Shown here: positions 1 to 64,000 of the stretch, piece after piece | Layout: each line of letters starts with the position of its first letter | Position numbering within the stretch: position 1 is the first letter of the stretch | NCBI GenBank assembly: GCA_016711505.1 | Contig: JADJSV010000002.1 | Span: 199,674-263,673 of the forward strand | Direction of reading: 5' to 3' | DNA: 64,000 nucleotides | Source: Bacteroidota bacterium | GTDB taxonomy: Bacteria; Bacteroidota; Bacteroidia; AKYH767-A; 2013-40CM-41-45 | Position numbers and translations under genes: made by a program | The notes under the pieces: generated by a model | The model's database searches: none | The model's input: the letters and a program-made list of their open reading frames with translations, nothing else | What the model was told of the DNA's origin: nothing

Positions 1-1332
1 TGACTAGATCTAACTCTGAATTTCTGGAAAGATTTCCAGACATAACGTTCCTGCCTAAATGATCAAACATTTTAAAGTCACCTTGAGCTTCTTCGCTTAA
101 CTTAATATAAAATTTATCTGTTGTAGGATTAGGATAAATTTCAAAATTAAAGTCCAAGTTCTCTAAGACGGAATTTGTTAAGCTGTCACAAATACTCCCT
201 GCCACAGATCCCATTGAATAATCAGGATTGTTTGGAAGACCCCAATATGTACGTTTGCCACTAAGATAAAAACTATACATAGTAAAAATACAGCCTGAAC
301 CTAGAACGTTTGGATCATTGATCACGCTCAAATTCATGTTAAACTGATTATACATGGTATCGGCATAAGGATAGGTAATTACACCATTGTTCCATAATCA
401 GACCAATAAATTTTATCATCTGGTGCGAGTCTTAATAACCCTGCATAATAAACGGGTGAATTAATTGTACTTAAGTGTATCCTTACTGGCAGCGATATTA
501 CTTGCTGTCAGATCATATTGAAACAAATATGAAGTGGTATCATTCTGACTCACATAAATAACATTCTCATTTGCAGAAAATGTAGAGCTTAACGTAATTG
601 CAGAACCACCACCTCGTATACCTGAAATTACAATTGCATTAGAAAAGATACCTGTGCATCTGTCAAAATCGAAAAACTCAATCAATCCAGCATTAGTTGA
701 AAATAATAATCGTGATCCGGATTTTGAAAACTGCATGTGACAAGCATTTCCCCATACTCTATTTCCGATTCCTTGCCTTGATTCTGCAATTCCGGAAGGT
801 GAGATAAAATAAATCGTAAATATATTATCCCCAAGTGGATCACCGTTCCTGTCATCCTTTGTTATTAACCACCAATCCCTTCCATTGGCATGCTTTACTG
901 CTGCAATTCCATCCCATCCTTGATATGGATGTATTTGAATATTTTTTGAGTAACTACTTTCCCTAGACCCTGATTTTCTTTCATATCAATTAATTGGAAT
1001 AATATAATCCAAAAAGATGTCAGTATCGCCTGCAGAAAATAAACTGAGTGCAAATGCTGGATCTTGGAATGTATAATAAAAAGTTCATTGTACCAGGCTC
1101 TTCCAACTATAGAGTCTCCTTATCCATTATTTGGTTATTTATGTTGAAGACAAGTGTGGTTACCTGAATAACTTCCCAAAGTTCCTGCATAAAACAAAAG
1201 TTGTCCACTACTATCGGCAATAGAAGCACACGAGCCGCGTGTATCAAGCGCAGAGGTTAATGATATTAGATTTGATGTATCACTAAAATTGATCCCTGCG
1301 CTATCCCCAAAACACCAAAAGGAATTTTGCAA
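1..1332 (-). CDS. Secreted repeat protein with a T9SS C-terminal sorting domain (CTD-like sequence at about 1-150 on the minus strand). It is fragmented into at least 3 frames and its 3' end runs past the window start.
   Basis: Minus-strand ORF pieces (461-736, 1135-1332) plus my translation of 1-460 giving '...FEIYPNPTTDKFYIKL...' (Por/T9SS CTD-like). The ORF continues upstream of the annotated Met through '...HANGRDWWLITKD...'. Confidence 0.4.
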
Positions 1333-1571
1333 TTGAGCAATCGCGGAATTATTTAGTAAAAAATTAAATATTATAAAAATGCGAGCTAAGAATCCTGCAG
1401 CTCAGCTTGCATTAATTTTAGAGAATAATCACCAATCTGACCACATTGAGAAATTACACTTTTCATCAGAAATTAAAAAAGTTTTAGACTTCTTAATTTA
1501 AAGTCATTAATGTTTATTTTGAATTTAATCAAATTATTGCTTTAACAAAGTATGCAATTTGTATGTATAAT

Positions 1572-1610
1572 AAAAAAAGGCTTACAGGTTTAAACCTTGT
1601 AAGCCTTTGA
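1572..1610 (-). terminator. Hairpin followed by a T-run on the minus strand, immediately 3' of the displaced tRNA-Val 3' fragment. Probably the original chromosomal tRNA-Val terminator.
   Basis: Inverted repeat aggcttacagg-ttt-aaaccttgtaagcct, preceded on the plus strand by an A7 run (a T7 run on the minus strand). Confidence 0.45.
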
Positions 1611-1615
1611 TCTTT

Positions 1616-1662
1616 AGTGTGGGAGCTACAGGGTTCGAACCTGTGACCCTCTGCTTGTAAGG
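1616..1662 (-). repeat. 47-bp direct repeat identical to the 3' end of tRNA-Val (distal att site of the island, the displaced tRNA 3' fragment)
   Basis: agtgtgggagctacagggttcgaacctgtgaccctctgcttgtaagg is identical to 40267-40313, and the two copies diverge immediately outside. Confidence 0.85.
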
Positions 1663-1802
1663 AGGTAGCTAGTACTTGATTGTTGTTTATTGTTACTTTC
1701 CATTACTTTGCAAATGACTGATTTATAATTATATATTTTAATATGCGCTTGCTTAATTTGCATTGTTTTTTACATTTGTTGCAACCATGTTGCAACCGAC
1801 AT

Positions 1803-3025
1803 AAAAAAATGGCATCTGTAAAACTCAAACTGTTCAAAGGCAAGGTACTGAAAAACGGGGAACATCCGATAGTGATTCAGCTAATCAAAGATCGCAAACG
1901 AAAGGTAATTTCTACCGGACGGTCCTGTCCAATTGAACATTGGGATGAGAAAGAAGGATTGCCTAAAAAGCAGCATCCCAATCGTGTCCAATTGACAACT
2001 TTCCTTTTGCATAAAAAGAAAGAAGCACATGACTTACACAATACCATTGAAACTGACAAAGGTTCATCCTATTCAATGGAGGAGTTTGAAAGGAAAATAT
2101 AGAAACGAGAATAAAAAAGCATCTTTCTTTAAATATGTCGATGAATTAGTTGCAAATTTCATTGCCACTGGACGAGTCGGGAATGCCAAAATTTATAAGG
2201 ATACCAAAAGAGAAGTCTATAAATTCCGCAATGGCCTTGATTTGGCATTCACCGACATTGATCTTAAATTCCTTAAAAGCTTAGAAAATTTTTTTCCGAA
2301 CACGAGGTTATAAAGAAAATACGATGAGTGTTTTTTTCAGAACATTGAGATCGATTTATAACAAAGCCATCATTGAGAATTATGTCAAGAAAAGTCTTTA
2401 TCCATTTGACATTTTTAAAGTTTCACAGTTTGATACAAAAACTCAAAAGAGAGCATTGTCTCAAATAGACATAAAAAGTCTAATTGAATATTACCCTGCC
2501 TTAGACAATCCACTCTTCAAATCTTATAGCTATTTTATGTTCAGCTTTTACATGATGGGAATGAATTTTCATGACATGGCTTTTTTAGAATGGGATCAGA
2601 TTAGTTCCGAAAAATTATCATACATAAGAGCAAAAACTAGAAAACATTTTGTAGTAAAGATTCTTCCTCCAGCTCAATCAATAATAGATATTTTCAAGAT
2701 AGCAAAAGAAGGTAAATATGTATTTCCGATTTTCAATGAATTAAAACATACGACTCCGCAATCCAAACATAACAGAATTAAAAAAGTTCTTAAAATGTAC
2801 AATAAAGATTTGAAAGAAATTGGAAGTGCATTAGAGATTAAAACACCTTTGACTTCTTATGTTGCCAGGCATACATGGGCAACTAGTATGAAAAAACTAG
2901 GCGCCTCAGTAGGAATTATTAGCGAAGGATTGGGACATGACTCTGAAGAGACAACTCAAATTTACTTAGATAGTTTTGGCAATGACGTTATGGATAAAGC
3001 AAATGAATTGCTATTAAAAATTTGA
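1803..3025 (+). CDS. Tyrosine-type site-specific integrase (Bacteroidetes phage/ICE integrase family). It is split into 3 frames, with two frameshifts near 2030-2100 and 2313-2324.
   Basis: Three consecutive ORFs (1743-2102, 2029-2313, 2324-3025) in frames 0/1/2 together give ~407 aa. The C-terminal catalytic region reads '...VARHTWATSMKKLGASVGIISEGLGHDSEETTQIYL' (R..H..R...Y motif region). The second junction lies at T7 homopolymers. Confidence 0.8.
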
Positions 3026-3258
3026 TTACCCTAAAATGGCGAATTTAGCCATAAAATTATATTCGTCGAGTTAATTTTTTAATTGAAGTGATATCATTAA
3101 AAAATAACTTCATAATTACTCCAGAAACGGATAAGGGTTTTTTCTTAAAATTCAATGAAAATTTATAATTTTCATTTGATTTTTTATTTAATGTTGAAAA
3201 CCTACTTTGTAAGAAACGAATCATCTTTTAATAATTTTACCTTTGCAGCCGATTAAAT

Positions 3259-4442
3259 TTGGAAAACCTCAGACATCTGTTAGGGTATACAAGAATCATT
3301 AAATCATGGGTAACAATAAATTTAAAAAATCTAATGAGGATTTTCTTAGTCATTACTATGTGCTTGGCTATTATTACATCAAGAGCTGTAACAGCCACGG
3401 TCAAAGGTGCACTTCCATCTGTTCTTACCGAATGTTCCGGTTTAGACTTTAATGGAAATTCGTCCTTTTGGACACATAATGATTCGTGGGGTGATGATCA
3501 ACTTTATCGAATATCATCAACTGGAAATCTCCAACAAACGATTACAATCAATGGGGCAAATAATCGTAATTGGGAAGACATTACTCATGATCAGAACAGA
3601 GATCATCTATTCATAGGCGATTTCGGTAACAATGATAACGATAGAACCGACCTCAAAATATATAAGATCCCATATCCGAATGCTTCAACCACATTTTCAA
3701 CAGCTGAAATCATCGAATTTACATTTTCTGATCAAGAAGATTTTCCTTCCGCTTGGATGAATTTTGATGTCGAAGCATTTTTTCATTTCAACAATCGTTT
3801 ATATTTATTTACAAAGGCCGACGGTTCGGCTGTGGGTTACACAAAGATGTACTCTCTTTCTCAAAATTCTGGACCTCATATTGCTAATCTGGTTGATAGT
3901 TTTTATACAAATGACCGTACTACTTCCGCTACCATAAGTCCCGACGGAAACTCTATGATATTAATGTCTAATTCTCACATTCATATTTTTAAGAATTTTA
4001 GCGGTACAGATTTCTTCGGTGGACAGCATACGCAATTAAATATAAGCGGATCGTGGACACAGAAGGAAGGAATTTGTTTACAAGTAATAACGAAGTTCAT
4101 TTAACAGATGAAAATACAGGTTCTGGCAACAATCTATATTATCTCAATCTGGCAAGTTATATACCAACTTCAACTACAACGAGTGTAGATGAAAATATAA
4201 ATTTGGAAGTTGATATTTTTCCGAATCCTACTACACAATATGTAAACATGCGTTTTGAGGAGAATTTGAAAATTTTGGAAGTAAAAGTTTCTGATGTTTC
4301 CGGAAAGTTAATCGATTCTCATCTTTTCAATAGTGTGCAGGAAATTAAATTGGACCTTGGCAAACTCAATCCCGGTCTTTATTTTTGCAACATTTATTCT
4401 AACGGAATTTTAATAAGGACAGAAAATATTTTAAAGCATTAG
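3259..4442 (+). CDS. Secreted beta-propeller-like protein with a T9SS (Por) C-terminal sorting domain. There is a frameshift near 4053-4104, and the true start is probably the signal peptide near 3334.
   Basis: ORFs 3259-4104 and 4053-4442 lie in different frames. The C-terminus reads '...DIFPNPTTQYVNMRF...KVSDVSGKLI...GLYFCNIYSNGILIRTENI', a typical T9SS CTD. Confidence 0.6.
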
Positions 4443-4482
4443 CACATTCAATCTAATTTAACCTTCCTAAAATAAAATAATC

Positions 4483-4731
4483 ATGAAGAAAATAACTTTT
4501 GCTCTTGTAGTTTCGATAGGAATACTCTTTGGCTGCAATAGCAATACACCAAATGAGGATACTAAAAATCAAAAAGCAGAACACAAACATGGCGATCATA
4601 ATGATGGCAAGCATGAACATAGTGATGGGGCCATTCACGAAAATGAAGATTCTGTAAAACACGGAGGATTTGATGCCGAAAAAGATTCGTCACATCATGA
4701 GCATGAATCACACAAAGGCCATGATCATTAA
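4483..4731 (+). CDS. Small His-rich lipoprotein, putatively metal-binding
   Basis: Lipoprotein signal (LFGC). The mature part is extremely His/Asp/Glu-rich (HKHGDHNDGKHEHSDG...HHEHESHKGHDH), and the gene sits beside the Cu ATPase. Confidence 0.55.
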   Translation: MKKITFALVVSIGILFGCNSNTPNEDTKNQKAEHKHGDHNDGKHEHSDGAIHENEDSVKHGGFDAEKDSSHHEHESHKGHDH

Positions 4732-4781
4732 TCGGATATGTAAAGCAAGCGGATATGAATCACTTGTTTTTAAAATTTCTA

Positions 4782-4833
4782 TTAATCTAAATTCTTAATT
4801 TTAAGCATGTACTTAAAATTAAGAATTTAGATT
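4782..4833. terminator. Perfect 23-bp inverted repeat (taatctaaattcttaattttaag / cttaaaattaagaatttagatta) with a 6-nt loop. Probably an intrinsic terminator or operator between 4483-4731 and 4855-5070.
   Basis: Read directly from the sequence. Confidence 0.45.
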
Positions 4834-4854
4834 AAACTTTGAATATCTTTTAAA

Positions 4855-5406
4855 ATGAAGCCAAAAGGCGTTATCGTATTGGCACTATTCTTTACATTGT
4901 CTGTAATCTTTCTCGTTTATATCATGTTAGGTTTAATACCAATGGTTCTTTTCTCATTTGGTTTTCTTGGCGGATTCGTTCTTTGGTTGATTATACCTAC
5001 TAACTTGTCTTTTAAAAATATCAAATCTCCATTTTTTTATTACCCTTTTTTTTCATTCTTCATAAATTAGAAGAATGATATATGGGATTTTTCTCAAAGC
5101 TTTCGGAAATTACTGGTGTTGCTACACCATCAACCGATTCTATTCTAGTCTACTTATTGTATTGCTTCGCCAGATCCTGGTTCTTAATTCCATATTTGAT
5201 GAAGCACAAATATTCTTTTGGGCACTACCTCGTTTGGACCTTTTTTTACCGCAATGGGAGTTAATGAGCTTGCCCATTTTATCTTTCCATTCTTAACGAA
5301 TAATCCATACGGATATTTCCCGGGAATGGCTACAGTTGTTTTACTTGCACCAGTTGCTTGGTGGGGGATGTTTCGACTTTCACGAAAGGATATTGAGAAT
5401 AATTAG
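4855..5406 (+). CDS. Hypothetical small membrane protein, apparently broken over at least 3 frames
   Basis: Hydrophobic ORFs 4855-5070, 5082-5264, 5075-5296 and 5218-5406 are consecutive and in different frames. No family is recognised. Confidence 0.25.
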
Positions 5407-5502
5407 GCAAAATCATTAAGCTAAAAACCATTAAATTAAGGACAGAGTATTCGCCAGCCGAAATGGGACTATTAATTTGAGGAATTTGATCTATTAGTTG
5501 AA

Positions 5503-7449
5503 CTATGAAATCTTCAAAAACCTAGCATTAAAAGCCACAATAATAGTACTTAAACTCATCAAAACTGCACCTGCTGCCGGATTAAGCATTATTCCAAACA
5601 TGCCCGCTGCCAATGGAATAGCAACTACATTATATCCGGTAGCCCATATTAGATTTTGAACCATTTTCCTGTAGGTGGCCTTTCCAAAAAGAATAAGACT
5701 GACAATGTCTTCAGGATTGCTGTTTACTAAAACGATTCCTGCTGTCTCCGCTGCAATATCGCTTCCACTTCCAACTGCAATGCCGACATCTGCTTGCGCT
5801 AAAGCAGGAGCATCATTAACACCATCCCCGGCCATTGCAATGTACTCACCCTTTTGTTGTAGTTCTTTGATCTTGTCAAGTTTTTGATGTGGTAGAACTT
5901 CAGCATAATAACCATCCATATTTAATTGCCGGCTGACACTTTCAGCGACTTTATTATTATCGCCTGTTAAAAGGATCGATTTTATTTTGGCAACATGTAG
6001 TCTTTCAATTGCTCTACCTGATTCCGGACGTATTTCATCGGCAAGAGATATAAATCCACTTACTTTATCATTAACTAATACATACACAACCGTTTCATTT
6101 GGTTGACTGTCTTTAAGTAACATTTCAGGATAATTTTTCTGAATAAATGCCGGACTGGAAACTAAAACTTTAGAGTTGTTTATAATTCCAGTGATACCTT
6201 GCCCTGTAATAGCTTTAAACTCAGAAACAGGAAGTGGGTTCAATTTTCTTACATTTGCCTTTTTAACTATCCCTGTGGCAATTGGATGTTCGGAATTTTG
6301 TTCAAGTGAAAAAGCCATTTGAAGTATTAACTCATCATTGACAGACGAATCAAATGAACCATACCGGATCACATTGAAATTTCCAAAAGTAAGTGTACCC
6401 GTTTTATCGAATATAACTGTGGTAACCTTTCTGGAATTTTCAAATGCTGTTCTGTTTTTGATCAACAAACCATGTTTTGCAGACAAGGAGGTAGATTTTG
6501 CAACTACTAATGGCACAGCTAAGCCTAATGCATGTGGACAGCAAATTACTATTACTGTAACCATTCTTTCCATTGCAAATGCCAATGACTCATTTGCAAT
6601 AGACCACCAATAAAAGAAAGTAGATATACCTGCAGCTAAAGCTACGATAGTTAAAATTCTTGCCGCTTTGTCAGCGAGTAATTGTGTTTTGGATTTTGTC
6701 TTTTGGGCATCATTGACTAACTTAATAACACTTGCAAGATAAGAGTCTTTCGAAGGATGTGTGACAGAAATTTTTAAGGAACCATTTCCATTGATAGAAC
6801 CTGCAATCACTTTTTCCCCCTTTTGCTTTTTCACGGGGACCGATTCACCTGTAAGCATTGATTCGTTAATATAGCTTTCTCCATCTGAAATAATTCCATC
6901 GGCTCCAATCTTTTCTCCGGGTTTGATTAGAATCAGGTCGCCGATATTTAAGGAATCAACTTTAACTTCGTGGGTCATTTCACCTTTAATTAAATGAGCG
7001 CTTGATGGTAATAATTGTACCAGCAGTTCCAATTCTCTTGAGGCCCCGGCAATAGATTTCATTTCTATCCAATGTCCAAGTAACATAATTAGAATAAGTG
7101 TACATAGTTCCCAAAAGAAATCCATCCCTTGTAAACCAAATACAGTAGCAACACTATAAGCATACGCGACAGTGATAGCAATCGCAATCAAGGTCATCAT
7201 TCCAAAAGTTCTTTGCTGGAACTCATCAACAAGACCTTTCAGGAAAGGAAATCCTCCATATACAAAAACCACAGAGGATAAAGAGAAGAGAACATAAATT
7301 GAACCTGAAAAAGAAAAATCAAAACCAAACCATTTTTGGATCATAGGCGAAAGCAACATAACCGGAATAGTAAGGAATAGCGTTACATAAAACCTACGTT
7401 TAAAATCCTCGATCATCATTTTATGATGGTCATGGTGCATCATTCCCAT
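5503..7449 (-). CDS. Heavy-metal-translocating P1B-type ATPase, CopB-like (copper). The His-rich N-terminal leader is encoded in another frame at 7450-7516.
   Basis: Motifs TGES, DKTGTLT and GDGVNDAPAL are present, with CPH in TM6 and MSLST in TM8. The N-terminus reads MGMMHHDHH. Upstream, in an alternate frame, lies MEHQHQGHNNVEHSNH. Confidence 0.9.
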   Translation of the reverse strand: MGMMHHDHHKMMIEDFKRRFYVTLFLTIPVMLLSPMIQKWFGFDFSFSGSIYVLFSLSSVVFVYGGFPFLKGLVDEFQQRTFGMMTLIAIAITVAYAYSVATVFGLQGMDFFWELCTLILIMLLGHWIEMKSIAGASRELELLVQLLPSSAHLIKGEMTHEVKVDSLNIGDLILIKPGEKIGADGIISDGESYINESMLTGESVPVKKQKGEKVIAGSINGNGSLKISVTHPSKDSYLASVIKLVNDAQKTKSKTQLLADKAARILTIVALAAGISTFFYWWSIANESLAFAMERMVTVIVICCPHALGLAVPLVVAKSTSLSAKHGLLIKNRTAFENSRKVTTVIFDKTGTLTFGNFNVIRYGSFDSSVNDELILQMAFSLEQNSEHPIATGIVKKANVRKLNPLPVSEFKAITGQGITGIINNSKVLVSSPAFIQKNYPEMLLKDSQPNETVVYVLVNDKVSGFISLADEIRPESGRAIERLHVAKIKSILLTGDNNKVAESVSRQLNMDGYYAEVLPHQKLDKIKELQQKGEYIAMAGDGVNDAPALAQADVGIAVGSGSDIAAETAGIVLVNSNPEDIVSLILFGKATYRKMVQNLIWATGYNVVAIPLAAGMFGIMLNPAAGAVLMSLSTIIVAFNARFLKIS

Positions 7450-7607
7450 CGGGGATTTGCATGATTCGAATGTTCAACGTTATTATGTCCTTGATGTTGA
7501 TGTTCCATATGATTGTTTTACTTTTTAATTTAAGAGTTAATGTTCTATTCTAATCAGGTATAAATTAGTGCTTAAATTAACCGCTTTAGCTCCGATGATC
7601 AAATTGT

Positions 7608-8096
7608 TTATAGGATTCTTCCATCAATGTTTTTTTTAGTATCCTCTAACATATTTTTCAAACACCAGTTACAATACATATTTGCGAAAAGGAAGGAAAG
7701 AAACTTATAGAACCATTGTTTTGGCGGCAAATAGCTAATAGAAAGTTTCGCGATAGTTGAATTTTCAAGTGGAGATAATTCAAACCACATTCGATACCAT
7801 GACATTATAATAATTTTAGCATCACCAATTGTCTCCCATTCTTTTAATAAAGGCGCTTGCCACTTGGTAATTGTTGTGGTGAAATAAATAATCATTCCTG
7901 CCATCTTTCCATACCAACGATATTTTGCTCCAACTCCACTTGAATTTTTCGATAGTTGTTCTAATTTTAATTTGCTTCCCATCATCATCATAGAACTTTC
8001 GCTCATGTGCATTCCTGTTTTTGAAAAATCATCCATTTGCTGAAAAACAATTTCAGGACTGGAATTAATTATAATACTTTTCGATTTTGTCTTCAT
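7608..8096 (-). CDS. Hypothetical protein, SRPBCC/polyketide-cyclase-like
   Basis: Weak resemblance to SRPBCC ligand-binding fold proteins. Met-rich patch SESSMMMMG. Confidence 0.3.
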   Translation of the reverse strand: MKTKSKSIIINSSPEIVFQQMDDFSKTGMHMSESSMMMMGSKLKLEQLSKNSSGVGAKYRWYGKMAGMIIYFTTTITKWQAPLLKEWETIGDAKIIIMSWYRMWFELSPLENSTIAKLSISYLPPKQWFYKFLSFLFANMYCNWCLKNMLEDTKKNIDGRIL

Positions 8097-8158
8097 ACTT
8101 TAAGATTTTTCTGACTAAAATAGTTTGTTTTATTTGTCAGGAATTTTATTCGACAGAT

Positions 8159-9427
8159 TTATTCTTTCAACTGCGCTTCACTTAAATGCCTGTAAGCATT
8201 TTCTACCATAACAATTCCATCATCTACAATTACACCAATTGCCAAAGCAATTCCCGTAAGTGACATGATGTTGGAAGAAAACCCTAGAAGATTTAAGAGA
8301 ATAAAACTTGATGCAACCGAAACAGGAATTTGAATGAGAATTATAATTGCGCTTCGCCAATGGAAAAGAAAAATTAAAATGACTATAGTAACACTAATAA
8401 ACACTTCAACCAGTGTTCCCTTTACTGAACTAATAGCTTCTTCAATTAATCCACTTCTGTCATAATTAATTTTAAATTTCACGCCTTCAGGTAAACCTTT
8501 TTGTAATTCAGCCATTTTTGCCTTTACGTTTTTTATAACCTCATCAGCGTTTTCTCCGTATCGCATTACTACAATTCCACCGACTTTTTCGCCTTCTCCG
8601 TTTTCGTCAAAAATTCCGTATCGGATATCGCCACCCATTTGCACCGACCCAACATCTTTAATTCTTATGGGAACATTATTGGAAGTGCTAAGTGAAATAT
8701 TTTCAATTTCACCGATTGATTTAATGTAACCCAAACCTCGCACGATATATGACTTATCGCTCATTTCAAATTTTCGTCCTCCAACATCATTGTTATTTGA
8801 TTTTACCGCTTGCAAAACGTCCATCATTGAGAGATTAAAGAAGTTCAGTTTCACAGGGTCAATAATTACCTGATACTGTTTTTGAAAACCTCCGAAGGAG
8901 GCAACTTCACTTACTCCGGGAACTGTTTGTAAAGAAAACTTGATATACCAATCCTGCAAAGCACGTTGTTCGCCAAGATCATATCCTTTGGCATCTAACG
9001 AATACCAAAAGATATGGCCAACGCCTGTTCCATCGGGGCCGAGTGTGGGTGAAATTCCTTCAGGTAAAAGTTTCTGTGCAAAATTTAACCGCTCTGCTAC
9101 CCTCGTTCTAGCCCAATAAATGTCAACATTGTCCTCAAAAACTAGATATACGAAACTCATTCCGAACATAGATGAACCTCGGATATTTTTAAGTTTCGCA
9201 ATGCCTTGCAAATTTGAAACGAGTGGATATGTAATCTGGTCCTCGATTACCTGCGGGCTTCTCCCCATCCATTCAGAAAAAACAATTACCTGATTTTCGG
9301 ATAAGTCAGGTATTGCATCTACGGGGTTGTGCTGCACTTCGTAAAGTCCCCACCCTAACATGCCTGCTGCAAAAAGTAATACAACAAAGCGATTGCGCAA
9401 TGAGATTGATATAAGACGTTCAACCAT
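8159..9427 (-). CDS. czcA: CzcA/CusA-family heavy-metal RND efflux pump, N-terminal fragment only (residues 1 to about 420). It ends in the TM4-TM5 loop.
   Basis: The N-terminus 'NRFVVLLFAAGMLGWG...NPVDAIPDLSENQVIVFSEW' and the end '...AIGVIVDDGIVMVENAYRHLSE' align to CusA residues ~1-415. A stop follows, and then the next gene starts. Confidence 0.85.
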   Translation of the reverse strand: MVERLISISLRNRFVVLLFAAGMLGWGLYEVQHNPVDAIPDLSENQVIVFSEWMGRSPQVIEDQITYPLVSNLQGIAKLKNIRGSSMFGMSFVYLVFEDNVDIYWARTRVAERLNFAQKLLPEGISPTLGPDGTGVGHIFWYSLDAKGYDLGEQRALQDWYIKFSLQTVPGVSEVASFGGFQKQYQVIIDPVKLNFFNLSMMDVLQAVKSNNNDVGGRKFEMSDKSYIVRGLGYIKSIGEIENISLSTSNNVPIRIKDVGSVQMGGDIRYGIFDENGEGEKVGGIVVMRYGENADEVIKNVKAKMAELQKGLPEGVKFKINYDRSGLIEEAISSVKGTLVEVFISVTIVILIFLFHWRSAIIILIQIPVSVASSFILLNLLGFSSNIMSLTGIALAIGVIVDDGIVMVENAYRHLSEAQLKE

Positions 9428-9438
9428 TGTTGTTTGAA

Positions 9439-9708
9439 TTAGTGTTTTTTCATTTCAGATAATTCCATTCCACACTTTGGGCAATCTCCCGGTTTATCGG
9501 ATAGTACTTCTAGGTCCATCACACATTGGTAGAATGCTTCTCCATTTTTCAACATCGTTGTGTCAATATTGAAGTTTTGTGATGTGTTTTGACCTTGATT
9601 TGTTGTGGAATCGGGCAAAGTTCCTTTTTCACTTCTGTTTGATGAACTATTGCAGGCGCCTAGTAATATTATACTATTTAATGCTAGTAAAAGAATTGCA
9701 TTTTTCAT
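9439..9708 (-). CDS. Small lipoprotein with a C-terminal heavy-metal-binding domain (HMBD, CxxxDxxV...CPKCGM)
   Basis: Lipobox LLGAC. The C-terminus 'YQCVMDLEVLSDKPGDCPKCGMEL' matches the HMBD found at the N-termini of CusB-like adaptors. Confidence 0.65.
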   Translation of the reverse strand: MKNAILLLALNSIILLGACNSSSNRSEKGTLPDSTTNQGQNTSQNFNIDTTMLKNGEAFYQCVMDLEVLSDKPGDCPKCGMELSEMKKH

Positions 9709-9730
9709 TTATACTATTTACTTAGAGAGT

Positions 9731-10887
9731 TTACATTTTCATTCCCGGCATTTCTTGATGGCCTTCCATAGGGTTCGCTCCTTTTTTAAAAATATATTCG
9801 CTGTTCAATAAGTATGCACCTTTCACAACAACAACATCTCCTTCTTTCAATCCATCAATTATTTCAATTTGGCTACTGTTCTGCATACCTACTGTTACCA
9901 TTTTATTTTCAAACACTCCATCATTGTTTCTCACCCACACATTTGCTCCTTTACTATCCTGAACAATTGCATCTAAAGGCAGCACATAAGATTTTTTCTT
10001 TTCTGTTTGTAAGTTTATATTAGCTAACATTCCGGGCTTTATTTGTCTTGATGAATTAGTTAACTGAAATCTTGCCAAAACATACCGTTGTGGCGCTTGC
10101 ACTTGTGGATCAATAAAAACTACTTTCCCCGAAAACAATTCTTGAGTTGCAGCAGGAATAGAAAAACTAGCTTCCGTTCCAATTTTTATATAAGTTAAAT
10201 AGGGGAGATAGACTTGGGCTTCTACCCATAGTGCATTTATTGAAGCGAGTCGGAAAGAGTAGCGCCTGCTGAGACGTAATTCCCTTCATTAACAGATATT
10301 TCGCTCACAAAGCCCTCCGTTTTCGCAAACACCGGAATATTTTGCAGAATTTGCTTGGAGGTATTAAGTTGATCGATTTGCAATTCGCTCATTCCAAATA
10401 ACAGCAACTTATTTTTAGTGCTTTCGATAAAATCACCAGTTGAAAATGACTTTTGTAGAGCTAGCAAATATTCTTCTTGCGCCAAGTTTAAATCTTCACT
10501 GTAGATTTCATAAAGCATCTGACCTCTGCTAATGTATTCTCCAATGTTTCTTACGGCTAACTTTTCAATTCTTCCTTGGACTCTTGCACTGATAGCATCT
10601 GAAAGATTTTGGTCCACTGTAACTTTTCCTGTAAGGGTAATTTCTTTAGCCAACTCATGAACACGAACTGTGTCATATGTAATGTTACCTAATTGGATTT
10701 GTTGGGAACTTAGTTTTATTTGTCCCGTTTTGAGATTATTCCTTTTTACCTTAATCAGTTTCATGTGGCAAATTGGACAGTTGCCAGCTTTATTTTCTAT
10801 CACTTGCGGATCCATTGAGCATGTGAAATACTCATCTGATCCCGCCATCTCGGCCTGATTATTATTTTTTTTGCATGAAATTAGCAA
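9731..10887 (-). CDS. RND efflux membrane-fusion protein (CusB/CzcB-like) with an N-terminal HMBD. It is split into two frames (10237-10887 and 9731-10138).
   Basis: N-terminal 'YFTCSMDPQVIENKAGNCPICHMKL' (HMBD), followed by HlyD-family adaptor sequence and a C-terminal beta-barrel domain ORF in another frame. Confidence 0.7.
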
Positions 10888-10937
10888 CAGAATGGATGCT
10901 AAAAAAAAGCATCATGACTTGGTTTGCGATATTTATT

Positions 10938-12189
10938 TTATTTCTGTACATTATTTTCGGTTTGAATAAAGCTTTCGCTGTCTACCATAAATTGTGCATT
11001 GGCAGCAACCATTTCATTTTCTTTTAATCCGGATTTTATTTGAACCAATGAATCTGTGAAAGCTCCCGTTTGTATTAATTTAGTAACAAAACAGTTTTCT
11101 GATTTTACAAATACGATTTGATTATATCCTAAGTTTACAATTGCATTTCGTGGCAACCATATTCCCTTAATTTCTGATGAAGTAATATTAGCAGAAACCA
11201 GAGTACCTATTTTAAGTTGTCGGTCTTGGGAATTCTTCAAATACACTCTTGCTTTAATTGCAGAATAATTTTGACCGGCAACAGGTTCAATGTAACTGAT
11301 GGTGGATTGAATAACAGTAGTTGGATTTGCTTCAGTAGTGAGAGACTTTATCACCTATATTGATTAGTGCAGCATCTTGTGGAAATATATCCAACACTGC
11401 CCAAACCTGACTTATATTGTAAACCGAAAAAAATGCCTGACCACTTTGCAAATACATTCCTTCCTTAATTGAAAGTGCGGAGGTTCTTGAGGAGGAAAGA
11501 TTCTCAACTTGCATTTGTGTGGGCGATTCACTAGTTGTATTCATTCCTGAACTCATTCCATTCCCCTTGGAAGGTGCAGCAGAAGTAACTCCACTGCTAA
11601 TTCCTAAATCATGAATGTGCCCAGTATAAGGGCTGTATATTGGTAATGGATTTATCGGTTGTTTCGTGGTTTCAATTTGTTTAAGTTGTTCATTGTTTAA
11701 TCCTAGCAATTGTAATTTAGTTTTAGATGAATTGATGAGCGGAAAGTCCTTAATAGAACTGTTCAAAAGATAAATTAGATTTTGTTGTTCAGTCAAAATT
11801 TCCGGACTGTAGATATCCATGATTCGCTGACCTTTAAAAACATTTTCAAAATTGAAGCGCACATACAATTTTTCAATTCGCCCACTGAACCGTGCGCTGA
11901 TATTGTTGAGTGAGCGAGGATCGTAAACAATTACGCCTATTGCATTTAATCGGGGCGTGATCGTTTGTTGCATAGGTAGAATTGTTTTTACGTCACTAAA
12001 TACTGTTTGATTAGTTGGTTGTTCTAAGCCTTCCAACTCACTGGTCTTGTTTGCCTGAATGTGTTTGTGTTCGTCTCGGCTACTACAAGACGAGATGAAA
12101 ATCAGAATTGCAATCCCGATAAACACCGAGAAAGCAACGATCCCATTGCCTCTTGCCATGCCCTTATCGAATTTCCAATTCTTTTTCAT
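10938..12189 (-). CDS. RND efflux membrane-fusion protein (HlyD/CzcB family). There is a frameshift at the overlap 11332-11354.
   Basis: ORFs 11332-12189 and 10938-11354 overlap by 23 nt in different frames. The lipoprotein N-terminus and the adaptor coiled-coil/beta-barrel regions are both present. Confidence 0.7.
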
Positions 12190-13390
12190 ATTCTACTTGT
12201 AATTTAAAAAGTACATTCAATTGGTCTAATTCATTCATTTTTGCCATTCGATGCATCTTCAACGCATCAAGTACGACAAAAAGATCCTCTGTATTTTGCT
12301 CATAGGCAAGCATTGAGGTTTCATAACTCTTGAAATAGGTTGGAATTATCAGATTGGTATAATTAGTTAGTTGCTGCTTTGAATATTTCATTTGTGTCTG
12401 CAATGAGGCTATTTTCCCTGCTGTTTCATTGACAAGAGATTGTTTTTGATAACCTATAGCATTGAGGGTGTTGTTCAACCCTTTAATATTTGATTTGTAT
12501 TCTTTGGTTGCCCACGGCGCAATTGGAATTGTCATCATTCCCATTGCTGAATACTGATTAGGCATCATACCCAGTGATTGCATGTGACTTAGTGAAATTC
12601 CAAAGTCAGGCAAGCGTTTCGATTTTTCGTATTGCTGTTGGAATTTAAGTAAGCCAATATTTGCATCAAATTGTTTGATATCGCTGCGTGATGTTGTAAT
12701 AAGGAAAGTATCAATTAACTGCAATTCATAATCGTATGATATGAATGAGGTATCAACATCAAACTCATATGACTTGTCAATATTCATGAGAGTGTTAAGT
12801 TCAATATTTTTCATTTTCATATCGCCAACCAACATTGCTTCCATATTGCGTAATTCAAATAAGTCTGCCTGAGATTTGTAAATGTTATTGAGTTTTTCTT
12901 TGTTAAAGGTGAAACGATTTTGTGCAACCTGAACGATATAATTTAAAAGGGAATCGGTTTGCATCAATACATAGTATTTCTTTTGCAGCACTATCCATTC
13001 GTAATAATTCGTTTTAGCCATTGCGAACATTTCATTCTTCTTTGCAGCTTTTCCTTGTTGTTCAATTGAAGCCATGCCCTGCATAAATTGATAATTCGCC
13101 TTTTGTTTTGCAGGATTCGGAATCATTTGTTCTCCTGTTATCATCCACATCCCATCGCTAAAGTTTTTGTAGGGAGCTTGCCACGGACCTGTAGAAAAAG
13201 TGGGAGGCATCCAACTTTTTGCCATCTCCGAATAATTATTCGCAGCATTGATTTGCTCATCATACATTTTGAGCATTGGGTTATTACTTTCTATCCTACT
13301 CAAAACTGAGTCAATTGTCAACACTTGTCCGAATGTTTGAATTGCACAAACACAAAAAATAAATAGCAATATTCTTTTATTATTCTTCAT
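12164..13390 (-). CDS. TolC-family outer-membrane efflux protein (CzcC/CusC-like)
   Basis: Signal peptide, ~408 aa, with the typical OEP repeat composition. It overlaps the upstream czcA 3' end by 11 nt. Confidence 0.8.
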   Translation of the reverse strand: MKNNKRILLFIFCVCAIQTFGQVLTIDSVLSRIESNNPMLKMYDEQINAANNYSEMAKSWMPPTFSTGPWQAPYKNFSDGMWMITGEQMIPNPAKQKANYQFMQGMASIEQQGKAAKKNEMFAMAKTNYYEWIVLQKKYYVLMQTDSLLNYIVQVAQNRFTFNKEKLNNIYKSQADLFELRNMEAMLVGDMKMKNIELNTLMNIDKSYEFDVDTSFISYDYELQLIDTFLITTSRSDIKQFDANIGLLKFQQQYEKSKRLPDFGISLSHMQSLGMMPNQYSAMGMMTIPIAPWATKEYKSNIKGLNNTLNAIGYQKQSLVNETAGKIASLQTQMKYSKQQLTNYTNLIIPTYFKSYETSMLAYEQNTEDLFVVLDALKMHRMAKMNELDQLNVLFKLQVEYEKELEIR

Positions 13391-15326
13391 TTATTCCCGG
13401 CAGGATTATTTTTCCATGTTTTTTTAATTCTCTTTCCTTTCCCATTTCATAAATTATAGGTGTTACCAATAAGACATAAATAGTAGAAGTAATTACACCG
13501 CCAATCAAGGGAATTGTAATTGGCAACATCACATCGCTGCCCGTACCAGTTGACCAGAGTATAGGAATTAAGCCAAAGAGCGAAACGGAAACAGTCATTA
13601 ATTTTGGCCGCAACCGTTGAACGGCACCGTCCATTATGTATTTACGTAAATCAGCCTTTGAAATAGTTTCATTTGAATTACCTTTATCTTTAACCAACTT
13701 TTCCATATACTCATTAAGGTATATAACCATCAACATTGCTGTTTCAATTGCTACACCAAACAATGCGATAAAACCAACGGCAACGGCAACTGATAAATTC
13801 ACTCCATAGAAATAAACCATATACACTCCGCCTATTAATGCAAACGGAACAGTAATAATAGTCAGTAAAGCTTCTTTCAATGATTTGTAAGTAAAATACA
13901 ATACCATAAAAATGATAATAAGAACAATTGGCATTATAAATTTTAATGTTTTGTTCGCACGAATTTGATTTTCATATTGACCGCTCCATTCAAGGTTGTA
14001 ACCTTTCGGAAGTTTGGAAAACATTTTGTCCAATTTGTCTTGTGCTTCTTTCACTGTGCTTCCCAAGTCACGATCCCGTACATTGAACAATACTGTTCCC
14101 CGCAACATAGCGTTTTCTGAGTTAATCATTGGTGGACCTTCCGAAACAGTTACTTCAGCTACTGATGAAAGCGGAACGGTTCCATAATTCATAGTTTTTA
14201 TTGGAATTTGGTTTATGGCTTCTAAACTGTTTCTGTAGTCCTGTGCGAACCGTGCATTCACCGTAAATCGTTCTCTGCCTTCAATTGTTGTAGTTAGATT
14301 CATTCCCCCTAATGCAGTTTCAACATACATATTCACATCATCCACACTCAAACCATATTTCCCAATTTCGTTTTTTTTCACTGTAATATCCACATATCTC
14401 CCTCCTGTAACGGGTTCAACATATAAATCTTTAATGCCATTGATCCCTTGCAATTCATTTTTCATTTTTACCGCAAGAGTATAGATGGAATCTAGATTCT
14501 GTCCATAAATTTTCAATCCTACATCTGTTCTTATTCCTGTTGAAAGCATGTTGATTCGGTTGATAATAGGTTGAGTGAAACCGTTAACTACACCTGGAAT
14601 TTGCAACTTTGCATTCAATTCGTTAATTATCTCGTTCTTGGTTATACCGATTCTCCATTGTGCCTTTGGTTTCAATAGAATAATTGTTTCAATCATACTG
14701 ATTGGAGAATTATCGGTCGCTGTGTTTGCTCTGCCAGCTTTGCCTAATACATTTCCTACTTCAGGAACTGACATAATTAATTTATCCTGTACCTGTAAAA
14801 TTCTTTTAACCTCAGAATTTGATACATCTGGTAGTGTTACAGGCATGAACAGTATAGAGCCTTCATCCAATGGAGGCATAAACTCTGAGCCCATTCGAAA
14901 CAACATAATACCACCAACGGTGAGCGCTATTATATTTAGTGCTATTACTGTTTTTCGCCAATGCAAGCACCATTTCAAAATAGGAGAGTAAATCTTCTCC
15001 AAGACCCGCGTTACAGGGTTTGCACTTTCAGGTTTTAATTTCCCTTTTAGAATAAATGAAATCAAAACAGGTGCAAGCGTAATAGCAAGAAATGCATCAA
15101 TAATAAGTATGAAAGATTTTGTCCAAGCTAGTGGATGAAACATTTTTCCTTCAATACCGGTAAGTAAAAAAACGGGGAGAAAAGAGGTAATTACAACGAT
15201 GGTTGAATAAAACACACCAGGCCCTACCTGTTTCGAGGACTTTTCAATAATTTGTAATCGTTCTTTACTTTCCACCTTTGCAATTATTTTTAAAAAAATA
15301 GCGAAACTATTTATTAATAACAGCAC
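13380..15326 (-). CDS. czcA: CzcA/CusA-family RND pump, C-terminal fragment (about residue 415 to the end). The 5' ~50 nt of the ORF is AT-rich non-czcA read-through from a GTG.
   Basis: 'KERLQIIEKSSKQVGPGVFYSTIVVITSFLPVFLLTGIEGKMFHPLAWTKS' aligns to CusA TM5 onward, and the match continues to the conserved C-terminus '...MLPITIPLIGGVITSTIYVLLVTP'. Confidence 0.85.
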   Translation of the reverse strand: MLLLINSFAIFLKIIAKVESKERLQIIEKSSKQVGPGVFYSTIVVITSFLPVFLLTGIEGKMFHPLAWTKSFILIIDAFLAITLAPVLISFILKGKLKPESANPVTRVLEKIYSPILKWCLHWRKTVIALNIIALTVGGIMLFRMGSEFMPPLDEGSILFMPVTLPDVSNSEVKRILQVQDKLIMSVPEVGNVLGKAGRANTATDNSPISMIETIILLKPKAQWRIGITKNEIINELNAKLQIPGVVNGFTQPIINRINMLSTGIRTDVGLKIYGQNLDSIYTLAVKMKNELQGINGIKDLYVEPVTGGRYVDITVKKNEIGKYGLSVDDVNMYVETALGGMNLTTTIEGRERFTVNARFAQDYRNSLEAINQIPIKTMNYGTVPLSSVAEVTVSEGPPMINSENAMLRGTVLFNVRDRDLGSTVKEAQDKLDKMFSKLPKGYNLEWSGQYENQIRANKTLKFIMPIVLIIIFMVLYFTYKSLKEALLTIITVPFALIGGVYMVYFYGVNLSVAVAVGFIALFGVAIETAMLMVIYLNEYMEKLVKDKGNSNETISKADLRKYIMDGAVQRLRPKLMTVSVSLFGLIPILWSTGTGSDVMLPITIPLIGGVITSTIYVLLVTPIIYEMGKERELKKHGKIILPGINEE

Positions 15327-15383
15327 AAGTTACAATAAACAATTTTTTAAAATATGACTTCTGTCCTGTAATACAGCATATAA

Positions 15384-15602
15384 CTATTGCTTTACAACAC
15401 TTTCCAAGGCCATGTCACACTTAGGACAATTATCTGCTTTCGCTGAAATTACTTCCAAGTGCATTGGACACTGAAAAAATGTTTTTCCCGAATCAACTTT
15501 TGACGTGTCGAGAGTAAATGTGCTTGTTGTTGATCCATCTTTTGGTGATGAACACGCTACCATTAAAACTGCAATAGCGGAAATTACAAATGCTTTTTTC
15601 AT
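15384..15602 (-). CDS. Small lipoprotein with a C-terminal heavy-metal-binding domain (HMBD), paralog of 9439-9708
   Basis: Lipobox MVACS. C-terminus 'FFQCPMHLEVISAKADNCPKCDMAL'. Confidence 0.65.
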   Translation of the reverse strand: MKKAFVISAIAVLMVACSSPKDGSTTSTFTLDTSKVDSGKTFFQCPMHLEVISAKADNCPKCDMALESVVKQ

Positions 15603-15713
15603 ATTTTATTTATTTATTAACCTTGTTTTATTGTTCACTCTCGCTTCTAATAAATTACATTTTGAATCCATCTTGAATGCTTACATGCCATCTTTTATCA
15701 AGCATTTTTATAT

Positions 15714-17147
15714 TTATTGTCTGATAAATTTGCTTAACAATTCTCCCTTTTCTGTTTCAATTTTTAAAACATACATTCCATTTTCAGGAGAAATTTTCAA
15801 ATTTACTTCTCCATTGATTACCTGACATTTGCTGTTAATAGTACATTGCCCTAAAACATTTTCAATTTTAAAATTGTACTCTCCATCTGGAACCGCACTA
15901 AGTAGCATTTTAATTTCTTCAGAACCCGCGGGATTAGGATACAATAAAATTCTACCCGTTTCAACCACAGAAATATTTGTCGTCGGAATATAAATACCAC
16001 TTTTGAATTTTACAGTTCCTGAAATATCGTCTTGCCAAACGACATAGACATTTCCATCATGAATTGCAACGTCTGCGTTCACAACTCCTGCATTAGCAAT
16101 TGTGTCAGTTACCGGATTCAAGCCGTTATTTATATCAGATGAAAACCGTAATAGTGCTTTATTTTCACCTGAAACTGTTTCCTTCCACACTATTCCGACG
16201 GCAGACTCATAGTTTGAGATTCGTGGGTAGTTCTGATCATTATTACCTGATAATTGTTGAACAGATGTAAGCGACATATTACTGATAGACGAACTGCTGA
16301 AATAAACTTTTGGAGAACCACTTGCACCATTCATGAAAACCGAATACAGAGAATCTTCAACGATAACTCCATCTGGTCCCGTAGACGGACAAGCCATAAT
16401 CATCCAATTATTTAAATCAACATTCCAGCCGTTTGTAAACGATATAGCATTATCCATTGAGATACTTGTCCAGCTATCTCTAATATTGTTTAGGTTGTCA
16501 CGATAAAGCATAGCAACAGTATTTCCTTCGCTTACAATTGAACTCGGACAGCAATCACATACGACGCCACCTGACCAGCCACTTGCTAAAACATCTGTTA
16601 TAAAAGTATTTCCATAATCCGAAGATCTTGTTACCATCCATCTTGCATTTGAAAAGTTAGGATCCAATTTCATAAACCCAACTATTGGATTTCCTGAATC
16701 GTCTATTGTAACTGTTGGAAACCGACTAAGGTCAGGAGTAACGAAATCCACTTGAATTGGTGATGAAAATGACTGTCCACCATCAAAAGAACTGACAATG
16801 TAAATCGGGTTAACATCTTCGGGTGTTTCTTTGATCACAATGTAAACTGTATCTCCTCGTGAAGCAATGTCTGGCCCGGCCCAAGATGCAGTAAATACAG
16901 GGATTGAAGGTGGGTTGATCGTTATAGGGCTTGTAAACATTGTTCCGTTCCACTTGGAGAATTTACATTCATTTGACGATCCTTTTCCCCAAATAATCAT
17001 AGGATTTCCTGAAGCATCAGTAACAACTCTAGGATGAAGGTTCCCATCCATTGACATTGCAACGGTGACTTCAGATGACCATGTCACTTGCTGGGCATCT
17101 GCTCTTAGGATAAATAATATTGAGAGAAGTAGGATAAGATATTTCAT
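15714..17147 (-). CDS. Secreted BNR/sialidase-fold-like beta-propeller protein with a T9SS C-terminal sorting domain
   Basis: Signal peptide. The C-terminus 'LYPNPAGSEEIKMLL...GEYNFKIENVLGQ...MYVLKIETEKG' is a T9SS CTD. The body is Ser/Asp/Gly-rich, consistent with a propeller. Confidence 0.55.
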   Translation of the reverse strand: MKYLILLLSILFILRADAQQVTWSSEVTVAMSMDGNLHPRVVTDASGNPMIIWGKGSSNECKFSKWNGTMFTSPITINPPSIPVFTASWAGPDIASRGDTVYIVIKETPEDVNPIYIVSSFDGGQSFSSPIQVDFVTPDLSRFPTVTIDDSGNPIVGFMKLDPNFSNARWMVTRSSDYGNTFITDVLASGWSGGVVCDCCPSSIVSEGNTVAMLYRDNLNNIRDSWTSISMDNAISFTNGWNVDLNNWMIMACPSTGPDGVIVEDSLYSVFMNGASGSPKVYFSSSSISNMSLTSVQQLSGNNDQNYPRISNYESAVGIVWKETVSGENKALLRFSSDINNGLNPVTDTIANAGVVNADVAIHDGNVYVVWQDDISGTVKFKSGIYIPTTNISVVETGRILLYPNPAGSEEIKMLLSAVPDGEYNFKIENVLGQCTINSKCQVINGEVNLKISPENGMYVLKIETEKGELLSKFIRQ

Positions 17148-17155
17148 TTGTTAGA

Positions 17156-18883
17156 TTATAGTTTAATTATTTTACAATACTGAGATTTATGGTTGTCAGT
17201 AACTCTTAAAATATATATACCTGATTGAATACTGTGCAAGTCAATAATAAATTCTGATGAATTGTAATTCAATTTTTTTGAGAGAGCACAGTCTGGTTTG
17301 AGCTATTAAATACAGAGTATTCTATTTCTTTTTCAAAACCTTTCAGTGAAATCCTTACAGATCCGGAAACGGGATTAGGACTGCATTCTAACACTTCAAT
17401 ATTCTTACTTGGATTATTTATATCTGATGTTCCTGGTAAAACAACAAACGATCCCATCATACCATCATCTTCATGGTGTAGTAAATGACAATGATACATG
17501 TAAGGTATGGTGTCTGCAAAATCTTCAAACTTGGTTATAAAGGATACTGATTCATTAGGCATGACTAAAACAACATCCTTCTTCACTTGTTCTGAAACAG
17601 GAACAGAAATACCATTGACATCGGTGACATAAAATTGTACATCATGAATATGAAATGGATGGGCGATCAGTGTATTATTTATTAAAGTCCATTTTTCAAC
17701 ATGATTTAAATAGGTAGTATCGTTTATCGTATCCATACTAAATTGATGTCCATTGATTGTAAATGGACCTTCAACCATTTCCATCGGCCCCATAGTTTGT
17801 GGCGCAAAAACGATATCTCTTGTTCTGTTTATCAGACTAGCATCAATTGGTTGGAAATTAACTAATGAAGTTGGAATAGAGGTAACGGATTAAGTGTTGG
17901 GGCAACAACATTTATTTCAAGAAGATCATAATCCGCACCATTTAAGAAATTCAGGTTGTAGTCGGGAATTTGACTCATTCCATTTCCAACATTTTGAGCA
18001 CCTAGAATTCCATCAGGTAATCCACTGCCGTAATTCATCATTGAAATAGTTTGCCCCTGCATTCCGGTAAGATCAATTAGAATTTCAGCTCTTTCTCCGG
18101 GTGATAATTGTAATCGGTTTTTTGCAATAGGGGATCTAACTAAACCACCATCCGTTGCGATTTGATAGAAAGTCATATTGTTTGAGAAACCAAATAAGAA
18201 TGAACGATCAGATGCACCATCGAGTAATCTAAAACGCACAACTTGCGCAGGTGCATTAAAAAAAGCATCGATGGTCGCATTGATCATTGGCACAGTATCA
18301 AACACAGTAGCAATTGCTGTCTGATATAGTACATCAAAACATTTGGTCTGAACTATAAGTGGAACATCATCTATTCCATAAGTTCTCGTAAATTCAATGC
18401 TGATTCAGCACTGTCTTTCACTATTATTAATCCTGCAAGTCCTTTTGAAACTTGAATATCAGTACGATTTTGACCATGTGGATGATACCAATATGTTGCA
18501 GCATCATTCATTACGGTAAATGAAGGCGACCAGGTTGCTCCCGGCATGATCATTTGGTGTGGACCACCATCCGCATGTGCAGGAACATGTAAACCATGCC
18601 AGTGCATAGTTGTAACCGGTGGAATATTGTTTGTTACATTCAGTGTTACATTGTCACCTTTATTTAAAATCAACGTTGGGCCAAGAATGTTTCCATTAAC
18701 ACCATAAGTCGGGGTTTGATGGCCTGCAAAAAATTCCGTTGAATCCGCTTGAACCGTTAAATTGAAATTTGTACCCGACAAAGTGGGTGGAATAAATAAA
18801 GGATTTTGTGAATACGATTTATTAGCAATGACGAAAAGGATCGTCACTGCTAATAAATTGAATATTGATTGTTTGTTTTTCAT
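17156..18883 (-). CDS. Multicopper oxidase (three-domain laccase/CueO-like) with a T9SS C-terminal sorting domain. It is split over about 4 frames.
   Basis: Domain 1 carries HWHG and WYHPH. Domain 3 carries HPFHIHD and HCHLLHHEDDGMMG (T1/T2/T3 copper ligands). The tail '...EFIIDLHSIQSGIYILRVTDNHKSQYCKII' reads in another frame after an A7 run. Confidence 0.8.
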
Positions 18884-19662
18884 TAGTGAGCAATATTTAT
18901 TCTTTTGTTAATTGATTTGCCATTACTAAGGATTTGTACTGTATAAACACCGGATGGGATGCTAGACAGGTTCGAACTTACTTTATGGATTCCGCTGTTG
19001 GCTTCTTCATTTGCAATCTCGCGAATTAATTTTCCTGAAACATCTAACAGATTGATCGTAACATTAGTCTTTGATTTCATATTCAATTCAATTGAGAATA
19101 GATCATTCACAGGATTTGGATACAATGAAACATTTTCAATTGTTGCAGGTAAATCATTTACTTTTGACGTTGCAAAGAAGTTTCTTGCCGCAATACCAAT
19201 TGCAGTTGTATCACTTATGGAAAATCCCACATTTGTAAAAAGCACATCATGTCCTGACCCTGCAGCAACTGCTACAGTTGGCATTCCGAAGCCTCCATAA
19301 TAAGCAACCAATGCCGCACCCTGATCGAATATTGCACTATTGAATCCATTTGTGTTTTTGAATCCGGACATAGTAGCGCAAGTGTAGCTATTCGTGTAAG
19401 CGATCTGATACCACTTTACTCTGCCCGGATATTCTGCCTGAAGATCCATGACCATTGCCTCAATAGCATGCCCAGCAGCTATACAAGAATTGCAAGTCAT
19501 GACAAATTCCATGATCACAACCTGACCTGAATCAAGTTCAGAGAATAAATGATGTGATTGACCATCGCAATCAACTTTTGTAAAATCCATCGCAGTCGTT
19601 TGAGCTTTGGAAATCACCGAAACGAACATCAAAGCAATCATTAGATAAAATGATTTTTTCAT
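18883..19662 (-). CDS. Thioredoxin-fold (CxxC) protein with a T9SS C-terminal sorting domain
   Basis: 'GQVVIMEFVMTCNSCIAAGH' is a TlpA/redoxin-like CxxC context. C-terminus 'LYPNPVNDLFSIEL...LLDVSGKLI...GVYTVQILSNGKSINKRI'. Confidence 0.5.
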   Translation of the reverse strand: MKKSFYLMIALMFVSVISKAQTTAMDFTKVDCDGQSHHLFSELDSGQVVIMEFVMTCNSCIAAGHAIEAMVMDLQAEYPGRVKWYQIAYTNSYTCATMSGFKNTNGFNSAIFDQGAALVAYYGGFGMPTVAVAAGSGHDVLFTNVGFSISDTTAIGIAARNFFATSKVNDLPATIENVSLYPNPVNDLFSIELNMKSKTNVTINLLDVSGKLIREIANEEANSGIHKVSSNLSSIPSGVYTVQILSNGKSINKRINIAH

Positions 19663-19747
19663 TTTGTTTTATTGTTTTTTGAATTATGTATAAATAGGAA
19701 TAGTCGCCCTTCCGAAATGGAGGCGACGCTTAATAGAAAGTATTATT

Positions 19748-20129
19748 TCAAATTAAGAAAGTACTGTTTCGCTTGTAAATAGGAGCCTGATTTAAATTAG
19801 GCGGTGGTTTGTCCAATGAGAAATGGACGTATTCAGAAAAAGAGATAAGAGATTTAACATCAAAAATCGTTGGTATTAATAATGAGAACTGGTAATTAAG
19901 AAATGAAGAGGTTGAAGATTTACTGTGAACAGACTTAACTTTAAAATACTTGATCTCATTTTTACAGCAATCGGGATTCATTTCCCCTTTACCGCATTTG
20001 CAAGAATGTTCATCTGTAAAAACAATCTGCACAGAACTAATTTTTTCCGCAATAATGAAATTGAAGTCCGACACCGAAGGTGGTCACGGAATAAATAATC
20101 AAAATAAGGAAGGAGATCAATCGCTTCAT
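19748..20129 (-). CDS. HYC_CC_PP-family small secreted protein (motifs HYCG, DCCKNE, PPP). There is a frameshift after the signal peptide.
   Basis: An upstream frame gives MKRLISFLILIIYSVTTFGVGLQFHYCGK, then the ORF continues '...CKCGKGEMNPDCCKNEIKYFKV...LDKPPPN'. The family assignment is from memory. Confidence 0.45.
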
Positions 20130-20612
20130 TAAGGTCGAAGATAAGCTATTTGCATTTAACTTCAAAAAATGAAAGATTAAATTGAATTTAACCAATTGAT
20201 TGAAGAATCAGGGGTTTCATACAAATTTCGAAATTTACTTAGAAATGAAATATTTAAATCTTTTTAGATGAAACTCACAAACTGCATTTGTACTCCTCAC
20301 TGGACTGAGTTTGAACCTATTTTATGAGGATTTGAAGAGATTAAAGGGTGTAAAGGAAGTTTTGGTCTAAATTTTTAAAAAGATGAGTCCTTGTTTCAAA
20401 AAAGCTGCATTATTTCAAATGGCATTAAAATCAAACCCTGCTTCAAAATAAGATTACTTCACTTTCATTCAGCGAAAAGTATGTGGAAAGGAGAGCCTAA
20501 AACATTTATTTAGGTGATTTCTATCATTTCTCGTAATGAGGTATATCATCTCATTCCTGATTTCATTAATGGAGATTTACAAATCAATATAATATATACT
20601 AAAAAAAAGAAA

Positions 20613-21978
20613 ATGGAAACGAAATATCTACATAATATAATAATTGTGCTTGGGCTACTTTTCTCATTCAATAACACAAATGCTCAATGTGGTCCGGCAG
20701 GAAATGGAACTAATGGTGGAATCCATTGCATGTATCCGGACTCAATGCGAAATTGCTTATATGTTGGAGGTGGATTTCATAATTCTGGAATGGATACGAT
20801 AAATCATTGTGGTTATTGGAATGATAGTACCTATTTTCCAATGTCGATGATGGGAAATAATGGGTGTAATGATTCAGTATGGTGTTTCGCCATGTTTAAT
20901 GGTGATTTATATGTTGGAGGCGAATTTACACAGGCTGGTGGAGTTGCATGCAATCATATTGCAAGATGGGATGGAACTAGTTGGTATGCTGTAGGAGACG
21001 GTTTTAATCAACCTGTACATGCATTGGCAGCATTCAACTACGAACTTTATGCAGGTGGCGATTTTACTTCTTCAGGTGCAACCACTTTAAACATATAGCA
21101 AAATGGTCTGGCTCCAATGGAATCAAATTGGCACCGGAACTAATGATGATGTTGAAGCTATGTGCGTTTGGAATAATGCTCTATATATCGGTGGAGATTT
21201 TACTATTGCAGGCGGGATTACCGTCAATCGAATTTGTAAATGGGATGGTACCAATTTTCGTTCTGTTGGTAGTGGCTTCACTTCCGGAATGGGACAATGC
21301 ATGGTGCATTCACTTTGTGTTTACAATGGAAATTTATGCGCAGGTGGCATGTTTGAGCACGCAGGAACAAATGACATGCACAACTTGGCAATGTGGAACG
21401 GTTCAAATTGGTCCTCACTTGGAGACATCGATGGTTCAGGAATGGGCGATAATGTAGTTAGTGCAATGTGTGCTTATAATGGACATCTATTTATTGGCGG
21501 TAATTTTGGTTCATGTGGCTCAACCTCATCAAGCAATTTAGGAATGTGGGATGGTTCTTCTTGGTCAAGTATCGGAACAGGAATAGACGGCCAAGTGAAT
21601 TCTCTTGCTGTCTATCACAATGAGCTTTACATTGGTGGTTCATTTACAAATGCTGCTGGAACTTCTGTAAATAATATTGCTAAGTACTCCCTAATATCGG
21701 TATTCAACCAATTGATGTTAAGATTAATTCAATCAAGGTTTATCCTAATCCGGCAATTGATTATGTGCAAATAAGCTGGATTAACGAGCAATCATCAAAA
21801 ATAATTTTGAGCATAACAGATATTACCGGAAGGATTCTATTTGAAAAAAATGAAGGTGAAATTGCTGTTGGTTTTCATCAGGAACTTGTTCCGAAATTAT
21901 TTAAGTAATGGAATTTATTTCGTTACTCTCAATTCAACGGATAGAAAATATTCACTTAAGTTTCAAATAAACAAGTAG
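20613..21978 (+). CDS. Secreted beta-propeller-repeat protein (~50-aa repeats 'LYVGGxFTxAGGxxxNxIAxWDGxxW') with a T9SS C-terminal sorting domain. There are at least 3 frameshifts.
   Basis: Signal peptide METKYLHNIIIVLGLLFSFNNTNAQ. Repeats fill ORFs 20514-21098 and 21103-21774. The CTD 'IKVYPNPAIDYVQISW...ITDITGRILF...GIYFVTLNSTDRKYSLKF' is recovered in other frames. Confidence 0.6.
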
Positions 21979-22123
21979 GGTTAAAAATATTTATTCTTTG
22001 GAAGTTTTAATGATAGCAGTTCTGGGAATTGCATGTAAAGTGGGCACTTAAGTGCATCAACCTCAGAACTGCTTATCGGAACTAGACGAATGAGTTTAAT
22101 TCATTGGCTGATTCCTAAGTAGT

Positions 22124-22708
22124 TCAATTTATAAGCCGTTTAAAACTACAAAACAAAAAATTCTGAATGGTGTTGAACGGTGTCTTGTGATCTTCGGTCA
22201 AACATTTCAGTTTAGTAAAACCATCACTTAACTGATGTTGAAGTTCTTCTTCAGTATATTGGTGTACATCAAGCATACTGCATTTTTTCGGCCCCTTATC
22301 TGAAAAAGTTCCTATAACCATATATCCATTTACAGCTTGTCGTGCAGTTTCGAGATAAACATTCATATCATCTGAACTTGTAAGGAAATGGAAAGTTGCC
22401 CTGTCGTGCCAACAATCATAACTCGATGAAGGTTTGAACTCTGTTACATCACTCACAATCCAATTTACTTTTATAGCTTTTTCTCCAAGCCGTTGCTTCG
22501 CCCTATTAATTGCCGTTTCCGAAATATCGAGAACAGAAATATTTTCATAGCCTTCATTGAGTAGATAGTCAACAAGATTACTATCACCTCCTCCTATATC
22601 AATTATATTTGCAGACTTCGGCAAATTAAAGCTATGAAAAAAATCTAATGACGTTTTAGGGATTTCTTGTGTCCAACTAACTTCATTTGGTTGCTTGGTT
22701 GAATACAC
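22124..22708 (-). CDS. Class I SAM-dependent methyltransferase (TehB/TPMT-like), small
   Basis: 'NIIDIGGGDSNL' glycine-rich SAM motif. ~194 aa. Its start overlaps the upstream ATPase gene by 26 nt. Confidence 0.65.
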   Translation of the reverse strand: MYSTKQPNEVSWTQEIPKTSLDFFHSFNLPKSANIIDIGGGDSNLVDYLLNEGYENISVLDISETAINRAKQRLGEKAIKVNWIVSDVTEFKPSSSYDCWHDRATFHFLTSSDDMNVYLETARQAVNGYMVIGTFSDKGPKKCSMLDVHQYTEEELQHQLSDGFTKLKCLTEDHKTPFNTIQNFLFCSFKRLIN

Positions 22709-24590
22709 TTTTTCCCAATGTCATTAGATTTAAACTTATCAATATTACTATTAAGGTTACACCAACATCAGCAGCAATCGCAAAAACCAAATTGCTATAA
22801 CCCATAAAAGCGAGAATAATAAATATCACTTTTACGGCAATTGCTCCTGTAGTATTGATCTTGATTGTTCTGAGTGTTCTTTTCGAAAGTTGAATTAGAA
22901 AAGGGATAAGGGAAAGCCTATCATTCATTAATGCAATATTAGCAGTTTCAATAGCTGTATCACTTCCTGCTGCCCCCATTGCAATCCCAACAGTCGATTG
23001 TGCAAGTGCGGGAGCATCATTAATACCGTCACCTACCATTGCAACATTTTTATACTTTGTTAGAAGAGCTTTTATTTTTTCTGATTTATTTTCCGGCAAT
23101 AACCCACCATAGCTTTCATTTATTCCTACAATTGCAGATGTGTGTTTAGCAGCTTTATCACTATCTCCTGTCAACATAATTACATTTACTCCCATATTTT
23201 GAAGCTGACTTATTGCTTCTTTACTGTCCGGTTTAATTTCATCCATTAAACCAATGATTCCTGCAACACCATTACCAAAACTTACAACTACACTTGTTTT
23301 CCCTTCTGAAGAAAGTTTTTCTACTATTTTTTCTGCTTCCTCAGTCACAGGTTGATGCTCTTCTATAAAACTTAATTTACCAATGAAAATGGTTTCATCT
23401 TCGCAAACAAGACACTCCGCAATTGCACCTTTACCCGCAACACTTTTGAAATTCTCAACTTGATGCGGAGTTAATCCTTCTTTTTTTGCCGCATCAATAA
23501 TCGCTTCCGCTAAAGGATGTTCAGAAAAAACCTCTGCACCCGAAGCACAGGCAAGTAATTCTTCTTTATCAGTTCCATTCATTGGAATAACATCTGAAAC
23601 GATTGGCTTCCCAAAGGTAATAGTTCGGGTCTTGTCAAGACAAATAGCTTTAATCTTTGCCATTGCTTCAAGATACTTACCACCTTTAATTATAATTCCC
23701 TTTGAAGAAGCATTTCCTATTGCAGCATAAATAGCGACAGGAGTAGAAATTACTAAAGCACAAGGACAAGCTATCACCAACAATGTAATTGCTTGCTGTA
23801 ACCATTTTTCTAAAGGTTGATCTAAAATGAAAACAGGTATGCAAAAAACAAGAACTGCCAAAATAATAATGGAAGGTGTATAATACTTCGAGAATTTTTG
23901 AATGAACTTCTGTGTATCTGATTTTGTTGCTTGAGCTTCAAATGTCAATTTAATGATCTTTGAAAAGGTAGTGTCTGTTGACAATTTAGTAGTTTCAATT
24001 TCGATGAAACCGTTCTTATTGAGAGTTCCAGCAAAAACAAAGTCCCCTTCATGCTTGTCTTTAGGAATTGGTTCGCCTGTTATTGCAGCTTCATCAACTG
24101 TTGTATTTCCTGACACAATCTTTCCATCCAATGGAATCATTCCGCCCGGTTTAACTTGAACAATTGAACCTATGGCGATTTGATCAATCTGTATTTCACC
24201 ACCTTCCTTTAATGTAGCTATTTTAGGTGATTTAGAAACCAATTCATCCAGTGCATTCTTACTGTTCTCGATTCCTATATCCTCTAATCTTTCACCCAGA
24301 ACATAAAGGACAATTACAACTGCTGCCTCTGGATATTCCTTCAGATAAAATGCACCTACAACTGCTATAAGCATCAATAAATTAATACTACTAAATTTAA
24401 GCTTCACAAGCGCTTTTAATCCGTTCCAAAGGACGCTGTAGCCAAATCCTATAATTAATACTGCAAATACATACGGAGCGTATAGAGGAGGCACTTCTAT
24501 TCCAGTGAGAGAAAGAATTTCAAGTGTTACAACTACTATTACCGCAAAAAGAAGAAAGAGAAATTTTTTATCGTTTATTGGTATCTTCAT
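22683..24590 (-). CDS. Heavy-metal P1B-type ATPase, Zn/Cd/Pb (ZntA/CadA-like), with no N-terminal metal-binding domain. The phosphorylation motif reads DKTRT instead of DKTGT.
   Basis: CPC in TM6, 'AADVGVTL' in TM8 (Zn-type Asp), TGEP, GDGINDAPAL. Codon cga (R) sits in 'CLDKTRTITFG'. Confidence 0.85.
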   Translation of the reverse strand: MKIPINDKKFLFLLFAVIVVVTLEILSLTGIEVPPLYAPYVFAVLIIGFGYSVLWNGLKALVKLKFSSINLLMLIAVVGAFYLKEYPEAAVVIVLYVLGERLEDIGIENSKNALDELVSKSPKIATLKEGGEIQIDQIAIGSIVQVKPGGMIPLDGKIVSGNTTVDEAAITGEPIPKDKHEGDFVFAGTLNKNGFIEIETTKLSTDTTFSKIIKLTFEAQATKSDTQKFIQKFSKYYTPSIIILAVLVFCIPVFILDQPLEKWLQQAITLLVIACPCALVISTPVAIYAAIGNASSKGIIIKGGKYLEAMAKIKAICLDKTRTITFGKPIVSDVIPMNGTDKEELLACASGAEVFSEHPLAEAIIDAAKKEGLTPHQVENFKSVAGKGAIAECLVCEDETIFIGKLSFIEEHQPVTEEAEKIVEKLSSEGKTSVVVSFGNGVAGIIGLMDEIKPDSKEAISQLQNMGVNVIMLTGDSDKAAKHTSAIVGINESYGGLLPENKSEKIKALLTKYKNVAMVGDGINDAPALAQSTVGIAMGAAGSDTAIETANIALMNDRLSLIPFLIQLSKRTLRTIKINTTGAIAVKVIFIILAFMGYSNLVFAIAADVGVTLIVILISLNLMTLGKSVFNQATK

Positions 24591-24601
24591 TTGAATTAAA
24601 A

Positions 24602-25234
24602 TTAAATTAACCTGTGAGTTTGGAGCATATACATAGAATACTTTTCACCATGTTGGACTTTCAAGTGAGCTTCCTCCAATCTTATCTGAATCTGTATAAT
24701 AAAATATGTTAGGACGAGGGTTGTTAAACTTAATGCATTAGGTAAAATCAAAAACAAACCGGAAGCCGTCAGGATCATTCCTAAAAATACAGGATTGCGG
24801 CTTATTTTGAACACGCCACTAGTAACAAGATCCGTACTGTTAATTTCATCAATTCCAATTCGCCAGTTTTCTTTCATTTGTTTTTGTGCTATACCTATCC
24901 AAATCAAAGAAGCGTGGATGATAACTAAGCCCACAATTTTGGAATTCTTATTATCTAAATAGTGAATTGAGCTAAGGAAATTGTAATACTTATCACTTAA
25001 GGAATATAGACAGATATTTAATGCAATCCCTATGACTATTATTTTCATTACAAGACCAATATAATCATGCACACTGTCTGACCGCTTAAAAGTTATAGGA
25101 TTTATTCCTTTTAACTTATAAACACGGTAAGACGGAATAATGAATATAAGTAACAGATAAATTAATAAATAGATTGGCAAGTATATTTTAAGAATGTTAA
25201 TCATGTTTCTAATTTTAATGTTCGTGGGCTTCAC
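24602..25234 (-). CDS. Isoprenylcysteine carboxyl methyltransferase (ICMT/PEMT)-family membrane methyltransferase
   Basis: Multi-TM protein ending 'GVFKISRNPVFLGMIL...EEAHLKVQHGEKYSMY', the ICMT-family C-terminal signature. GTG start. Confidence 0.6.
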   Translation of the reverse strand: MKPTNIKIRNMINILKIYLPIYLLIYLLLIFIIPSYRVYKLKGINPITFKRSDSVHDYIGLVMKIIVIGIALNICLYSLSDKYYNFLSSIHYLDNKNSKIVGLVIIHASLIWIGIAQKQMKENWRIGIDEINSTDLVTSGVFKISRNPVFLGMILTASGLFLILPNALSLTTLVLTYFIIQIQIRLEEAHLKVQHGEKYSMYMLQTHRLI

Positions 25235-26458
25235 CCTGATTAGTCATTTTGGCTAATAGAAAAAATGCGCCATTCACTACTACTTTGCTGTTTTGAGGTA
25301 TATCCTGAAGCAATGAAATCTCAGAATAGCCAATATCGGTAGTCCCTTTTTTAATTGCTATTCTTTCAAATGTAAGAGAGCCTTCAGGTAATTCTTCATG
25401 ATGCTCATGATCATGTGCCTCCTCACTTTTTCTGCGGTTGAATGCTTTTCTTCTGCTTCCTTTTCAGTTACAATAAATATAAAGTCTTGTCCTTCACTGC
25501 TTACAATAGCGTTTGTTGGTATTGCATCAACAGTGGCATTCTCTAAACTAACTAAAGCTGTAATACTCATTCCGTCAATCAGACCTTGCCGATTACCTTT
25601 TACGGTAGCATGTACTGCTATTGCTTTAGTACTTTGTTCAAATGTATTGCTGATTGCAAAGACGTCTGCATCATACTCCTTACCGGGATTGTTGGTTAAC
25701 GTAAAGTGAATAGTTTGAGCTACTTTTAATTTTGCCAAATCCTTTTCATATACATATAAATCCAAATGCAGTTGATCATTATCTACTATTTCAGCAATAG
25801 GATTATTAGCTTCTACATAACTTCCTATGTTAACAAGTACATTACTTATCGCACCATTGATTGGACTTTTTATATTTGCAACAGATTGAATGTTGTCAGA
25901 TGTAATATTCTCTGTATTAAAACCAATTAATTCCAACTGTTTTCTTAAACTTGATTTTCTCGCTTTTAAGGACTTTAATTCTGATTCGGCACTTTGCAGA
26001 TTTTTCAAAGCGCCTGCATTTCCCTGCTGTAAATCTTTTTGCCTTGCAAGTTCCTGTTCTGCAAATACGGATTTTGCAGAAACATTTATGAATTCTTCTT
26101 GCATTATTATAAATGAATTGTTTGAAATCGTTGCTATCACTTGTCCCTCTCTAACTTCATTTCCGGTTTGAACTAGAATCGATTTAATTACTCCGCCCAA
26201 TGAAGCAGTTGCAGTAGCTCTATTTTGATTGGGTACTTTGAGAATACCATTGGCCTTTAATGAAGCCGTTAACTGCTTTTTCTCAATATTTCCTAATTCT
26301 ATTTTGATTGATTTTATTTGTTCCGGTGAAAGCGAAACCGAATTTGAAAACTCCTCTGATTCATGATGCTCGGTTTCTTCTTCCTTGTGATTATGATTAT
26401 CTTTACAGGAAGCAAAAAATGTCAGTGCAATAGCTGCTATGGTGATTATGTTTTTCAT
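25216..26458 (-). CDS. RND efflux membrane-fusion protein (CzcB-like). There is a frameshift near 25440, and the true C-terminus extends to about 25216.
   Basis: The 366-aa ORF gives lipoprotein plus adaptor domains. An alternate frame gives the conserved end 'EGSLTFERIAIKKGTTDIGYSEI...VVVNGAFFLLAKM'. Confidence 0.75.
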
Positions 26459-26465
26459 TTTAAGA

Positions 26466-27665
26466 TTATTTGTTAAGTAAGTAATTTAAATTTATCACAG
26501 ACTGATTCATTTGATTGACAGCATTGAGATAGGCAAGTTGTATGTCAATTGCTGTTTGAAGAGCATTGAGATACTCGATATAACCAATTTCGCCGGACTT
26601 TAGACCAACGCTAGCTGTATTGGTAACAACATCTGAATTGTTTAATCCTGTTGATCTATAATAGCTATAGACAGAACGACTCTGCTCATACTTATTCAAT
26701 GCATTCTGAAAATGGACTACAATATCCGTTTTCATTTTTTCTTTCTTTTACTAATGATTGCTGCCTGAATTTATAAGACTTGATCCGTGAACTGCTGCTA
26801 AAGAAAGTCAGAGGTATATTAACACCAAAATTAAATCCTGTAAATCGTTTATCAGATTCATAGTAAACTTCGCTACCATTTACATTCTGAAAACCAATTA
26901 TACTTTGATTGTTATATCCAATACTAAATTCAGGAAGAACATTTGCAGATTCTACTTGCTTTGTTTTCTCCGCAATCAAAGCCTCTTGAAATATCAGTTT
27001 TAATTGAGGATTTTCATTGAGAAGGAAGTGTCCGTTAATTCTGTAAGATTAAAAATCAATGTGTCTGCTTCCGGGATCAACACAAATTCATCTTTTAGAT
27101 TTAAAAGTGATTTTAATGAAAGATAGACTTCTGAATATTCTCTTTCGTATTGTGTCTTTAAGATAGTTAATTGTCCCCGTTTTGATTCTGCTGTTGCTTT
27201 CTCTAGCAAATTACTTTCACCGCTTTTATAACGTACTTCAGAAGCACTTACAAAATTGGAATAAAGGCTATCAAGAGAATTGAGTTTAACATTTACGTTT
27301 CGTAAATACTGCATTTGATAAAATAACGATCTTATTCGCGTTCTGACTTCATTGATTTTTGCATTCCCTTTTAGCTCTGCACCTTCAAATTCTGCTTTAT
27401 ATAAACCAGCCTTTGCTGAATAGACCGTAGGAAAAGGAATATTTTGCTGAATTGACAATCCGTTATCCTTATTGATGCTATTATATTGACCGTATTGATA
27501 TTGAATCTCTGTTTTAGGAAGTTCAAATACAGATTTTTTTAATGCTGCTGAGGATTTTATATTAAGTTGTTCAGATTGGATTTCTAAATTGTCTTTTAGT
27601 GCTTTATTTATTGCATCAGGCAAACTCAGATTTTGCTGAGCATTTACTTTAAATGACTTAAGCAA
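26466..27665 (-). CDS. TolC-family outer-membrane efflux protein, fragmented into 3 ORFs
   Basis: ORFs 27000-27665, 26692-26979 and 26466-26735 together give OEP-like N-terminal, middle and C-terminal segments. Confidence 0.7.
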
Positions 27666-30600
27666 AATATAGCAATAATCATCGTCGAACCGATCTTTAC
27701 TTTACGTCCTGAATAGAAAACCAGATATAGCAAAGGAAGAATAAACAGAGTTAAGAAGGTCGCTGAAAGCAAACCACCTATTACTACGGTTGCCAGTGGT
27801 CGCTGAACTTCTGCACCCGCTCCATGAGAAAGAGCCATTGGAAGAAATCCTAATGAAGCTACAGTTGCTGTCATAAGAACCGGACGCAAGCGCATCTTTG
27901 TACCAGTTTTAATTCTTTCAATAATATCTGACATTCCCTCTTTTTCAAGTTGATTAAACGTTCCTATCAAAACGATTCCATTTAGTACAGCTACACCAAA
28001 TAATGCAATAAAACCAACCCCCGCTGAAATACTGAAAGGCATATCTCTAATTAGTAGCGCAAACACACCTCCAATAGCAGACATTGGTATTGCAGAATAA
28101 ATAAGAGTTGCCTGTTTAACAGAATTGAAAGTGAAATATAGCATCAAAAATATTAATGCAAGAGCCACAGGTAAAGCAATCAGTAATCGTTTACTTGCAG
28201 CTTGAAGGTTTTCAAATGTTCCGCCATAAGTATAATAATATCCTTCCGGTAATATTACCTTCTGATCTAGTTCTTTCTGAATATCTGTAACAACGCTTTC
28301 AACATCTCTCCCAGAAACATTGAAGCCGACAACAATCCTCCGCTTACCGTCTTCTCGACTGATCTGTGCAGCACCTAATTCCATTTTTATTTCCGCTACT
28401 TGTGAAAGAGGAATTTGAGTTCCAGTCGCAGTCGGAATATATAAATGACTTACATCTTCAATGTTACTTCGATTTGCGCTATCAAGTCTCACAACCAAAT
28501 CAAACTTCCTCTCATTCTCATATACAACGCCCGCAGATTGTCCGGCAAATGCTGTACTAACAATGTGATTAATATCTTCAATATTTAATCCATAGTTTGC
28601 AATCTGTGAACGGTTATAGTTAATGACAATTTGCGGAAGACCTTCAACTCTTTCAACACTTGGTTCTGTAGCTCCTTCAATGTTCTTCACAACTGAATTT
28701 ACTTTATTCGCATAACTTACTAGAGTATCCATATTCTCACCAAAGATTTTTACAGCAACATCTTGTCTAATTCCTGTCATAAGTTCATTAAACCTCATTT
28801 GGATTGGTTGGTTCTTTTTCAAAGAAAACTCCGGGAATGACACTTACTTTTTTCAAATTCTTCAGCAAGTTCATCGTATGTAATTTCTCTTTTCCATTCA
28901 TCAGGACTTTTTAAAATGATCATTAAATCTGTTGCCTCAGGTGGCATTGGATCGGTTGGCACTTCACCTGCTCCCGTTTTACCGACAACCATTTTTACCT
29001 CATCAAATTCTTTTATTAAGCGGGACGCTTGCATTGAAGTTTCAAGACTTTGAGAAAGCGAAGTTCCCTGAGGAAGAATACAGTGAAAAGCAAAATCGCC
29101 TTCTTGCAATGTTGGAATAAATTCTCCACCCATTCTTGAAAATATGAACACTGCAAGAATAAAGAAGCCAATTGTAATGGCTACAAGCGTTTTTTTAATT
29201 CCGATTGCCTTTGCAAGCAGAGGAGCATATTTACTTTGCAAATAGGACATCATCTTGTCGCTGAAAGTTTTCTTATGACTTAAGTGCTTAGGTAAGAACA
29301 AAGCGCTCATCATTGGGATATAAGTCAATGAAAGAATCATAGCTCCTAAGATTGCGAAGGCTACTGTTTGTGCCATTGGTCTGAACATTTTTCCTTCAAT
29401 TCCAATTAGACTAAGAATAGGAAGGTAAACGATCATGATAATAATTTGTCCAAATATTGCGCTGTTCATCATTCGTTTAGCACTACCTCCAACAGCCAAA
29501 TCCATTTCATTTTGAGAAAGTCGATTTTTCTCTCTTCGTTGCTCTATATTAAACAAAGATGCTTCAACAATTATTACCGCACCATCTACAATTAATCCGA
29601 AATCAATTGCTCCAAGGCTCATTAGATTCGCACTGACACCGAAAACATTCATTAGTCCAAGAGCAAAAAGCATTGAGAGTGGTATAGCAGACGCTACAAT
29701 TAAGCCTGCCCGAAGATTGCCTAAAAACAAGACTAGCACTAAAATTACAATTAGTGCTCCTTCAATCAGATTCCTTTCAACCGTACTCATAGATCTTTTG
29801 ACAAGATCAGTTCTATCAAGAAATGGTTCAACGATTATATCATCAGGCAAGGATTTTTGAATTGTAGTCATTTTACTTTTAACCCTATCCACAACCTCTG
29901 CGCTATTAGCCCCCTTTAGCATCATAACAATACCCCCAACAGCATCAACTTCTCCGTTGTAAGTCATAGCGCCGTACCTTACAGCACTGCCTAAACGCAA
30001 CTCAGCTATGTCCTTTATTAAAATAGGAATTCCGTTCGGATTTGTTTTAACTACAATGTTTTTGATGTCCTCAAAAGTTCTAATTAAACCAACTCCTCTT
30101 ATAAAATATGCATTTGGTTTTTTATCAATATATGCTCCTCCGGTATTCTCATTGTTTTTTCAAGAGCAGTAAAGACCTCCGGTATTGTTATTCCCATTGC
30201 AATAAGTCGATCAGGATTGAGTGACACTTCATATTGCTTCAATTGTCCTCCAAAACTATTCACCTCTGCAATTCCCGGTGTTCCGTAAAGTTGTCGGGCA
30301 ACAATCCAGTCCTGCATAGTGCGAAGGTCCATTGAAGTGTATTTGCTTTCACTCCCTTTCTTTGGGTGAATGATATACTGATAAACCTCTCCTAAACCTG
30401 TGCTGACAGGGGCAAGTTCCGGTTTGCCAATTCCGGCGGGTATATCTTCTTCCGCTTCTTTTAGTTTTTCATTTATCAGTTGACGGGCAAAATAAATGTC
30501 AACCTTGTCATCAAACACAACAGTAACTACAGAAAGCCCAAAGCGCGAAATGCTTCGCAACTCCACAAGGTCTGGAAGATTAGCTATGCTTTGTTCAATG

Positions 30601-30802
30601 GGATAGGTTACTAATTGTTCAACTTCCTGTCCGGCAAGTGTAGGACAAACAGTGATGATTTGAACTTGATTATTTGTGATGTCAGGTACTGCATCAATTG
30701 AAAGTTGGGTTGCACTCCATACGCCCCAGATTATTAGTGCAAAAGTCATCAAACCAATGATGAACTTGTTTTTATGCTAAACGCAATTATTTTATCGAGC
30801 AT
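27644..30802 (-). CDS. czcA: CzcA/CusA-family heavy-metal RND efflux pump, second copy. It is full length but lies in at least 4 frames.
   Basis: ORFs 30099-30752, 28819-30000 and 27644-28843 cover the N-terminal, middle and C-terminal parts. The true N-terminus MLDKIIAFSIK (30802) is recovered upstream in another frame at an A-run. Confidence 0.85.
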
Positions 30803-30898
30803 TATATATCAGTTAAAATGAATAAATACACAGATTACTACAAAGCAAATGCTAAGTAGAAAAAGTGATTACTCGTTGACAACGAGTTTAGAAATTCA

Positions 30899-31222
30899 TT
30901 AACTGATTTTAGGCGGTTGCCAGATAGAAGAATTGTCTATTGAAAAAAACTGTTGATCGAAAAGAACAAAGTCCTGTAATGCAGGTTTGGCTTGGAAAGT
31001 AATATTTGGTAAGTAATGAATGTTCATTGCAGTTGAACAGCATGAACAGAAACAAAACGGACTGCACATGTCATCCTCCTCTTGATGATGTTCTGAAGCG
31101 CTCTGAACTGAAGAAGTGACATCAAGTTTATGCGAATCGCAAATGTCATTACAGGGCATGAGCATTATCGTCATCAGATAGATGACAAGTGAAAAACTAA
31201 AGATCCGCCTGAAAATGTTCAC
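30899..31222 (-). CDS. Small membrane-anchored Cys-rich protein (CSPFCFCSCCS motif, C-terminal WQPPKIS), a conserved Bacteroidetes family often found 5' of metal-efflux operons
   Basis: N-terminal TM helix. His/Glu-rich patch EHHQEEDD followed by CSPFCFCSCCS. It sits directly upstream of czcA-2. Confidence 0.45.
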   Translation of the reverse strand: MNIFRRIFSFSLVIYLMTIMLMPCNDICDSHKLDVTSSVQSASEHHQEEDDMCSPFCFCSCCSTAMNIHYLPNITFQAKPALQDFVLFDQQFFSIDNSSIWQPPKIS

Positions 31223-31333
31223 AAGGCAAAAGTAGTGAAAGTTCCTAAATTACCAATTTTTGAAAGAAAAGTGCTTTTTCATGTATTTTTCATTACTGTT
31301 TGCTCTTGTTTCGTACCTTTAATAATCTAAAAA

Positions 31334-31700
31334 ATGAAAACCATGAACGCATTCCATAAAATGAAGGTTATTTTCACCTTACTTTTCTTATTTACGATTT
31401 CGAATTTCATACAAGCAAAAGATGCAGATACACTTGTCATCAAAACCAACATCTATTGTGATCATTGCAAAGAATGTGAAAGTTGTGGAGGAAAAATTGA
31501 ACGTGATTTAACTTTTGATAAAGGTATTGAAGCAGTTCAACTTGATGAAAAAAGCAATGACTATCAAAGTAACTTATAACTCCAAAAAGACCAACCCTGA
31601 AGCTATTCGACAACTAATTTCAAAATATGGTTTTGATGCTGATGAAGTAAAAGCTGATCCGGTTGCTTATTCTAAGTTGGATGAGTGTTGCAAGAAATAA
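31334..31700 (+). CDS. Secreted heavy-metal-associated (HMA)-domain protein. There is a frameshift at an A6 run.
   Basis: Signal peptide. 'LVIKTNIYCDHCKECESCGGKIE' is a Bacteroidetes HMA-like CxxC region. A second frame gives 'MTIKVTYNSKKTNPEAIRQLISKYGFDADEV...LDECCKK'. Confidence 0.6.
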
Positions 31701-32261
31701 TGGCATATAAAACATCAATCATCTCATAACGATTGCGCTTTTTTATAAAAAAGTCAATTTAAATTTACTGCAATTTTAAGAATGTATAAATATTCAAAAG
31801 CAAAGTTGAAAAAGCAATAAATATATTTTTTAGCGTTTTACTCTTTTGGGACTTTTTGTTTGCCCTTAGGTGACTTTTCTTTGCTGCAAGACATACCTGA
31901 AATGTATCGCCACTGTAAAGCGACTGAAGACAAGGACATGACACCTATTGACTTTGTTACAGACCATTTGGTAAACATTGATAGTCTGTTTGACAAACAT
32001 GAAAACGGTGACGAACAGAAACCACACTCTACAAATCAAACACAGCATCACGGACAGAAGCAGGTTACGCTCATTACTTCCTTTGCCTTTTTTCCATTTC
32101 ACAGTTTATCAAAATGAGTCCAAACCATCAATTCCCAATTTAAACTTTCTTCCATCAGACTACATCACAAAATTTTTTAGACCTCCGATATTTGCTTGAT
32201 CTTTCGTAGTTGCTTTTTATTAAGCGACAGTTCAATTTCAATAACAATTAATCAAGCAAAC

Positions 32262-32686
32262 AATGAAAAAAATAATTTTCGTTGCAATGGTTCTTTTATT
32301 GCCTTTGCGACATGTTTGCCCAAGGCAAAACACCAACGGCTGTTACGACAGCGTTCAATCAGAAATTTCCAAACGCTACTAAAGTAAAGTGGGACAAAGA
32401 AAATGCTCACGAATACGAAGCATCGTTTGTACAGAATGGTGAAAACTATGCAGCCAACTTTAGCGACACAGGCGAATGGGGTTAGAAACCGAAACTCCAA
32501 CTACTTTTAATCAACTTCCAAATCAAGTGCAGACAGCGTTTAATACTTCACATAGGGGGTGACGCCAAAAGCTGTTTCAAGAATTGAAACTTCCAAACAA
32601 GGGACAATTTATGAAGTGGAAATGAAAGGAGGTTCAAAGACTGTTGAAGTATTTTACAAAGCAGATGGAACAGAAGTGAAAGAATA
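32262..32686 (+). CDS. PepSY-like (beta-lactamase-inhibitor-like) two-repeat secreted protein. There are 3 frameshifts, one at a G5 run.
   Basis: Repeats 'TAVTTAFNQKFPNATKVKWDKENAHEYEASFVQNGENYAANFSDTGEW' and 'TTFNQLPNQVQTAFNTSH...AVSRIETSKQGTIYEVEMKGGSKTVEVFYKADGTEVKE' sit in different frames after the signal MKKIIFVAMVLLLP. Confidence 0.5.
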
Positions 32687-32740
32687 ATAACCAAAAAGGC
32701 AAAACAATAAAGTGTTTTGCCTTTTTTAATCTTAAGCAAA

Positions 32741-33157
32741 ATGACAAAAAATAAAAAAATAATTCAGCAAGTGTTAGGAACACTTGTGGCGGCAAACGCA
32801 ATCATCTTTCTCTTGCTTGCTTATCTGCATGTGTTTTCCGACACACCAAGAGCCATTGTATTCATTGACTTTTGGGGACGGCTATGTGTCTATTCACTTT
32901 GGTTTACGGGCTATGCACTTTACAGAAAGTATTTACCACAGAAAAGCATTTTAAAAAGCATCATCATTACTATTGTATGCTTAAACATTCCTGTTTTTTT
33001 GACACTTGGTTACATGAATAAGCTTTCTCCCGACTTAGCAACACTACCATTTATTGACTTTTGGGGGCGAATAACAGTATATTCATTGTGGTTTATGGCA
33101 TACGAATATTACCGCTACTATATTGGCGACAATTCAAGTGAAACCGAGACAGTTTAA
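32741..33157 (+). CDS. Hypothetical membrane protein with an internal duplication (FIDFWGR...YSLWF motif twice)
   Basis: 'AIVFIDFWGRLCVYSLWFTGYALYRKY' and 'TLPFIDFWGRITVYSLWFMAYEYYRYY'. Confidence 0.35.
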   Translation: MTKNKKIIQQVLGTLVAANAIIFLLLAYLHVFSDTPRAIVFIDFWGRLCVYSLWFTGYALYRKYLPQKSILKSIIITIVCLNIPVFLTLGYMNKLSPDLATLPFIDFWGRITVYSLWFMAYEYYRYYIGDNSSETETV

Positions 33158-33160
33158 GCC

Positions 33161-33900
33161 ATGAATAAACTTCCGGCAATCACACTTTCATTTTGGATAA
33201 TGAAAATTTGTGCAACCACGCTTGGCGAAACCGCAGGCGATTTACTTTCCATGACAATGAATGTTGGCTATGCAGTTAGTTCAGCAATTCTTTTGAGTTT
33301 CTTTTTTGCAACGCTTATTGTTCAACTTTCCAGTAAAATGTTCCACCCAATTATCTATTGGTCAGTTATTCTTGCGACAAGCACGGCAGGGACAACTATG
33401 AGCGATTATATGGACAGGACTTTAGGTTTAGGCTATGCAACAGGTTCTTTGATTTTAGTTTCCCTCTTAGTTACGACACTCATAATTTGGAAAATAACAG
33501 AAAAGTCTTTGTCGGTAACAAACATTAGATCAATTCGAGGTGAAGTGTTTTACTGGACAGCAATTTTATTCTCCAATACTTTGGGAACAGCGCTAGGCGA
33601 TTTTCTTGCAGATAATTCCGGTCTTGGTTTTGCAGGTGGAGCACTTCTAATTGGCAGTTTACTAGCCCTAATTGTTTTGGCTTACTACTTTAGTAAAGTA
33701 TCTCATGTGATTTTTGTTTTGGTTAGCATTTGTTCTTACAAGACCATTTGGTGCAACCTTTGGCGATTTGCTGACGAAGACACAAGACAAAGGCGGATTA
33801 AATTTCGGGACGCTTGGGTCATCCATAATTTTATTCACGATACTTGCAGTGTTAGTTATAAATTCAATTATCAAATTAAAAAGAATCAAGGCCTGCTTGA
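33161..33900 (+). CDS. Hypothetical membrane protein with three tandem 2-TM repeats, each carrying a T/LGxxxGD motif (possibly a DUF347-like repeat protein). There is a frameshift near 33700.
   Basis: TTLGETAGDLLS, NTLGTALGDFLAD and RPFGATFGDLLTK. The last repeat is in a second frame (33714-34040). The 3' end is uncertain. Confidence 0.35.
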
Positions 33901-34288
33901 CCCACTATCTTATATTGGCTGCTTTTCCGCCTGAAAGAAGAGCAGCCGATATAAAAAAAGAATTTAGCACAGGTTCCGTGCGTAGTAGATGCTTTTGTGA
34001 AAATCAAAAATTACAAATTCAATTATTCTATTTGGCATAAAATGATTTTCAAAAAAACTATCTAAATGCATCTGTGTAACTTCACCTTCTTGTAAATAGT
34101 GAAATTACCGGTTGTTTTACTTCTGTAATTTTTTAAGTCGATTAGTAGTAATTTTATATTGATGTTCTATATTCGAAATTAGTTCAATGGTTCTATTACA
34201 AATTCGACCATTGTTATCTAAAAAATATTTGAAGCATACTTCGTATATATTTCTATCAATTCTGAAGTTAAATAACTGTAGTTTTCAA

Positions 34289-37200
34289 ACGCACCCATCT
34301 ATTCTTTTCCAATAATATTGATTTCTGAATCGGTCAAAGTGTAAAGGTTATTTACAATATCGTCTATTTCCTTTTCAAGATGTTTGGTTTCAGCAAGTGG
34401 ATTTTCTTTCTTTATTAGTAATATTTTTAACGATAGGTTCTAATAAAGTATTTCTCACTTAAATCTTTAAAAACAGGCAGCTCCTTAAACTCTCCAATCT
34501 TGATCTTTGGAAATAATGCATCAAATTCATTACTCGAATATTTAAAATAAGTGGAAATTAATTTTGAACCAAGCAGGCCTTGAACTCCGTAAAAATACTT
34601 CTTATTTTCTTTATTCGGCGTAGCAATAAAAACACTTTGATCAATAATAAATTTCTCTTCAATTAATGTACAATTCAATTTTTCGCCACATTTGCCTCAT
34701 AATTAATCTCAATCCTTGAAAATATTTCATCTCACGAGGAGCGGCTAACCATTCACCATAACTGATATAATGTTTTTTATCCCAATTGTACGAATAACTA
34801 TTTACATGTTTTCCTCTTAATTCTGGAATGAAGCTGGATCTTTTTGTGATCAGAATGGTAAACCTTATTTTGATTACTTCCTCAGATTGGCCCCTATATT
34901 TATCTAAGGATTTACCCCTCGTGTTATTTCAGCAATGTCTTGTAACTTAATTGATTTTGCTCTAATCTTTTCTAATAATTTAAACACTTCATTCTGCGAT
35001 TCAACATCTATAACTAGTCTTTCATTTTCGCTAAACCGCTTCTGTTCTATGGAATGCTTAATAAATGGAACTTGATTTTTGAATGAGTATACTTTTACGT
35101 TGGAGTCTCCTTTGCCTTTTAAGGCAAGAAAAATTAATGTGTCGACCGAAGCTTCTTGGAATACACTTTCTAAATTTGGAAAAATTGATTGAATTTTGAC
35201 AGCATTTAAAATGTATTCTCTGCATTTTGTAAATGTGATATTTTTCAACCAAGAATTAGGTGTTATAAATGAGATCGATAGTTTTCTTTTAATATGGATA
35301 TCCCTTTTTCAATGAAGCTAACATATAAGTCAAGTTGGTATTGAGAAGTTATGTAATTGTCACTCAAATATTGAATGATGTTTTTATTAAATGACTTACT
35401 TGAAATGTAAGGTGGATTCCCTACAATAACATCAAACCTTCAAAACTCCCTTCATCGTCCAACACTTCAGGAAATTCAAACCTCCACTCAAAAGCATTCC
35501 GATAAATCGCATTGCTTTTGATATCTTCTATTATGGTTTCTTGTTTACTTATTTTCTCTGTAAGTTTTTTAACGTCGTCTTCAAATAGCTTTTTTTCTTT
35601 GCGCAGTTTTTTCAAATAGACCAGTTTGCATGGTTAAGTTAACAAGTTCGCCTTTCCATTTGGCAAGATCTTTAAACTCCTTGCTGTTATTATTTATCTC
35701 AATTCTAAAATCTGATTTAATTGAATTAATTATTTGTTCCAACCCGTTTTACTTCTTTATCATGGGCGTTCTTATAATCTTGAACAAATCCCTTTGTATT
35801 GATTGATGTTATATTTGATGCTTTTCAACGCCTTGCTTAAATCAGCATCTAATGCGAAACGACTTACAAGCGAGTTCCCGCATTTGATATTGATATCAAT
35901 GTTAGGAAGAGTTTCCAGTTCTTTGAATTTGCTTTCTTCGGTGAAATAAGCATTTTTAAGAAGTTCGATCCACAAACGTAAACGACAAATCTTTACCGAA
36001 TTTTGATTGATGTCAACACCGAATAAACAATTTTCAATGATGATTTGCTTTTCATGAAAAAGTGATTTCTGTACTCGCTGAATTTCTTTGTTAATGCTTC
36101 CATTGTTGACCTGATATTCAAAAATATCTTGTCCTTCGTTATAGGTAACAATTAATTCGTCGTTTTCAATTTCTATTTCATATCCCGATAAACGAACGCC
36201 TTTGTTATCTGCAAGAATTCCTAGCTCTGCCTTTATTGAAATGATCTCGTTTAAAGAAGAAACTAAAAAGTGACCGGAACCGACGGCGGGATCGCAAATG
36301 TGCATACCGTTTATTATGTCGTTGAATTCAAGAACCTCTTTAGCTGTTCTACGATCTGCCATGTAGTTTTTTAAATCTTCGAAAACTTCACAATTCCAAC
36401 CATAAGCATCCTTGAATTTCTGAACTACCGCCAAGCGAATAGATTCCCTGCACATGTACATGGTAATAAATCCCGGTGTAAAGATTGAACCGTCTTTATA
36501 GCCATTTATTTTTTCAAAGATCAAACCTAAGACAGAAGCATTAATTAATGTCTTACTGTCTTCTTGAATTTCCTCCGCACCTTCAGAAGCAAAATCATAA
36601 GCTTCAAGAAAATCGAAAAGGTATTGCAAGCTATTTAAGCTCTTTGCGATTGGTTTATTTTTTGCGTCACGCAATACCGTTCCGCTATATAGATCCAGTT
36701 GTTGAGAATCATCGAGGCTATTTATTTTGATCGTTTGATCTTCAAGTTCGCTGATTTCAAATAGCGAACTATTCAGATAAGGAATGCTACCGAATTTTTT
36801 ATTTATTATTTCATTCCGGTCAGACTGTCGTTTGGCCAATACTTGAAAGAAGAGTTTATACAACTCATCGTATTGCGGAATCTTTGTGTAATTTAAAAAC
36901 TTATACGATTGATCGCCTTTGTGGTATTTGATCAATTGCGCTTCCAGTAATTTTAAAAACAAGATCCTGTTGATCCACGTTATGCAAAGTTCTAATGACA
37001 GATTGAACAAGCGATCTTGTCTTGTATCACCATAACTACTCAAGTCCGGAACTTTGTGTAAACTATCTTCTAAATCAAGAATGGTAATCGCATTTTCAAG
37101 CAGCGATCCACCATCTCTTTTTCCTTCTTGCTTTCTGCGAATTAACTTCTTGCTACCTTCTTTTACTTCTTCTAACCCTATTATGTGCAACAATTCAGAA

Positions 37201-37955
37201 TAGAAACCTTTATCGAGTGAATTACTATCGTTAGCAAATTGAATTTTTAATAGATGTATAGGGCTGAAGATCTTATATAGCGCTATGAGTTTTGTATCAT
37301 CTGCCTTATCGTTATTCTTCAACGGTTTTTCATAATCGCGAATGTCAAACCAAGTAAAAAGAACATCTTCCTTTAATTCATCTAAGAATGGTTTTGCGAT
37401 TTCTTTGTAAAACAAATCGGTGTTGGTACTTACTTTTTGACCCCTTTCCCAATCAGTCAAGGCTTTGACTAGCTTAGCGTTTTTCGCAAACAATCGTTCA
37501 AAAACTGAGGCATCAAAAATAAACCATTCGTAAATATTGGTAATTACAAGATGTCGAATATCAATATTCTTTCCGGTGATCCTTTCGCGCAAATAGTAAA
37601 GGATGAGTTCATGCATGGCTTTGGCATTGAGATTTTGCCTTGACACCATGTCTGTCTTATTGGTTGGTCGCTTAACTTCAAACAAAACACCACTAGGTGC
37701 TTTTGCATCCTTGCCTGTATGAATAACAAAATCAGTCCGGCCTTTCGTAGCAACAAGATACTCTTGCTTGTACCAAGTCTCCTTTAGAAAATCCATCAAA
37801 TGAATTTTCACATTCTCTTCGCTTTCCTTTTCATCAATTTGTCCAAGCAACTTAATCAAGTTGCCTTTGACCGATTCAATGTCCGGGCGTTTTGGTTTTA
37901 CTAATCGATAAGCTTTATTGAGGGCCTTCTTTAGGCTAATTTCGTGCAAGGTCAT
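34289..37955 (-). pseudogene. Single-polypeptide Type IIG/IIL restriction-modification enzyme (MmeI/Eco57I-like: N-terminal PD-ExK nuclease, gamma-class N6-adenine MTase, C-terminal TRD). It is fragmented into at least 6 frames.
   Basis: The 727-aa ORF carries 'TDFVIHTG...VLFEVKRP' (PD-ExK), motif I 'DPAVGSGHFL' and 'NIKCGNSL'. Downstream fragments in other frames give 'FEWRFEFPEVLDDEG...FDVIVGNPPYI' (motif IV), 'FIPELRGKHVNSYSYNWDKKHYISYGEW' and 'QGLLGSKLISTYFKY...', and the tail 'LYTLTDSEINIIGKE'. Confidence 0.7.
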
Positions 37956-38488
37956 TTTTACTAAACACTTAGTTTGTAATCTTAAACTGGTTATATCTGA
38001 AAATTTTAGTTTTTTATTCTTTTTTTATAATTCACATCAGACGAAGTCAAATATATAGAAAATAAACCCAAAAAATGAATTTCCGGAAAAACCAGTACTT
38101 ATATTAAGTGATCGTCTTTAAGAATATAATCTTGCAAAATTAGTTGACGGAAAAGAATTTATAGGTTAAACCTATTTTGCAAGCTTATATTTGATTCGGA
38201 ACGTCATTTTGGTGATCGTAATTGAAATTGGAGATAACCAAACTAATTTTATTAACTACTTTACTTCTCGTTTTTTTTAACATCAATAATTTCCGCCTTA
38301 GGCTCCTTTATCCTAATGTTTTCGAACCCATATGGTTTAATAAGTTTATACACTCCTATGATTGCTAGGACAACAACTGCTGTACCAATGACAATTTGGA
38401 TTTTACTAAATTGTCTAGGATTGAACGGTACCGGAATCTGAGATATCGGTGTCCGTATAATTTTATAATATCAGAATAGTTTATCATT

Positions 38489-38947
38489 TTATATAGTTTT
38501 TTTGTGAATTAAAATTACGTCTGGTTTTACTAAGAAGGTTTCGTATTCCCCGTATACTACACACTGAATATTTAAGCGAGAATTAAATGGAAATCTATAA
38601 GTATATGCAGAGAAGTTGAAACCGAACTTTTGAAGTTCTTGGATCTGATAATGATTTCCTTCTGGTTTAAGCATTAAAGAATCTAGAATTTTTTTATTTG
38701 ATTCTAAAATATCTTTGGTTGCATCTTTATTATATTCTTCTTGTACCGGATGTGGCTGTTGCTTTTTTACTGCTCTATGAGTTGCATTATAAAAGTCCTG
38801 ATAACATTTGTTGGAACAATAATCTCTTCCTTTATTATAAACCATGTGAGGTTTTTTGCAAGCAGGGCAAACTCTATAGTTTGGTGAATCTGGATCTAGC
38901 TTTATTTGTCTAGAGTCCTTGTTAAACTTCTTATCGTCCATTTTCAA
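38489..38947 (-). CDS. Hypothetical protein with a zinc-ribbon-like CPACKK...C..KC motif
   Basis: ORF only. No family recognised. Confidence 0.3.
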   Translation of the reverse strand: MKMDDKKFNKDSRQIKLDPDSPNYRVCPACKKPHMVYNKGRDYCSNKCYQDFYNATHRAVKKQQPHPVQEEYNKDATKDILESNKKILDSLMLKPEGNHYQIQELQKFGFNFSAYTYRFPFNSRLNIQCVVYGEYETFLVKPDVILIHKKTI

Positions 38948-39242
38948 TTATTTCTTCTTTAGTTTTAATACGCTTTCCATTGATCCATTCTTCAATAATT
39001 TCAAGATCAAACATCAATACCTTTCCAACTTTTGAATGAGGAATGTATCGCTTATATACCCATCCATAGATAGTCGCTTTAGGCCAGCCATATAATTGAC
39101 ACAATTTTTCTATATTCACTTTCCTAGTTGATTCGGGGCGGTTAAAAGAATTAAGAATTGTAGAATCCAATTTATTTTGGATAATAGCTTCCAGTTGTTC
39201 TACACTGAGATCAATGATTCTAATATTCGAGTAGCCTGACAT
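38931..39242 (-). CDS. Helix-turn-helix DNA-binding protein, excisionase/AlpA (Xis)-like
   Basis: 'KLCQLYGWPKATIYGWVYKRYIPHSKVGKVLMFDLEIIEEWI' is a typical HTH_17/Xis domain of Bacteroidetes integrative elements. Confidence 0.6.
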   Translation of the reverse strand: MSGYSNIRIIDLSVEQLEAIIQNKLDSTILNSFNRPESTRKVNIEKLCQLYGWPKATIYGWVYKRYIPHSKVGKVLMFDLEIIEEWINGKRIKTKEEIIENGR

Positions 39243-39295
39243 GGCTCAAGATTAAGAACAATAAAAGGTCACAAAAAAGTACTTTTACAAGTACC

Positions 39296-40143
39296 TTAAA
39301 AATTTAACATTTCAATTAATCCTGGGATTGGCTTAGCAGTGGGCGCATTCGCAGATGAAATACTTTTATGAACATAATTTTCAGTTAGTTCGATTATCTC
39401 ATTTCTTTTCTGCCCTTTAAAATACCTGCAAATCCACGATTCTAAATTCTTCTTCGAATTCAAGATCAGATTTTTGTGGTGAAGTCTGTGGAATGCATCT
39501 AAAAGTTTGATGCAGGGTGCTTGAAAACTTAATGGATTTTCAATTGGATTCCCTTTCAAAAGCATTTCAAGGACTTCGTGTTCCTTAGAATCAAAATATG
39601 GTTTTAAAAGAGCATGAAATTTTGGAAGAAAATGTTCATTGATTGCAATTTCTTTAAAAACATAACTATCGACCTCGTTTTGGTCTTTGCTCCTTTTTGA
39701 ATCAACCCAATTCATTATTGCTTGTCTTCTTAAAATGCACTCATGAAAACAATTTTGCAGACTTTGTCATAAACTCCATATTGAATCATTCCAACAAACT
39801 CAATTTTATCTTTTGCATAATAATTTCCTTCAAACGCAGTAAAATGATAGTCTAAATAGGAATTGATTTTAAATACATCAATTATTGCAAGCTGAATCTG
39901 AAGAAACACGTGATACATAGTAGATCTTGGATCAATCAGAATGGGAAGCAATCTTTCCGTATTATGCTTATAAATAATTCCATTTGGTTCAGCATACAGA
40001 GGTCCTTGAAAATCTAAAATGCTAATCAAACTTTCACATTTGCTCTTCACTTTTAGATTGGTTGCTGAGGTAGATAATTCTAATAATCTCTTTCTTATTG
40101 ACGAGAGATTTAGATCATATATGTGAAATTCAATTTTGGCCAT
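39296..40143 (-). CDS. Hypothetical protein(s), island-borne. Two consecutive ORFs (39730-40143, 39296-39715) in different frames, possibly one ~276-aa frameshifted gene.
   Basis: ORFs are separated by 15 nt with a frame change. No motif recognised. Confidence 0.3.
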
Positions 40144-40230
40144 TATTAATATTTTATTGAAGAAAAGAAAAAAAATAGAGTTTAGAAAATCAAAAATGTT
40201 TAAACCATGTTTAAACCACCTTAAAAAGAA

Positions 40231-40257
40231 AAAGCCTCTACATCTCTGTAAAGGCTT
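40231..40257 (-). terminator. Imperfect hairpin plus T-run immediately 3' of the intact tRNA-Val. The island-borne sequence parallels the displaced terminator at 1572-1610.
   Basis: aagcctttacagagatgtagaggctt followed by ttttt on the minus strand. It resembles the 1599-1623 region. Confidence 0.35.
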
Positions 40258-40266
40258 GATTTCTAA

Positions 40267-40313
40267 AGTGTGGGAGCTACAGGGTTCGAACCTGTGACCC
40301 TCTGCTTGTAAGG
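40267..40313 (-). repeat. 47-bp direct repeat forming the 3' end of the intact tRNA-Val (tRNA-proximal att site)
   Basis: Identical to 1616-1662. Confidence 0.85.
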
Positions 40314-40345
40314 CAGATGCTCTGAACCAGCTGAGCTAAGCTCCC
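40271..40345 (-). tRNA. tRNA-Val, anticodon TAC
   Basis: Manual fold of GGGAGCT-TA-GCTC-AGCTGGTTCA-GAGC-A-TCTGC-CTTACAA-GCAGA-GGGTC-ACAGG-TTCGAAC-CCTGT-AGCTCCC-A. The anticodon loop is CTTACAA. Confidence 0.9.
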
Positions 40346-40558
40346 CTTTTCAAAGAAAAAAGCACTTTTTTTCTTTGGGATGGCAAATATAGAGGATTTT
40401 TTTCGCTGAACAAGAATTCAAATCGAAATAAGTGAAAAAATGTGGTCTTTTATGGGTTTTGGCTCATTTTGAAAGAGTTAATAATGGCATATGTTTTTAG
40501 TTTTTAAAAGGACAATATCTCATTTGAAATAAGCATATCCCAAAATGGAAAATAGTTT

Positions 40559-41458
40559 ATGAAGTATAACGTAAAATCTCTCTTCAAAATCTTTAAAACC
40601 GCCGCCAAAGAATGGTGGTCAAAAGATCCCTTCAAAGAAAGTGCTGTGATCGCTTACTACGCGATCTTCTCTTTGCCCGGATTGTTAGTGTTGATCTTAA
40701 CTGTTGCCGGATATTTATATGGTCAGGACGATATTAACAACAAATTATCTGATCAGATTGCATCAACGATGGGACAGGATACTGCTGTCCAGGTTAGTGA
40801 AATGATTGAAAAAGCGCGAGCGACCGGTAGTTCGGTCTGGGCAACCATTATTGGAATTGTAACAATTATTGTCGGAGCAACCGGAGTATTTGCACAATTT
40901 CAGAAATCGCTCAACATTATCTGGGAAGTAAAAGCAGACGAATCCAAATCAGGTATACTTTCGTTGATTAAAGTGCGGTTGTTTTCTTTTGGCTTAATTA
41001 TATCTGTCGCATTTATCCTCGTAATTTCTTTAGTTGTATCAACATTGCTTGCAGCATTTGGTGGTTGGTTGCAAAGTAATTTTTCAGAAACATTGCTAGT
41101 GATAGTGCAGATTCTGAATGTAATTATTTCACTTTCCATTCTTGCGTTAATTTTTTCACTAATGTTTAAATTTTTCCCTGATGCAAAAATAAAATGGCGC
41201 CATGTTTGGGTGGGTTCATTTGTAACAGCAATACTTTTTGAGTTGGGAAAATTCGGATTGAGTTTATATTTCGGAAAAGCCAGTCCTGAATCGGGATATG
41301 GAGCCGCAGGTTCAATTATATTAATTCTGCTTTGGGTGAGTTATTCATCCATGATCGTATTTCTCGGAGCTGAATTTACCAGAGCGTTTGCAAATTATTA
41401 TGACGGCGATATTCCTGCAGATAAAAATGCTGTTAAAGATAACGGCAGACAAAAATAA
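40559..41458 (+). CDS. YihY/BrkB (virulence factor BrkB) family membrane protein
   Basis: 299 aa, six TM helices, conserved 'AYYAIFSLPGLL...GAEF' pattern. Confidence 0.75.
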   Translation: MKYNVKSLFKIFKTAAKEWWSKDPFKESAVIAYYAIFSLPGLLVLILTVAGYLYGQDDINNKLSDQIASTMGQDTAVQVSEMIEKARATGSSVWATIIGIVTIIVGATGVFAQFQKSLNIIWEVKADESKSGILSLIKVRLFSFGLIISVAFILVISLVVSTLLAAFGGWLQSNFSETLLVIVQILNVIISLSILALIFSLMFKFFPDAKIKWRHVWVGSFVTAILFELGKFGLSLYFGKASPESGYGAAGSIILILLWVSYSSMIVFLGAEFTRAFANYYDGDIPADKNAVKDNGRQK

Positions 41459-41645
41459 TCAGCATCTGAAATACATAACAGTTGGCAATTAAGATAAAAA
41501 AATATTTTTTTTATCTTAATTGACCTTTGACCTTTAAGCCCTCATCACTTTGATTTTCAGCTTTTAATCACTACTTTTGCAAGCCTTTTAAAATAAGAAG
41601 TAGATTATTTGTTCAAAAAGGGCATATTTAAAACAAAGAGAAGAA

Positions 41646-42107
41646 ATGAAACGCATCATCGAAAGCCGTAAACTATTAAATGCCGATAAAACAACCGATC
41701 TGGCTAACCTTAAATTGATCTACAGAAATCTGATCAAAGAATGGCATCCTGATAAATTTCAGGATGGCGATGCGAAAAAAGAGGAAGCTGCGTTAACGAG
41801 TAAAAATATAATTGAAGCATACCATCTTTTAGTAAGTGTGAATCCTGAAACACATGCTTTGAATTCTGAATCGTATGCAAATACGATCAACAATTCAGGC
41901 ATTGATGATTTCACTTATAAAGGACAAACGCTGAAAGTTACTTTTCATGATGGTAGTGTGTATGAATATTTCGGTGTGCCGAATAATGTCTATACTAAAT
42001 TTCTGAATTCACCCGGACAGTCACGTTTTGCAAGACGACATATCTTTAATGAATATCTTCATAGAAATGTTATTAAAGCATCAGTTGCTGTTGAAGAACT
42101 GGTTTAA
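41646..42107 (+). CDS. J-domain (HPD motif) protein with a C-terminal KTSC domain
   Basis: 'LKLIYRNLIKEWHPDKFQD' is a DnaJ-like J domain. 'TLKVTFHDGSVYEYFGVPNNVYTKFLNSPGQSRFARRHI' is a KTSC domain. Confidence 0.55.
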   Translation: MKRIIESRKLLNADKTTDLANLKLIYRNLIKEWHPDKFQDGDAKKEEAALTSKNIIEAYHLLVSVNPETHALNSESYANTINNSGIDDFTYKGQTLKVTFHDGSVYEYFGVPNNVYTKFLNSPGQSRFARRHIFNEYLHRNVIKASVAVEELV

Positions 42108-42200
42108 TAATAAAATCGATTAAAGTGTTTAAGGGGTTTAAGATGTTTCAGGACATTTTAAGCCCCTTGACTTTATCTAACATGCAATAAATAAATCAAT

Positions 42201-43358
42201 ATGTCATTTTCCGATTTAGGAATCTCTTCCCGATTAATAAAGAAACTCTCTGAGCAAAATTACACTCAGCCTTATCCGATACAACGCGAAACAATTCCTG
42301 CGATATTGAGTGGAAAAGATATTTTGGGAATTTCTCCAACAGGTTCGGGAAAGACGGCGGGATATGTACTTCCAATTTTAATGAGCTTACATGAAAATGT
42401 TATTTCAAAAAACAGGCATGTCAAAGTACTCGTAATAGTTCCTACCCGTGAGTTAGCTATTCAGGTAAAAGAAGTATTTGAAACTTTTGGTTCTGCAATG
42501 ATGAATCCTGTTAAGTCACTTGCAGTTTATGGTGGTGTTTCCATCAATCCGCAAATGATGGCAATGAATAATGTCGATGTTTTAGTAGCGACACCGGGCC
42601 GATTACTGGAGCTTGTTGATTCAAATGCAGTTCATCTTTCTGAAGTGAATACACTCGTTCTTGATGAAGCTGATAAAATGCTGAATCAGGGTTTTGAAAT
42701 CGAGATGAACAGGATACTTGATCTATTGCCACGCAAGAGACAGAATCTTTTGTTCTCTGCAACATTAAGTGAAGATCTTGAACCGATCAAAAGAGTTTTG
42801 TTAAAAGACCCTGTGATCTGTAAGATCGCTAATGCTGAAAATACTGAAGAGAATTTTAATCTTGATCTTATTCGTCAGCTTGGATATTTTGTGAGTGAAG
42901 AAAGAAAAGGTCCATTGTTGCGATATCTAATTAAGAAGAATGAAATGAAACAAGTTCTTGTTTTCACTTCATCTGTTTTTGAAGCTGATAAAGTCACTGA
43001 CAAACTCCGCAAGAATGGTATCGATGCAGCAGCAATGCATAGCAAAAAAAGTCAGGGCGCGCGGACTGATGCTTTGTCACGATTTAAGGATGGGAAACTA
43101 AATGTTCTTGTCGCAACAGATCTGATCTCCCGCGGAATCGACATCGCTTTTTTACCACACGTGATCAACTACGAATTGCCGCGTTCACCGAAAGATTATG
43201 TTCACCGTATTGGTCGCACCGGCCGTGCAGAAAATCCCGGTGAAGCAATTACGTTTGTTACTCCTGCGGATTCACATCATTTCAGGGTAATTCAGAAAAA
43301 AATGGGGAAATGGGTGACAATGATCGATAGTGAACCGATCGACCTGTTAGGAAATTAG
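42201..43358 (+). CDS. DEAD-box ATP-dependent RNA helicase
   Basis: Q-motif, GSGKT (motif I), DEAD ('VLDEADKML'), SAT, HRIGRTGR. Confidence 0.9.
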   Translation: MSFSDLGISSRLIKKLSEQNYTQPYPIQRETIPAILSGKDILGISPTGSGKTAGYVLPILMSLHENVISKNRHVKVLVIVPTRELAIQVKEVFETFGSAMMNPVKSLAVYGGVSINPQMMAMNNVDVLVATPGRLLELVDSNAVHLSEVNTLVLDEADKMLNQGFEIEMNRILDLLPRKRQNLLFSATLSEDLEPIKRVLLKDPVICKIANAENTEENFNLDLIRQLGYFVSEERKGPLLRYLIKKNEMKQVLVFTSSVFEADKVTDKLRKNGIDAAAMHSKKSQGARTDALSRFKDGKLNVLVATDLISRGIDIAFLPHVINYELPRSPKDYVHRIGRTGRAENPGEAITFVTPADSHHFRVIQKKMGKWVTMIDSEPIDLLGN

Positions 43359-43444
43359 CATTATATTTTTTTATGCAGTCTAATATTGATTGAGGAAATC
43401 CAATATATTTGGTTTCGGTCTTTCATTTTTAAACTAAGCGGCTA

Positions 43445-45439
43445 ATGATTTCCTGTATCAAAACTCTTTTGTTTTTTACCCTGACGTTTGTAACAATCAA
43501 TGTTACTGCTCAGAATGGATACACACTTCTGGATTCTTGCTACGAAAATTCTAATGGTTATGTAGAATTCACCAGAACTTTCTTGGTTACAAAAGATAGC
43601 GGAAGTTTTCATGTTGAACAATTCAAACGGGAATTGGATTCAGTATGGACAACGACAGATACTACTGCAGTTGTATTGTGCAACATTCTTACATCTCAGG
43701 ACAATTTTGGACGAGTTTTAGAAACGAATTATTATCTGAATGATTCATTAAACTGGAATATTTCCAGACGTACAACATTTGGTTATGATTCGAATAATCA
43801 TTTAACAGACAGTGTAGTACAGGTTGATTCGTCAAATGTACTTGTAAATTCCTATTCTTGGCACAGAGAATTTGATTCATTTGGGAATTTGATATTGAAA
43901 GAAACGAAGCATTGGAGTAGTGGGCAATGGTTAAATAATAGCAGAGAAGAATGGTATTTTGATGTTATGGGAAGAGACACACTTCATGTAAACTTTGCCG
44001 GAGATTCTTTAAACTGGCTTCCATATGCGCAGATGAGAAGAATATTTGATTCGAATGGAATCATTGACAGTATGAGTTATTCCTGGGATGGTACAAGTTG
44101 GAATAATCAACATAGAAATCAATTTTCTTATCAGGCAGCACTTCAAGACACTTTGGAATTGTCATTTAATGGAAATGGAATTTTATGGGATAGTTCTACT
44201 GCTATTCGTAAAACTTATGATTCATTTGGAAATAGAACCAATAGTATACAACAGAATTTTGTCAGTTCGGTATGGGAAAATTATTTTAAAGCAATTTATA
44301 CTTATGATTTAAGTAATAGAGTTGTTCTTGAAACAAGAATGATCTGGGCTGATAGTTTGTGGGAAAATTCAAATCAAACTATTTTTACTTATTCCGGAAT
44401 TGATGCAGTTGACAGAGTTTATCAGCTTTGGGTTGATACAGTGTGGGTGTGCGAATCTTTCACGTACAATGATTATACTTATGGCCAGGAAGTTTCCGGT
44501 GTATTCGGAGGAGGAGATTGCAATTCAAGAAATATTGATTCAGATGAGACACGTAGATATGATAGCCAAGGCCATTTGATTTATTCTGCTACTGATGGCC
44601 ATGCTGGCCAAAGTCAGGGATCGACCCGATATTACTATGAAGAAGACTTTTTGTATCTGGTACAAAATCACTCAACTTCTATGGGGGGATTGACACATGA
44701 TTTAGAATGTTATTATTATAAACCTCTAACAATTACTTTCGCTAATTTCAATTTTGAGATTTGCAGTGGTGATTCTTTATCTATAAATATTAACGGTGGA
44801 GTCGAGCCATACACGATAAGATGGTACATAAACGATTCTCTTGAAACTAATCCATCCTCTGATCCGACTTTATTTTTTCCGGAAGTAAGTGGAGAGTATA
44901 GTGTTTTGGTTTCAGATTCATTGAATAACTATTTCACACAATCAATCCCTGTCGATGTTAGCGTGGGTGTAGAATTAGGAATGGATAAAATTGTGTGTTC
45001 AGATGCCCTTGTTTCATTAGCTGCCGGGCAGTTTGAAACTTATGTGTGGCAGGATGGAAGCACAGATTCATTATTCATAGCTTCCAGTCCGGCTCAGCTT
45101 GCTGATACCATTGAATACTGGGTTGAAGTAACAGATTCTTCAGGATGTATCAGCAGGGATTCAGTGTCCGTTGTTTTTGAAATTTGTATTGGTGTAGATG
45201 AACTATCAGATAAATTGACGCAAGTATTTCCTAATCCGGTTTTGAGTGGTGAAGAATTTACAATTAAAGGAACTGTAAAAGCAGATAGAATAACACTGGC
45301 TAATCTGTCAGGAGAAATTGTGCAAGAGTTGAACATTGATAATTCAGGAATTTATAAACTTGAATTGGAGCCGGGAATTTATTTTCTTACCATTTATACA
45401 AATGAAAAAATGGTTGTTCAAAAATTAATTATACTCTGA
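43445..45439 (+). CDS. Large secreted protein with degenerate YD-like repeats and a T9SS C-terminal sorting domain
   Basis: Signal peptide. Repeated 'F.YDS.GN' units and 'C..D...L..G.F..Y.WQDGS.DS' modules. C-terminus 'VFPNPVLSGEEFTIKG...GIYFLTIYTNEKMVVQKLI'. Confidence 0.55.
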   Translation: MISCIKTLLFFTLTFVTINVTAQNGYTLLDSCYENSNGYVEFTRTFLVTKDSGSFHVEQFKRELDSVWTTTDTTAVVLCNILTSQDNFGRVLETNYYLNDSLNWNISRRTTFGYDSNNHLTDSVVQVDSSNVLVNSYSWHREFDSFGNLILKETKHWSSGQWLNNSREEWYFDVMGRDTLHVNFAGDSLNWLPYAQMRRIFDSNGIIDSMSYSWDGTSWNNQHRNQFSYQAALQDTLELSFNGNGILWDSSTAIRKTYDSFGNRTNSIQQNFVSSVWENYFKAIYTYDLSNRVVLETRMIWADSLWENSNQTIFTYSGIDAVDRVYQLWVDTVWVCESFTYNDYTYGQEVSGVFGGGDCNSRNIDSDETRRYDSQGHLIYSATDGHAGQSQGSTRYYYEEDFLYLVQNHSTSMGGLTHDLECYYYKPLTITFANFNFEICSGDSLSININGGVEPYTIRWYINDSLETNPSSDPTLFFPEVSGEYSVLVSDSLNNYFTQSIPVDVSVGVELGMDKIVCSDALVSLAAGQFETYVWQDGSTDSLFIASSPAQLADTIEYWVEVTDSSGCISRDSVSVVFEICIGVDELSDKLTQVFPNPVLSGEEFTIKGTVKADRITLANLSGEIVQELNIDNSGIYKLELEPGIYFLTIYTNEKMVVQKLIIL

Positions 45440-47946
45440 TGAAACAAATTGTAATTACTTTCCTTGCAGCTTTTAATGTCTTTTTTGCAATAGCATCAGG
45501 CGACAGTACAAGAGTGTCATTTTGTACAACTACAGGTGATATTTGTTATGGCAGGCCTTCGTATTCAGAATCAATTGAAGTAATTGATTCGGCAGGTAGA
45601 GTAATTCGTGAGGATGAATATTCGCTTTCGGGATGTTGGGAAGGAGTAATTGATTCAATATTCAGAAAAAGTGCATCGAATATTTATCAGTATGACGCCA
45701 ATGGAAATATTGTCTCTCATCTTACCTCAATTTATTTTCTTAATGATTCGATTAAAAATCAATACACATATTCTTACGATAGCCTGGATCGTAGATTAAC
45801 GGAAGTCAGAACAAGATTGCATCCTTTACCCGTATTGGATTATTTCTTTGAACAATTTGAATATTATCAGGACAGCCTGAGTTCAGATCTTTATATGCAT
45901 AATCCCGGTTCCGGATTAGATACTTCATATTTTAGAACTATGGAATATGATTCAGCTATGAGAAAAATAAAAGAAACATTTCGTCGCTATGAAACATCAA
46001 GTGGAAATTTAAACACTTTTTATATACAATATTACATGTATGATTCAACAGGGAACCTGAGTACATTATCGTATAAAAATTTGCTTCCTTCAAACGATTC
46101 AACGAGGATCACTTATTTTTATAATGTGCTTAATAATATTTCCGAAGCGTCCTATGAGCGATTTGATACTCTTAATTCAATATGGGAACTGAATGAGAAA
46201 ACAATCTATAATTATGATAGCTTAAATTATTTGGATATAGCTTATGATATAAGGTGTTTTGCGGGAATATGTACTGATACATCAAGTTATGTTGATTATA
46301 CTGTCGATTCAATAGGACGTATTACAAGAGAGGCCTATTATTCTTATCCCGGGGAATGGAATGGTTCATCTGCTGTTAATTTTAATGCATACGGTGATAC
46401 ATTATATTATGGTAGTAGTTCTCCTACTGAAAATGGCTGTGGTGAAAGCGAATATATTTATTTCACCTACAGTAATTCACAGGAGGTTATACATAGCCGG
46501 ACACAAACTTTAGCTTCGTGTGCGTTTATGTATGTCGATTGCGATTATTATAATCTCAACAGTGATTCAATGGTAATTAATGTTTCCAGTCCGTTGACCG
46601 TTTGTGCAAATGATACAGTTTACCCTGTTGTTTTTCATGCAGGTGGCAATGAGCCCTTGCAGTATCATTGGTCACCTGGGATTTATTTTTCTGATTCAAC
46701 GATCAAATATCCATATCTTATTAATAATGTTTCCGGAACTTATACTTTAACCGTGACCGATTCATCCGGAAGAAGCATATCCGATACGGTATCTGTACAA
46801 ACGCATCCCGATCTCATTCATCCGCTTGATATTTCTGCATTTGGAGTTCCGCCATGTGAAGGTGTTGTCCAGCTGACATTCTCACCTGATTCTTTGAACG
46901 GGACATGGTATAGTCACTGGGAGTTTGATGGTTCTACTTATTGGGAAGATACCATTGTAGCCGGGTCAAGTGGATTGTATTCACTTATTATCAATAATGA
47001 TTATTGCACGTACAGAACCGACACAAATCTGGTGCTGATTGAACCACAACCTCTGACGATAAACACTATTGGAAGTTACCATGTTTGCGAAGGGAATAGT
47101 GTGACCTTGTTTACGCAGGATCAGTTTAATTTTACCTGGAATACAGGAAGTACTGCCGATACAATTGTTGCCGATACTTCGGGTTATTATTATATAAGTA
47201 TGACGGATACAAATTCGTGTCCTGATACATCAAATATGATATATGTTTACATTGGCTCATTTGAATCTGCTGAATTAATCCGTGATACATCTTTTTGCAG
47301 TGGTGATTCTGTAAGACTTAATCCCGGGTTTTATTATTCTTATTTTTGGAGTGATAGTTCAACACAGAACCATCTGGTTGTTACAGATCCGGGAGTGTAT
47401 TCTCTGAGAGTTACTGATTATTTTGGTTGTCCGAATCATGATACTATTACAGTAACTGAAAATTTGCTTCCGGCAGTGAATCTGGGAGTTGATACACTTC
47501 TATGCAGAAACACTTCGATAATATTGGAACCCGGAAATTTTCAAAGTTATCAATGGCAGGATGGAACAAACGATTCGATATTTATTCCGGTTTATTCCGG
47601 AGTTGATACCGTAATTATTTCAGTTTTAGTTTCTGATTCGGCAAATTGTTTTGCATCTGATACAGTAGCTATTTTCTATGATGTTTGTAATGAAATAGTT
47701 TTTATTACCGGCAGTTCAAGTTATGTTTGGCCAGTACCTGCTGATGATATATTTTATCTGCAGTTTTCTGACAAGAGGGGTGAAATAATGGTATTCAATT
47801 CGCTTGGTGAAATATTTTATAAAGACCGGTTATTTAATTCTGCAAGTATAAATTGTAAATCCTGGCCGTCCGGTTCCTATTTTTATAAGATAGTAAAAGA
47901 GGATGGGCTTAATATTTCAGGAAAAATATTTATTCGCCATCCCTGA
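45439..47946 (+). CDS. Large secreted protein, tandem paralog of 43445-45439, with a T9SS C-terminal sorting domain
   Basis: The start overlaps the upstream stop (ATGA). The same Cys-containing repeat modules are present. C-terminus 'VWPVPADDIFYLQF...GSYFYKIVKEDGLNISGKIFI'. Confidence 0.55.
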   Translation: MKQIVITFLAAFNVFFAIASGDSTRVSFCTTTGDICYGRPSYSESIEVIDSAGRVIREDEYSLSGCWEGVIDSIFRKSASNIYQYDANGNIVSHLTSIYFLNDSIKNQYTYSYDSLDRRLTEVRTRLHPLPVLDYFFEQFEYYQDSLSSDLYMHNPGSGLDTSYFRTMEYDSAMRKIKETFRRYETSSGNLNTFYIQYYMYDSTGNLSTLSYKNLLPSNDSTRITYFYNVLNNISEASYERFDTLNSIWELNEKTIYNYDSLNYLDIAYDIRCFAGICTDTSSYVDYTVDSIGRITREAYYSYPGEWNGSSAVNFNAYGDTLYYGSSSPTENGCGESEYIYFTYSNSQEVIHSRTQTLASCAFMYVDCDYYNLNSDSMVINVSSPLTVCANDTVYPVVFHAGGNEPLQYHWSPGIYFSDSTIKYPYLINNVSGTYTLTVTDSSGRSISDTVSVQTHPDLIHPLDISAFGVPPCEGVVQLTFSPDSLNGTWYSHWEFDGSTYWEDTIVAGSSGLYSLIINNDYCTYRTDTNLVLIEPQPLTINTIGSYHVCEGNSVTLFTQDQFNFTWNTGSTADTIVADTSGYYYISMTDTNSCPDTSNMIYVYIGSFESAELIRDTSFCSGDSVRLNPGFYYSYFWSDSSTQNHLVVTDPGVYSLRVTDYFGCPNHDTITVTENLLPAVNLGVDTLLCRNTSIILEPGNFQSYQWQDGTNDSIFIPVYSGVDTVIISVLVSDSANCFASDTVAIFYDVCNEIVFITGSSSYVWPVPADDIFYLQFSDKRGEIMVFNSLGEIFYKDRLFNSASINCKSWPSGSYFYKIVKEDGLNISGKIFIRHP

Positions 47947-48065
47947 CATAGTTGCTTTTAAAAATTGGGAATCTGTGACGAGTGTCATTTATGTTGTTGA
48001 CGATTATCAATACATGGCATTTTTCTTTGTCGGAGATTTGGATATTAATCCTAAATCTCAAAACC

Positions 48066-48437
48066 ATGAAAAAGCAATTTCAAGTCCTTGCAATTATTTT
48101 AGTTTCCTTCTTGTTCACTTCCTGTGGAGTAAATCAGGCATATTTGTTGAACAGTAATCAAAACAATACGCAGGTTAATCTATCAAGTAACAATTTTAAA
48201 GTAACTGATAAGATCAGCGGCAGTGCAGAGGTAAGCTATATCTTGATCTTTGGTGGATTGAATAAGAAAAAGCTTTATGAAAATGCATATTCCGATATGA
48301 TGAACAAAGCCAATCTTTTGAATACTTCTAAAGCAGTGATCAATATTGTTACAGAAGAGCATGTTGGTGGTGTTCCGCCTTTTTATTTTAAAAGGACAGT
48401 AACAGTTAGTGCAAATGTTATTGAATTTGTAAAATAA
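48066..48437 (+). CDS. Hypothetical lipoprotein
   Basis: MKKQFQVLAIILVSFLFTSCG lipobox. The ORF 47982-48437 starts upstream of the probable start. Confidence 0.4.
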   Translation: MKKQFQVLAIILVSFLFTSCGVNQAYLLNSNQNNTQVNLSSNNFKVTDKISGSAEVSYILIFGGLNKKKLYENAYSDMMNKANLLNTSKAVINIVTEEHVGGVPPFYFKRTVTVSANVIEFVK

Positions 48438-48444
48438 AATTGTC

Positions 48445-49095
48445 GTGTTCGGTTTATATTCGGGCATTATATCTATTTGCAGAATTAAAAAAGGTTGTTT
48501 GCCTTTTTTAATTCTGTTTTTATTGATCTCTATAGAAACCTTTTCCAGGGATACTTTACAGACTCATTCAACGTGGTCATTTCAGACAAGAATGGTCATG
48601 ACCGGATCATCGGATCATTCAGATCCGGCTGGATATACTGTGTACAGTGCATTTTCTGTTGAACCTACTCTTACCCGAAAAATTACTTCCCGATTTTCTT
48701 TAACCTTCAATATTCGTACAGAATCTCATGAAATAGATTTTATTGATTCTGTCGGTAATGAAACTCCATTAGGTTCGATCGAATTACTTCCGCTAAATTT
48801 ACTTGTGCAGTACGATCTGATTCAATCAACAAATGCGAGGATATATATAGGTGGAGGAGCAAATCTGACTTTTTGCTGGGAAAAGAGTGGCGCATTAAAT
48901 TCTACTGATCTTCCACCATCGTTAGGGCCGGCACTCCAGCTTGGAACAGATTTGAACATTTCAAAAGCCATGTTTATGAATTTTAATATTGGCTGGAATG
49001 CACTTCAAATGGATATAGAATCAGCTGGAGATAAGTTCTCAAGTTTAAAGATGGATCCAATTAATCTTGGAATAGGTTTAGGATACAAATTTTAG
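48445..49095 (+). CDS. Outer-membrane beta-barrel protein (OmpW-like)
   Basis: Alternating amphipathic strands and a C-terminal '...NLGIGLGYKF' aromatic end. Confidence 0.45.
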   Translation: MFGLYSGIISICRIKKGCLPFLILFLLISIETFSRDTLQTHSTWSFQTRMVMTGSSDHSDPAGYTVYSAFSVEPTLTRKITSRFSLTFNIRTESHEIDFIDSVGNETPLGSIELLPLNLLVQYDLIQSTNARIYIGGGANLTFCWEKSGALNSTDLPPSLGPALQLGTDLNISKAMFMNFNIGWNALQMDIESAGDKFSSLKMDPINLGIGLGYKF

Positions 49096-49319
49096 ACAGT
49101 TTAGCTGTAATTAGCAAATTTTCATTTCTATGTTTTAGATTACGTCTTTGTGACATTTTTTCAGAATAAGTTTACTATACTTGAAACTTAAATTAGTTTA
49201 ACTTGAAAATTATTTTACTTTAGATTGTTTGAATCACTCAAATAATCTGAAAACTTCTTCCAAAAAAGTAGTTATACCTTAATCACCTGAAGAGCTTTAG
49301 GTCCAATTCAAAATATTTC

Positions 49320-51976
49320 ATGAAAAAACTTTTACTTGGTTTCTTAGCAGTCGTAATTTTTGTCATTGATGTCGATGCGCAAAGTTATGATGAATTCACC
49401 TGGACTGCTCCAACACCAAATATGTCCCAGAAATCTGCATTTAAGTTTGGTCCTGATGATTCATTATACATTGGTGCAAGAGGTTTATTTGTTTATAAGG
49501 ATTCAACTATTAATCATTACAACTTTTATCCATTATCAGGATCTTATATCAAAGGAATTGCTTTCGAGAACAACAATATCTGGTTAGGGACAGATAGTGG
49601 TCTTGTTAAAAGGTCAGGGAGCGTAATTCAGGTGTTTAATAAAAGCAATTCCGGAATGAATAGTAATAGAATAAATGACATTTGTTTCAAAGGTTCTGAC
49701 CTTTACATTGCAACTGATAGTGGAATTACAGTCTATGATGGAATGACCTGGACGAATACTTTACTGTCGGATTTGCAAATGACCAGTCGACCCAATTCAA
49801 TTGGTGTAAACACTTTTGGAGTTTATTTAATGGAGAGTTCCGGAAAGATAGTTTACAATTCAGGAACGACGTGGAGAGTAATTTATGATACTCATCCTTA
49901 TCAATATGGAAATAGAAAGTTTCGAAGTACGAATAGTGATACACTTTATATTCCCGGCTTCCCCGCATATTTGACTGATACAATCATACATTATATTGAG
50001 ATTCCATTTGATCCATGTATATTAAAAGATAATTTATTTAAAAAAGCCTATCTATTTGCAAATCCCATCACGTATGAAAAGTCACTCGCAATTAGTGAAG
50101 GTACAATAGATTTAAAATATTTACTGAGGTGTGATAATCTTCAACCTGATCTGGCAAATGTAAAAGAAAATTTAAATTCTTCAGGTCAATATGATTTCAA
50201 CCAGATAGCTGAGGGAGAATTCTATGACTACAATTCTTCGGGAAAACTTTTTTGGACAAATAGAACTACCACAAGACAGATATTTTCTAGGTATCTCAGA
50301 TTAGATTCATTTCCTTCAAATGTTCCTTACGATGTTTGCCCATACCTCGACATTAACCAGGTTCGGGCGAAGGTCATGAACGATGGTGGTATGTTTTGGG
50401 ATTACACTGGTGATGCTTTATATGAAGTTCCTAAAGGTTCGGGAACAACTTTAATATTTTGTCAGGGTCTGTGGATAGGAGGACTGGATCAGAATAATCA
50501 GCTACATATTGCTGCACAAACTTACAGACAAAGCGGTAGTGATTTCTGGCCGGGACCGCTGGATACTATTTCTGCAACAATTGATTCTGTAACTCATGAT
50601 ATTTTTGATACGATCTGGAAGATCAACAGAAGTACAGTAGATGATTTTATCTGGCGTTTTGCAACGGGTCAGGTTCAGAATGGTTCATGGACAGTGCCTG
50701 CAATTATTTTAAACTGGCCTGCAGAAGGATCCGGTAGTTATTCACGCAGTCTTGCGCCTTATTACGATTTCAATCAGGATGGACATTACAATCCTTATGA
50801 TGGCGACTATCCGGATATAAAAGGTAGTCAGATGATCTGGTCTGTCTTCAACGACAATTTCGGACCACATGGAACAGATGAATCAGATCGGAATTTAGGT
50901 GTAGAAATCCAGGCCTCTGCTTATGCATATAATTGTCCTATGGCAATTAACGATGACAGCGTTATAAATTATACAACCTTTTATCACTATGAAATTATCA
51001 ACCGGTCGGATACAGATTATCATGATGTTTATATTGGAAATTTTACTGATGTTGATTTAGGAAATTATCTGGATGATTATGTAGGATGCGACACCATAAA
51101 TGATTTTGGATTTGGATATAATGGAGATGATAATGATGATGGTTTGTTGGGTTATGGTTTGCACCCACCCATGATCAATAATTTAATACTTAAAGGCCCT
51201 CAGGCAGATCTTTTGGATGGAATAGATAATGATCATGATGGAGTTCTGGATGAGCAAGGTGAAATGTGTATGATGAACAATTTTACTTACTGGAATAATG
51301 ATGCGTCTGCAAATGGTAATCCTAGAACAGCGATGGAACATTACTATCGGATACAATCACGTTGGTTAGATGGTTCACACGTCGTTACGGGTGGAAATGG
51401 TTTTCTTACACCAAATGGTGATTCAACAAATTATATGTTCAGTGCAACACCATATAGCGGATTATTCTGGTCAGAACAGGTGCCTGATCAACAGAATCCT
51501 ACTCCCAATTACCCAAGTGATAGAAGGTTTTTAATTTCAGCCGGGCCTTTTACTTTGAATACACATCAGTCAAAAATAATTGAATTTGCTTATGTGTATA
51601 CAAGAGACCCGAATTCTTCAAATGGCTTAAACACATCAATAGCGAAAAACACACAAGATGTATTAAGGATAAAACAATTTTACGAAAGCAATAGTTTTCC
51701 TTGCGATAATGTGATATCAGTAAATGAAATTGAGAATATTCATTCAAGTTTATTTCCAAATCCTGCTGATCATTCTATTGAAATCGAAATTGTCGCAAGA
51801 CCTAATATAGATGCACAAATAAAAATTACAGATGCTTTAGGGCAGTTGATATTTAAAAGATCTTCATGGAGAAAGAAAGATAAGATACTCAACAGAACAT
51901 TTAGCTCCGGGAATCTATCTGTTGAATATTATTTCCGGTGATCAGATGGTGAGTAGAAAGTTTGTGGTGCAGCATG
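49320..51976 (+). CDS. Large secreted protein with N-terminal two-component-regulator-propeller-like repeats and a T9SS C-terminal sorting domain. There is a frameshift in the last ~60 nt.
   Basis: Signal peptide. 'SLFPNPADHSIEIEI...ITDALGQLIFKRS', then an alternate frame '...GIYLLNIISGDQMVSRKFVVQ'. Confidence 0.55.
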
Positions 51977-52128
51977 GTGGCAGGTGAAATGGTGAGCAGT
52001 AATTAGTGAGTCGTGATCAGCACTGCTTTCTTCATTTATAACTTTTTACTTAGCGGAAACTCCTAAAGTTTATGCTTATGAAATTGTGAAAATTAGGAAT
52101 CCCGTGCTACTTACTACTCACTAAGATT

Positions 52129-52722
52129 TCATTTCCAGATCCTAAAAACCAGAACCAACCTTTTCTTCTGTAGCAACATGCGCCAGTCGATAAACAGAAG
52201 TGCGCTTACCATAATTAGTCCGATGGAAATACTGAAGACGCTTCGCATTGATGATGCTTCTTCTAAAATTGCTTTTGCATTTTTTGTAGCATAGTTTCCT
52301 ACAGTTACTGCAACAGTGTCGCTGATAAATTTTCCTACAAAGAAGGCAGGAATTATCTTGATTGGTTTCAGTCTGGCGATACCTGCAGCCAGAAAGAGTG
52401 GTGTTGTTGGTAATGGTAAAAGTGAATATGCCAGTATCATCACCTGACTGCGCCAGCCTTTTTCCTGCATTTGATTACCAAGAAATTCGATGTCTTCTGT
52501 CTTTGCGCGTTTAAAAATTCTTCCGGCCAGGCGGGGAATGTATAATGTCAGGACATATCTTCCAAAAATAGAGCCGGCCACACCAATAAAGATAACAGCC
52601 CATATATTCAGATCAAAAAGAATCTGAAATGTGACCATTATTGTAAAAGCAGGTGGAAAAGGGAAGGGTACCACATCAAAAATAAAAGCTCCCAGAAAGA
52701 CCAGGAAATAGTGATACCACAT
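52129..52722 (-). CDS. DedA/SNARE-associated (TVP38)-family membrane protein
   Basis: 'YSLLPLPTTPLFLAAGIARL' matches the DedA family core. Confidence 0.45.
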   Translation of the reverse strand: MWYHYFLVFLGAFIFDVVPFPFPPAFTIMVTFQILFDLNIWAVIFIGVAGSIFGRYVLTLYIPRLAGRIFKRAKTEDIEFLGNQMQEKGWRSQVMILAYSLLPLPTTPLFLAAGIARLKPIKIIPAFFVGKFISDTVAVTVGNYATKNAKAILEEASSMRSVFSISIGLIMVSALLFIDWRMLLQKKRLVLVFRIWK

Positions 52723-52909
52723 ACAATTAATTGGAATAAATTAAATTACTCACAAACGAGACTTTAAATTAGTAAGATAAAGGTATGCAGAATTTTCGTT
52801 TAAAGGACAGTTCAAGTCAGATTCTACTGACCTCAACAATAGCTACTTTAGTCAAAAAATATTTTGTTAGTTTTTACAAATATCTTAGATTTATAACAAA
52901 TAACAGCAC

Positions 52910-53353
52910 ATGGCGAACCTTGTACCCTTTTTTATAAGCACAGAGTGTGATATCTACTACAATCCCGAATACAAAATTGTGCAATCGCGCTGGAAGGGGA
53001 TCTATGTAGAAGGTCATCGCCTCAAAGAAATATTTAACGAGTTGATCTACGCACTTGAATCGTATAAGTGTTCTACAATTATTGCTGATGCGAGGGAAAT
53101 GCTGATCATTACTCAGAAAGATCGTCAATGGACGATAGACGATTGGTATCCACGTGCAGTAAAAGCAGGATTCAGAAATCAGGGACTGATATTGAGTAAA
53201 GACACATTTAATGAACTTACTGTAAAACAAATTTCGGCAAATTATGATAATGCAATTATTACAACAAAATATTTTACTTCGCCTTCACATGCTTTGGATT
53301 GGGTGAGGGAGATTGGGGGGGAAACTGTTGGGAAAATGAATAATGAAAAGTGA
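52910..53353 (+). CDS. Hypothetical protein whose 3' end and stop codon lie inside a (GTGAAAA)n repeat
   Basis: Ends '...GKMNNEK*' encoded by aatgaaaagtga. Weak STAS-like resemblance only. Confidence 0.3.
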   Translation: MANLVPFFISTECDIYYNPEYKIVQSRWKGIYVEGHRLKEIFNELIYALESYKCSTIIADAREMLIITQKDRQWTIDDWYPRAVKAGFRNQGLILSKDTFNELTVKQISANYDNAIITTKYFTSPSHALDWVREIGGETVGKMNNEK

Positions 53354-53366
53354 AAAGTGAAAAGTG
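53339..53366 (+). repeat. Heptanucleotide tandem repeat (ATGAAAA)(GTGAAAA)x3
   Basis: Read directly: atgaaaagtgaaaagtgaaaagtgaaaa. Confidence 0.8.
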
Positions 53367-53435
53367 AAAAAAATGCCCCGAGAGTCTATGATAACCTAAG
53401 TAGGAGACGCATTATTCATTATAAATTAAAAAAAG

Positions 53436-53858
53436 GTGGCTGCCCAAAATAAATTTAGTCTATTTACATTTGTTGTTATAATTTTTCTCGCTCTTTTAAC
53501 TCTTTGGGTTCGGAAGTGTAGCAATTCGAATGATAATTTTAAAGAGCGGCCGATATCAGCACAAGTTGGTGATTGGAGACATCATAAATTAATTTTCACG
53601 AAACACGCCAGATGCAGAATGGAATGCAGGGATATTTCAGAATCAGAAATAGCGGATATACTGGTAACCGGAATTATTAATGAATCGAAAAGTAAAGAAG
53701 CAGATGCTGAAGCAAGCGGACAATGCCCGACATTTGCACTAGAAGGAAAAACAGATGATGGACAGAATGTGAGGATTGTTTTTGGAGCATGTGAAAAGAT
53801 CACAAAAGTCATTACTGCAATTGATCTCGGGGCGGAGCATGAGTGTGATTGCAGATAG
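53436..53858 (+). CDS. DUF4258-like domain protein with an N-terminal membrane anchor and a Cys-rich C-terminus
   Basis: 'FTKHARCRMECRDISESEIADIL' matches the H-A-x-x-R-M-x-x-R signature I associate with DUF4258. Confidence 0.4.
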   Translation: MAAQNKFSLFTFVVIIFLALLTLWVRKCSNSNDNFKERPISAQVGDWRHHKLIFTKHARCRMECRDISESEIADILVTGIINESKSKEADAEASGQCPTFALEGKTDDGQNVRIVFGACEKITKVITAIDLGAEHECDCR

Positions 53859-53871
53859 TTTTTATAATTAA

Positions 53872-54405
53872 TTATTCATTTCTAATTATAACAAAGCAAG
53901 CGCCGGGATGTTCTGCGAAGACAAAATCATTTCTGTATTTCATTCCACATTTTTCTAAGACGCGGATGCTTGCAAGATTTTCTTTCATTGATCTTCCTGC
54001 AATTTCCTTGACTTTCAATTTGTGAAATCCAAAATCCAAGCATCCAATTCCGGCTTCTGTTGCGACACCTTGTCCCCAGAATATTTTGTGTAATCGGAAT
54101 CCGAGATCAATTTCATTTAATTTCTCAACGAATTTTAGTCCACACCAGCCGATAAATGTATTGTCTGATTTTCGGATAACTGCCCATCTGCCAATAGGGG
54201 TGTTTGGATTGGAAGGAATAGAAGAGTAACTGTAATCGTTCACAAACTGTTGTGCTTCACGCAAGTCCCTGAAAGGTTTGTCGCCTGTGTATTTCACAAC
54301 ATCAGGATCATTGTTCAGGTTGAATAATTCAATTGCATCGTCCGCAATAAACTGTCTGAGAAACAATCGGTCGGTTTCAATAATTACATTCATAGAGAAA
54401 AGCAA
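53872..54405 (-). CDS. GNAT-family N-acetyltransferase (RimJ/RimL-like)
   Basis: 'ETDRLFLRQF' N-terminus and 'IGWCGL...LGFRLHKIFWGQGVATEA' acetyl-CoA motif region. Confidence 0.75.
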   Translation of the reverse strand: MLFSMNVIIETDRLFLRQFIADDAIELFNLNNDPDVVKYTGDKPFRDLREAQQFVNDYSYSSIPSNPNTPIGRWAVIRKSDNTFIGWCGLKFVEKLNEIDLGFRLHKIFWGQGVATEAGIGCLDFGFHKLKVKEIAGRSMKENLASIRVLEKCGMKYRNDFVFAEHPGACFVIIRNE

Positions 54406-54418
54406 TGGACTTATCTAT

Positions 54419-54859
54419 TCAGATTTTTATTGCTGCTGCCTTTTTTTTGTCGTAGCGGACAAAGAAATTGATCCAGATAATTCTGGACCACCGAAAAGTC
54501 AGAGGGCTGAGGAGTAGAATAGTGATGGCCATAAATCCAATAAAGAAGGCTGTGGACCAATCAAGGACCAATCCATAGAGTATGAACCACGTAATGAACC
54601 AGCCTGATGTTAGCGCATACGAAACGTACATGGCGCCGAAAAAATACCCGGGTTCTTTCTCATAGATCTCACCACAATGAGAGCAGGTTTTTTCCATTTT
54701 AAGCATTCCGCCCTGCAAGCGATATGGGTTATTATGCGTGAATACTTTTCCCTGATGACAACGCGGGCATTTATTCGCAGCCATTGAATACAGGATTTCT
54801 GTTAACATCATGGCGCAAAGGTAAGAAACATTATTTTTGTTTGCAGGTATTTGCGCCAA
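54419..54859 (-). CDS. DUF983-like zinc-ribbon membrane protein
   Basis: 'CPRCHQGKVF...CSHCGE' followed by TM helices. Confidence 0.5.
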   Translation of the reverse strand: MAQIPANKNNVSYLCAMMLTEILYSMAANKCPRCHQGKVFTHNNPYRLQGGMLKMEKTCSHCGEIYEKEPGYFFGAMYVSYALTSGWFITWFILYGLVLDWSTAFFIGFMAITILLLSPLTFRWSRIIWINFFVRYDKKKAAAIKI

Positions 54860-55034
54860 TCAATGTATAAAGTGGGCAAAAACTGATTAAACTGGTTAAA
54901 AGGAAGACTCCTGCAAAGATCATTAAGATGATGCCAAGTGTTCCTGTGATAACATTCGAAAAATAAAGACCTGCGATGATTACGGCAATGATTGTCCGGA
55001 TCACTCTGTCCGTTGTACCCATGTTCTTTTTCAT
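54831..55034 (-). CDS. DUF2892 (YgaP-like) small membrane protein
   Basis: 'GTTDRVIRTIIAVIIAGL...LISFCPLYTLIGANTCK'. Confidence 0.55.
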   Translation of the reverse strand: MKKNMGTTDRVIRTIIAVIIAGLYFSNVITGTLGIILMIFAGVFLLTSLISFCPLYTLIGANTCKQK

Positions 55035-55198
55035 AATAGCTTTAGTTTAATTTTAACCAAAGCTAAACCCTTCAATGTCCCAAAAAGGTGACTAATGTTA
55101 CACAACCCAAACTATTTCATCATCAAACCCTAAAAAAGACAACTTAATTTTTCATTATAAAGCTAATTCATTATTTTTCATCCCGATAAATCGGGATT

Positions 55199-55254
55199 CA
55201 CTTTTCACTTTTCACTTTTCACTTTTCACTTTTCACTTTTCACTTTTCACTTTT
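55199..55254 (-). repeat. Heptanucleotide tandem repeat (GTGAAAA)x8 on the minus strand, flanked by an 8-bp-arm palindrome atcccgat-aa-atcgggat at 55177-55194
   Basis: Read directly: (cactttt)x8 on the plus strand. Confidence 0.85.
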
Positions 55255-55256
55255 TA

Positions 55257-56270
55257 CTATTGATCCGTCAACGCTTTCAAAAAATTAACCAGATCTTGTT
55301 TCTGTTGCGGAGATAAATTTTTCGGTCGCACAACATTGCTTTTATTCGGATGAGGCTGTCCGCCACTATTGTAGTGTTCGACTACTTCTTCGAGTGTTGC
55401 AATACTTCCATCGTGCATATAAGGGGCCGTGAGTTCAACATTTCGTAAAGAAGGTACTTTGAATTTACCGACATCACTTGCATTGCCTGTGATTCGGGCT
55501 CTTCCTGAATCAGGATAAACGGAATACAAGCCATTGTTTTGAAAACTAAAATCGGTGAAATTGTAATCGACATGGCAATGAAAACAATCTGCTTCTTCAT
55601 TGAAGAACATGATCATTCCATTTTTTTCAGAAGTATTCAATGCAAATGAATCACCTTCATAAACAAATCTGTCGTACTTTGATTTACCTGTAAAGAGCGT
55701 ACGCTCATAGCAAGCAATTGCTCTTGTCAAAGTATAAACAGAAGGTTCAAGGCCATAACTTTTCTGAAAATCTGCAACATAGTCTTTGTTGTTCCTAAGT
55801 CTTTCCACAGCCAGATTCACATCAAAGTCCATTTCATTTGGGTTTTCGATAGGAGCAAGCACCTGTTGTTCAAGATTCGGAACACCACCATCCCAGAAGG
55901 AATAAGGCTGATAAGCAACATTCAAAATTGTCATTGCATTTCGCATTGCATGTCTGCCACTGATTCCTAAACTTAATGCTACACCATCTGTGAATTTTAA
56001 TCCCGGCAAGTGACAAGATCCACATGAAATAGAACTGTCTCTTGAAAGAATTGGATCGAAAAATAATTTCTCACCCAATGCAATTCTGTTTAAAGTCGGC
56101 TTGTTATCGGAAGGAATATTCGGATAAGGAAATCCAACAGGCACATCCAGAATTATAAATTCATTTCCCGGATCGATAATAGGATCTGTAGCTTTTTCCT
56201 TTTTGCAGGCAAAAGTCATTAAAGCAATAAAGAATAAGAATACATACTTTTTCATCCTGTCAAATTGCAT
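55257..56270 (-). CDS. Di-haem cytochrome c peroxidase (CCP/MauG/MbnH family)
   Basis: Two CxxCH haem motifs (SCGSCHL and DCFHCHVD). Signal peptide. ~337 aa. Confidence 0.85.
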   Translation of the reverse strand: MQFDRMKKYVFLFFIALMTFACKKEKATDPIIDPGNEFIILDVPVGFPYPNIPSDNKPTLNRIALGEKLFFDPILSRDSSISCGSCHLPGLKFTDGVALSLGISGRHAMRNAMTILNVAYQPYSFWDGGVPNLEQQVLAPIENPNEMDFDVNLAVERLRNNKDYVADFQKSYGLEPSVYTLTRAIACYERTLFTGKSKYDRFVYEGDSFALNTSEKNGMIMFFNEEADCFHCHVDYNFTDFSFQNNGLYSVYPDSGRARITGNASDVGKFKVPSLRNVELTAPYMHDGSIATLEEVVEHYNSGGQPHPNKSNVVRPKNLSPQQKQDLVNFLKALTDQ

Positions 56271-56333
56271 TTTAAAAAATACCGAATCCGGAGCCCAGAT
56301 TTGTTTATGGTTCCGGATTCGATATAAAGTTCT

Positions 56334-57092
56334 TTATTCTACTTCAAAAGCAGACTGCCAACTGTTAGCTATTTTGGTTGCTAACATCATATTATCCATT
56401 GTATGCGTCATAAGTTCTGAAGTCATATCAACATTGATCAATGCAGCAGCAAGATCAAAATTCAAGTGGATCACCTGATCTTGTCCTGAATTTACGCTGA
56501 ATGCGTCCGTAGAAAAGTCAATGGTACGTTTAAATTCGTCCATGCCGATATGATATAAATAGTCAACGTTTACAGGTCCGGTTTGAGCAACAGTTGTATC
56601 AACCTTGCCTTCAACTTTCCAGAATATGTAACCGCTATTCCATGACCAGTGAATCGAAGGTGTTTGAACAGAAAGCGGATTTGACGAAGGGTATGTTGAC
56701 GGATCGGAGTGATTTATTGTTGAATCAAGTCCTACAATAAATCTGAAGCCTTTGTAATTTCCGACAGGAACCATTCCTAATTCATACTCATCAATTTCCG
56801 GATTTGTAAGAAAAATTTTTCCTGTAATCGGCAATTCGCTTCCGTCACTTTTGATCAGCACAATATTTGAAATATACATTCTGTAATCTTCAATTGTGAA
56901 TCGTTGACCGGCTGAATTTATAAATGTAGAATCATAATTTGCTGTATGTGTTCCAACATTCGAGTGTAAATGCATTGTCAGATTTTGCTCTGTAGAAGGA
57001 GTTGGTTCTTCAGATTTATCCTTTTTACATGAAGTGAATAATAGAGTTGTGCATGCTAATGTCATAGCTGCAATGGAAAATAGTTTTTTCAT
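56334..57092 (-). CDS. Lipoprotein, putatively an MbnP-family copper-binding partner of the adjacent di-haem peroxidase
   Basis: Lipobox FTSCK. ~250 aa. It sits immediately 5' of and co-oriented with the CCP gene. The family call is from memory of Bacteroidetes MbnP-like proteins ('...HWSWNSGYIFWKVEG'). Confidence 0.35.
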   Translation of the reverse strand: MKKLFSIAAMTLACTTLLFTSCKKDKSEEPTPSTEQNLTMHLHSNVGTHTANYDSTFINSAGQRFTIEDYRMYISNIVLIKSDGSELPITGKIFLTNPEIDEYELGMVPVGNYKGFRFIVGLDSTINHSDPSTYPSSNPLSVQTPSIHWSWNSGYIFWKVEGKVDTTVAQTGPVNVDYLYHIGMDEFKRTIDFSTDAFSVNSGQDQVIHLNFDLAAALINVDMTSELMTHTMDNMMLATKIANSWQSAFEVE

Positions 57093-57198
57093 TGATTGAT
57101 TGGGTTGATTAATTTAAATTAGTGATTGACGCAAACAATAATTCAAGACACATAGTGTTGAGATTTATTGATTGAAAATAAAAAGTGAATAAATTGTA

Positions 57199-57570
57199 TT
57201 AAGAGCGAGGTGGCTGAAAAGGTTGATTCTGGAAAGCTACCGTTAGTTTCTCAAGATAAGGTGTTGAAATCTGTTCAACCAGATTACTAATGTATAAAGT
57301 GGTTGGGTTGAAAACAGATAGGTAAACAATTGTTTCCATTTTTTCCTTTACCGTACTTAAAGGAGTGGATTCACTTTGTTCATGAGCTTTGAGCTCTTTC
57401 ATCAAATGACATTTACCATTGCAACTTAACTTTGGCTTGTCTTTATTGATACAATAGTTTTTGGTAATATATTCTTTGTTCAAAGCGTAACCGGCGAAAA
57501 TTACCACACTACTCATAGTTTGACTAAGAATAGCGAGGCTAATTACAAATAAGAGAATCCGGTTGATCAT
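57199..57570 (-). CDS. Small membrane-anchored protein with CINKDKPKLSCNGKCHL and a C-terminal FQPPRS. It leads the MbnP-like/CCP operon.
   Basis: N-terminal TM. Cys motif. The C-terminal QPP(K/R)xS resembles 30899-31222. Confidence 0.35.
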   Translation of the reverse strand: MINRILLFVISLAILSQTMSSVVIFAGYALNKEYITKNYCINKDKPKLSCNGKCHLMKELKAHEQSESTPLSTVKEKMETIVYLSVFNPTTLYISNLVEQISTPYLEKLTVAFQNQPFQPPRS

Positions 57571-57805
57571 AATTTACTTACGCAAAGATAAGCATATTTG
57601 GTACGAAAAAGCATGATAAATGTTGTGTTAATTGCAGTTTTTTATGTGTTAGATTGGGTTTTTTTAAGCTGAATTTGAATTTTGGAAAGGGAGAGTAAGT
57701 AATTTTTTTTTAACACAAGATCACTAAGGTTTTATCACAAGAGCACAGTGTTTTCACTTAGTGTTTTTGGATATAACTTTAGTGAACTTGTGTTTAATTG
57801 ATATG

Positions 57806-59128
57806 TTAAATAATAGCCTCAGCCACAACAAATGTGCTCCCGCCAATGAAGATCATATCTGACAAACTACTGTTTGATCTTGCTGCGGAAATTGCTTTAG
57901 AAACGGATTCGTAAGCGTTGCCATTCAGGTTATATGCTTTTGCCAGATTTTTTAATTCTTCTGCATCAAGGGCACGGGGGATATTTGCTTTGCAGAAATA
58001 GTAGCTTGCATTTGCTGGGAGCAATTCCAGGATTCCGGAAACGTCTTTATCATTAACAACTCCGATCACCATATGAAGTTTCTCAAATTTACATTGCGAA
58101 ATTTGCTGAACAATAAATTCAATACCGGCTTTGTTATGTCCGACATCGCAAATGACAAGTGGTGCATCAGAAAGTTTTTGCCATCGCCCCATCAGTCCTG
58201 TTAATTCCTGCACATTAGAAAATGCATCTCTCACGTGCGACTCAGAAATTTTCCATCCTGACTTTTTCAGCTGTTCGATAGCACAAAGAACTGTTGTGAT
58301 ATTTTTTTTCTGATAATTTCCTTGAAGATTAAGTTTGAGGTCGGTATAGAGAATTTTTTTGTCTATAAAAACATTGAACATGATTCCGTTCTCATCATTA
58401 GTAATCACTTCGGTTTGGATAATATCTTCTGCAAAAGTAAATGGTGAATTTAATTTTTTTGCATGCTCAGTGAAAACATTTTGAATTTCAATTTGTCTTT
58501 CTCCAATGATCACGGGGACAAACCTTTTTATGATACCTGCTTTTTCAGTAGCAATTTTTTCAAGTGTATCGCCCAGCAATTGCATGTGATCATAACTGAT
58601 ATTTGTGATGATAGAAAGTTCAGGTGTAATGATATTTGTTGAATCAAGTCGACCTCCCAATCCTGTTTCAATGATTGCTATATCTACTTTTTCTTTTGCA
58701 AAATAATCGAAAGCAAGTCCAACGCACCATTCAAAAAAGCTCAGGTCAATCTTTTCAAAAGAAGATTTATGCTCATTTACAAAATCGACCACTACTTTTT
58801 CAGGGATCATTTCACCATTAATACGGATTCTTTCTCTGAAATCTTTCAGGTGCGGTGAGGTGTAAAGTGCGGTATTATAGCCCGCCTTTTGTAAAACCGC
58901 AGCCAATAAGTGGGAAGTCGAGCCCTTTCCATTTGTCCCGGCAATATGTAAAGATTTAAAGGAATTTTGCGGATTTCCGAGCGAATTGCAAAGTTCGATT
59001 GTATTTTTCAGGTCGGCTTTATAGGCAGCTGCGCCTATTCTATGGAACATAGGAAGCCTGGAAAAGAGGTAATCTAACGTCTGCCGGTAAGTCACTTGAT
59101 CGAAGTACAAATTTGATTTCAGGGGCAA
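57806..59128 (-). CDS. folC: Bifunctional folylpolyglutamate synthase / dihydrofolate synthase
   Basis: Mur-ligase P-loop 'IAGTNGKGST'. ~440 aa. FolC-like C-terminal domain. Confidence 0.85.
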   Translation of the reverse strand: MPLKSNLYFDQVTYRQTLDYLFSRLPMFHRIGAAAYKADLKNTIELCNSLGNPQNSFKSLHIAGTNGKGSTSHLLAAVLQKAGYNTALYTSPHLKDFRERIRINGEMIPEKVVVDFVNEHKSSFEKIDLSFFEWCVGLAFDYFAKEKVDIAIIETGLGGRLDSTNIITPELSIITNISYDHMQLLGDTLEKIATEKAGIIKRFVPVIIGERQIEIQNVFTEHAKKLNSPFTFAEDIIQTEVITNDENGIMFNVFIDKKILYTDLKLNLQGNYQKKNITTVLCAIEQLKKSGWKISESHVRDAFSNVQELTGLMGRWQKLSDAPLVICDVGHNKAGIEFIVQQISQCKFEKLHMVIGVVNDKDVSGILELLPANASYYFCKANIPRALDAEELKNLAKAYNLNGNAYESVSKAISAARSNSSLSDMIFIGGSTFVVAEAII

Positions 59129-59504
59129 TTTACGACCAAATTAGTTCGCAATGTGAAAATTATCTTTGTGGGAATAAGTTTTTTTCTAAATTGCTTACGC
59201 TAACAACCACCACATTATGCCTTTAACGAAACGGGCCACAAGAAAGCTGATAGGCACTTGGCCACAAAGACTAGCCTTGTCAGGATTGACCGCTTTTGTC
59301 GTTTGGAGTGTAACCGAAGAAAATCTTTTTCTCTTTGCCTCGGTCTGGTTAGTGTCCCATTTAATTCTCACTTTGCTCAATTCAAAAATTCCGGAAGTGA
59401 CGACGAATTTTAACGAAGAGATGCGTTATTGAATTGGGAGATCGTAATTCGAGACTCGTAATGCCTAATAAATGTGGGCTTCAAGTCATTTTAATTATTT
59501 ACCG

Positions 59505-59858
59505 TTAAGTACTCAGAGAAAAATTTTTCCAGAAGAGTGGTCTGCACATTTTGATTCTTGCTTGCATTTTCTTTTCAATTACTTCCGGATTGTTTCGGAC
59601 AAATTTCTGAATCTCTGTTTCAGATTCTGCTTCAAGTAAATTAATTATTCCGCTTCCATTTTCAAAAAGTGCAGCCATGATCAATCTGCCGTCAGTATAT
59701 GCTTGTCGCATATAATTTTCATGTCGGCGCAGATCGACCGTAGTAAATGTTTTATGAGAAGGAAAGTTTTCTCCCATTGTCCACAGAATAAAATACAGAT
59801 GTTTTAGTCCGCTTCTGATGCTTGGTGGAGATTCAATTTTGTCAAGAGGTTCTATCAT
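59505..59858 (-). CDS. YciI-like family protein
   Basis: 'LIMAALFENGSGIINLLEAESETEIQKFVRNNP' resembles the YciI fold core (...GPF.DGSG.L.LLEA.S.EEA..). Confidence 0.4.
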   Translation of the reverse strand: MIEPLDKIESPPSIRSGLKHLYFILWTMGENFPSHKTFTTVDLRRHENYMRQAYTDGRLIMAALFENGSGIINLLEAESETEIQKFVRNNPEVIEKKMQARIKMCRPLFWKNFSLST

Positions 59859-60096
59859 GGTTCGTGTGATTTTCGTGTCAAAAACAATAGCAATAAAAGT
59901 CAGACAGTATCATTTGTGGTATATTTAACATTGCCTTAACTGATATTCAAATATTCATTATATGTTTCGAATTATTATCAGTCTTGTGTCAGTTGTCTGT
60001 CATCGTAGCGTCAGGTGATGTAGGTATTTATTTTCGTGAATCGTGATTCGAGTTGTCCTTGATTCAGCGGTTTACTTGCTGCCAGGATTTTTATTT

Positions 60097-60242
60097 CCCG
60101 CAGATCCCGCAGATCCCGCAGATTAAGGCGCAGATCTTGTGTTCCAATTATTCACTGCTATTGCAAGAAAAACGATCTGGTATAATTTCGACGAACACTA
60201 TCTGCGGATTTATCTGCGCCTTAATCTGCGGGATCTGCGGGA
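60097..60242. repeat. GC-rich composite repeat with 31-bp perfect inverted arms (tcccgcagatcccgcagattaaggcgcagat), each built from 9-bp 'cccgcagat' direct repeats, around a ~75-bp AT-rich spacer containing ttgcaa/tataat-like hexamers
   Basis: Read directly. The left arm is 60096-60135, and the right arm's reverse complement lies at 60200-60242. The ORF 60053-60292 across it is an artefact. Confidence 0.7.
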
Positions 60243-60399
60243 GAAAAAATTTTCAACAACTAGCTGAAAATTTGCATATGTCAGTGTCTTAGAATAGGCG
60301 GATTTCAGCATATAAGACGAAGAAGGGCTCAAATCATTCGCAACTCGTGTTACGAATTTCGCATTACGAATTACAAAATCGAATTGCTACCTTTACGCT

Positions 60400-61895
60400 A
60401 TGAAAAAGTTATTGCTTACTTTCTTGTTTCTTTCAGTCTTTGTTGAATTAAGTTCTTCGCAGACGATTAAATTTTCGGAAGAGATAAAGGAAAATAAAAA
60501 TGCTCGCTACATGCGTGTATTGGGTTCGGATGAAGAAGGGAATATTTATGTATTGAGAAGTAATATCTCTCTTGAAACAGATCGTGACCGTTCCGGATTT
60601 AAGAGCAGAGTTTATTTTCTTCAATACTTAAGTGAGGATCTGAAACTACTCTGGGAAAAAGAGCTGCTAACTTCTTTTGAAGATGGTCATATTGCCGATG
60701 TGCAAATGAACAATGGCAGAGTAGTGGTCGTTGTTTTTTGAATAATAGAAAAGAGAAAACGTTTACTTTTTATATTCAGGCTTTAGACAACAGAGGAAAC
60801 TGGGTCAATAAGCCAAAAGAAGTTGATCAGTTTATTGCAAACGATATTGATGAAGACGACAAACCCGGTATTATAAATTCACAGGATGAATTGTCGATTG
60901 CATTCTCTTACCGGAAAGTGAGCACTGATAAAAATTTTCAGGGTTATCAGGTGCTTGTCATGGATACTTCTTTCAATGTCCGCTATAAAAAACAAATAGA
61001 TATCGAAGCTTCTGTAAATACCTATATTCCGGTATCATTTTTATTTTCTAATCAGGCGTCTTTCTTTGTTCTTGGAATTCATTATACCACTGAGAAACGT
61101 ATTAAGACACAAGGCCAGGCGTTTTATGAGTTGTATGGATTTAATTCGAAAACGAATCAGGTTCTTCACTCAGAAATTAAAAGTGAAACTAAATTTTTGA
61201 CTGATGTAGGTTTCACAATTGATAATGTAAACAAGCGGGTAATTGCTGCAGGATTTTATTCAGACAAGACCACATATTCAGTGGCTGGAGTATTTTACAA
61301 TGCCTTTTCGGAAGATAGTCTTATTCAACTTTCATCGCAGAACTCGGCTTTCCCTGAATCGTATATGCAGAAATTCATAGGAGAAAGAAAAGACGGCCGT
61401 AGTAAAGAACTTGTCAATTACACGATTGATCGTCTCATCGTTCGCAGAGATGGTGGTGTAGCAATACTCGCTGAATCATTCAATCGCGCTGAGCGGTCGT
61501 ACTGGGACTATTACATGCAAACATATGTTTATCATTACTACTATCACTATGGCAACGTAATGATCTTATCGATCAATCCTTCAGGTGATATTTTGTGGAA
61601 TAATGTTGTGTCAAAAGATCAGAACTCTATCGATGATGCTGGATATTCTTCCTCTTATATAAGTTCAATTGTGAGTGGAAAAATAATTTCTCTCTATAAC
61701 AAATATATCGACGATGATTCATCAGTGCTCATGACAACAGTCGATGGAATAGGAGCACAAAAAACCGATGTGCTGTTCAATGAAAATGAAAAAGTGGTTA
61801 TAATTCCCAAGTCGGCTAAACAGATTGATGAAGACACTATTTTATTGCCGGCTTATAAGCAGAACAGGTTTTTTATACTAAAAGTCACCTTGTAA
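60400..61895 (+). CDS. Secreted hypothetical protein (~498 aa). There is a frameshift at 60738-60741.
   Basis: Signal peptide MKKLLLTFLFLSVFVELSSSQ. ORFs 60400-60741 and 60738-61895 join at a T6 run. Confidence 0.4.
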
Positions 61896-61904
61896 TTAAT
61901 TGAT

Positions 61905-62950
61905 TCAGGATTTTTTCTGCAGTAATATCTTCTTTCCCGGAGGAATCGAAGCTCCTTCATTCAGTTCGTTATACTTATAAATGTATTTGGATTTAATTCC
62001 ATATTCCTGAGAGATAGAGAAAACAGTATCTCCGGGTTTTGTTATATAGAATTTTTTATCGCTTTCTTTTTCTTTGGCTGGATGTACACTATCTGACCTT
62101 CTGAAAGATTTGCATCATCACGAACTTCATTATATTTTGGTAACTGCCAGTAGCCGAGATTTAATTCTTTTGCAAGACTTTCATATGTATCTCCGTGGCG
62201 GGCTATAACATATTTAATTCCGTTTTTCTCTTTTACCTTGCGGGTTGCAAATGCATCAACAACTTCAACAGAAGGAACAAAAACCCGTTTCTCTTTTATA
62301 TCTCTTTTAGGATAAGACTCAGCTATTACTTCATCAGTTGAAGTGCTATTAGAAGCTGTAGTAGTATTTGTATTTGAATTTGGTGAAGGAGCAGGAGTCT
62401 TGCTGTCAGCATAAAGTGGAAGTTCTTCCTGAGTATCCAGTAAATGCAATTGATAATCTTCTATGATCTTGATCAAACGGGTAGCATAAGCAGGATCAGT
62501 TGCATACCCGGCTTTCTTCAAACCTTTCGCCCAGCCTTTGTAATCTGTTTTGTCGAGTTCAAATAAGAATGCATAACGTGACCGGGTTTTGAGGAAATTA
62601 CTGTGATCGTCGTATGATTCTAAAGTTGTATTGTATTTTCTGAAACATTCGTCTTTTTCATCATCATCCTGAATGTACGAAGGTCCAACCCAATTAGCGC
62701 ATTTGATACCAAAGTGGTTATTAGCCTGAACAGCTAACGGACTTTTTCCATCACTTGATTCAAGACAAGCCTGAGCCATAGTAATACTAGCAGGCACGCC
62801 GGACTTGATCATTTCACGGATAGCATCTTCTTTGTGATCGGCAATGTATTGCAATCTTGCTGCTTTTGGATCTGCAGCGAAAGTTGAATTTAAGCCAATA
62901 AGTAAAAAGAAGGCAAGAATGGATGAAACTTTCATAGTCATTAAACGCAA
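61905..62950 (-). CDS. GH73 glucosaminidase (FlgJ-like mannosyl-glycoprotein endo-beta-N-acetylglucosaminidase) with two C-terminal LysM domains. There is a frameshift near 62042-62100.
   Basis: 'ITMAQACLESSDGKSPLAVQANNHFGIK' is the GH73 motif. LysM 'YVIARHGDTYESLAKEL'. The second LysM 'YITKPGDTVFSISQEYGIK...' is in an alternate frame. Confidence 0.7.
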
Positions 62951-63041
62951 TTTTGTGATGGTTATTTGTGAGATTATTACGATGATTTAATGTAGTAAGA
63001 TACACTTAGAAGTGTAATTAATTGCCTGAAATTCTTAAAAG

Positions 63042-63926
63042 TTATGGATAAAATGGAAAAATTCCGCCTGTATGGATCGCCGTAATACTGCTTTTGGTCT
63101 GAAAGGTTCCCTTTTTGAGTAGATCATTTATTGCAAAAAACATTTTTCCGGTATAAACAGGTTCGATCTGAATGTTGTTTTGGAAATAAAATTCTCTGCA
63201 GAAATTATCGAGTTCAGATGTTGATTTTGCATAACCTCCAAAATGATAGTCGTAATGCAAAGTGATCTTTGAAAGATCGCCACCCAAATCTGAAATATTT
63301 TTCTGCATGAATTGCGCACCTTTCAATACAGGAATTCCATGCACTTCTTGTCCGGGTTTTACACCTTTTGAGATCCCGGCAACTGTAGCACCTGTTCCAC
63401 ATGCGCAGAAAATATAATTGGCTTCAGGAATTTCATTTGCAATTTCTGAAGTTCCTTCTACTGCTGCAAGATTGGATCCGCCTTCGGGAAGAATAAAAAC
63501 ATCATCAGGATCTTTTATAATTCCTTTACTCTTCAATGTTAGTAACAGATTGGAAATATATTCCGCATTATCTTTTTGTCTGTACTCTTCTCTCGAAACA
63601 AAAATCAGTTTCATTTTATTTTCAAGCATGAATTGAATACATGGATTTGAAATTTCATCACCACGAACAATTCCGATAGAATCAATTCCAAGTTGATGAG
63701 TAGCAGCAGCAGTTGCGATCAGATGGTTTGAATATGCGCCGCCAAAAGTGAGAAGCACTTTTTTATTCTGTTCTCTGAAATCGATCAGATTGTATTTCAG
63801 CTTGCGCCATTTGTTTCCGCCGGTAAAAGGATGCACAAGGTCTTCGCGCAAAACGGAAATTTTAAAATCTCCTGATTCCGGTAGACGGATTTCCTGAAGG
63901 ATTGACTTGGATTGGAGATTCAACAT
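63042..63926 (-). CDS. PLP-dependent enzyme of the 1-aminocyclopropane-1-carboxylate deaminase / D-cysteine desulfhydrase family
   Basis: 'HPFTGGNKWRKL' (PLP-lysine region), 'FGGAYSNH', 'PEGGSN'. ~294 aa. Confidence 0.7.
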   Translation of the reverse strand: MLNLQSKSILQEIRLPESGDFKISVLREDLVHPFTGGNKWRKLKYNLIDFREQNKKVLLTFGGAYSNHLIATAAATHQLGIDSIGIVRGDEISNPCIQFMLENKMKLIFVSREEYRQKDNAEYISNLLLTLKSKGIIKDPDDVFILPEGGSNLAAVEGTSEIANEIPEANYIFCACGTGATVAGISKGVKPGQEVHGIPVLKGAQFMQKNISDLGGDLSKITLHYDYHFGGYAKSTSELDNFCREFYFQNNIQIEPVYTGKMFFAINDLLKKGTFQTKSSITAIHTGGIFPFYP

Positions 63927-64000
63927 CCGGCAAAAATACTTATATAATCACCTGCTTATATGCGGTTCCGATTTACATTTCAAATAAAGTTCTTTGACTA

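Follow-up and report, generated by a model that had tools for sequence, protein, structure and literature searches.

The left part of a 64,000-nucleotide stretch of a Bacteroidota bacterium genome (contig JADJSV010000002.1; hereafter the window) contains numerous genes with interrupted reading frames, most of them within an island inserted at a tRNA-Val gene. This raises the question of whether the interruptions record the decay of accessory DNA or arose in the production of the sequence. We consider it very probable that they are residual consensus indel errors from sequencing or assembly, and that the genes are not dead. The indels are private to the window, decoupled from substitutions, present in genes and spacers alike, and without evolutionary trace of inactivation. 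The excess of frameshifted genes would then represent a gradient in data quality rather than biology, given that consensus errors are denser in the variable stretch.

Distribution of frame breaks and borders of the island

Frame breaks supported by homology number approximately 35–37 across the 38.7-kb island, compared with three gene-breaking indels in the 23.7-kb right flank (Table 1). The corresponding rates of 0.9 and 0.13 per kb (ratio approximately 7; binomial p = 3e-5) bear out the sevenfold left-side excess proposed in an earlier, sequence-only reading, which had counted about 34 and about three breaks respectively. That reading also recognized at least three switches in the gene to the left of the island; the recount likewise finds this 1.4-kb gene (2–1401) broken several times by clustered small indels (e.g. 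377, 381, 400, 467 and 473), in what is an intact 514-aa ORF in the L177/L178 ortholog. Homopolymer runs of five or more occur at 7.6 per kb in the island and 7.5 per kb in the flank, and composition therefore does not explain the difference.

The island possesses an integrase and flanking direct repeats derived from the 3' end of the tRNA, as expected of tRNA-integrated islands. The indel-dense zone stops on its right side at the tRNA-Val/attR site, and 6 of 10 same-species contigs end at the tRNA-Val/att point. Two sets of apparent gene breaks were rejected. The two RND halves of the CusA-type cluster are a naturally split gene, with an identical intact arrangement in L196 and L198, and the pairs 47979/48433 and 54419/54831 each correspond to separate genes in relatives.

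Table 1. Features of the window, with the frame breaks assigned to them.
Feature	Position	Strand	Frame breaks	Basis and remarks
Left-flank T9SS-secreted protein gene, outside island	1..1401	-	at least 4 pieces	Por_Secre_tail match
attL	1611..1662			direct repeat of tRNA-Val 3' part, 52 nt, 96% identical to 40262-40313
Tyrosine integrase	1743..3022	+	2, plus one compensated pair	read in 3 frames; Arm-DNA-bind_5, SAM_5 and Phage_integrase (Pfam) over 3 ORFs
378-aa T9SS gene, 82-aa gene, 4846-5391 gene and spacers	3023..5502	+		blastx frame switches, L177-L180 alignment
378-aa T9SS gene		+	2 (3324, 4077)	neighbouring 82-aa gene intact
4846-5391 gene	4846-5391	+	2	indels at 4863, 5046, 5241
P1B-type ATPase 1	5503..7509	-	1, hidden (7455)	E1-E2_ATPase, Hydrolase (Pfam)
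Split CusA-type efflux cluster	8159..15326	-		Pfam ACR_tran positions 413-1017 and 2-436
RND N-half	8159-9427	-
HMBD protein	9439-9708	-
MFP-HMBD	9731-10911	-	2 (10257, 10908)
MFP	10938-12189	-	1 (11346)
OEP	12164-13390	-
RND C-half	13380-15326	-
Multicopper oxidase	17159..18907	-	3: 17279 (+2 beside T run), 17886 (-1), 18386 (-1)	4 frame segments
DUF8199-like gene	19751..20207	-	1: 20041 (-2, adjoins T6 run)
Beta-propeller (Rax2/DUF5122-like) T9SS protein	20514..21975	+	3-4 (21093, 21115, 21689, 21893)
P1B-type ATPase 2	22683..24590	-		intact; 97% amino-acid identity to L001
HlyD/MFP, second efflux system	25218..26485	-	1: 25428 (-1)
RND-OMP fusion gene	26469..30776	-	6 (26742, 27025, 27656, 28815, 28848, 30160)	6 frame segments; 1459 aa in L001
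Small metal-related genes	31331..32684	+	HMA-like gene 1; 32252-32684 gene 2	switches at ~31550 (A6 run), ~32480, 32557 (G5 run); blastx/tblastn vs homologs in L018, L062, L026
Type IIG restriction-modification gene	34430..37955	-	at least 5, in tail	tblastn with 1286-aa L005 homolog
Right-end island genes	38264..40143	-	75-aa gene 1; 282-aa gene 1	75-aa, 282-aa and HTH_17 genes; HTH_17 gene intact; C lost at 38453 (75-aa gene), G lost at 39246 (intergenic), G lost at 39759 (282-aa gene)
tRNA-Val(TAC)	40270-40345	-		ARAGORN; attR = 40262-40313
Right-flank frameshift 1	51855..51856	+	2-bp loss, A6 to A4	tail of 889-aa T9SS gene
Right-flank frameshift 2	60734		G lost	461-aa gene
Right-flank frameshift 3	62072		T6 to T5	343-aa glucosaminidase/LysM gene

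Comparison with independent assemblies

The comparators comprise same-species contigs (99–99.9% identical) and sister islands (92–98% identical), which are apparently short-read assemblies judging by their contig names. Each comparable gene is intact in them, and they agree with one another at every tested site. A comparison with orthologous islands for conserved frameshift positions, suggested as a check in the earlier reading, recovered no break shared with a relative or same-species assembly at any tested site; L177–L180, L081–L083, L086 and L181–L195 all stand against the window. This argues against the view that the island, together with the variable gene beside it, has escaped selection and carries real frameshifts and true pseudogenes, a view which we regard as very unlikely.

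The left end provides the clearest contrast. Between 1619 and 5500, the window differs from L177–L180 by approximately five substitutions and 17 indels of 1–2 bp, eight of which are intergenic, giving a private indel density of 4.4 per kb; the four assemblies agree among themselves over this segment and their ORFs are intact. Mutation-accumulation studies yield about one indel per 10 substitutions, the opposite of the ratio seen here. The eight intergenic indels fall in the spacers of 3023..5502. Within the integrase, the private indels are an additional A at 2097, a compensating pair at 2279/2283 and the extension of T6 to T7 at 2295, and four independent assemblies concur against the window at these sites. 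The T7 run at this break spans 2289–2295, and not 2313–2324 as had been stated. Once reconstructed, the 404-aa integrase matches the intact P0121 at 99% identity. The 4846–5391 gene may be interrupted in L177 too, in which case at least one of its breaks could be real.

Comparable results were obtained at the right end, where four concordant assemblies oppose three single-base deletions between 37707 and 40313; the 282-aa gene is intact in same-species L081, L082, L083 and L086, all of which concur against the window. Across the segments comparable with same-species contigs, 6.5 kb of island sequence contains 20 private indels (3.1 per kb) and 22.9 kb of right flank only seven (0.31 per kb; p = 1e-8), and the ratio of indels to substitutions is 20:17 in the island against 7:~254 in the flank (Fisher p = 1e-15). 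The right-flank indels resemble those of the island in kind and are likewise private to the window. At 51855, every spanning same-species assembly has the two additional A's, and the orthologs of the genes affected at 60734 and 62072 are intact in L191, the single comparator for both sites. The presence of such private indels in conserved right-flank genes as well is a further point against decay of accessory DNA.

In the island centre, L001 (92%) and L196/L197/L198 (94–98%) are intact at all comparable sites. L001 and L196–L198 have the undamaged state in common at 10257, 10908, 11346, 17279, 17886, 18386, 20041 and 21093–21893. A three-way alignment assigns approximately nine private indel events to the window (six coding), three to L001 and one to L196, those of the two relatives all being intergenic; with comparators just 92–98% identical, these window-private calls rest on parsimony. 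Gene by gene, the multicopper oxidase is intact in L001, L196 and L197 (583 aa and 575 aa), the beta-propeller protein in L196 and L197 (489/490 aa) and the second HlyD/MFP in L001 (419 aa), the frame switch in the last being evident against more than 90 homologs. On the branch leading to the window, indels stand to substitutions at approximately 1:25 here, which is not abnormal by itself; this ratio lies in the natural range for neutral DNA and to that extent is compatible with real lesions.

A mixture of mostly consensus errors with a minority of real lesions was also considered, the candidates being the Type IIG specificity region, the 4846–5391 gene and the left-flank variable gene. The segment from 31.3 to 37.7 kb, including the restriction-modification tail, is without a close comparator, the homolog of the Type IIG gene being only 30% identical. 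The N-terminal 727 aa of this gene are in one frame, whereas the C-terminal third (34430–35794) is divided among at least five frame segments, the densest frame switching. The apparently interrupted frame in L177 and the alignment of the left-flank gene, which contains numerous small indels as well as a block of hypervariable sequence at approximately 1000–1500, point in the same direction. However, the break density of the tail (approximately 4–5 per kb) matches the error density measured over 1619–5500, and no single break is positively marked as real. We consider such a mixture unlikely, though it merits some weight.

Selection and the indel spectrum

Genes in true decay generally acquire nonsense codons and a raised dN/dS, suffer larger deletions and IS insertions, and have lesions in common with relatives; none of this was seen in the island. 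No nonsense codon occurs inside genes in 5981 codons compared with L001 or 5982 compared with L196. Comparison with L196/L001 revealed no larger deletions or IS insertions, and the same genes follow one another in the same order throughout. Nor is dN/dS raised in the disrupted genes. Pairwise counts of non-synonymous to synonymous changes (N:S) are 168:519 in frameshifted and 167:385 in intact genes, and the window-private counts are 26:74 and 21:36 respectively. The multicopper oxidase, with three frameshifts, has window-private changes of N = 11 and S = 51. The RND-OMP fusion is 92–99% identical to L001 in amino acids within its frames and contains no internal stop; relative to L001, its synonymous changes (254) far outnumber the non-synonymous ones (44). 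Neither nonsense codons nor a non-synonymous excess are thus found even in genes with three to six frameshifts. With its many disrupted genes in accessory DNA adjoining a tRNA, the island resembles the degraded islands of host-restricted bacteria, and the frameshifts are indeed present in the sequence and concentrated in such DNA; genuine decay, one of two explanations offered earlier without a preference, is nevertheless not supported, given the private indels, the lack of nonsense codons and the lack of excess non-synonymous change, and neither is the associated suggestion that the integrase, the Type IIG gene and others are true pseudogenes.

The 47 catalogued indels comprise 34 deletions and 13 insertions, a bias that also characterizes bacterial mutation and would suit decay. 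The spectrum is nevertheless error-like: runs of four or more account for 22 of the 47 indels and for 10% of bases (p = 2e-10), and there is a sizeable class of non-homopolymer deletions. That 16 indels, about a third, lie outside runs is a point against consensus error. Regulation of island genes by phase variation or programmed frameshifting might be envisaged, as about half of the indels sit in A/T or G homopolymers. This is scarcely credible, with up to six breaks per gene, many of them outside repeats, others in spacers, and all absent from relatives.

Some long genes of the island are open and the indels are mildly clustered, both of which would suit genuine decay. Breaks per gene track gene length (simulation p = 0.34), so intact long genes need no selection. 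Clean stretches of 3.5–6 kb separate the mildly clustered indels (p = 0.015–0.04), and this could reflect patchy coverage, or some selection. The claim that the long genes, including both ATPases, are intact stands for ATPase 2, which has no frame-changing coding indels and whose sole gaps, at 24549 and 24558 in the divergent N-terminus, compensate each other. It fails for ATPase 1; the body of this gene is intact, but loss of a G at 7455 (G5 to G4) severs the N-terminal 20 residues of what is a 668-aa protein in L196.

Probable origin of the indels and state of the island

These observations favour a technical explanation, the other one offered earlier, as the indels are private, outnumber substitutions against near-identical comparators, occur in spacers too and carry no signal of relaxed selection. 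They resemble long-read (Nanopore or PacBio CLR) errors in being 1–2 bp long, homopolymer-enriched and deletion-biased, in splitting ORFs that independent assemblies keep whole, in extending to spacers and in varying locally in rate. According to two reports, long-read assemblies require short-read polishing against homopolymer indels, and the errors yield false pseudogenes (PMC9262707, PMC12007338). The consensus of this assembly very probably retains small indel errors typical of partly polished long-read data, the conserved right flank having a background of about 0.3 per kb and the strain-variable stretch about tenfold more, i.e. the left-flank variable T9SS gene and the 38.7-kb metal-resistance island. 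Unlike typical long-read errors, this tenfold rise coincides with a strain-variable island, and we infer that fewer or more heterogeneous reads over the segment led to poor consensus and polishing. The segment may be present in one of several co-occurring strains, or be absent from or different in the polishing reads. It is polymorphic: same-species contigs from many samples stop at the tRNA/att site or within the island, which also shows a mosaic pattern of identity to relatives.

Two variants of this account can be distinguished. Excision of the island from part of the population, which would lower coverage of the island alone, fits incompletely: the left-flank gene, which lies beyond attL, is equally damaged, and the property common to all of the damaged DNA is variability between strains. 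Alternatively, and as a sub-case of the technical explanation, co-assembled island variants (92–99% identical) from the same community could have been collapsed to one consensus, the indels then arising from conflicting alignments and low depth not being the cause. Several island variants occur in wastewater-type metagenomes, and the contig ends and mosaic identity described above are consistent with this possibility. It is doubtful, since the window-private substitutions look like those of a coherent, selected lineage (N:S = 47:110), not a scrambled mixture. Should the indels instead be real, they would represent a very recent, nearly indel-only burst in the strain-specific island and adjacent variable gene that inactivated more than 15 genes before substitutions could accumulate; this would imply hypermutation confined to the locus, or inactivation directed at newly acquired DNA, a scenario we hold to be extremely unlikely.

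Residual consensus error, the favoured reading, has consequences chiefly for quality control. With the window taken at face value, an annotation pipeline would report more than 15 pseudogenes, among them the integrase, two efflux systems, the oxidase and the Type IIG gene, and the island would be judged dead. The assembly appears to be locally unreliable precisely where strains differ, and under-polished accessory DNA can bias pseudogene counts and inferences of island decay in long-read metagenome-assembled genomes. As the present analysis shows, three tests suffice to resolve a case of this kind when reads are lacking: indel privacy, the indel-to-substitution ratio and branch-specific N:S. 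Judged from sequence, the integrase and most of the other apparent pseudogenes are probably intact. The island resembles tRNA-inserted Bacteroidota integrative (mobilizable) elements in its Bacteroidota-type tyrosine integrase, its 52-nt tRNA-Val att repeat, the HTH_17 (excisionase-like) gene at its tRNA end and its mosaic variants in other strains, although no conjugation or relaxase genes came to notice in it. With a heavy-metal cargo of two P1B ATPases, two HME-RND systems, a multicopper oxidase and HMA/HMBD proteins, it is probably an intact, mobile metal-resistance element.

Layout of the island and distribution of frame breaks

The window is low in GC (~35%) and Bacteroidota-like, and T9SS C-terminal sorting domains are numerous. 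The 3' part of the tRNA-Val gene recurs as a 52-nt repeat (1611-1662 and 40262-40313; 96% identity), which sets the limits of a 38.65-kb integrative element, as claimed in the sequence-only reading. Its metal-resistance cargo comprises two P1B ATPases, two RND efflux systems, a multicopper oxidase and HMA/HMBD proteins, alongside a Type IIG restriction-modification gene. Pfam annotation covered the window up to 22.7 kb; for 22.7-64 kb, genes were annotated by way of the tables available for related contigs.

Coordinates of the features discussed, with counterparts on related contigs
Feature	Window position	Strand	Remark
T9SS gene	2-1401	-	left flank, outside attL
Repeat of tRNA-Val 3' part (attL)	1611-1662		left island limit
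Tyrosine integrase, Bacteroidota-type	1743-3022		left island end
Gene with possibly shared break	4846-5391		
Split CusA-type RND, first cluster	8159-15326	-	L196 9670-17119; L198 1358-8476
Multicopper oxidase	17159-18907	-	
RND-OMP fusion, second efflux system	26469-30776	-	L001 3745-8121
Restriction-modification gene tail (C-terminal third)	34.4-35.8 kb		
HTH_17 gene and small genes			tRNA end of island
tRNA-Val(TAC)	40270-40345	-	
Helicase	42201-43358		right flank
Right-flank frame breaks	51855, 60734, 62072		
Tandem repeat	53331-53350		near end of 147-aa gene
7-nt tandem repeat (TTCACTT / GAAAAGT)	55197-55266		upstream of cytochrome-c peroxidase gene
Intergenic region	~57.7 kb		IS110-family transposase in L187 (8317-9399)

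Frame breaks were called from stop-to-stop ORFs, Pfam, blastx against 3,299 ORFs of 176 related loci, and direct DNA alignments. The island contains ~35-37 and the left-flank gene several more, against three in the right flank; the roughly 7-fold excess reported earlier for the left side is thus reproduced (0.9 vs 0.13 per kb, island vs right flank; p = 3e-5). A search for hidden frameshifts left the right-flank count at three, with two further candidates (47979/48433 and 54419/54831) being separate genes in relatives. Composition is ruled out as the cause, since homopolymer density is equal on both sides.

Relatives were available for most of the window. The right-flank helicase is encoded identically by 13 contigs, drawn from numerous metagenomes and three NCBI MAGs; these contigs are 99.0-99.5% identical to the window and therefore of the same species; additional same-species contigs reach 59.3 kb and span 60.1-64 kb. 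The reconstructed integrase matches, at 99% identity, an intact protein of 404 aa whose gene lies on four contigs (L177-L180) spanning 1-6211. Between 5.5 and 31.3 kb, the comparators are sister islands with all genes intact, from an Illumina MAG (L001; 92% identical) and JGI assemblies (L196-L198; 94-98%), and at this 92-98% identity window-private status is assigned by parsimony. Intact ORFs in L196, L001 and L177 measure 404, 378, 668, 394, 417, 575, 489, 419 and 1459 aa. No close comparator was found for 31.3-37.7 kb, including the restriction-modification tail. Exact-protein look-ups were negative for the RND C-half (GTG start), both ATPases, MbnP, P0243 and an 873-aa right-flank protein, and a metagenome scan with the second ATPase returned relatives of at most 79% identity and no same-species island copy. 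An 850-aa T9SS protein beside the helicase in an 83%-related species was rejected as an ortholog of the left-flank gene.

Private indels and tests for gene inactivation

The indels are largely private to the window. Across 1619-5500, L177-L180 mutually agree, and against them the window shows ~5 substitutions and 17 small indels (1-2 bp), eight of which fall in spacers; across 37707-40313, it carries three single-base deletions against which four assemblies concur. Over 22.9 kb of the right flank (40314-64000), the window has seven small private indels; all are deletions, of the same character as the indels of the island. Over segments with same-species comparators, private indels occur at 3.1 per kb in the island vs 0.31 per kb in the flank (p = 1e-8), with indel-to-substitution ratios of 20:17 and 7:~254 respectively (p = 1e-15). 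At every frameshift site of the island centre, the sequence is undamaged in L001 and in L196/L197/L198; no lesion is shared with these orthologous islands. A three-way alignment places ~9 indel events on the window branch (six coding), three on that of L001 and one on that of L196, those of L001 and L196 all being intergenic.

The sequence-only reading had offered two explanations, decay under relaxed selection and technical indels. Genuine decay would have the genes dead for long enough to acquire several real indels each, and about ten substitutions are expected per indel; neutral substitutions should then dominate, mostly non-synonymous and some nonsense. The observations are otherwise. Internal nonsense codons number zero in 5981 codons compared codon-wise with L001 and zero in 5982 with L196 (two stops flagged against L001 precede the true start of the coding sequence). 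Pairwise non-synonymous to synonymous counts (N:S) are 168:519 in frameshifted and 167:385 in intact genes, so constraint on the former is not below that on the latter. On the window branch, frameshifted genes show N=26 and S=74, and the oxidase, with three frameshifts, N=11 and S=51; the RND-OMP gene, with six breaks, retains 92-99% within-frame amino-acid identity to L001. Together with the privacy of the indels, the absent nonsense codons and the synonymous excess leave decay unsupported. The intactness of some long genes is no proof of selection, since gene length accounts for how the breaks are distributed over the genes (simulation p = 0.34). Indel spacing is only mildly over-dispersed (p = 0.015-0.04), a pattern that uneven coverage or polishing could yield without any need for selection.

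The 47 catalogued island indels comprise 34 deletions and 13 insertions; 22 lie within runs of at least four (4.5-fold enrichment, p = 2e-10) and 16 outside runs. Residual long-read consensus error, for which two papers serve as background (PMC9262707, PMC12007338), fits this spectrum.

Source of the indel excess and strain variation around the island

Private indels, their excess over substitutions and the lack of any trace of inactivation make it very probable, from sequence comparison, that the frame breaks are sequencing or consensus indels, an artefact of a known kind. A few lesions may be real, given the restriction-modification tail without a close comparator, the 92-98% identity of the central comparators and one break in the 4846-5391 gene possibly present in L177 too. 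Lowered coverage through excision of the island, suggested earlier as one such technical cause, would be confined to the element, yet small indels also abound in the left-flank gene, which lies outside attL; a technical cause is supported, but excision alone does not account for its extent. That gene contains a hypervariable block relative to other strains, and same-species contigs of many samples stop at the tRNA/att site or within the island. Strain variability may thus be the common trait of the damaged stretch: in a community assembly, strain-variable DNA would be covered by fewer, more heterogeneous reads than the core that the strains have in common, and the dominant strain's short reads could then not polish it.

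The hypervariable block of the left-flank T9SS gene (~1000-1500; 127 mismatches per 500 nt against L177, the remainder being ~97% identical) suggests that the product is a surface or secreted protein undergoing diversification. The island itself is a mosaic among strains. Its ends (1619-6211 and 37707-40313) are 99.5-99.9% identical to other assemblies (L177-L180, L081-L086), inward of 5.5 kb identity falls to ~94%, and contigs from short reads stop at 37707, 38657 or the tRNA; the drop and the contig ends indicate several cargo variants built on a single integrase/att backbone, each at this tRNA-Val. In the right flank, copy number at both tandem repeats differs among same-species strains and looks like real polymorphism rather than error. 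The alignment of L187, from another strain of the species, stops at its IS110-family transposase. Two same-species MAGs (L084/L085; GCA_020051655.1, GCA_017988185.1) have stretches unaligned to 43878-44569 and 49762-50316 and fragmented gene calls inside 664-aa and 889-aa T9SS genes, probably a sign of gaps or local assembly faults in the two records.

Split and fused RND pumps

The two efflux systems differ in architecture. In the second, the RND permease and outer-membrane factor are fused in one ORF, which is 1459 aa long in L001 and roughly 1436-1490 aa long at many further loci of Bacteroidota. In the first, the CusA-type RND is split into two genes whose order is permuted. The cluster opens with the C-half (TM7-12, 631 aa), followed by the OEP gene, two MFP genes (one with an HMBD domain) and a gene for a small HMBD protein, and the N-half (TM1-6, 422 aa) lies downstream of these; the split point is the TM6/TM7 loop. 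A quick literature search found no description of such an arrangement. Rearrangement or misassembly is rejected, as the arrangement is conserved and intact in several independent assemblies, and purifying selection acts strongly on each half, with counts of S=26, N=1 for the N-half and S=57, N=8 for the C-half. The C-half belongs to a widespread family, represented by at least 120 clusters of 630-670 aa at 86-100% identity. The split is natural, and this pump is of more biological interest than the excess of frame breaks.

What the first reader, a model, noticed from the sequence alone, without database searches (positions are those of the whole stretch)
1616..40313. Integrative heavy-metal-resistance island at tRNA-Val, 38.7 kb, with a reconstituted tRNA 3' end and its own terminator
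An exact 47-bp direct repeat of the tRNA-Val 3' end brackets 38.7 kb. The displaced original 3' fragment keeps a hairpin+T7 terminator at 1572-1610, and the island supplies a similar, weaker one at 40231-40257. The integrase is at the distal end and an Xis-like HTH gene is at the proximal end. No tra/mob genes are visible, so this looks like a non-conjugative (perhaps mobilisable) island packed with Cu/Zn/Cd resistance determinants.
Basis: partly seen in the sequence, partly recalled or inferred. Interest (0 to 1): 0.6.

Follow-up and report, generated by a model that had tools for sequence, protein, structure and literature searches.

The report
Metal-resistance island inserted at tRNA-Val
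A 38.6-kb block of copper/zinc/cadmium-resistance genes sits in the end of a tRNA-Val gene of an uncultured wastewater Bacteroidota bacterium, put there by its own integrase; this is an ordinary kind of mobile island, and its many "broken" genes are most likely sequencing errors.

Summary
An exact 47-bp direct repeat of the tRNA-Val(TAC) 3' end (1616-1662 / 40267-40313) brackets 38.6 kb.

- A metagenome contig joins the left flank directly to an intact tRNA-Val (empty site).
- Other strains carry different islands at the same site.
- The island has a tyrosine integrase at the far end and an HTH_17 (Xis-like) gene at the tRNA end.
- Paired arm-type repeats occur only beside the att cores.
- Each side of the split tRNA has a terminator hairpin.
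- No relaxase, T4SS or phage genes were found.

The cargo comprises Cu and Zn/Cd P-type ATPases, two RND efflux systems, a multicopper oxidase, metal-binding proteins and a type IIG restriction-modification gene.

- In this assembly the integrase is split over three frames and about 15 island genes are frame-broken. Against short-read contigs the island shows 12 indels to 9 substitutions, mostly in homopolymers, while 11 kb of right flank has none. This is most likely long-read consensus error, not decay.
- One CusA gene is cleanly split and permuted. That is unexplained.
- GC and tetranucleotide composition show no difference from the flank.
- The island terminator is not weaker than the chromosomal one.

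Verdict: a new member of a known kind, of modest interest.

The parts
1572..1608 (-). Original chromosomal terminator of tRNA-Val (hairpin + T7), now separated from the tRNA by the island
   Evidence: -17.7 kcal/mol, z -5.6. It directly follows the intact tRNA in the empty-site contig L012.
1616..1662 (-). attR core: displaced 3' fragment of tRNA-Val (47-bp direct repeat copy)
1777..1798 (+). Arm-type site pair TGTTGCAACC x2 with 11-bp spacing, just upstream of the integrase start
   Evidence: The motif TGTTKMAACC occurs only 4 times in 64 kb, all in the att arms. It is identical in the variant island L018 and present on the tRNA-side arm of L010.
1806..3025 (+). Tyrosine integrase (404 aa once two +1 homopolymer insertions at 2094-2097 and 2289-2295 are removed); split over three frames in this assembly
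   Evidence: P0001, 404 aa, 99% identical, intact; catalytic residues conserved.
3259..4442 (+). Secreted protein with T9SS C-terminal sorting domain (378 aa intact in L013; split 281+129 here)
4483..4731 (+). His-rich small lipoprotein-like protein (probable metal binder)
   Evidence: sequence; present in L013-L015. Function inferred.
5503..7449 (-). Cu-type P1B ATPase (CopA-like), intact
   Evidence: TIGR01511, 575 bits vs cut-off 397.
8159..9427 (-). CusA RND pump, N-terminal half only (residues 1-422)
   Evidence: 75.8% identical to P0121 residues 1-417.
9439..9708 (-). Small HMBD heavy-metal-binding protein
9731..12189 (-). Two CusB-type membrane-fusion proteins, each split by one frameshift (10887-10237 + 10138-9731; 12189-11332 + 11354-10938)
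12164..13390 (-). Outer-membrane efflux protein (OEP), intact
13380..15326 (-). CusA RND pump, C-terminal half only (residues 423-1048 at 15278-13401), lying upstream of its own N-half
15384..15602 (-). Second small HMBD protein
17269..18883 (-). Multicopper oxidase in three pieces
   Evidence: Cu-oxidase_3, Cu-oxidase, Cu-oxidase_2 in successive ORFs.
22683..24590 (-). Zn/Cd-type P1B ATPase (ZntA/CadA-like), intact
   Evidence: TIGR01512, 480 bits vs cut-off 313.5.
25358..30752 (-). Second RND system: CzcA-like pump (3 pieces, 30752-27644), OEP (3 pieces, 27665-26466), MFP (26458-25358, intact)
30899..31700 (.). DUF6660 protein (minus strand) and HMA-domain metallochaperone-like protein (plus strand; 118 aa intact in L001, split here)
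34427..37955 (-). Type IIG restriction-modification enzyme (DUF7149/DUF7814/MmeI_Mtase/TaqI_C), fragmented here; 1084+ aa open in short-read contig L005
38260..38947 (-). Conserved module genes: zinc-ribbon-like 150-aa protein and 75-aa protein (disturbed by a 1-bp deletion at 38453)
38931..39242 (-). HTH_17 protein, candidate excisionase / recombination directionality factor
39296..40143 (-). Conserved 282-aa protein of unknown fold (split 137+139 aa by a 1-bp deletion at 39759), always next to the HTH_17 gene
40197..40217 (+). Arm-type site pair TGTTTAAACC x2 with 11-bp spacing
40232..40257 (-). Island-supplied terminator for the reconstituted tRNA-Val
   Evidence: -17.4 kcal/mol, z -4.7. 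Conserved in all island variants, including L010.
40267..40313 (-). attL core (47-bp repeat copy) forming the 3' part of the functional tRNA
40270..40345 (-). tRNA-Val(TAC), intact

Best explanation
This is a site-specific integrative genomic island of an uncultured Bacteroidota bacterium found in wastewater and activated-sludge metagenomes.

Mechanism. A tyrosine integrase with an N-terminal arm-binding domain recombined a circular element (attP) with the 3' end of tRNA-Val (attB) over a 43-47-bp identical core. The island brought its own copy of the tRNA 3' end and its own terminator, so the tRNA stays functional. The original 3' fragment and terminator were displaced 38.6 kb away. After integration the integrase lies at the far end. 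The near end carries a conserved four-gene set: a 282-aa protein of unknown fold, an HTH_17 Xis-like protein, a zinc-ribbon-like protein and a 75-aa protein. Excision would need the integrase plus probably the HTH_17 protein, and perhaps the other module proteins.

Cargo. Metal efflux and detoxification genes (Cu and Zn/Cd P-type ATPases, two RND systems, a multicopper oxidase, metal-binding proteins) plus a type IIG restriction-modification enzyme.

Transfer. The element has no relaxase or mating-pore genes, so any transfer between cells must rely on a helper element or on transformation/transduction.

Frameshifts. The many frameshifts in this copy, including two in the integrase, are most likely long-read consensus errors confined to a strain-variable region, not real pseudogenes.

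Shown versus inferred. Shown: the repeat, the empty site, the gene content, the site polymorphism, the arm repeats and the indel pattern. Inferred: the roles of the HTH_17 protein and the 282-aa protein, present-day mobility, and the error explanation.
For: - Repeat and tRNA.
- Empty site: L012 joins the left flank to a complete tRNA-Val. L011, L008/L009 and L015 break at the repeat.
- One JGI sample (3300012533) holds the empty site (L012), the window-type island (L016) and a variant island (L020).
- Integrase: three expected Pfam domains. After two single-base repairs it is 99% identical to the intact 404-aa P0001 from short-read contigs with the same flank. The catalytic R/K/YxxR/H/Y residues are invariant in the family.
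- Arm-type repeats: TGTTKMAACC occurs 4 times in 64 kb, all as tandem pairs in the two att arms (1.0 expected), and they are conserved in the variant islands.
- Terminators.
- Cargo.
- Conserved module: the 28x-aa gene followed by HTH_17 in L001-L007 and L010, and in distant relatives contiguous with the integrase gene.
- No relaxase, T4SS or phage families.
- Error pattern against short-read contigs: island 12 indels / 9 substitutions (1663-4976) and 10 / 76 (34708-40266); right flank 0 indels / 82-107 substitutions. The indels are 1-2 bp, mostly in homopolymers, and include intergenic positions. All gene breaks are frame changes. The left flank is also frame-broken. The related MAG L001 shows the same island-confined indels.
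- The published pipeline for MAGs of this kind is a Nanopore assembly with a single Illumina polishing round, and its authors warn of platform errors.
Against: - No excised circle (attP junction) was found, but only the viral collection and the fetched loci could be searched.
- The empty site rests on one contig that ends 38 nt beyond the repeat.
- There is no compositional contrast with the flank.
- As the sequence stands, the integrase is not translatable.
- I do not know which assembly the window comes from, so the long-read-error explanation is an inference from the pattern of differences.
- The CusA permutation is not explained by homopolymer errors.
- The function of the HTH_17 protein as an excisionase is inferred from family membership only (32 bits vs cut-off 27).
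Confidence: 0.8

Rival explanations
1. The island is a genuinely decayed, immobilised relic (CIME-like). Its integrase and most cargo genes are real pseudogenes that accumulated slippage mutations under relaxed selection, and only the att repeats remain functional.
For: The integrase is split over three frames and about 15 island genes are frame-broken, while 23 kb of right flank has intact long ORFs. The window has private 1-bp deletions relative to every other assembly (38453, 39759). The CusA gene is structurally rearranged.
Against: The indel-to-substitution ratio is 12:9 over 3.3 kb against three independent short-read contigs, far above what neutral evolution gives (my knowledge: roughly 1:10 or lower in bacteria). 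The indels also fall in intergenic homopolymers (3075, 3099, 3180). The broken zone extends into the chromosomal left-flank gene. A second assembly (L001) shows its own, different set of homopolymer indels in the same region. Disruptions seen are frame changes, though nonsense substitutions were not specifically screened.
Confidence: 0.17
2. The element is an integrative mobilizable element (NBU-like) whose transfer functions are hidden. The conserved 282-aa protein and its neighbours would act as a non-canonical mobilisation or replication module with a cryptic oriT, piggy-backing on Bacteroidota conjugative elements.
For: The four-gene set is conserved next to the integrase or att site across relatives only 27-37% identical. 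NBU1 excision needs several element genes besides integrase and RDF (PMC5704250). The site turns over between strains, so some transfer route exists.
Confidence: 0.2
3. The repeat is a coincidental partial duplication of the tRNA gene, and the DNA between the copies is ordinary chromosome shared by all relatives.
For: There is no GC or tetranucleotide difference between island and flank.
Against: An empty-site contig exists. Contigs break at the repeat. Gene content between the repeats differs among strains of the same species (metal cargo vs Gabija/AbiE/pAgo cargo). An integrase and arm-type repeats sit at the ends.
Confidence: 0.01
4. The element is a prophage or phage satellite.
For: It has tRNA integration, an integrase and an Xis-like HTH gene.
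Against: No capsid, terminase, portal, tail, lysis or replication family was found among about 50 ORFs. The cargo is metal resistance. There was no hit for the attP junction in the viral contig collection.
Confidence: 0.02

Closest known systems
NBU1 / NBU2 and related Bacteroidota integrative mobilizable elements (Tn6031, MTnPi4)
   Same: A tyrosine integrase inserts the element into the 3' end of a tRNA gene (Leu, Ser, Pro) without inactivating it. A small RDF and further element-encoded genes take part in excision. There is no mating pore of their own (PMC5704250).
   Different: Those elements encode a MobP relaxase and an oriT; none was found here. The target here is tRNA-Val. The size is 38.6 kb, against 5-15 kb for most IMEs. 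The accessory proteins (the 282-aa family) have no detected similarity to annotated families. Direct sequence comparison with IntN1 or Orf2x was not done.
Riemerella anatipestifer 10K genomic island
   Same: A Bacteroidota genomic island with a 53-bp direct repeat at a tRNA gene (Arg) and an IntN1-like tyrosine integrase. It is present in some strains and absent in others, and lacks transfer genes (PMC6764341).
   Different: There the integrase lies next to the tRNA and suffices alone for integration and excision. Here it lies at the distal end and is accompanied by a conserved four-gene module. The cargo also differs.
Tn5520-like integrases of Cytophagia/Bacteroidia
   Same: The Cytophaga hutchinsonii homologue P0071 (44% identical, same three domains) is annotated 'Tn5520-like integrase (Transfer factor)'.
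   Different: According to the review, Tn5520 has low target specificity (it prefers AT-rich DNA) and no cargo. This element is tRNA-specific and cargo-rich.
Defence islands / integration hot spots at tRNA genes
   Same: The same att site and closely related integration module carry Gabija, AbiE, short pAgo + SIR2 and a type IIG R-M in other strains. The window copy keeps the type IIG R-M.
   Different: The window copy is dominated by metal-resistance cargo instead of defence systems.

Membership tests
tRNA-targeting integrative genomic island (tyrosine-recombinase type) | Direct repeats made of the 3' end of a tRNA gene flank the element, and the tRNA remains intact | tested here: met
   47-bp exact repeat at 1616-1662 / 40267-40313; intact tRNA-Val at 40270-40345.
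tRNA-targeting integrative genomic island (tyrosine-recombinase type) | Element-encoded tyrosine integrase with catalytic residues | tested here: met
   Three Pfam domains. After two 1-bp repairs the protein is 99% identical to the intact P0001. R, K, YxxR, H and Y are invariant in 15 family members. Caveat: the frame is broken in this assembly.
tRNA-targeting integrative genomic island (tyrosine-recombinase type) | Unoccupied attB exists in the population | tested here: met
   L012 joins left flank, complete tRNA-Val and 6 nt of right flank. This is a single contig; contig breaks at the repeat give supporting evidence.
tRNA-targeting integrative genomic island (tyrosine-recombinase type) | Excised circular form (attP junction) | tested here: inconclusive
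   No match in the viral contigs or in the 55 fetched loci. Read data and the large metagenome collection could not be searched for it.
tRNA-targeting integrative genomic island (tyrosine-recombinase type) | Arm-type integrase binding sites flanking the core (expected for integrases with an arm-binding domain) | tested here: met
   Tandem TGTTGCAACC x2 (1777-1798) and TGTTTAAACC x2 (40197-40217). These are the only four matches in 64 kb, and they are conserved in the variants. Binding itself was not tested.
Integrative mobilizable element (IME, NBU1-like) | Own relaxase and oriT | tested here: not met
   No relaxase/Mob family in Pfam or NCBIfam for any island ORF or for the conserved module. 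No relaxase-like fold for the 282-aa protein. An oriT cannot be recognised with these tools.
Integrative mobilizable element (IME, NBU1-like) | Mobilisation in trans by a conjugative helper | not testable with these tools
   Needs mating experiments.
Integrative conjugative element (ICE) | Type IV secretion / mating-pore genes, coupling protein, relaxase | tested here: not met
   None found among about 50 ORFs scanned.
Prophage or phage satellite | Virion, packaging or lysis genes | tested here: not met
   None in the Pfam scans. PHROGs was not run.
CIME / decayed island | att sites retained but integrase and transfer genes lost or inactivated | tested here: inconclusive
   The integrase is frame-broken at two homopolymers, but the pattern of differences points to consensus error. 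Read-level data are needed.
Heavy-metal resistance determinants (P1B ATPases, HME-RND systems, multicopper oxidase) | Family-specific profile matches above curated cut-offs | tested here: met
   TIGR01511 (575 vs 397), TIGR01512 (480 vs 313.5), ACR_tran, OEP, HlyD_D23, HMBD and Cu-oxidase_1/2/3. CusA is 75% identical to annotated CusA/SilA proteins. Metal specificity is inferred, not measured.

The most novel reading that the evidence does not exclude
The conserved module beside the att site (a 282-aa protein with a confidently predicted fold that matches nothing solved, plus HTH_17, a zinc-ribbon-like protein and a 75-aa protein) travels with this integrase family across distant Bacteroidota elements. 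It might be a previously undescribed excision, maintenance or transfer apparatus that lets relaxase-less islands swap cargo (metal resistance in one strain; pAgo, Gabija and AbiE defence in another) at one tRNA-Val hot spot. The clean circular permutation of the CusA operon could then be a footprint of circle-mediated cargo rearrangement, not a misassembly.
Probability: 0.2. Interest if true: 0.5.

Novelty: new member of a known kind. Interest (0 to 1): 0.3.

Why it matters
Biologically, this is one more example of how tRNA genes serve as docking sites for cargo-swapping islands. Here, strains of one abundant wastewater Bacteroidota species carry either metal-resistance or anti-phage cargo at the same site, and these coexist with the empty site in one sample. 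That makes it a convenient natural system for studying island turnover in an uncultured lineage.

Practically, it is a cautionary case. In a long-read-derived assembly, a strain-variable island can look like a graveyard of pseudogenes, with a 'dead' integrase, when the frameshifts are probably consensus errors. Automated calls of 'degraded island' or 'non-functional resistance genes' from such assemblies would be wrong.

The 282-aa family (312 relatives, no annotation, no structural match) is a small, well-defined target for anyone studying integration modules in Bacteroidota.

Tried and rejected
- Exact-protein look-ups for four intact island proteins (5506-7449, 22686-24590, 15717-17147, 25361-26458) found nothing. 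No independent assembly therefore covers 6.2-30.2 kb, and the CusA permutation could not be cross-checked.
- The single genome-collection scan, using the chromosomal neighbour BrkB, found no tRNA-Val synteny outside the species. It gave only a coarse placement: Bacteroidota; the nearest relative is 94% identical.
- Composition tests (GC, tetranucleotide) showed no island signal.
- The attP junction search in viral contigs and fetched loci was negative.
- I first read the split genes as evidence of an immobilised, decaying island. I downgraded this after the indel/substitution counts against short-read contigs and after finding the left flank also broken.
- I looked for repeats, IS remnants or shared sequence at the two CusA breakpoints. 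Nothing was found beyond a possible 4-nt AAAG microhomology.
- The GTTTAAACC motif in the chromosomal terminator loop resembles the arm repeat, but it is not conserved in strains L017, L020 and L023, so I do not claim it as a binding site.

Full report
**1. The observation**

ARAGORN and Rfam each find a single tRNA in the window, tRNA-Val(TAC), at 40270-40345 on the minus strand. Its 3' part plus 3 nt downstream (40267-40313) is repeated exactly at 1616-1662. The repeat finder reports the pair as 52 nt at 96% identity, with 47 nt exact. No other repeat in the window comes close.

Downstream of the displaced fragment, reading on the minus strand, is a 13-bp-stem hairpin followed by T7 (1572-1608). 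Downstream of the intact tRNA is an 11-pair hairpin with a T-rich tail (40232-40257). Their folding energies are -17.7 and -17.4 kcal/mol, and no shuffle folds as well as either. The island's terminator is therefore similar to the chromosomal one, not weaker.

**2. Is it an insertion?**

Yes.

- I scanned the metagenome collection with the chromosomal terminator hairpin, which lies outside the island. This returned two contigs.
- L012 (JGI Ga0138256_10031258) reads left flank, terminator, complete tRNA-Val and 6 nt of right flank, with no island.
- L011 ends exactly at the last base of the repeat.
- Contigs L008/L009 start at the tRNA 3' end, and L015 starts inside the repeat. This is the behaviour expected when an assembly graph forks at an att site.
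- The chromosomal neighbour (BrkB family, 40559-41458) is found as an identical protein in 118 blocks of the collection. The ten contigs fetched are 98-99% identical to the window over 40.3-51.4 kb, so they come from the same species.
- To the left of tRNA-Val these contigs carry island DNA, but not always the same island. L002/L003 have extra genes. L010 diverges completely 115 bp into the island and encodes only 35%- and 58%-identical versions of the first two island genes.
- At the other end, the integrase P0001 (99% identical to the window's) and the integrase P0002 (86%) both sit next to the same left flank, but with different cargo.
- One JGI sample (3300012533) contains the empty site (L012), the window-type island (L016) and the variant island joined to the left flank (L020).

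Caveat: the empty site rests on one contig that extends only 38 nt beyond the repeat. The site polymorphism is independent support.

**3. Composition**

GC content is 0.350 in the island against 0.362 in the right flank. Tetranucleotide distances between island and flank chunks are no larger than distances within each group (permutation p = 0.15). The island therefore probably circulates among hosts of similar composition. The absence of a signal does not argue against insertion, given section 2.

**4. Integration machinery**

*Integrase.* ORFs 1743-2102, 2029-2313 and 2324-3025 lie in three different frames and carry, in order, Arm-DNA-bind_5, Phage_int_SAM_5 and Phage_integrase. Removing one A from the run at 2094-2097 and one T from the run at 2289-2295 gives a 404-aa protein. 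It is 99% identical over its full length to P0001, an intact 404-aa protein on short-read contigs with the same flank. In an alignment of 15 family members the catalytic set (R, K, Y-V-A-R, H, Y) is invariant.

*Arm-type repeats.* The reconstructed attP carries paired direct repeats with 11-bp spacing on both arms: TGTTGCAACC x2 at 1777-1798, just upstream of the integrase start, and TGTTTAAACC x2 at 40197-40217. The degenerate motif TGTTKMAACC occurs four times in 64 kb (1.0 expected), and all four are these sites. The left pair is identical in the island with the 86% integrase, and L010 has TGTTGCAACC x2 on its tRNA-side arm. These are good candidates for arm-type integrase sites. Binding is an inference.

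*Module at the tRNA end.* This end holds a conserved set of four genes:
- a 282-aa protein, split here into 137 + 139 aa by a 1-bp deletion at 39759;
- an HTH_17 protein of 103 aa (32 bits against a cut-off of 27);
- a zinc-ribbon-like 150-aa protein;
- a 75-aa protein.

An exhaustive HMMER search finds 312 relatives of the 282-aa protein, none annotated. In a 37%-identical relative the order is integrase, 292 aa, HTH_17, 121 aa, 71 aa, all contiguous. In a 27%-identical relative it is 282 aa, HTH_17, 157 aa. The set therefore belongs to the element's own machinery and is not cargo.

**5. Cargo**

The order below follows the window from left to right:
- a T9SS-sorted protein;
- a His-rich small protein;
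- a Cu-type P1B ATPase (TIGR01511, 575 bits against cut-off 397);
- a CusA-type RND system with OEP, two CusB-type MFPs and two small HMBD proteins;
- T9SS-sorted proteins;
- a multicopper oxidase;
- beta-propeller proteins;
- two methyltransferases;
- a Zn/Cd-type P1B ATPase (TIGR01512, 480 against 313.5);
- a second RND system (CzcA-like, OEP, MFP);
- DUF6660, an HMA-domain protein and DUF347;
- a type IIG restriction-modification enzyme.

No conjugation, mobilisation or phage family was found. 'Cu/Zn/Cd resistance island, non-conjugative' is therefore a fair description of the gene content. Metal specificities are inferred from family assignments.

**6. The broken genes**

In the window, the integrase, the 378-aa T9SS protein, both CusB genes, the multicopper oxidase, the second RND pump, its OEP, the HMA protein, DUF347, the R-M enzyme, the zinc-ribbon gene and the 282-aa gene are all split. 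Where a full-length relative could be mapped onto the window (both RND pumps and both CusB genes), each break is a frame change between adjacent segments.

Differences from short-read contigs:

| Window region | Indels | Substitutions |
|---|---|---|
| Island, 1663-4976 (3.3 kb) | 12 | 9 |
| Island, 34708-40266 | 10 | 76 |
| Right flank, 40314-51458 | 0 | 82-107 |

Further points:
- Nearly all indels are 1-2 bp length changes in A/T runs, and several lie in intergenic DNA (3075, 3099, 3180).
- A second assembly of the species, L001, differs from the window by 39 such indels in 4.9 kb of island but by none in the flank.
- The left-flank gene, intact (514 aa) in L012-L014, is also frame-broken in the window. 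The affected zone therefore does not coincide with the island.
- Related MAG records have 'tig' contig names and Danish plant names. The study that produced such MAGs used CANU on Nanopore reads with one Illumina polishing round and `--include-unpolished`, and warns of platform errors and chimeric population bins (PMC8012365).

I conclude that the frameshifts are most likely consensus errors in a strain-variable region that escaped polishing (about 0.75-0.8), and not genuine decay (about 0.2). I do not know which assembly the window comes from, so this remains an inference.

**7. An unexplained rearrangement**

The CusA gene of the first RND system is in two clean halves in permuted order. Residues 423-1048 lie at 15278-13401. 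They are followed by OEP, MFP, MFP and HMBD, and then by residues 1-417 plus five more residues and a stop codon at 9427-8159.

- Both halves are 75.7-75.8% identical to the same full-length orthologue.
- Joined, they align end to end with many 1051-1054-aa CusA proteins and keep the native loop length.
- The native order in a relative is HMBD, CusA, OEP, MFP, MFP.
- No IS element or repeat marks the breakpoints. There is at most a 4-nt AAAG microhomology.
- No independent assembly covers this part of the island.

The arrangement is either a real block swap or a misassembly of a tandemly amplified 7.1-kb unit. Read mapping would decide.

**8. Comparison with known systems**

The architecture is that of the tRNA-targeting integrative elements of Bacteroidota:
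- NBU1 (tRNA-Leu), NBU2 (tRNA-Ser), Tn6031 (tRNA-Pro) and MTnPi4 (tRNA-Leu) are IMEs with a tyrosine integrase, an RDF and further genes needed for excision (PMC5704250).
- The Riemerella anatipestifer 10K island has a 53-bp att in tRNA-Arg and an IntN1-like integrase (PMC6764341).

This element works like them but fails the IME membership test on the relaxase. I therefore file it as an integrative genomic island of the tyrosine-recombinase type, possibly mobilisable in trans. In other strains the same integration module carries Gabija (GajA/GajB), AbiE, a short pAgo with its SIR2 partner, and the type IIG R-M. The site therefore behaves as a cargo-swapping hot spot.

**9. Verdict**

- there is no compositional contrast with the flank;
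- the island terminator is not weaker than the chromosomal one;
- the reading frames are broken in this assembly, probably through error;
- one pump gene is permuted.

Novelty: a new member of a known kind. Interest: modest (0.3). The points of some interest are the unannotated 282-aa module protein, the metal-versus-defence cargo swap at one att site within one species, and the methodological warning about apparent pseudogenes in long-read MAG islands.

Noticed in passing
window 8159-15326: The CusA RND pump gene is cleanly split at residue 422/423, and the two halves lie in permuted order around OEP-MFP-MFP-HMBD. Both halves are 75.7-75.8% identical to one orthologue. This is either a real block swap or a misassembled tandem amplification.
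   Followed up: partly
window 53333-55266: A 7-bp tandem array (TTCACTT)n at 55197-55266 and its inverted copy at 53333-53370 bracket about 1.8 kb. The interval encodes a DUF4258 protein, a GNAT acetyltransferase and a DUF983 protein.
   Followed up: partly
window 60105-60242; L013/L014 2800-2955: A perfect 31-nt inverted repeat built of CCCGCAGAT-like units. An 87%-similar copy lies elsewhere in the genome (left of the island flank), suggesting a small dispersed repeat element.
   Followed up: no
window 1-1615: The left-flank gene (a T9SS-sorted protein, 514 aa in L012-L014) is a mosaic relative to other strains. Blocks 100% identical alternate with a roughly 600-bp block (945-1540) that is only about 65% identical. 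The gene is frame-broken near 943 in the window.
   Followed up: partly
L003 678-7395; L018 15382-20781; L019 9371-11107: Variant islands at the same tRNA-Val site carry Gabija (GajA/GajB), AbiEi/AbiEii, a short prokaryotic Argonaute with a SIR2-APAZ partner, and an intact type IIG R-M. In GCA_963851665.1 the island spans about 52 kb.
   Followed up: partly
L036 1-150: In the closest other species (BrkB 94% identical) the contig starts inside tRNA-Val. A second tRNA-like sequence follows that shares the same 5' half but has a different anticodon loop (CTTAAGT). ARAGORN calls neither.
   Followed up: no
window 1587-1596: The loop of the chromosomal terminator hairpin contains GGTTTAAACC. It shares the 9-mer GTTTAAACC with the island's arm repeats (4 occurrences in 64 kb, all within 135 bp of an att core). 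The motif is not conserved in strains L017, L020 and L023, so it may be coincidence.
   Followed up: partly
window 4782-4835: A perfect 24-nt palindrome with a 6-nt spacer lies after the His-rich protein gene, probably a bidirectional terminator.
   Followed up: no
window 32860-33121: A 73-nt internal direct repeat (71% identical, 189 bp apart) lies inside the membrane-protein ORF 32717-33157, indicating an internal duplication of a transmembrane segment.
   Followed up: no

Follow-up and report, generated by a model that had tools for sequence, protein, structure and literature searches.

A putative two-subunit CusA-type copper/silver RND permease encoded by complementary, reordered genes in Bacteroidota

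Introduction

The RND permeases of tripartite pumps are usually treated as single chains of 12 transmembrane helices (TM). Among the described systems, the locus analysed here most resembles CusCFBA from Escherichia coli (CusA; PDB 3K07, 3NE5, 4DNT), with about 50% identity in alignments, the same domain order, the methionine triad and the residues D405/E939/K984 common to both, as well as adaptor and outer-membrane factor (OMP) genes in the operon. Besides these similarities, there are differences, as the host belongs to the Bacteroidota and two genes encode the permease, the chain being divided between TM4 and TM5, with the C gene as the first and the N gene as the last of the operon. Moreover, two different adaptors are found in place of one CusB, and small HMBD proteins in place of CusF.

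SecD/SecF, also from the RND superfamily, form a 12-TM unit from two polypeptides, with fused and split forms in nature (PMC8277102). Their split is located at the internal-repeat boundary (6 + 6 TM), each half being a full repeat with its own periplasmic domain, whereas the cut described here is asymmetric (4 + 8 TM rather than 6 + 6) and lies inside the first repeat of a tripartite efflux permease. In MdtBC, too, two neighbouring RND genes supply the permease; however, MdtB and MdtC are full-length paralogs with 12 TM each that form a heterotrimer, while the genes of this locus appear to be complementary parts of one protomer. As in this operon, two different MFP genes are present in the RND operon of TriABC-OpmH from Pseudomonas aeruginosa, though TriC is a single-chain HAE1 permease, unlike the two-gene permease seen here. 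Regarding transporters cut in a cytoplasmic loop, N- and C-terminal fragments of LacY co-expressed in Kaback's laboratory reportedly can reassemble; compared to such laboratory constructs, the present arrangement is natural and conserved across several classes of a phylum. No description of a two-gene CusA-type pump was found in a literature search.

Organization of the operon

The window, meaning the whole stretch of 64,000 nucleotides of the Bacteroidota contig JADJSV010000002.1 that was analysed, carries on its minus strand the genes C, OMP, MFP1, MFP2, HMBD and N, in this order, each gene overlapping the next or lying ≤26 nt from it, and no terminator-like site was found between the genes from C to N. 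The operon starts with the CusA C-subunit gene (13380..15275, minus strand, as for all genes below), comprising TM5-TM12 and the PC1/PC2/DC periplasmic domains. Its maximal reading frame (13380-15326) gives the 648 aa reported in the earlier note because a 3-bp deletion took out an upstream TGA; instead, the part has 631 aa from a conserved GTG at 15275, a start that is called in the near-identical contigs as well and lines up with the ATG of other members of the permuted clade.

The following gene encodes a TolC-like outer-membrane factor (12164..13390; 408 aa; Pfam OEP 1.2e-12), whose first 11 nt coincide with the end of the C-subunit gene and whose position is identical across all related loci. 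Then come MFP1, a CusB/CzcB-like adaptor (10938..12189; 417 aa), and MFP2, an adaptor with an N-terminal HMBD (9731..10917; 394-406 aa), both unbroken in near-identical contigs. These HlyD_D23/CusB-type adaptors, located between the C and N genes, share 20-29% identity in tblastn cross-hits. An HMBD protein of 89 aa (9439..9708; PF19335 1.3e-8), with a lipoprotein-like signal (…LLGAC), is encoded directly upstream of the N-subunit gene, and this HMBD-N pair recurs in some split-adjacent relatives. The last gene, for the CusA N-subunit (8159..9427; 422 aa), covers TM1, the PN1/PN2/DN periplasmic domains and TM2-TM4, and stops 3 residues past the conserved ...ENAYRHLSEAQ. The OMP, two MFPs and HMBD thus lie between the two parts as the earlier note had described.

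Complementarity and conservation of the two parts

As seen by alignments to CusA, TIGR00914 and Pfam, the two pieces are parts of one CusA/CzcA-type gene with a single cut in the TM4-TM5 loop and in swapped order, in agreement with the first reading of this DNA. Compared with the tagged CusA chains of the PDB (7-residue tag), residues 1-419 of the N part correspond to E. coli CusA 1-422 (E 3e-127) and residues 2-611 of the C part to 431-1037 (E 2.6e-169). In TIGR00914 (CusA/CzcA; model length 1051), the N part covers positions 1-427 and the C part 433-1042, while in the Pfam ACR_tran profile they cover 2-419 and 413-1017, respectively. The exact complementarity to full-length CusA that the earlier note anticipated was therefore found: the overlap is zero, and the loop residues without a counterpart number just about 8 (E. 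coli HQHPDATL). This cut corresponds to CusA 423-430, after TM4 in the cytoplasmic TM4-TM5 connection, leaving 4 + 8 TM. An origin from different paralogs, which had been named as a possible refutation, was also tested: N and C are equally identical to each relative (e.g., 91/89, 84/84 and 75/76%) and therefore belong to the same paralog.

Both parts show significant similarity to CusA/CzcA (HME-RND), with ZneA as the next best match, and both have TIGR00914 as their best NCBIfam match, with 470.8 bits for the N part and 611.8 bits for the C part. Neither is a single 12-TM chain of ~1,050 aa, each alone scoring below the TIGR00914 cut-off (701.45 bits), and the sum reaches 1082.6 bits. Regarding the key residues, the alignment places the equivalent of CusA D405 (TM4) at D402 of the N part, and those of E939 (TM10; ...GVAIETAM...) and K984 (TM11; ...RLRPKLMTV...) in the C part, which also keeps the Cu(I)/Ag(I) methionine triad M573/M623/M672 (...ILFMPVT..., ...SPISMIET... 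and ...NRINMLST...). With MFP and outer-membrane factor genes in the same operon, the locus has the gene set of a tripartite RND system. The relay residues, shared between the parts and all conserved, and the conserved methionine triad imply a putative two-subunit CusA-type Cu(I)/Ag(I) RND efflux pump. Metal efflux and the physical assembly of the two permease parts are predicted from purifying selection and residue conservation.

Permuted, adjacent and re-fused loci

The permuted order is present in 25 loci of independent assemblies with 79-100% identity, 18 complete and 7 truncated by their contigs, and no locus among the 25 contradicts it. This region of the window is colinear over 12.5 kb, at 96% identity, with contigs of JGI, ENA and Logan that stem from distinct samples and assemblers. 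MAGs or metagenomes are the source of every permuted locus, and no cultured representative was found among the 25. N and C co-occur in one operon wherever the contig extent allows, although in the permuted clade they lie ~4 kb apart and lack translational coupling. The dN/dS of both parts is 0.005-0.04, synonymous sites being saturated within the permuted clade, and by these sequence comparisons its N and C genes are under strong purifying selection. In addition, the 120 best database matches to the N part were without exception stand-alone proteins (413-440 aa; 87-100% identity). Among the representatives of 50%-identity clusters, there is one close relative of 427 aa (69%), the further matches (≤54% identity) being full-length proteins of ~1,100 aa and shorter, possibly truncated ones.

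The unpermuted HMBD-czcA-OMP-MFP-MFP layout, which the earlier note suggested seeking in relatives, does exist, in the form of HMBD-N-C-OMP-MFP-MFP with N and C as separately translated neighbours. A total of 57 genome loci show this split-adjacent state, in addition to isolates and finished plasmids, and it spans cultured Flavobacterium, Lacibacter and Cytophaga, as well as finished plasmids from Runella, Haliscomenobacter, Hymenobacter, Adhaeribacter and Mucilaginibacter. Every C gene starts with an ATG of its own, for the most part -8 to +11 nt from the N stop, and N and C occur in all three frames relative to each other, which excludes recoding and sequencing error in this form. Meanwhile, three MAGs carry N and C re-fused as one ORF. 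The same break occurs in ~90 loci (25 permuted and >60 adjacent-split), down to 61% identity. In neighbor-joining (NJ) trees of concatenated proteins, the permuted loci form a single clade in 50/50 and 60/60 bootstraps, nested within split-adjacent sequences, and monophyly of A+B was recovered in 0/60 bootstraps. The outgroups of these trees are distant (~48% identity), so that long branches could affect the rooting.

Proposed history and mode of assembly

The nesting of the permuted clade in the split-adjacent group indicates that the TM4-TM5 fission preceded a block swap of whole genes. We thus consider it quite probable that this is a CusA-type Cu(I)/Ag(I) RND system having its permease as two polypeptides, where fission came first and the swap later. 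An ancestral czcA/cusA would have undergone fission in the cytoplasmic TM4-TM5 loop, producing the adjacent, translationally coupled cistrons HMBD-N-C-OMP-MFP1-MFP2, an arrangement still widespread in Bacteroidota. In one lineage, which includes the window, the blocks [HMBD-N] and [C-OMP-MFP1-MFP2] would then have been exchanged to C-OMP-MFP1-MFP2-HMBD-N, inherited since. The gene was accordingly not cut during the reordering, as had been supposed, since the parts were already separate cistrons and whole genes moved. Likely routes for the swap are a tandem duplication of the operon followed by reciprocal loss, or a translocation; from the tandem intermediate proposed earlier, the duplication stays plausible for the swap, but not the single recent event, fission and reordering being separate and old.

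Regarding the protein, the new termini of both parts would be cytoplasmic, so that each part could insert separately, and N and C may join without a covalent bond to give a 12-TM protomer. Both chains would contribute to the proton relay, the N-subunit with the Asp (CusA D405) and the C-subunit with the Glu (E939) and Lys (K984). Trimers of this protomer would then work with two different adaptors and the OMP, and the small HMBD proteins are plausibly periplasmic metal chaperones. As a broader reading, towards which we lean only slightly, these loci would form a phylum-wide Bacteroidota family of tripartite Cu/Ag RND systems with a heterodimeric permease cut 4 + 8 TM inside the first repeat, occurring in adjacent-coupled, permuted and secondarily re-fused layouts.

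Alternative explanations

Several genes of the window are frameshifted, which bears on whether the operon is decaying in this strain. In MFP1, the loss of 2 bp from a TC repeat at ~11346 leaves ORFs of 285 and 138 aa, and MFP2 is broken twice, by one extra base in a T run at ~10908 and one missing base at ~10257. The ATPase ORF is shortened to 648 aa by a 1-bp deletion in a C run at ~7455, and the multicopper oxidase is also frameshifted. Compared to the 96%-identical contig, indels disrupt the frame at six sites over ~11 kb of coding DNA. The second metal cluster is likewise fragmented: its czcA (27644-30752) is colinear but consists of three ORFs in this window, so that the earlier description of this cluster as intact does not hold at ORF level. 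These defects would fit an architecture that is ancestral and functional elsewhere while the frameshifts of MFP1, MFP2, the ATPase and the multicopper oxidase are real, in which case the pump system would be inactive in this strain. However, every MFP and ATPase indel lies within a short homopolymer or dinucleotide repeat, namely (TC)n, a stretch of 7-8 T, T4 shortened to T3 and C5 shortened to C4, as is typical of consensus errors, and the MFP genes are frameshifted in this window only, being unbroken in the 96%-identical contigs. Besides, the N and C ORFs have zero indels compared to near-identical contigs, the OMP and both HMBD genes are also untouched, and these genes are under purifying selection relative to the closest relatives. 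Decay is therefore judged unlikely, and the MFP1 and MFP2 frameshifts are most likely assembly indels, as their sequence contexts suggest.

It is quite improbable that the split is conserved while the halves have ceased to make up a single pump, with, for instance, only the C-subunit, bearing the methionine triad, being active, or with a separate role for the N-subunit. The distance of ~4 kb and the uncoupled translation of the two genes in the permuted clade would allow it, but N and C are always in one operon where the contig allows, co-evolve at an equal rate, and were re-fused into a single ORF in three MAGs, and N carries the essential TM4 Asp, whose partners Glu and Lys are on C.

The earlier note named, among other routes, a circular or tandem intermediate re-integrating or opening within czcA, and considered neither piece able to encode a functional pump on its own. 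Pieces meeting at a single point in swapped order, as well as the frameshifts in other genes of the cluster, agree with one recent rearrangement that left two dead fragments in this genome. Nevertheless, this is very improbable, as the 25 permuted and >60 adjacent-split loci, with identities down to 61%, share the split, stop and start positions, N and C are free of indels relative to near-identical contigs, and the low dN/dS and the retention of every checked catalytic residue point to parts that are predicted to work. The related loci are also not copies of one contaminating sequence, which is excluded by their 79-91% divergence. As a candidate explanation in general, a pseudogene or assembly artefact was rejected in view of the break in ~90 loci, the dN/dS of 0.005-0.04 and the kept key residues.

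A repeat-induced misassembly of a contiguous czcA, also raised earlier, finds some basis in the many indel-type defects, which reveal an imperfect assembly; it is hardly credible given the absence of repeats >36 nt from 7000-16500, the 12.5 kb of colinearity at 96% with independent JGI, ENA and Logan assemblies, and a layout kept in 25 diverged loci. Equally implausible is the joining of the halves after translation by a split intein (as in cyanobacterial DnaE), of which non-adjacent genes for two parts of one protein are a hallmark, or by ribosomal recoding in the adjacent form, because N extends 0-11 residues beyond its final conserved CusA position and C begins 2-17 residues ahead of the next one, which leaves no space for intein halves of ~100 and ~35 aa, additional domains being absent, and because the adjacent form shows all three relative frames and an own ATG for each C gene.

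Implications

If the two-polypeptide reading is correct, the locus would represent the first case of a tripartite-pump RND permease split in nature, in which the TM1-4/PN and TM5-12/PC modules would be made separately yet selected as one pump, with a relay spanning two chains, and would offer a ready-made system for studying how an RND protomer folds and assembles from parts. The adjacent, permuted and re-fused layouts would represent a natural series for membrane-protein assembly, translational coupling and operon order. Regarding annotation, half-size genes named "efflux RND transporter permease subunit" in Bacteroidota are not to be taken as pseudogenes, each half falling below the TIGR00914 cut-off, and metal-resistance surveys that count czcA/cusA by full-length matches will mis-score split loci.

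Neighbouring genes

The operon has a copper context, given by the multicopper oxidase and a copper P-type ATPase (5503..7508, minus strand; TIGR01511 9e-173), which carries a CPH motif and a His-rich N-terminus and has 668 aa in relatives. An extra HMBD gene of 72 aa (15384..15602, minus strand) is located upstream of the C-subunit gene, and it is present only in the closest relatives of the window (L005, L006 and L009), the other permuted loci being without it. Between the N-subunit and ATPase genes lies a conserved protein of 162 aa (7608..8096, minus strand), which had no match in Pfam and NCBIfam searches and whose homologs adjoin several related operons (L021, L023, L030, L065 and L088).

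Complementarity of the two permease parts

The permease of the copper locus is encoded in two pieces that together cover a single CusA/CzcA protein. The TIGR00914 model matches the N-terminal part (N part; 422 aa, 9427-8159, minus strand; Pfam ACR_tran positions 2-419) at model positions 1-427 with 470.8 bits and the C-terminal part (C part; maximal ORF 15326-13380, minus strand; ACR_tran positions 413-1017) at 433-1042 with 611.8 bits. Each half scores under the cut-off of the model (701 bits), whereas members of the CusA/CzcA family are single polypeptides above it. When aligned to the solved E. coli CusA, with the numbering corrected for the 7-residue tag offset of the structure, residues 1-419 of the N part correspond to CusA 1-422 and residues 2-611 of the C part to CusA 431-1037, with no overlap and with the loop residues 423-430 alone having no counterpart. 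The CusA fold of the halves is supported by approximately 50% sequence identity. The TM assignment was taken from the same alignment, as a crude Kyte-Doolittle scan under-called the helices, and it places the break in the cytoplasmic connection after TM4; thus, the N part comprises TM1, the first periplasmic domain and TM2-4, while the C part comprises TM5-12 and the second periplasmic domain. The earlier note's description of one gene, cut once and with its exactly complementary pieces in swapped order, is upheld by these alignments. The 648 aa given there for the C part correspond to an existing ORF, but the conserved start is the GTG at 15275, which lines up with the ATG of the other members of the permuted clade (M-D/N-K-K-E-R-L-K...), the extra length being a by-product of a 3-bp deletion that took out an upstream TGA.

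The identities of the N and C parts to each relative are alike (91/89, 90/87, 84/84, 75/76 and 76/76%), indicating a single paralog with co-evolving halves. The dN/dS values of the window against its nearest relatives range from 0.005 to 0.037, and within the permuted clade the synonymous sites are saturated (pS 0.67-0.87) with a pN of 0.05-0.11; a pN of 0.29 for the C part of a homologous locus (L017) was an alignment artefact and was left out. The Cu(I)/Ag(I) methionine triad (CusA M573, M623 and M672) is kept in the C part, and the proton relay is shared between the parts, with D405 on the N part (D402) and E939 and K984 on the C part. This conservation contradicts the proposal of a dead gene; judged from the sequences, both halves are functional genes. 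The relay across two chains, the strict co-occurrence of both genes in one operon and the existence of re-fused forms argue that the two parts probably assemble into one protomer.

Gene organization of the copper locus

All genes of the locus are on the minus strand. A 72-aa protein with a heavy-metal-binding domain (HMBD, PF19335; 15602-15384) is followed by the C part, an outer-membrane factor (OMP) of 408 aa (13390-12164), the adaptors MFP1 (12189-10938; two ORFs, 285 and 138 aa) and MFP2 (about 10917-9731; ORFs of 216 and 135 aa, with an HMBD at the N terminus), a second HMBD protein of 89 aa (9708-9439), the N part, a 162-aa protein without a Pfam or NCBIfam match (8096-7608) and a copper P-type ATPase (about 7508-5503). 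Along the stretch from C to N, consecutive genes either overlap or have gaps of no more than 26 nt, with no convincing terminator-like site between them, as one match lay at the MFP2 start and the others within coding sequence; therefore, the C gene through the N gene looks like one operon. A sigma-70 promoter scan returned 38 sites against 41 expected, with a model whose coverage does not extend to Bacteroidota promoters.

The neighbours of the pump genes are a multicopper oxidase sorted by the T9SS, a CPH-type copper ATPase and the HMBD proteins, which fit a role in copper/silver detoxification. The two small HMBD proteins, one preceding the C gene and the other the N gene, are approximately 35% identical, and their genes share no similarity at the DNA level in the repeat search of 7000-16500. 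Together with the N-terminal HMBD of MFP2, they may act as periplasmic metal chaperones in the role of CusF. The 162-aa protein recurs beside such copper operons in other genomes (L021, L023, L030, L065 and L088) with 43-67% identity. In some permuted loci (L001-L004, 8635-9690), a 351-aa DUF2231 membrane protein is encoded between MFP2 and HMBD-N; this gene is absent from the window, where the gap from MFP2 to HMBD is 22 nt (9708-9731).

Frameshifts in the window

The window is colinear over 12.5 kb with a contig of 96% identity, relative to which its indels were called. MFP1 has a 2-bp deletion in a TC repeat (about 11346), MFP2 a 1-bp insertion and a 1-bp deletion in T runs (about 10908 and about 10257, respectively) and the ATPase a 1-bp deletion in a C run (about 7455), while the permease N and C genes and the OMP and HMBD genes have none. 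As the MFP and ATPase indels all fall in short homopolymer or dinucleotide runs, they point to consensus errors, and the same placement makes it unlikely that they reflect real decay of the operon in this strain. Indels (about 17886 and about 17280) break the multicopper oxidase (17269-18883, minus strand) into ORFs of 170, 147 and 174 aa; its counterpart on L005, a near-identical contig, is 575 aa long and has a T9SS sorting tail.

The second czcA cluster (27000-30752), previously described as intact, keeps the colinear order czcA-OMP-MFP, but its czcA (27644-30752, minus strand) is divided into three ORFs, covering ACR_tran 14-210, 263-641 and 647-1020, and its OMP ORF has only 221 aa. Since these breaks lie away from the conserved TM4-TM5 site, they look like frameshifts or assembly errors and not like a designed split.

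Occurrence of the split in other genomes

The best 120 database homologs of the N part (NCBI, JGI, ENA and Logan) are all proteins of 413-440 aa with 87-100% identity. Among the representatives of 50%-identity clusters, the single close relative (69%) has 427 aa, and the next ones, with at most 54% identity, mix full-length proteins of approximately 1,100 aa with shorter, possibly truncated, ones. Contigs whose N part is identical or 91% identical differ in sample and assembler of origin and share the order C, OMP, MFP1, MFP2, sometimes DUF2231, HMBD, N and ATPase, with a C part of 631-632 aa, an intact MFP1 of 416-417 aa and an MFP2 of 372-406 aa where fully called. Moreover, the repeat search found no repeat longer than 36 nt in 7000-16500, thus leaving nothing to drive a misassembly or a recent recombination. 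A misassembly, which the earlier note had named as one option, is excluded by this agreement of independent contigs and the lack of a causative repeat, and a one-off accident of this genome is refuted by the stand-alone N homologs and the identical layout elsewhere.

Permuted, split-adjacent and fused layouts

Searching species-representative genomes with the N part gave 80 loci, which were examined by tblastn and ORF tracing. The permuted layout of the window was seen in 18 loci that are complete and 7 that are truncated by contig ends, and none of them contradicts the order. Their N parts are 79-100% identical to that of the window, and they come exclusively from MAGs or metagenome contigs, with the labels Saprospiraceae, Chitinophagales or Bacteroidia. 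The split-adjacent layout, (HMBD)-N-C-OMP-MFP-MFP, occurs in 57 complete loci (73-77% identity; N 424-432 aa, C 639-645 aa) and is the unpermuted arrangement that had been predicted for relatives. Its C gene has its own ATG, usually -8 to +11 nt from the N stop and often in an ATGA overlap, in relative frame +2 in 37 loci, +1 in 12 and 0 in 6. This variable spacing and frame at a constant break point establishes two genuine cistrons, excluding sequencing error and recoding. Finally, a fused ORF of approximately 1,050 aa is present in three Saprospiraceae MAGs, L051, L074 and L081 (about 10001-13156), with the junction ...RHLSEAPWAKTFSERLAIIEK...

Cultured isolates with the split-adjacent layout include Flavobacterium limnosediminis, F. 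gawalongense, F. granuli and other Flavobacterium species, Lacibacter sp. MH-610 (complete chromosome) and Cytophaga aurantiaca DSM 3654, with both halves bearing the generic RefSeq name "efflux RND transporter permease subunit". At 61-73% identity, the layout is also carried by finished plasmids of Runella slithyformis DSM 19594 (conjugative), Haliscomenobacter hydrossis DSM 1100, Hymenobacter, Adhaeribacter and Mucilaginibacter.

In one split-adjacent locus (L072), a 586-nt insert at 5291-5877 parts the N and C genes; it apparently contains a small signal-peptide-like ORF (MKKIFLNLMMSIIFVSISVV...). In L030, a complete chromosome from a Chitinophagaceae MAG, two N-C pairs lie 3 kb apart (10001-13252 and 16116-19335; N/C identities to the window of 75/73% and 72/68%), raising the possibility of mixed pairing. 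In the RefSeq plasmids L092-L097, the split genes have locus tags that break the numbering of the genes around them (for instance, HUW48_RS27130/27135 between RS00205 and RS00220; HALHY_RS38435/38440), which suggests re-annotation from an earlier single or pseudogene call. For Hymenobacter radiodurans, the annotation gives the C gene only in part.

Order of events

In neighbour-joining trees of the concatenated N and C parts (numpy distances), rooted with full-length homologs of approximately 48% identity, the permuted clade was monophyletic in 50/50 and 60/60 bootstraps and, after divergent plasmid sequences were added, nested within the split-adjacent sequences, with monophyly of fused plus split-adjacent forms in 0/60. 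The fused forms are also monophyletic and nested among the split-adjacent ones (monophyly of the latter in 3/50 and 0/60), and are thus most readily explained by the two genes having fused again secondarily.

Parsimony would place one fission at the root of the group and one block swap at the base of the permuted clade, from HMBD-N followed by C-OMP-MFP-MFP to C-OMP-MFP-MFP followed by HMBD-N, and would add one re-fusion. That the pieces meet at one residue would be explained by their having become separate genes before the order changed. Duplication of the operon in tandem, with loss of the outer copies, would yield exactly the observed order, as would a translocation. The additional HMBD gene upstream of C was examined as a possible remnant of operon duplication; only the closest relatives of the window have this gene, so it is not such a relic and does not favour either route.

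Comparison with known systems

The system of the window is predicted to work as CusCBA does, its permease belonging by sequence to the CusA/CzcA family. The only two-chain RND unit mentioned in a 2021 Chemical Reviews article (PMC8277102) is SecD/SecF, which is split 6 + 6 at the repeat boundary, whereas the permease of the window is split 4 + 8, inside the first repeat. In the full-text literature, under partial coverage that makes for a weak negative, no description of split, half-size or fission RND, CusA, CzcA or HME-RND permeases was found. Split inteins are excluded, as there is no extra sequence at the break. The locus represents a clear and well-supported variant in architecture, not a new kind of system. 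It belongs to a widespread and apparently undescribed variant of the CusA-type pumps, and it bears on RND assembly and on annotation.

The copper island may lie at the edge of a mobile element. The homology of the window to near-identical contigs stops just past the ATPase stop (about 5484), and beyond the ATPase, these contigs (in L005, 14184-16902) encode a 398-aa protein and a tyrosine integrase (Arm-DNA-bind_5/Phage_integrase). Related split operons occur on plasmids, one of them conjugative.

Follow-up and report, generated by a model that had tools for sequence, protein, structure and literature searches.

The sequence analyzed here, referred to as the window, is a 64-kb stretch of Bacteroidota DNA. 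Its minus strand carries a copper-resistance operon, which contains two small HMBD genes, lipo72 and lipo89 (Table 1). The first-pass annotation described their products as lipobox-HMBD proteins of 72 and 89 aa, and both ORFs were recovered at those positions. A six-frame scan of the 64 kb found three HMBDs in total, the third being in the adaptor MFP2. Because these three share one operon, chance is not an issue for their clustering. The lipo72 stop codon is located 108 nt upstream of the cusA-C GTG, and the lipo89 stop codon 11 nt upstream of the cusA-N ATG. One small gene is therefore found 5' of each RND piece, as annotated.

Table 1. Positions in the window of the copper-resistance operon, its neighbors and its HMBDs
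Feature	Coordinates	Strand	Description
Upstream copper genes	15714..18883	-	Multicopper oxidase and T9SS-sorted protein
Multicopper oxidase (MCO) with T9SS sorting tail	17269-18883	-	Three ORFs here through indels
T9SS-sorted protein	15714-17147	-	477 aa, next after the multicopper oxidase
lipo72	15384..15602	-	72-aa ORF, Pfam HMBD
lipo72 HMBD core	15402-15476	-	Residues 43-67
cusA-C	13380..15275	-	631 aa, GTG start at 15275, TIGR00914 positions 431-1042
Outer-membrane factor (TolC/CusC-like)	12164..13390	-	408 aa, Pfam OEP E 1.2e-12
Adaptor MFP1 (CusB-like, without HMBD in this lineage)	10938..12189	-	Two ORFs here
Adaptor MFP2 (CusB-like lipoprotein)	9731..10918	-	Pfam HMBD and HlyD_D23
MFP2 N-terminal HMBD	10747-10830	-	
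lipo89	9439..9708	-	89-aa ORF, Pfam HMBD
lipo89 HMBD core	9460-9534	-	Residues 59-83
cusA-N	8159..9427	-	422 aa, TIGR00914 positions 1-427
162-aa protein	7608..8096	-	Conserved partner of the P1B ATPase, no family match
Copper-type P1B ATPase (CopA-like)	5503..7449	-	TIGR01511 574.7 bits

The neighboring genes belong to copper handling as well. The multicopper oxidase is intact in L002, with 575 aa. The P1B ATPase has a His/Met-rich N-terminus and no HMBD. Pfam and NCBIfam searches with the 162-aa protein returned zero matches; it is 50% identical to a 161-aa protein encoded ahead of the ATPase in L018. The outer-membrane factor has a dN/dS of 0.06 against L011. Broken genes are numerous in this assembly, including MFP1, MFP2, the multicopper oxidase and a second RND pump at 27644-30752. 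Promoter-like sites number 54, compared to 57.5 in shuffled sequence, and the sigma-70 consensus used does not apply to Bacteroidota. Terminator-like matches are in modest excess (17, with 9.8 expected, sd 2.6).

The HMBD module of the small proteins

Both proteins are composed of a signal peptide, a lipobox (C17 in lipo72), a linker, which is rich in Ser, Thr and Asn in lipo89, and a single HMBD. The signal peptides were read from the sequences as MKKAFVISAIAVLMVA and MKNAILLLALNSIILLGA, each followed by the lipobox Cys (LMVAC and LLGAC), and both proteins are predicted lipoproteins. This Cys is invariant in the small-HMBD family. HMBD was the sole domain returned by a Pfam scan of the two. 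In line with the annotation, lipo72 and lipo89 match the HMBD profile PF19335 with 38.5 bits (E 1.1e-9) and 35.1 bits (E 1.3e-8), and they share the module with the adaptor ORF at 10237-10887 (36.7 bits); all three exceed the gathering score of 23.6 bits. lipo72 and lipo89 are paralogues with 42% identity and have a subfamily-specific extension, FxLDTTKLxSGxxFYQC, in common.

The motif CPxH..CPxCxM, which had been assigned to both proteins, fits lipo72 (CPMH) but not lipo89 (CVMD); position H45 is His in the former and Asp in the latter. The invariant set among 19 relatives is C-x-M...C-P-x-C-x-M. C45, M47, C59, C62 and M64 (lipo72 numbering) are invariant in these 19 small proteins, and in the alignment they are equivalent to C42, M44, C56, C59 and M61 in LpCopA. 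Of these, M44, C59 and M61 were assigned by NMR as the Ag(I)/Cu(I) ligands of LpCopA (PMC11970713). The predicted ligands in lipo72 are M47, C62 and M64, and its zinc-ribbon-like positions are occupied by C45, H48 and C59. We infer that Cu(I)/Ag(I) binding by lipo72 and lipo89 involves a trigonal sulfur site formed by Met, Cys and Met.

Structural comparison points in the same direction. A profile of the 19 small proteins retrieved LpCopA in hmmsearch (8OVL, E 4.7e-10; 3RFU, E 1.5e-8). In the AF2 model of lipo72, residues 41-70 have pLDDT values of 85-88, and the remainder is a low-confidence linker. Superposing the model on 8OVL, its top match in a Foldseek search of the PDB, gave an rmsd of 1.0 Å over 31 columns (TM(target) 0.76, probability 1.0), so that the structural prediction suggested in the annotation agrees with the profile search. 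The SilB N-terminal structure 5A4G was also matched, at rank 43. The model predicts that the HMBD module of lipo72 is a three-stranded sheet with a rubredoxin-knuckle fold. The LpCopA N-terminal domain (8OVL) belongs to PF19335 as well, with the same fold, about 42% core identity and conserved ligands. Unlike the small proteins, which are exported, free-standing and predicted to be lipidated, it is fused to a P1B ATPase on the cytosolic side, where it serves as an autoinhibition sensor.

The HMBD profile matches about 15,000 representative clusters. The motif is found mostly inside P1B ATPases and multicopper oxidases, typically as the N-terminal domain of larger proteins. Among the best 150 library matches are 66 small proteins; 55 of these have signal-like N-termini, and 57 contain at least two HMBD copies. 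Exported proteins made up solely of HMBDs, in 2-5 tandem copies, are common. Stand-alone HMBD genes are also found away from pumps, beside TonB receptor/PepSY, multicopper oxidase and ATPase genes. One paper applies the label ‘HMBD PF19335’ to a plastid HMA-type chaperone, the motif and fold of which are HMA-like. Our literature searches, including searches for PF19335, found no biochemical or genetic work on free-standing HMBD proteins, in agreement with the earlier statement that such a role was uncharacterized.

Both the frequent N-terminal location of the HMBD in larger proteins and the broken genes in this assembly raise the question of whether the small ORFs are relics of rearrangements or frameshifts, each representing the N-terminal stub of an adaptor or ATPase gene. 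However, each is a complete gene with its own signal peptide, lipobox and stop codon. The small ORFs are identical in independent assemblies, at the protein level for lipo72, and are under purifying selection (dN/dS 0.13 for lipo72 against the P0010 gene, 0.16-0.28 for lipo89). Homologues of the same size are present in an isolate genome and dozens of metagenomic loci. The conservation and dN/dS results refute a relic origin for practical purposes, and its probability is close to negligible.

Adaptors and a two-gene CusA

The ORF at 10237-10887 was annotated as a CusB-like adaptor with an HMBD. It does contain an HMBD (residues 20-47) and a CusB-type HlyD_D23 domain, but it is just the front part of the 395-aa MFP2 gene. 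Here 1-nt indels at 10908 and 10256, both in T-runs, break MFP2; the gene is unbroken in L002 and intact in a 97.6%-identical assembly. MFP1, in which a TC repeat at about 11345 has lost 2 nt, splitting the gene, is unbroken in L001 and L002, with 417 aa. The CusB barrel-sandwich and hairpin domains are represented by matches to HlyD_D23 and HlyD_D4. The MFP1 of this lineage has no N-terminal metal site. In intact MFP2, M35, C50 and M52 align with M49, M64 and M66 in E. coli CusB (precursor numbering). MFP2 is thereby classified, from alignment, as a CusB-type adaptor with an N-terminal site of three soft ligands at the positions of M21, M36 and M38 in CusB-NT. CusB-NT is an established Cu(I) acceptor from CusF (PMC6235853). 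The modules in CusB-NT and the SilB N-MBD are homologous to the HMBD here. CusB and SilB carry it only in an all-Met form fused to the adaptor, whereas here it is also found as a separate gene and keeps the three Cys.

The RND permease is encoded in two pieces. cusA-N contains TM1-TM4, the PN1/PN2 domains and the D405 equivalent; it aligns with residues 1-422 of E. coli CusA and ends in the cytoplasmic TM4-TM5 loop. cusA-C contains TM5-TM12, the PC1/PC2 periplasmic domains, the Cu/Ag Met triad (M573/M623/M672) and the equivalents of E939 and K984. The label ‘czcA’ given to the pieces does not hold. cusA-C scores 568 bits with E. coli CusA, far above the 307 bits with ZneA, and the Met triad and the D405/E939/K984 proton relay are kept. 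On these grounds the pump is classified as CusA-like, not Czc-like.

The two pieces add up to 1053 aa and together match, along their entire length, fused homologues of 1051-1054 aa. Individually they score 471 and 612 bits with TIGR00914, both below the family cutoff of 701, and instead of a single 12-TM polypeptide there are two genes cut in the TM4-TM5 loop. They are located about 4 kb apart in reversed order, C before N. A two-gene cusA (N about 425 aa, C about 635 aa) is present in 60 of 71 related loci, where the genes have their own start codons and the C piece is translationally coupled to N, with zero genes between them. The permuted order is found only in the lineage of the window. 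The GTG start of cusA-C is also used in L011. Strong purifying selection acts on both cusA-N (dN/dS 0.024) and cusA-C (0.039).

We rejected the possibility that the pieces are pseudogene debris or a misassembly: independent assemblies have the same layout, as does a lineage with about 22% DNA divergence, dN/dS is 0.02-0.04, nothing is lost in N and C taken together, and 60 split loci exist. From this comparison, the annotated pieces appear to be a functional two-gene pump, not fragments. We also dropped a model in which a circular operon, cut open within an unbroken czcA, was inserted beside lipo72, given the adjacent split genes in L039, L085 and L115. Since adjacent split cusA genes exist, intergenic breakpoints suffice for the rearrangement. 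No att-like repeats were found flanking the cusA pieces. Literature searches found no description of split RND pumps.

Gene contexts and a candidate role in copper delivery

The contexts of the two small genes are different. Context statistics were sampled from the cusA side, as a contig scan seeded with the HMBD motif is a poor context sample. A small exported HMBD gene is located directly 5' of cusA-N in 7 of 7 loci in the clade of the window and in 28 of 76 related metagenomic loci (named examples are L011, L017, L018, L015/L016 and L039). It has the same orientation and lies 0-130 nt 5' in most cases. All 28 of the encoded proteins bear signal peptides, and 14 have a lipobox. The pair of HMBD gene and cusA-N remained adjacent across the operon permutation. 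The slot is otherwise occupied by HYC_CC_PP-family, DUF3347-like, exported HMA (L117 and L165) or regulator genes. As only 37% of related cusA operons have a small HMBD protein there, it is accessory, not obligatory.

Conservation beside RND pumps in relatives, the lack of which was named in the annotation as a refutation, thus holds for lipo89 but not for lipo72. The orthologues of lipo72 in P0010 and P0012 (63-68% identity) directly follow multicopper-oxidase genes and have no RND pump nearby. In L011 and L104, the nearest lineages that share the permuted operon, lipo72 is absent before the C piece, and in this sample no other lineage shows enrichment of lipo72-type genes beside cusA-C. Since its orthologues sit after multicopper-oxidase genes without a pump, the position of lipo72 beside the C piece looks like a by-product of rearrangement. 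Synteny indicates that the MCO/T9SS neighborhood is its ancestral setting.

These contexts bear on the idea that lipo72 and lipo89 are both dedicated chaperones of the RND pump, one per piece. The two genes do share a strand and an apparent operon, each with an RND piece immediately downstream, the two proteins have their extension in common, and several independent assemblies of the species show exactly this layout. The pattern is missing, however, from the 60 loci with coupled N and C genes and nothing between them, and neither L011 and L104 nor the orthologues in P0010 and P0012 conform to it. We consider one chaperone per piece quite unlikely.

A phmmer search with an E. coli CusF sequence found no CusF-like ORF in the window, nor in the operon neighborhoods of 80 related cusA loci; the same query matched three proteobacterial loci. 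CusF, the proposed functional counterpart of the small HMBD proteins, is likewise a small exported protein of a cus operon. It binds Cu(I)/Ag(I) by soft ligands and exchanges metal with the N-terminal site of the adaptor (PMC6235853). Unlike lipo72 and lipo89, which have a rubredoxin-knuckle HMBD with a Met/Cys/Met site and are predicted to be lipid-anchored, CusF is a soluble OB-fold protein with a His/Met/Met site and a Trp cap (H36/M47/M49/W44), unrelated in sequence and fold. The small proteins would be at most functional analogues of CusF, not members of its family.

At least one of the small lipoproteins probably takes the place of CusF and delivers copper to the pump. The CusF-like delivery proposed in the first-pass annotation is partly supported, by lipo89 synteny and the CusB-aligned adaptor, while the adjacency of lipo72 is not conserved. 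We give roughly even chances to a division of labor in which lipo89 is the Cu(I)/Ag(I) carrier of the pump operon and lipo72 serves the MCO/CopA branch. In the periplasm, lipo89 would acquire Cu(I)/Ag(I) and pass it by ligand exchange to the N-terminal HMBD of MFP2, from which the metal would move to the Met triad of the split CusA. lipo89 would do the job of CusF using the fold of its acceptor, as CopZ does in serving the HMA domains of CopA. lipo72, as part of the MCO/CopA cluster, would most likely be a Cu(I) shuttle or buffer for that branch, placed beside the C-piece gene by the rearrangement of the pump operon alone.

The same-fold principle has precedents. CopZ/Atx1 is a free carrier with the fold of the HMA domains in its P1B ATPase, and MerP-like exported HMA proteins adjoin CusB in Bizionia (PMC11213822). 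These differ from the HMBD proteins in their ferredoxin-like fold and MxCxxC motif, and CopZ is cytosolic. Fold alone does not imply delivery, because the LpCopA HMBD is a regulatory sensor, not an ion donor (PMC11970713).

Two other functions were weighed against delivery. The small HMBD proteins could act in the periplasm as non-specific sponges or buffers for Cu(I)/Ag(I), lowering free metal with no transfer to a defined partner, similar to PcoE, SilE and CopK. Multi-repeat exported HMBD-only proteins are common, as in the best 150 matches, several multi-repeat forms are found 5' of cusA, and the genes occur in varied copper contexts. A sponge does not account for the tight, orientation-conserved placement 5' of cusA-N that was kept through rearrangement, nor for the same domain in the adaptor, where CusB accepts metal from its chaperone. 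In addition, one site per 72-89 aa protein gives a low buffering capacity. This function is improbable, though it keeps some weight.

Alternatively, a metal-loaded free HMBD may act in trans as a regulatory switch, activating the pump or relieving inhibition. The sensing and autoinhibitory role of the LpCopA HMBD and the sensor role cited for the SilB N-MBD (PMC11970713) are consistent with such a switch, and so is the isolated CusB-NT fragment, described as competent for CusCBA activation (PMC6235853). However, with an HMBD already present in cis on the adaptor, the need for a second copy in trans is not obvious. The sequence does not tell the switch and donor roles apart, and the two are not mutually exclusive. 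As the sole explanation, a switch seems unlikely.

Delivery by lipo89 may also be viewed as part of a modular pump, a tentative proposal that we hold somewhat below even likelihood. A same-fold relay, from free HMBD to adaptor HMBD to the CusA triad, would replace CusF, and the RND permease would be made of two polypeptides, TM1-4 and TM5-12, divided at a non-symmetric point. The free HMBD would be a natural counterpart, acting in trans, of the CusB N-terminal switch. Fission of cusA would have flipped repeatedly in Bacteroidota and would tolerate reversed halves at opposite ends of the operon. No description of either the same-fold relay or the two-polypeptide permease was found in the searchable literature.

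Many bacteria have Cus-type pumps but no CusF; in the flavobacterium Bizionia, for example, CusF was looked for and not found (PMC11213822). A free copy of the metal site of the adaptor, conserved before a pump gene, is a concrete and testable candidate for a replacement of CusF. More broadly, exported HMBD-only proteins are a sizeable uncharacterized group. The naturally split CusA, under strong purifying selection, offers a natural experiment on the folding and assembly of RND protomers, and bears on which RND loops tolerate a chain break.

Small HMBD lipoproteins and their predicted metal site

The source record, from a Bacteroidota MAG (locus tags IPL24_), annotates the 72- and 89-residue lipoproteins, lipo72 and lipo89, as 'hypothetical protein', and relatives in newer records are named 'heavy metal-binding domain-containing protein'. 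[quoted passage not shown] This is confirmed by the HMBD matches of all three proteins (table), by a six-frame scan that finds no further HMBD in the 64-kb window, and by the signal peptide and lipobox at the start of each lipoprotein. The two are 42% identical and share an extension preceding the HMBD. The motif required small corrections. In the proposed CPxH..CPxCxM, C-x-M...C-P-x-C-x-M is invariant, but the His is found in lipo72 only and is absent from lipo89.

Features of the copper region and nearby elements, copper genes in order of transcription (window positions)
Feature	Position	Strand	Remark
Multicopper oxidase	17269-18883	-	First gene of the region as transcribed
477-aa T9SS-sorted protein	Between oxidase and lipo72	-	
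Lipo72	15384-15602	-	Pfam HMBD above gathering score
RND C piece (cusA-C)	13380-15275	-	
Outer-membrane factor (OMF)	12164-13390	-	
Adaptor MFP1	10938-12189	-	
Adaptor MFP2	9731-10918	-	N-terminal Pfam HMBD above gathering score
Lipo89	9439-9708	-	Pfam HMBD above gathering score
RND N piece (cusA-N)	8159-9427	-	
162-aa protein	7608-8096	-	No Pfam or NCBIfam match
Copper-type P1B ATPase	5503-7449	-	
Second RND system (RND, OEP, adaptor)	25358-30752	-	Permease 27644-30752 in three ORFs; OEP also truncated
Tyrosine recombinase (Phage_integrase)	2324-3025	+	

A profile of 19 small proteins matches the N-terminal metal-binding domain of Legionella CopA (8OVL, E 4.7e-10; 3RFU, E 1.5e-8). In the AF2 model of lipo72, only residues 41-70 are predicted with confidence. 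The model's best match in the PDB is 8OVL, with an rmsd of 1.0 Å over 31 columns, and the SilB N-terminal structure 5A4G matches more weakly. The LpCopA domain, solved by NMR, consists of a three-stranded sheet and a rubredoxin knuckle, holds Ag(I)/Cu(I) on M44, C59 and M61, and resembles the SilB N-terminal site (PMC11970713). The equivalent M47, C62 and M64 are invariant in the small proteins and are the predicted ligands. Comparison with solved structures places M35, C50 and M52 of intact MFP2 on E. coli CusB M49, M64 and M66 (M21, M36 and M38 in mature numbering). In CusB this site exchanges Cu(I) with CusF, and the isolated fragment is described as competent for CusCBA activation (PMC6235853). 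A trans-acting switch is a less likely reading of the small HMBD proteins.

Conservation of the genes beside the pump

Sampling from the cusA side gave 80 metagenomic loci with relatives of the N piece (57-94% identity), 76 of them with enough upstream sequence. In 28 of the 76, a small HMBD ORF stops no more than about 400 nt before cusA-N begins, and usually no more than 130 nt. All 28 encoded proteins have signal peptides, half (14) have a lipobox, and some contain 2-5 tandem HMBDs. Within the window's clade in a neighbor-joining (NJ) tree, a small HMBD gene directly precedes cusA-N in 7/7 members. The same arrangement is found beside fused homologues (loci L017, L018 and L015/L016) and in the isolate Mucilaginibacter lappiensis ATCC BAA-1855 (L039), whose matching genes are HMBD81, cusA-N (441 aa) and cusA-C (630 aa). 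The dN/dS of lipo89 is 0.16-0.28 against four orthologues. The expectation that small HMBD genes are kept beside RND pumps in relatives therefore holds for lipo89. It fails for lipo72, whose orthologues have no RND pump nearby.

The position 5' of cusA-N has other occupants. These are HYC_CC_PP-family proteins (NF047658; about 19 loci), DUF3347-like 205-aa lipoproteins (about 10 loci), exported HMA proteins (L117, L165) and ArsR-type regulators (L176, L177, L179). The variety of these occupants (L106-L178) suggests an accessory site that can hold one or another small, exported, Cys/Met-rich metal-binding protein. We consider it unlikely that the small HMBD proteins are a non-specific buffer. 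With an E. coli CusF query, no CusF-like ORF was found in the window or the 80 cusA loci, and three proteobacterial loci matched.

The lipo72 orthologues P0010 (68% identity) and P0012 (63%) directly follow multicopper-oxidase genes. L011 and L104, the closest lineages sharing the permuted operon, have no lipo72 immediately before the C piece; an oxidase gene or a fragment of one stands there. We therefore assign lipo72, whose dN/dS is 0.13, to the oxidase/ATPase portion of the island, and its place beside the pump is probably a side effect of rearrangement.

A Cus-type pump encoded by two genes

The pump had been called czcA. Its C piece matches E. coli CusA with 568 bits and ZneA with 307 bits, and retains the M573/M623/M672 triad, E939 and K984, so the pump is of the Cus type instead. 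The N piece spans CusA residues 1-422 and retains D405. Together the pieces (422 and 631 aa) make 1053 aa, compared to 1051-1054 aa in fused homologues, to which they are 75-76% identical over 99-100% of the length. They share their nearest relatives. Both are under strong purifying selection, with dN/dS against L011 of 0.024 (N) and 0.039 (C) at a dS of about 1.8.

In most related loci cusA is a natural two-gene system. N and C are adjacent in 60 of 71 determinable metagenomic loci; the rest comprise one with a 0.8-kb spacer, seven fused, two permuted like the window and one unclear. The split genes of related loci (L104-L183; L039 8247-11461) encode about 425 and 635 aa. Junction sequences are diverse. 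Every C gene starts at a codon of its own, mostly at -4 to +7 nt from the N stop. Twelve junctions are ATGA overlaps, as is that of M. lappiensis. The two genes part in the cytoplasmic loop between TM4 and TM5 and not at the boundary of the internal repeats. Over a 199-sequence NJ tree, in which fused sequences are over-represented through the retrieval route, parsimony gives an approximate count of at least 15 changes between the split and fused states. The second RND permease is broken at Pfam ACR_tran positions ~210/263 and 641/647. Neither site falls in the TM4-TM5 loop, which points to frameshift errors or decay instead of the natural split.

Reversed cusA genes at opposite operon ends (C-OMF-MFP1-MFP2-HMBD-N) are found only in the window's lineage (window, L011, L104, L105, L152). 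The N piece of L115, the nearest non-permuted relative, ends in SEAQLKE like that of the window. The order is therefore best explained by a swap of the blocks HMBD-N and C-OMF-MFP1-MFP2 with intergenic breakpoints. No repeats were found at the cassette breakpoints in this lineage. The cassette flanks vary by lineage and include oxidase, oxidase fragment, lipo72, ATPase or housekeeping genes.

The gene order is the same in two other assemblies, of 97.0% and 97.6% identity. In one (L002), MFP1 (417 aa), MFP2 (395 aa) and the oxidase (575 aa) are unbroken. Compared to these assemblies, the breaks in MFP1, MFP2, the oxidase and the ATPase start are indels of 1-2 nt, mostly in T-runs/homopolymers or TC/CT repeats (11345, 10908, 10256, 18388, 17886, 17286 and 7454). 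Long-read assembly errors, and not true pseudogenes, are the probable explanation.

Two different CusB-like adaptors in tandem are present in the window (9731-12189), L017, L019 and most of L104-L183, recalling the dual-adaptor system TriAB. Most relatives carry an N-terminal HMBD on both, and MFP1 has lost it in the window's lineage. The 162-aa protein is an uncharacterised partner of the copper ATPase; a 50%-identical counterpart lies directly 5' of a copper ATPase in a distant relative (L018 12791-13276). Two P1B ATPases, two RND systems, one multicopper oxidase and several T9SS-sorted proteins are encoded in the ~25-kb block 5503-30752. With the tyrosine recombinase just beyond its edge, the block is a possible integrative island for metal resistance.

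Proposed roles and family size

The protein library contains many exported proteins that consist solely of 2-8 tandem HMBD repeats (L145 6187-6909; P0181-P0329), and Chryseobacterium has ~930-aa oxidase fusions bearing an HMBD (L027, L031, L035). The literature search turned up no work on HMBD proteins that stand alone, nor on split RND pumps.

The evidence best supports lipo89 as a carrier of Cu(I)/Ag(I) in the periplasm whose fold is that of the adaptor's metal site. It would bind the metal there through this fold, shared with MFP2, and may hand it on to MFP2 and so to CusA. Lipo89 would thus be a functional analogue of CusF, although it is not a member of the CusF family. Its paralogue lipo72 would serve or buffer the oxidase/CopA branch. 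The HMBD profile matches 15,110 representative clusters at E <= 1e-3; among the best 150 matches, 66 proteins are no longer than 200 aa, and 55 of these have signal-like N-termini. The family is large.
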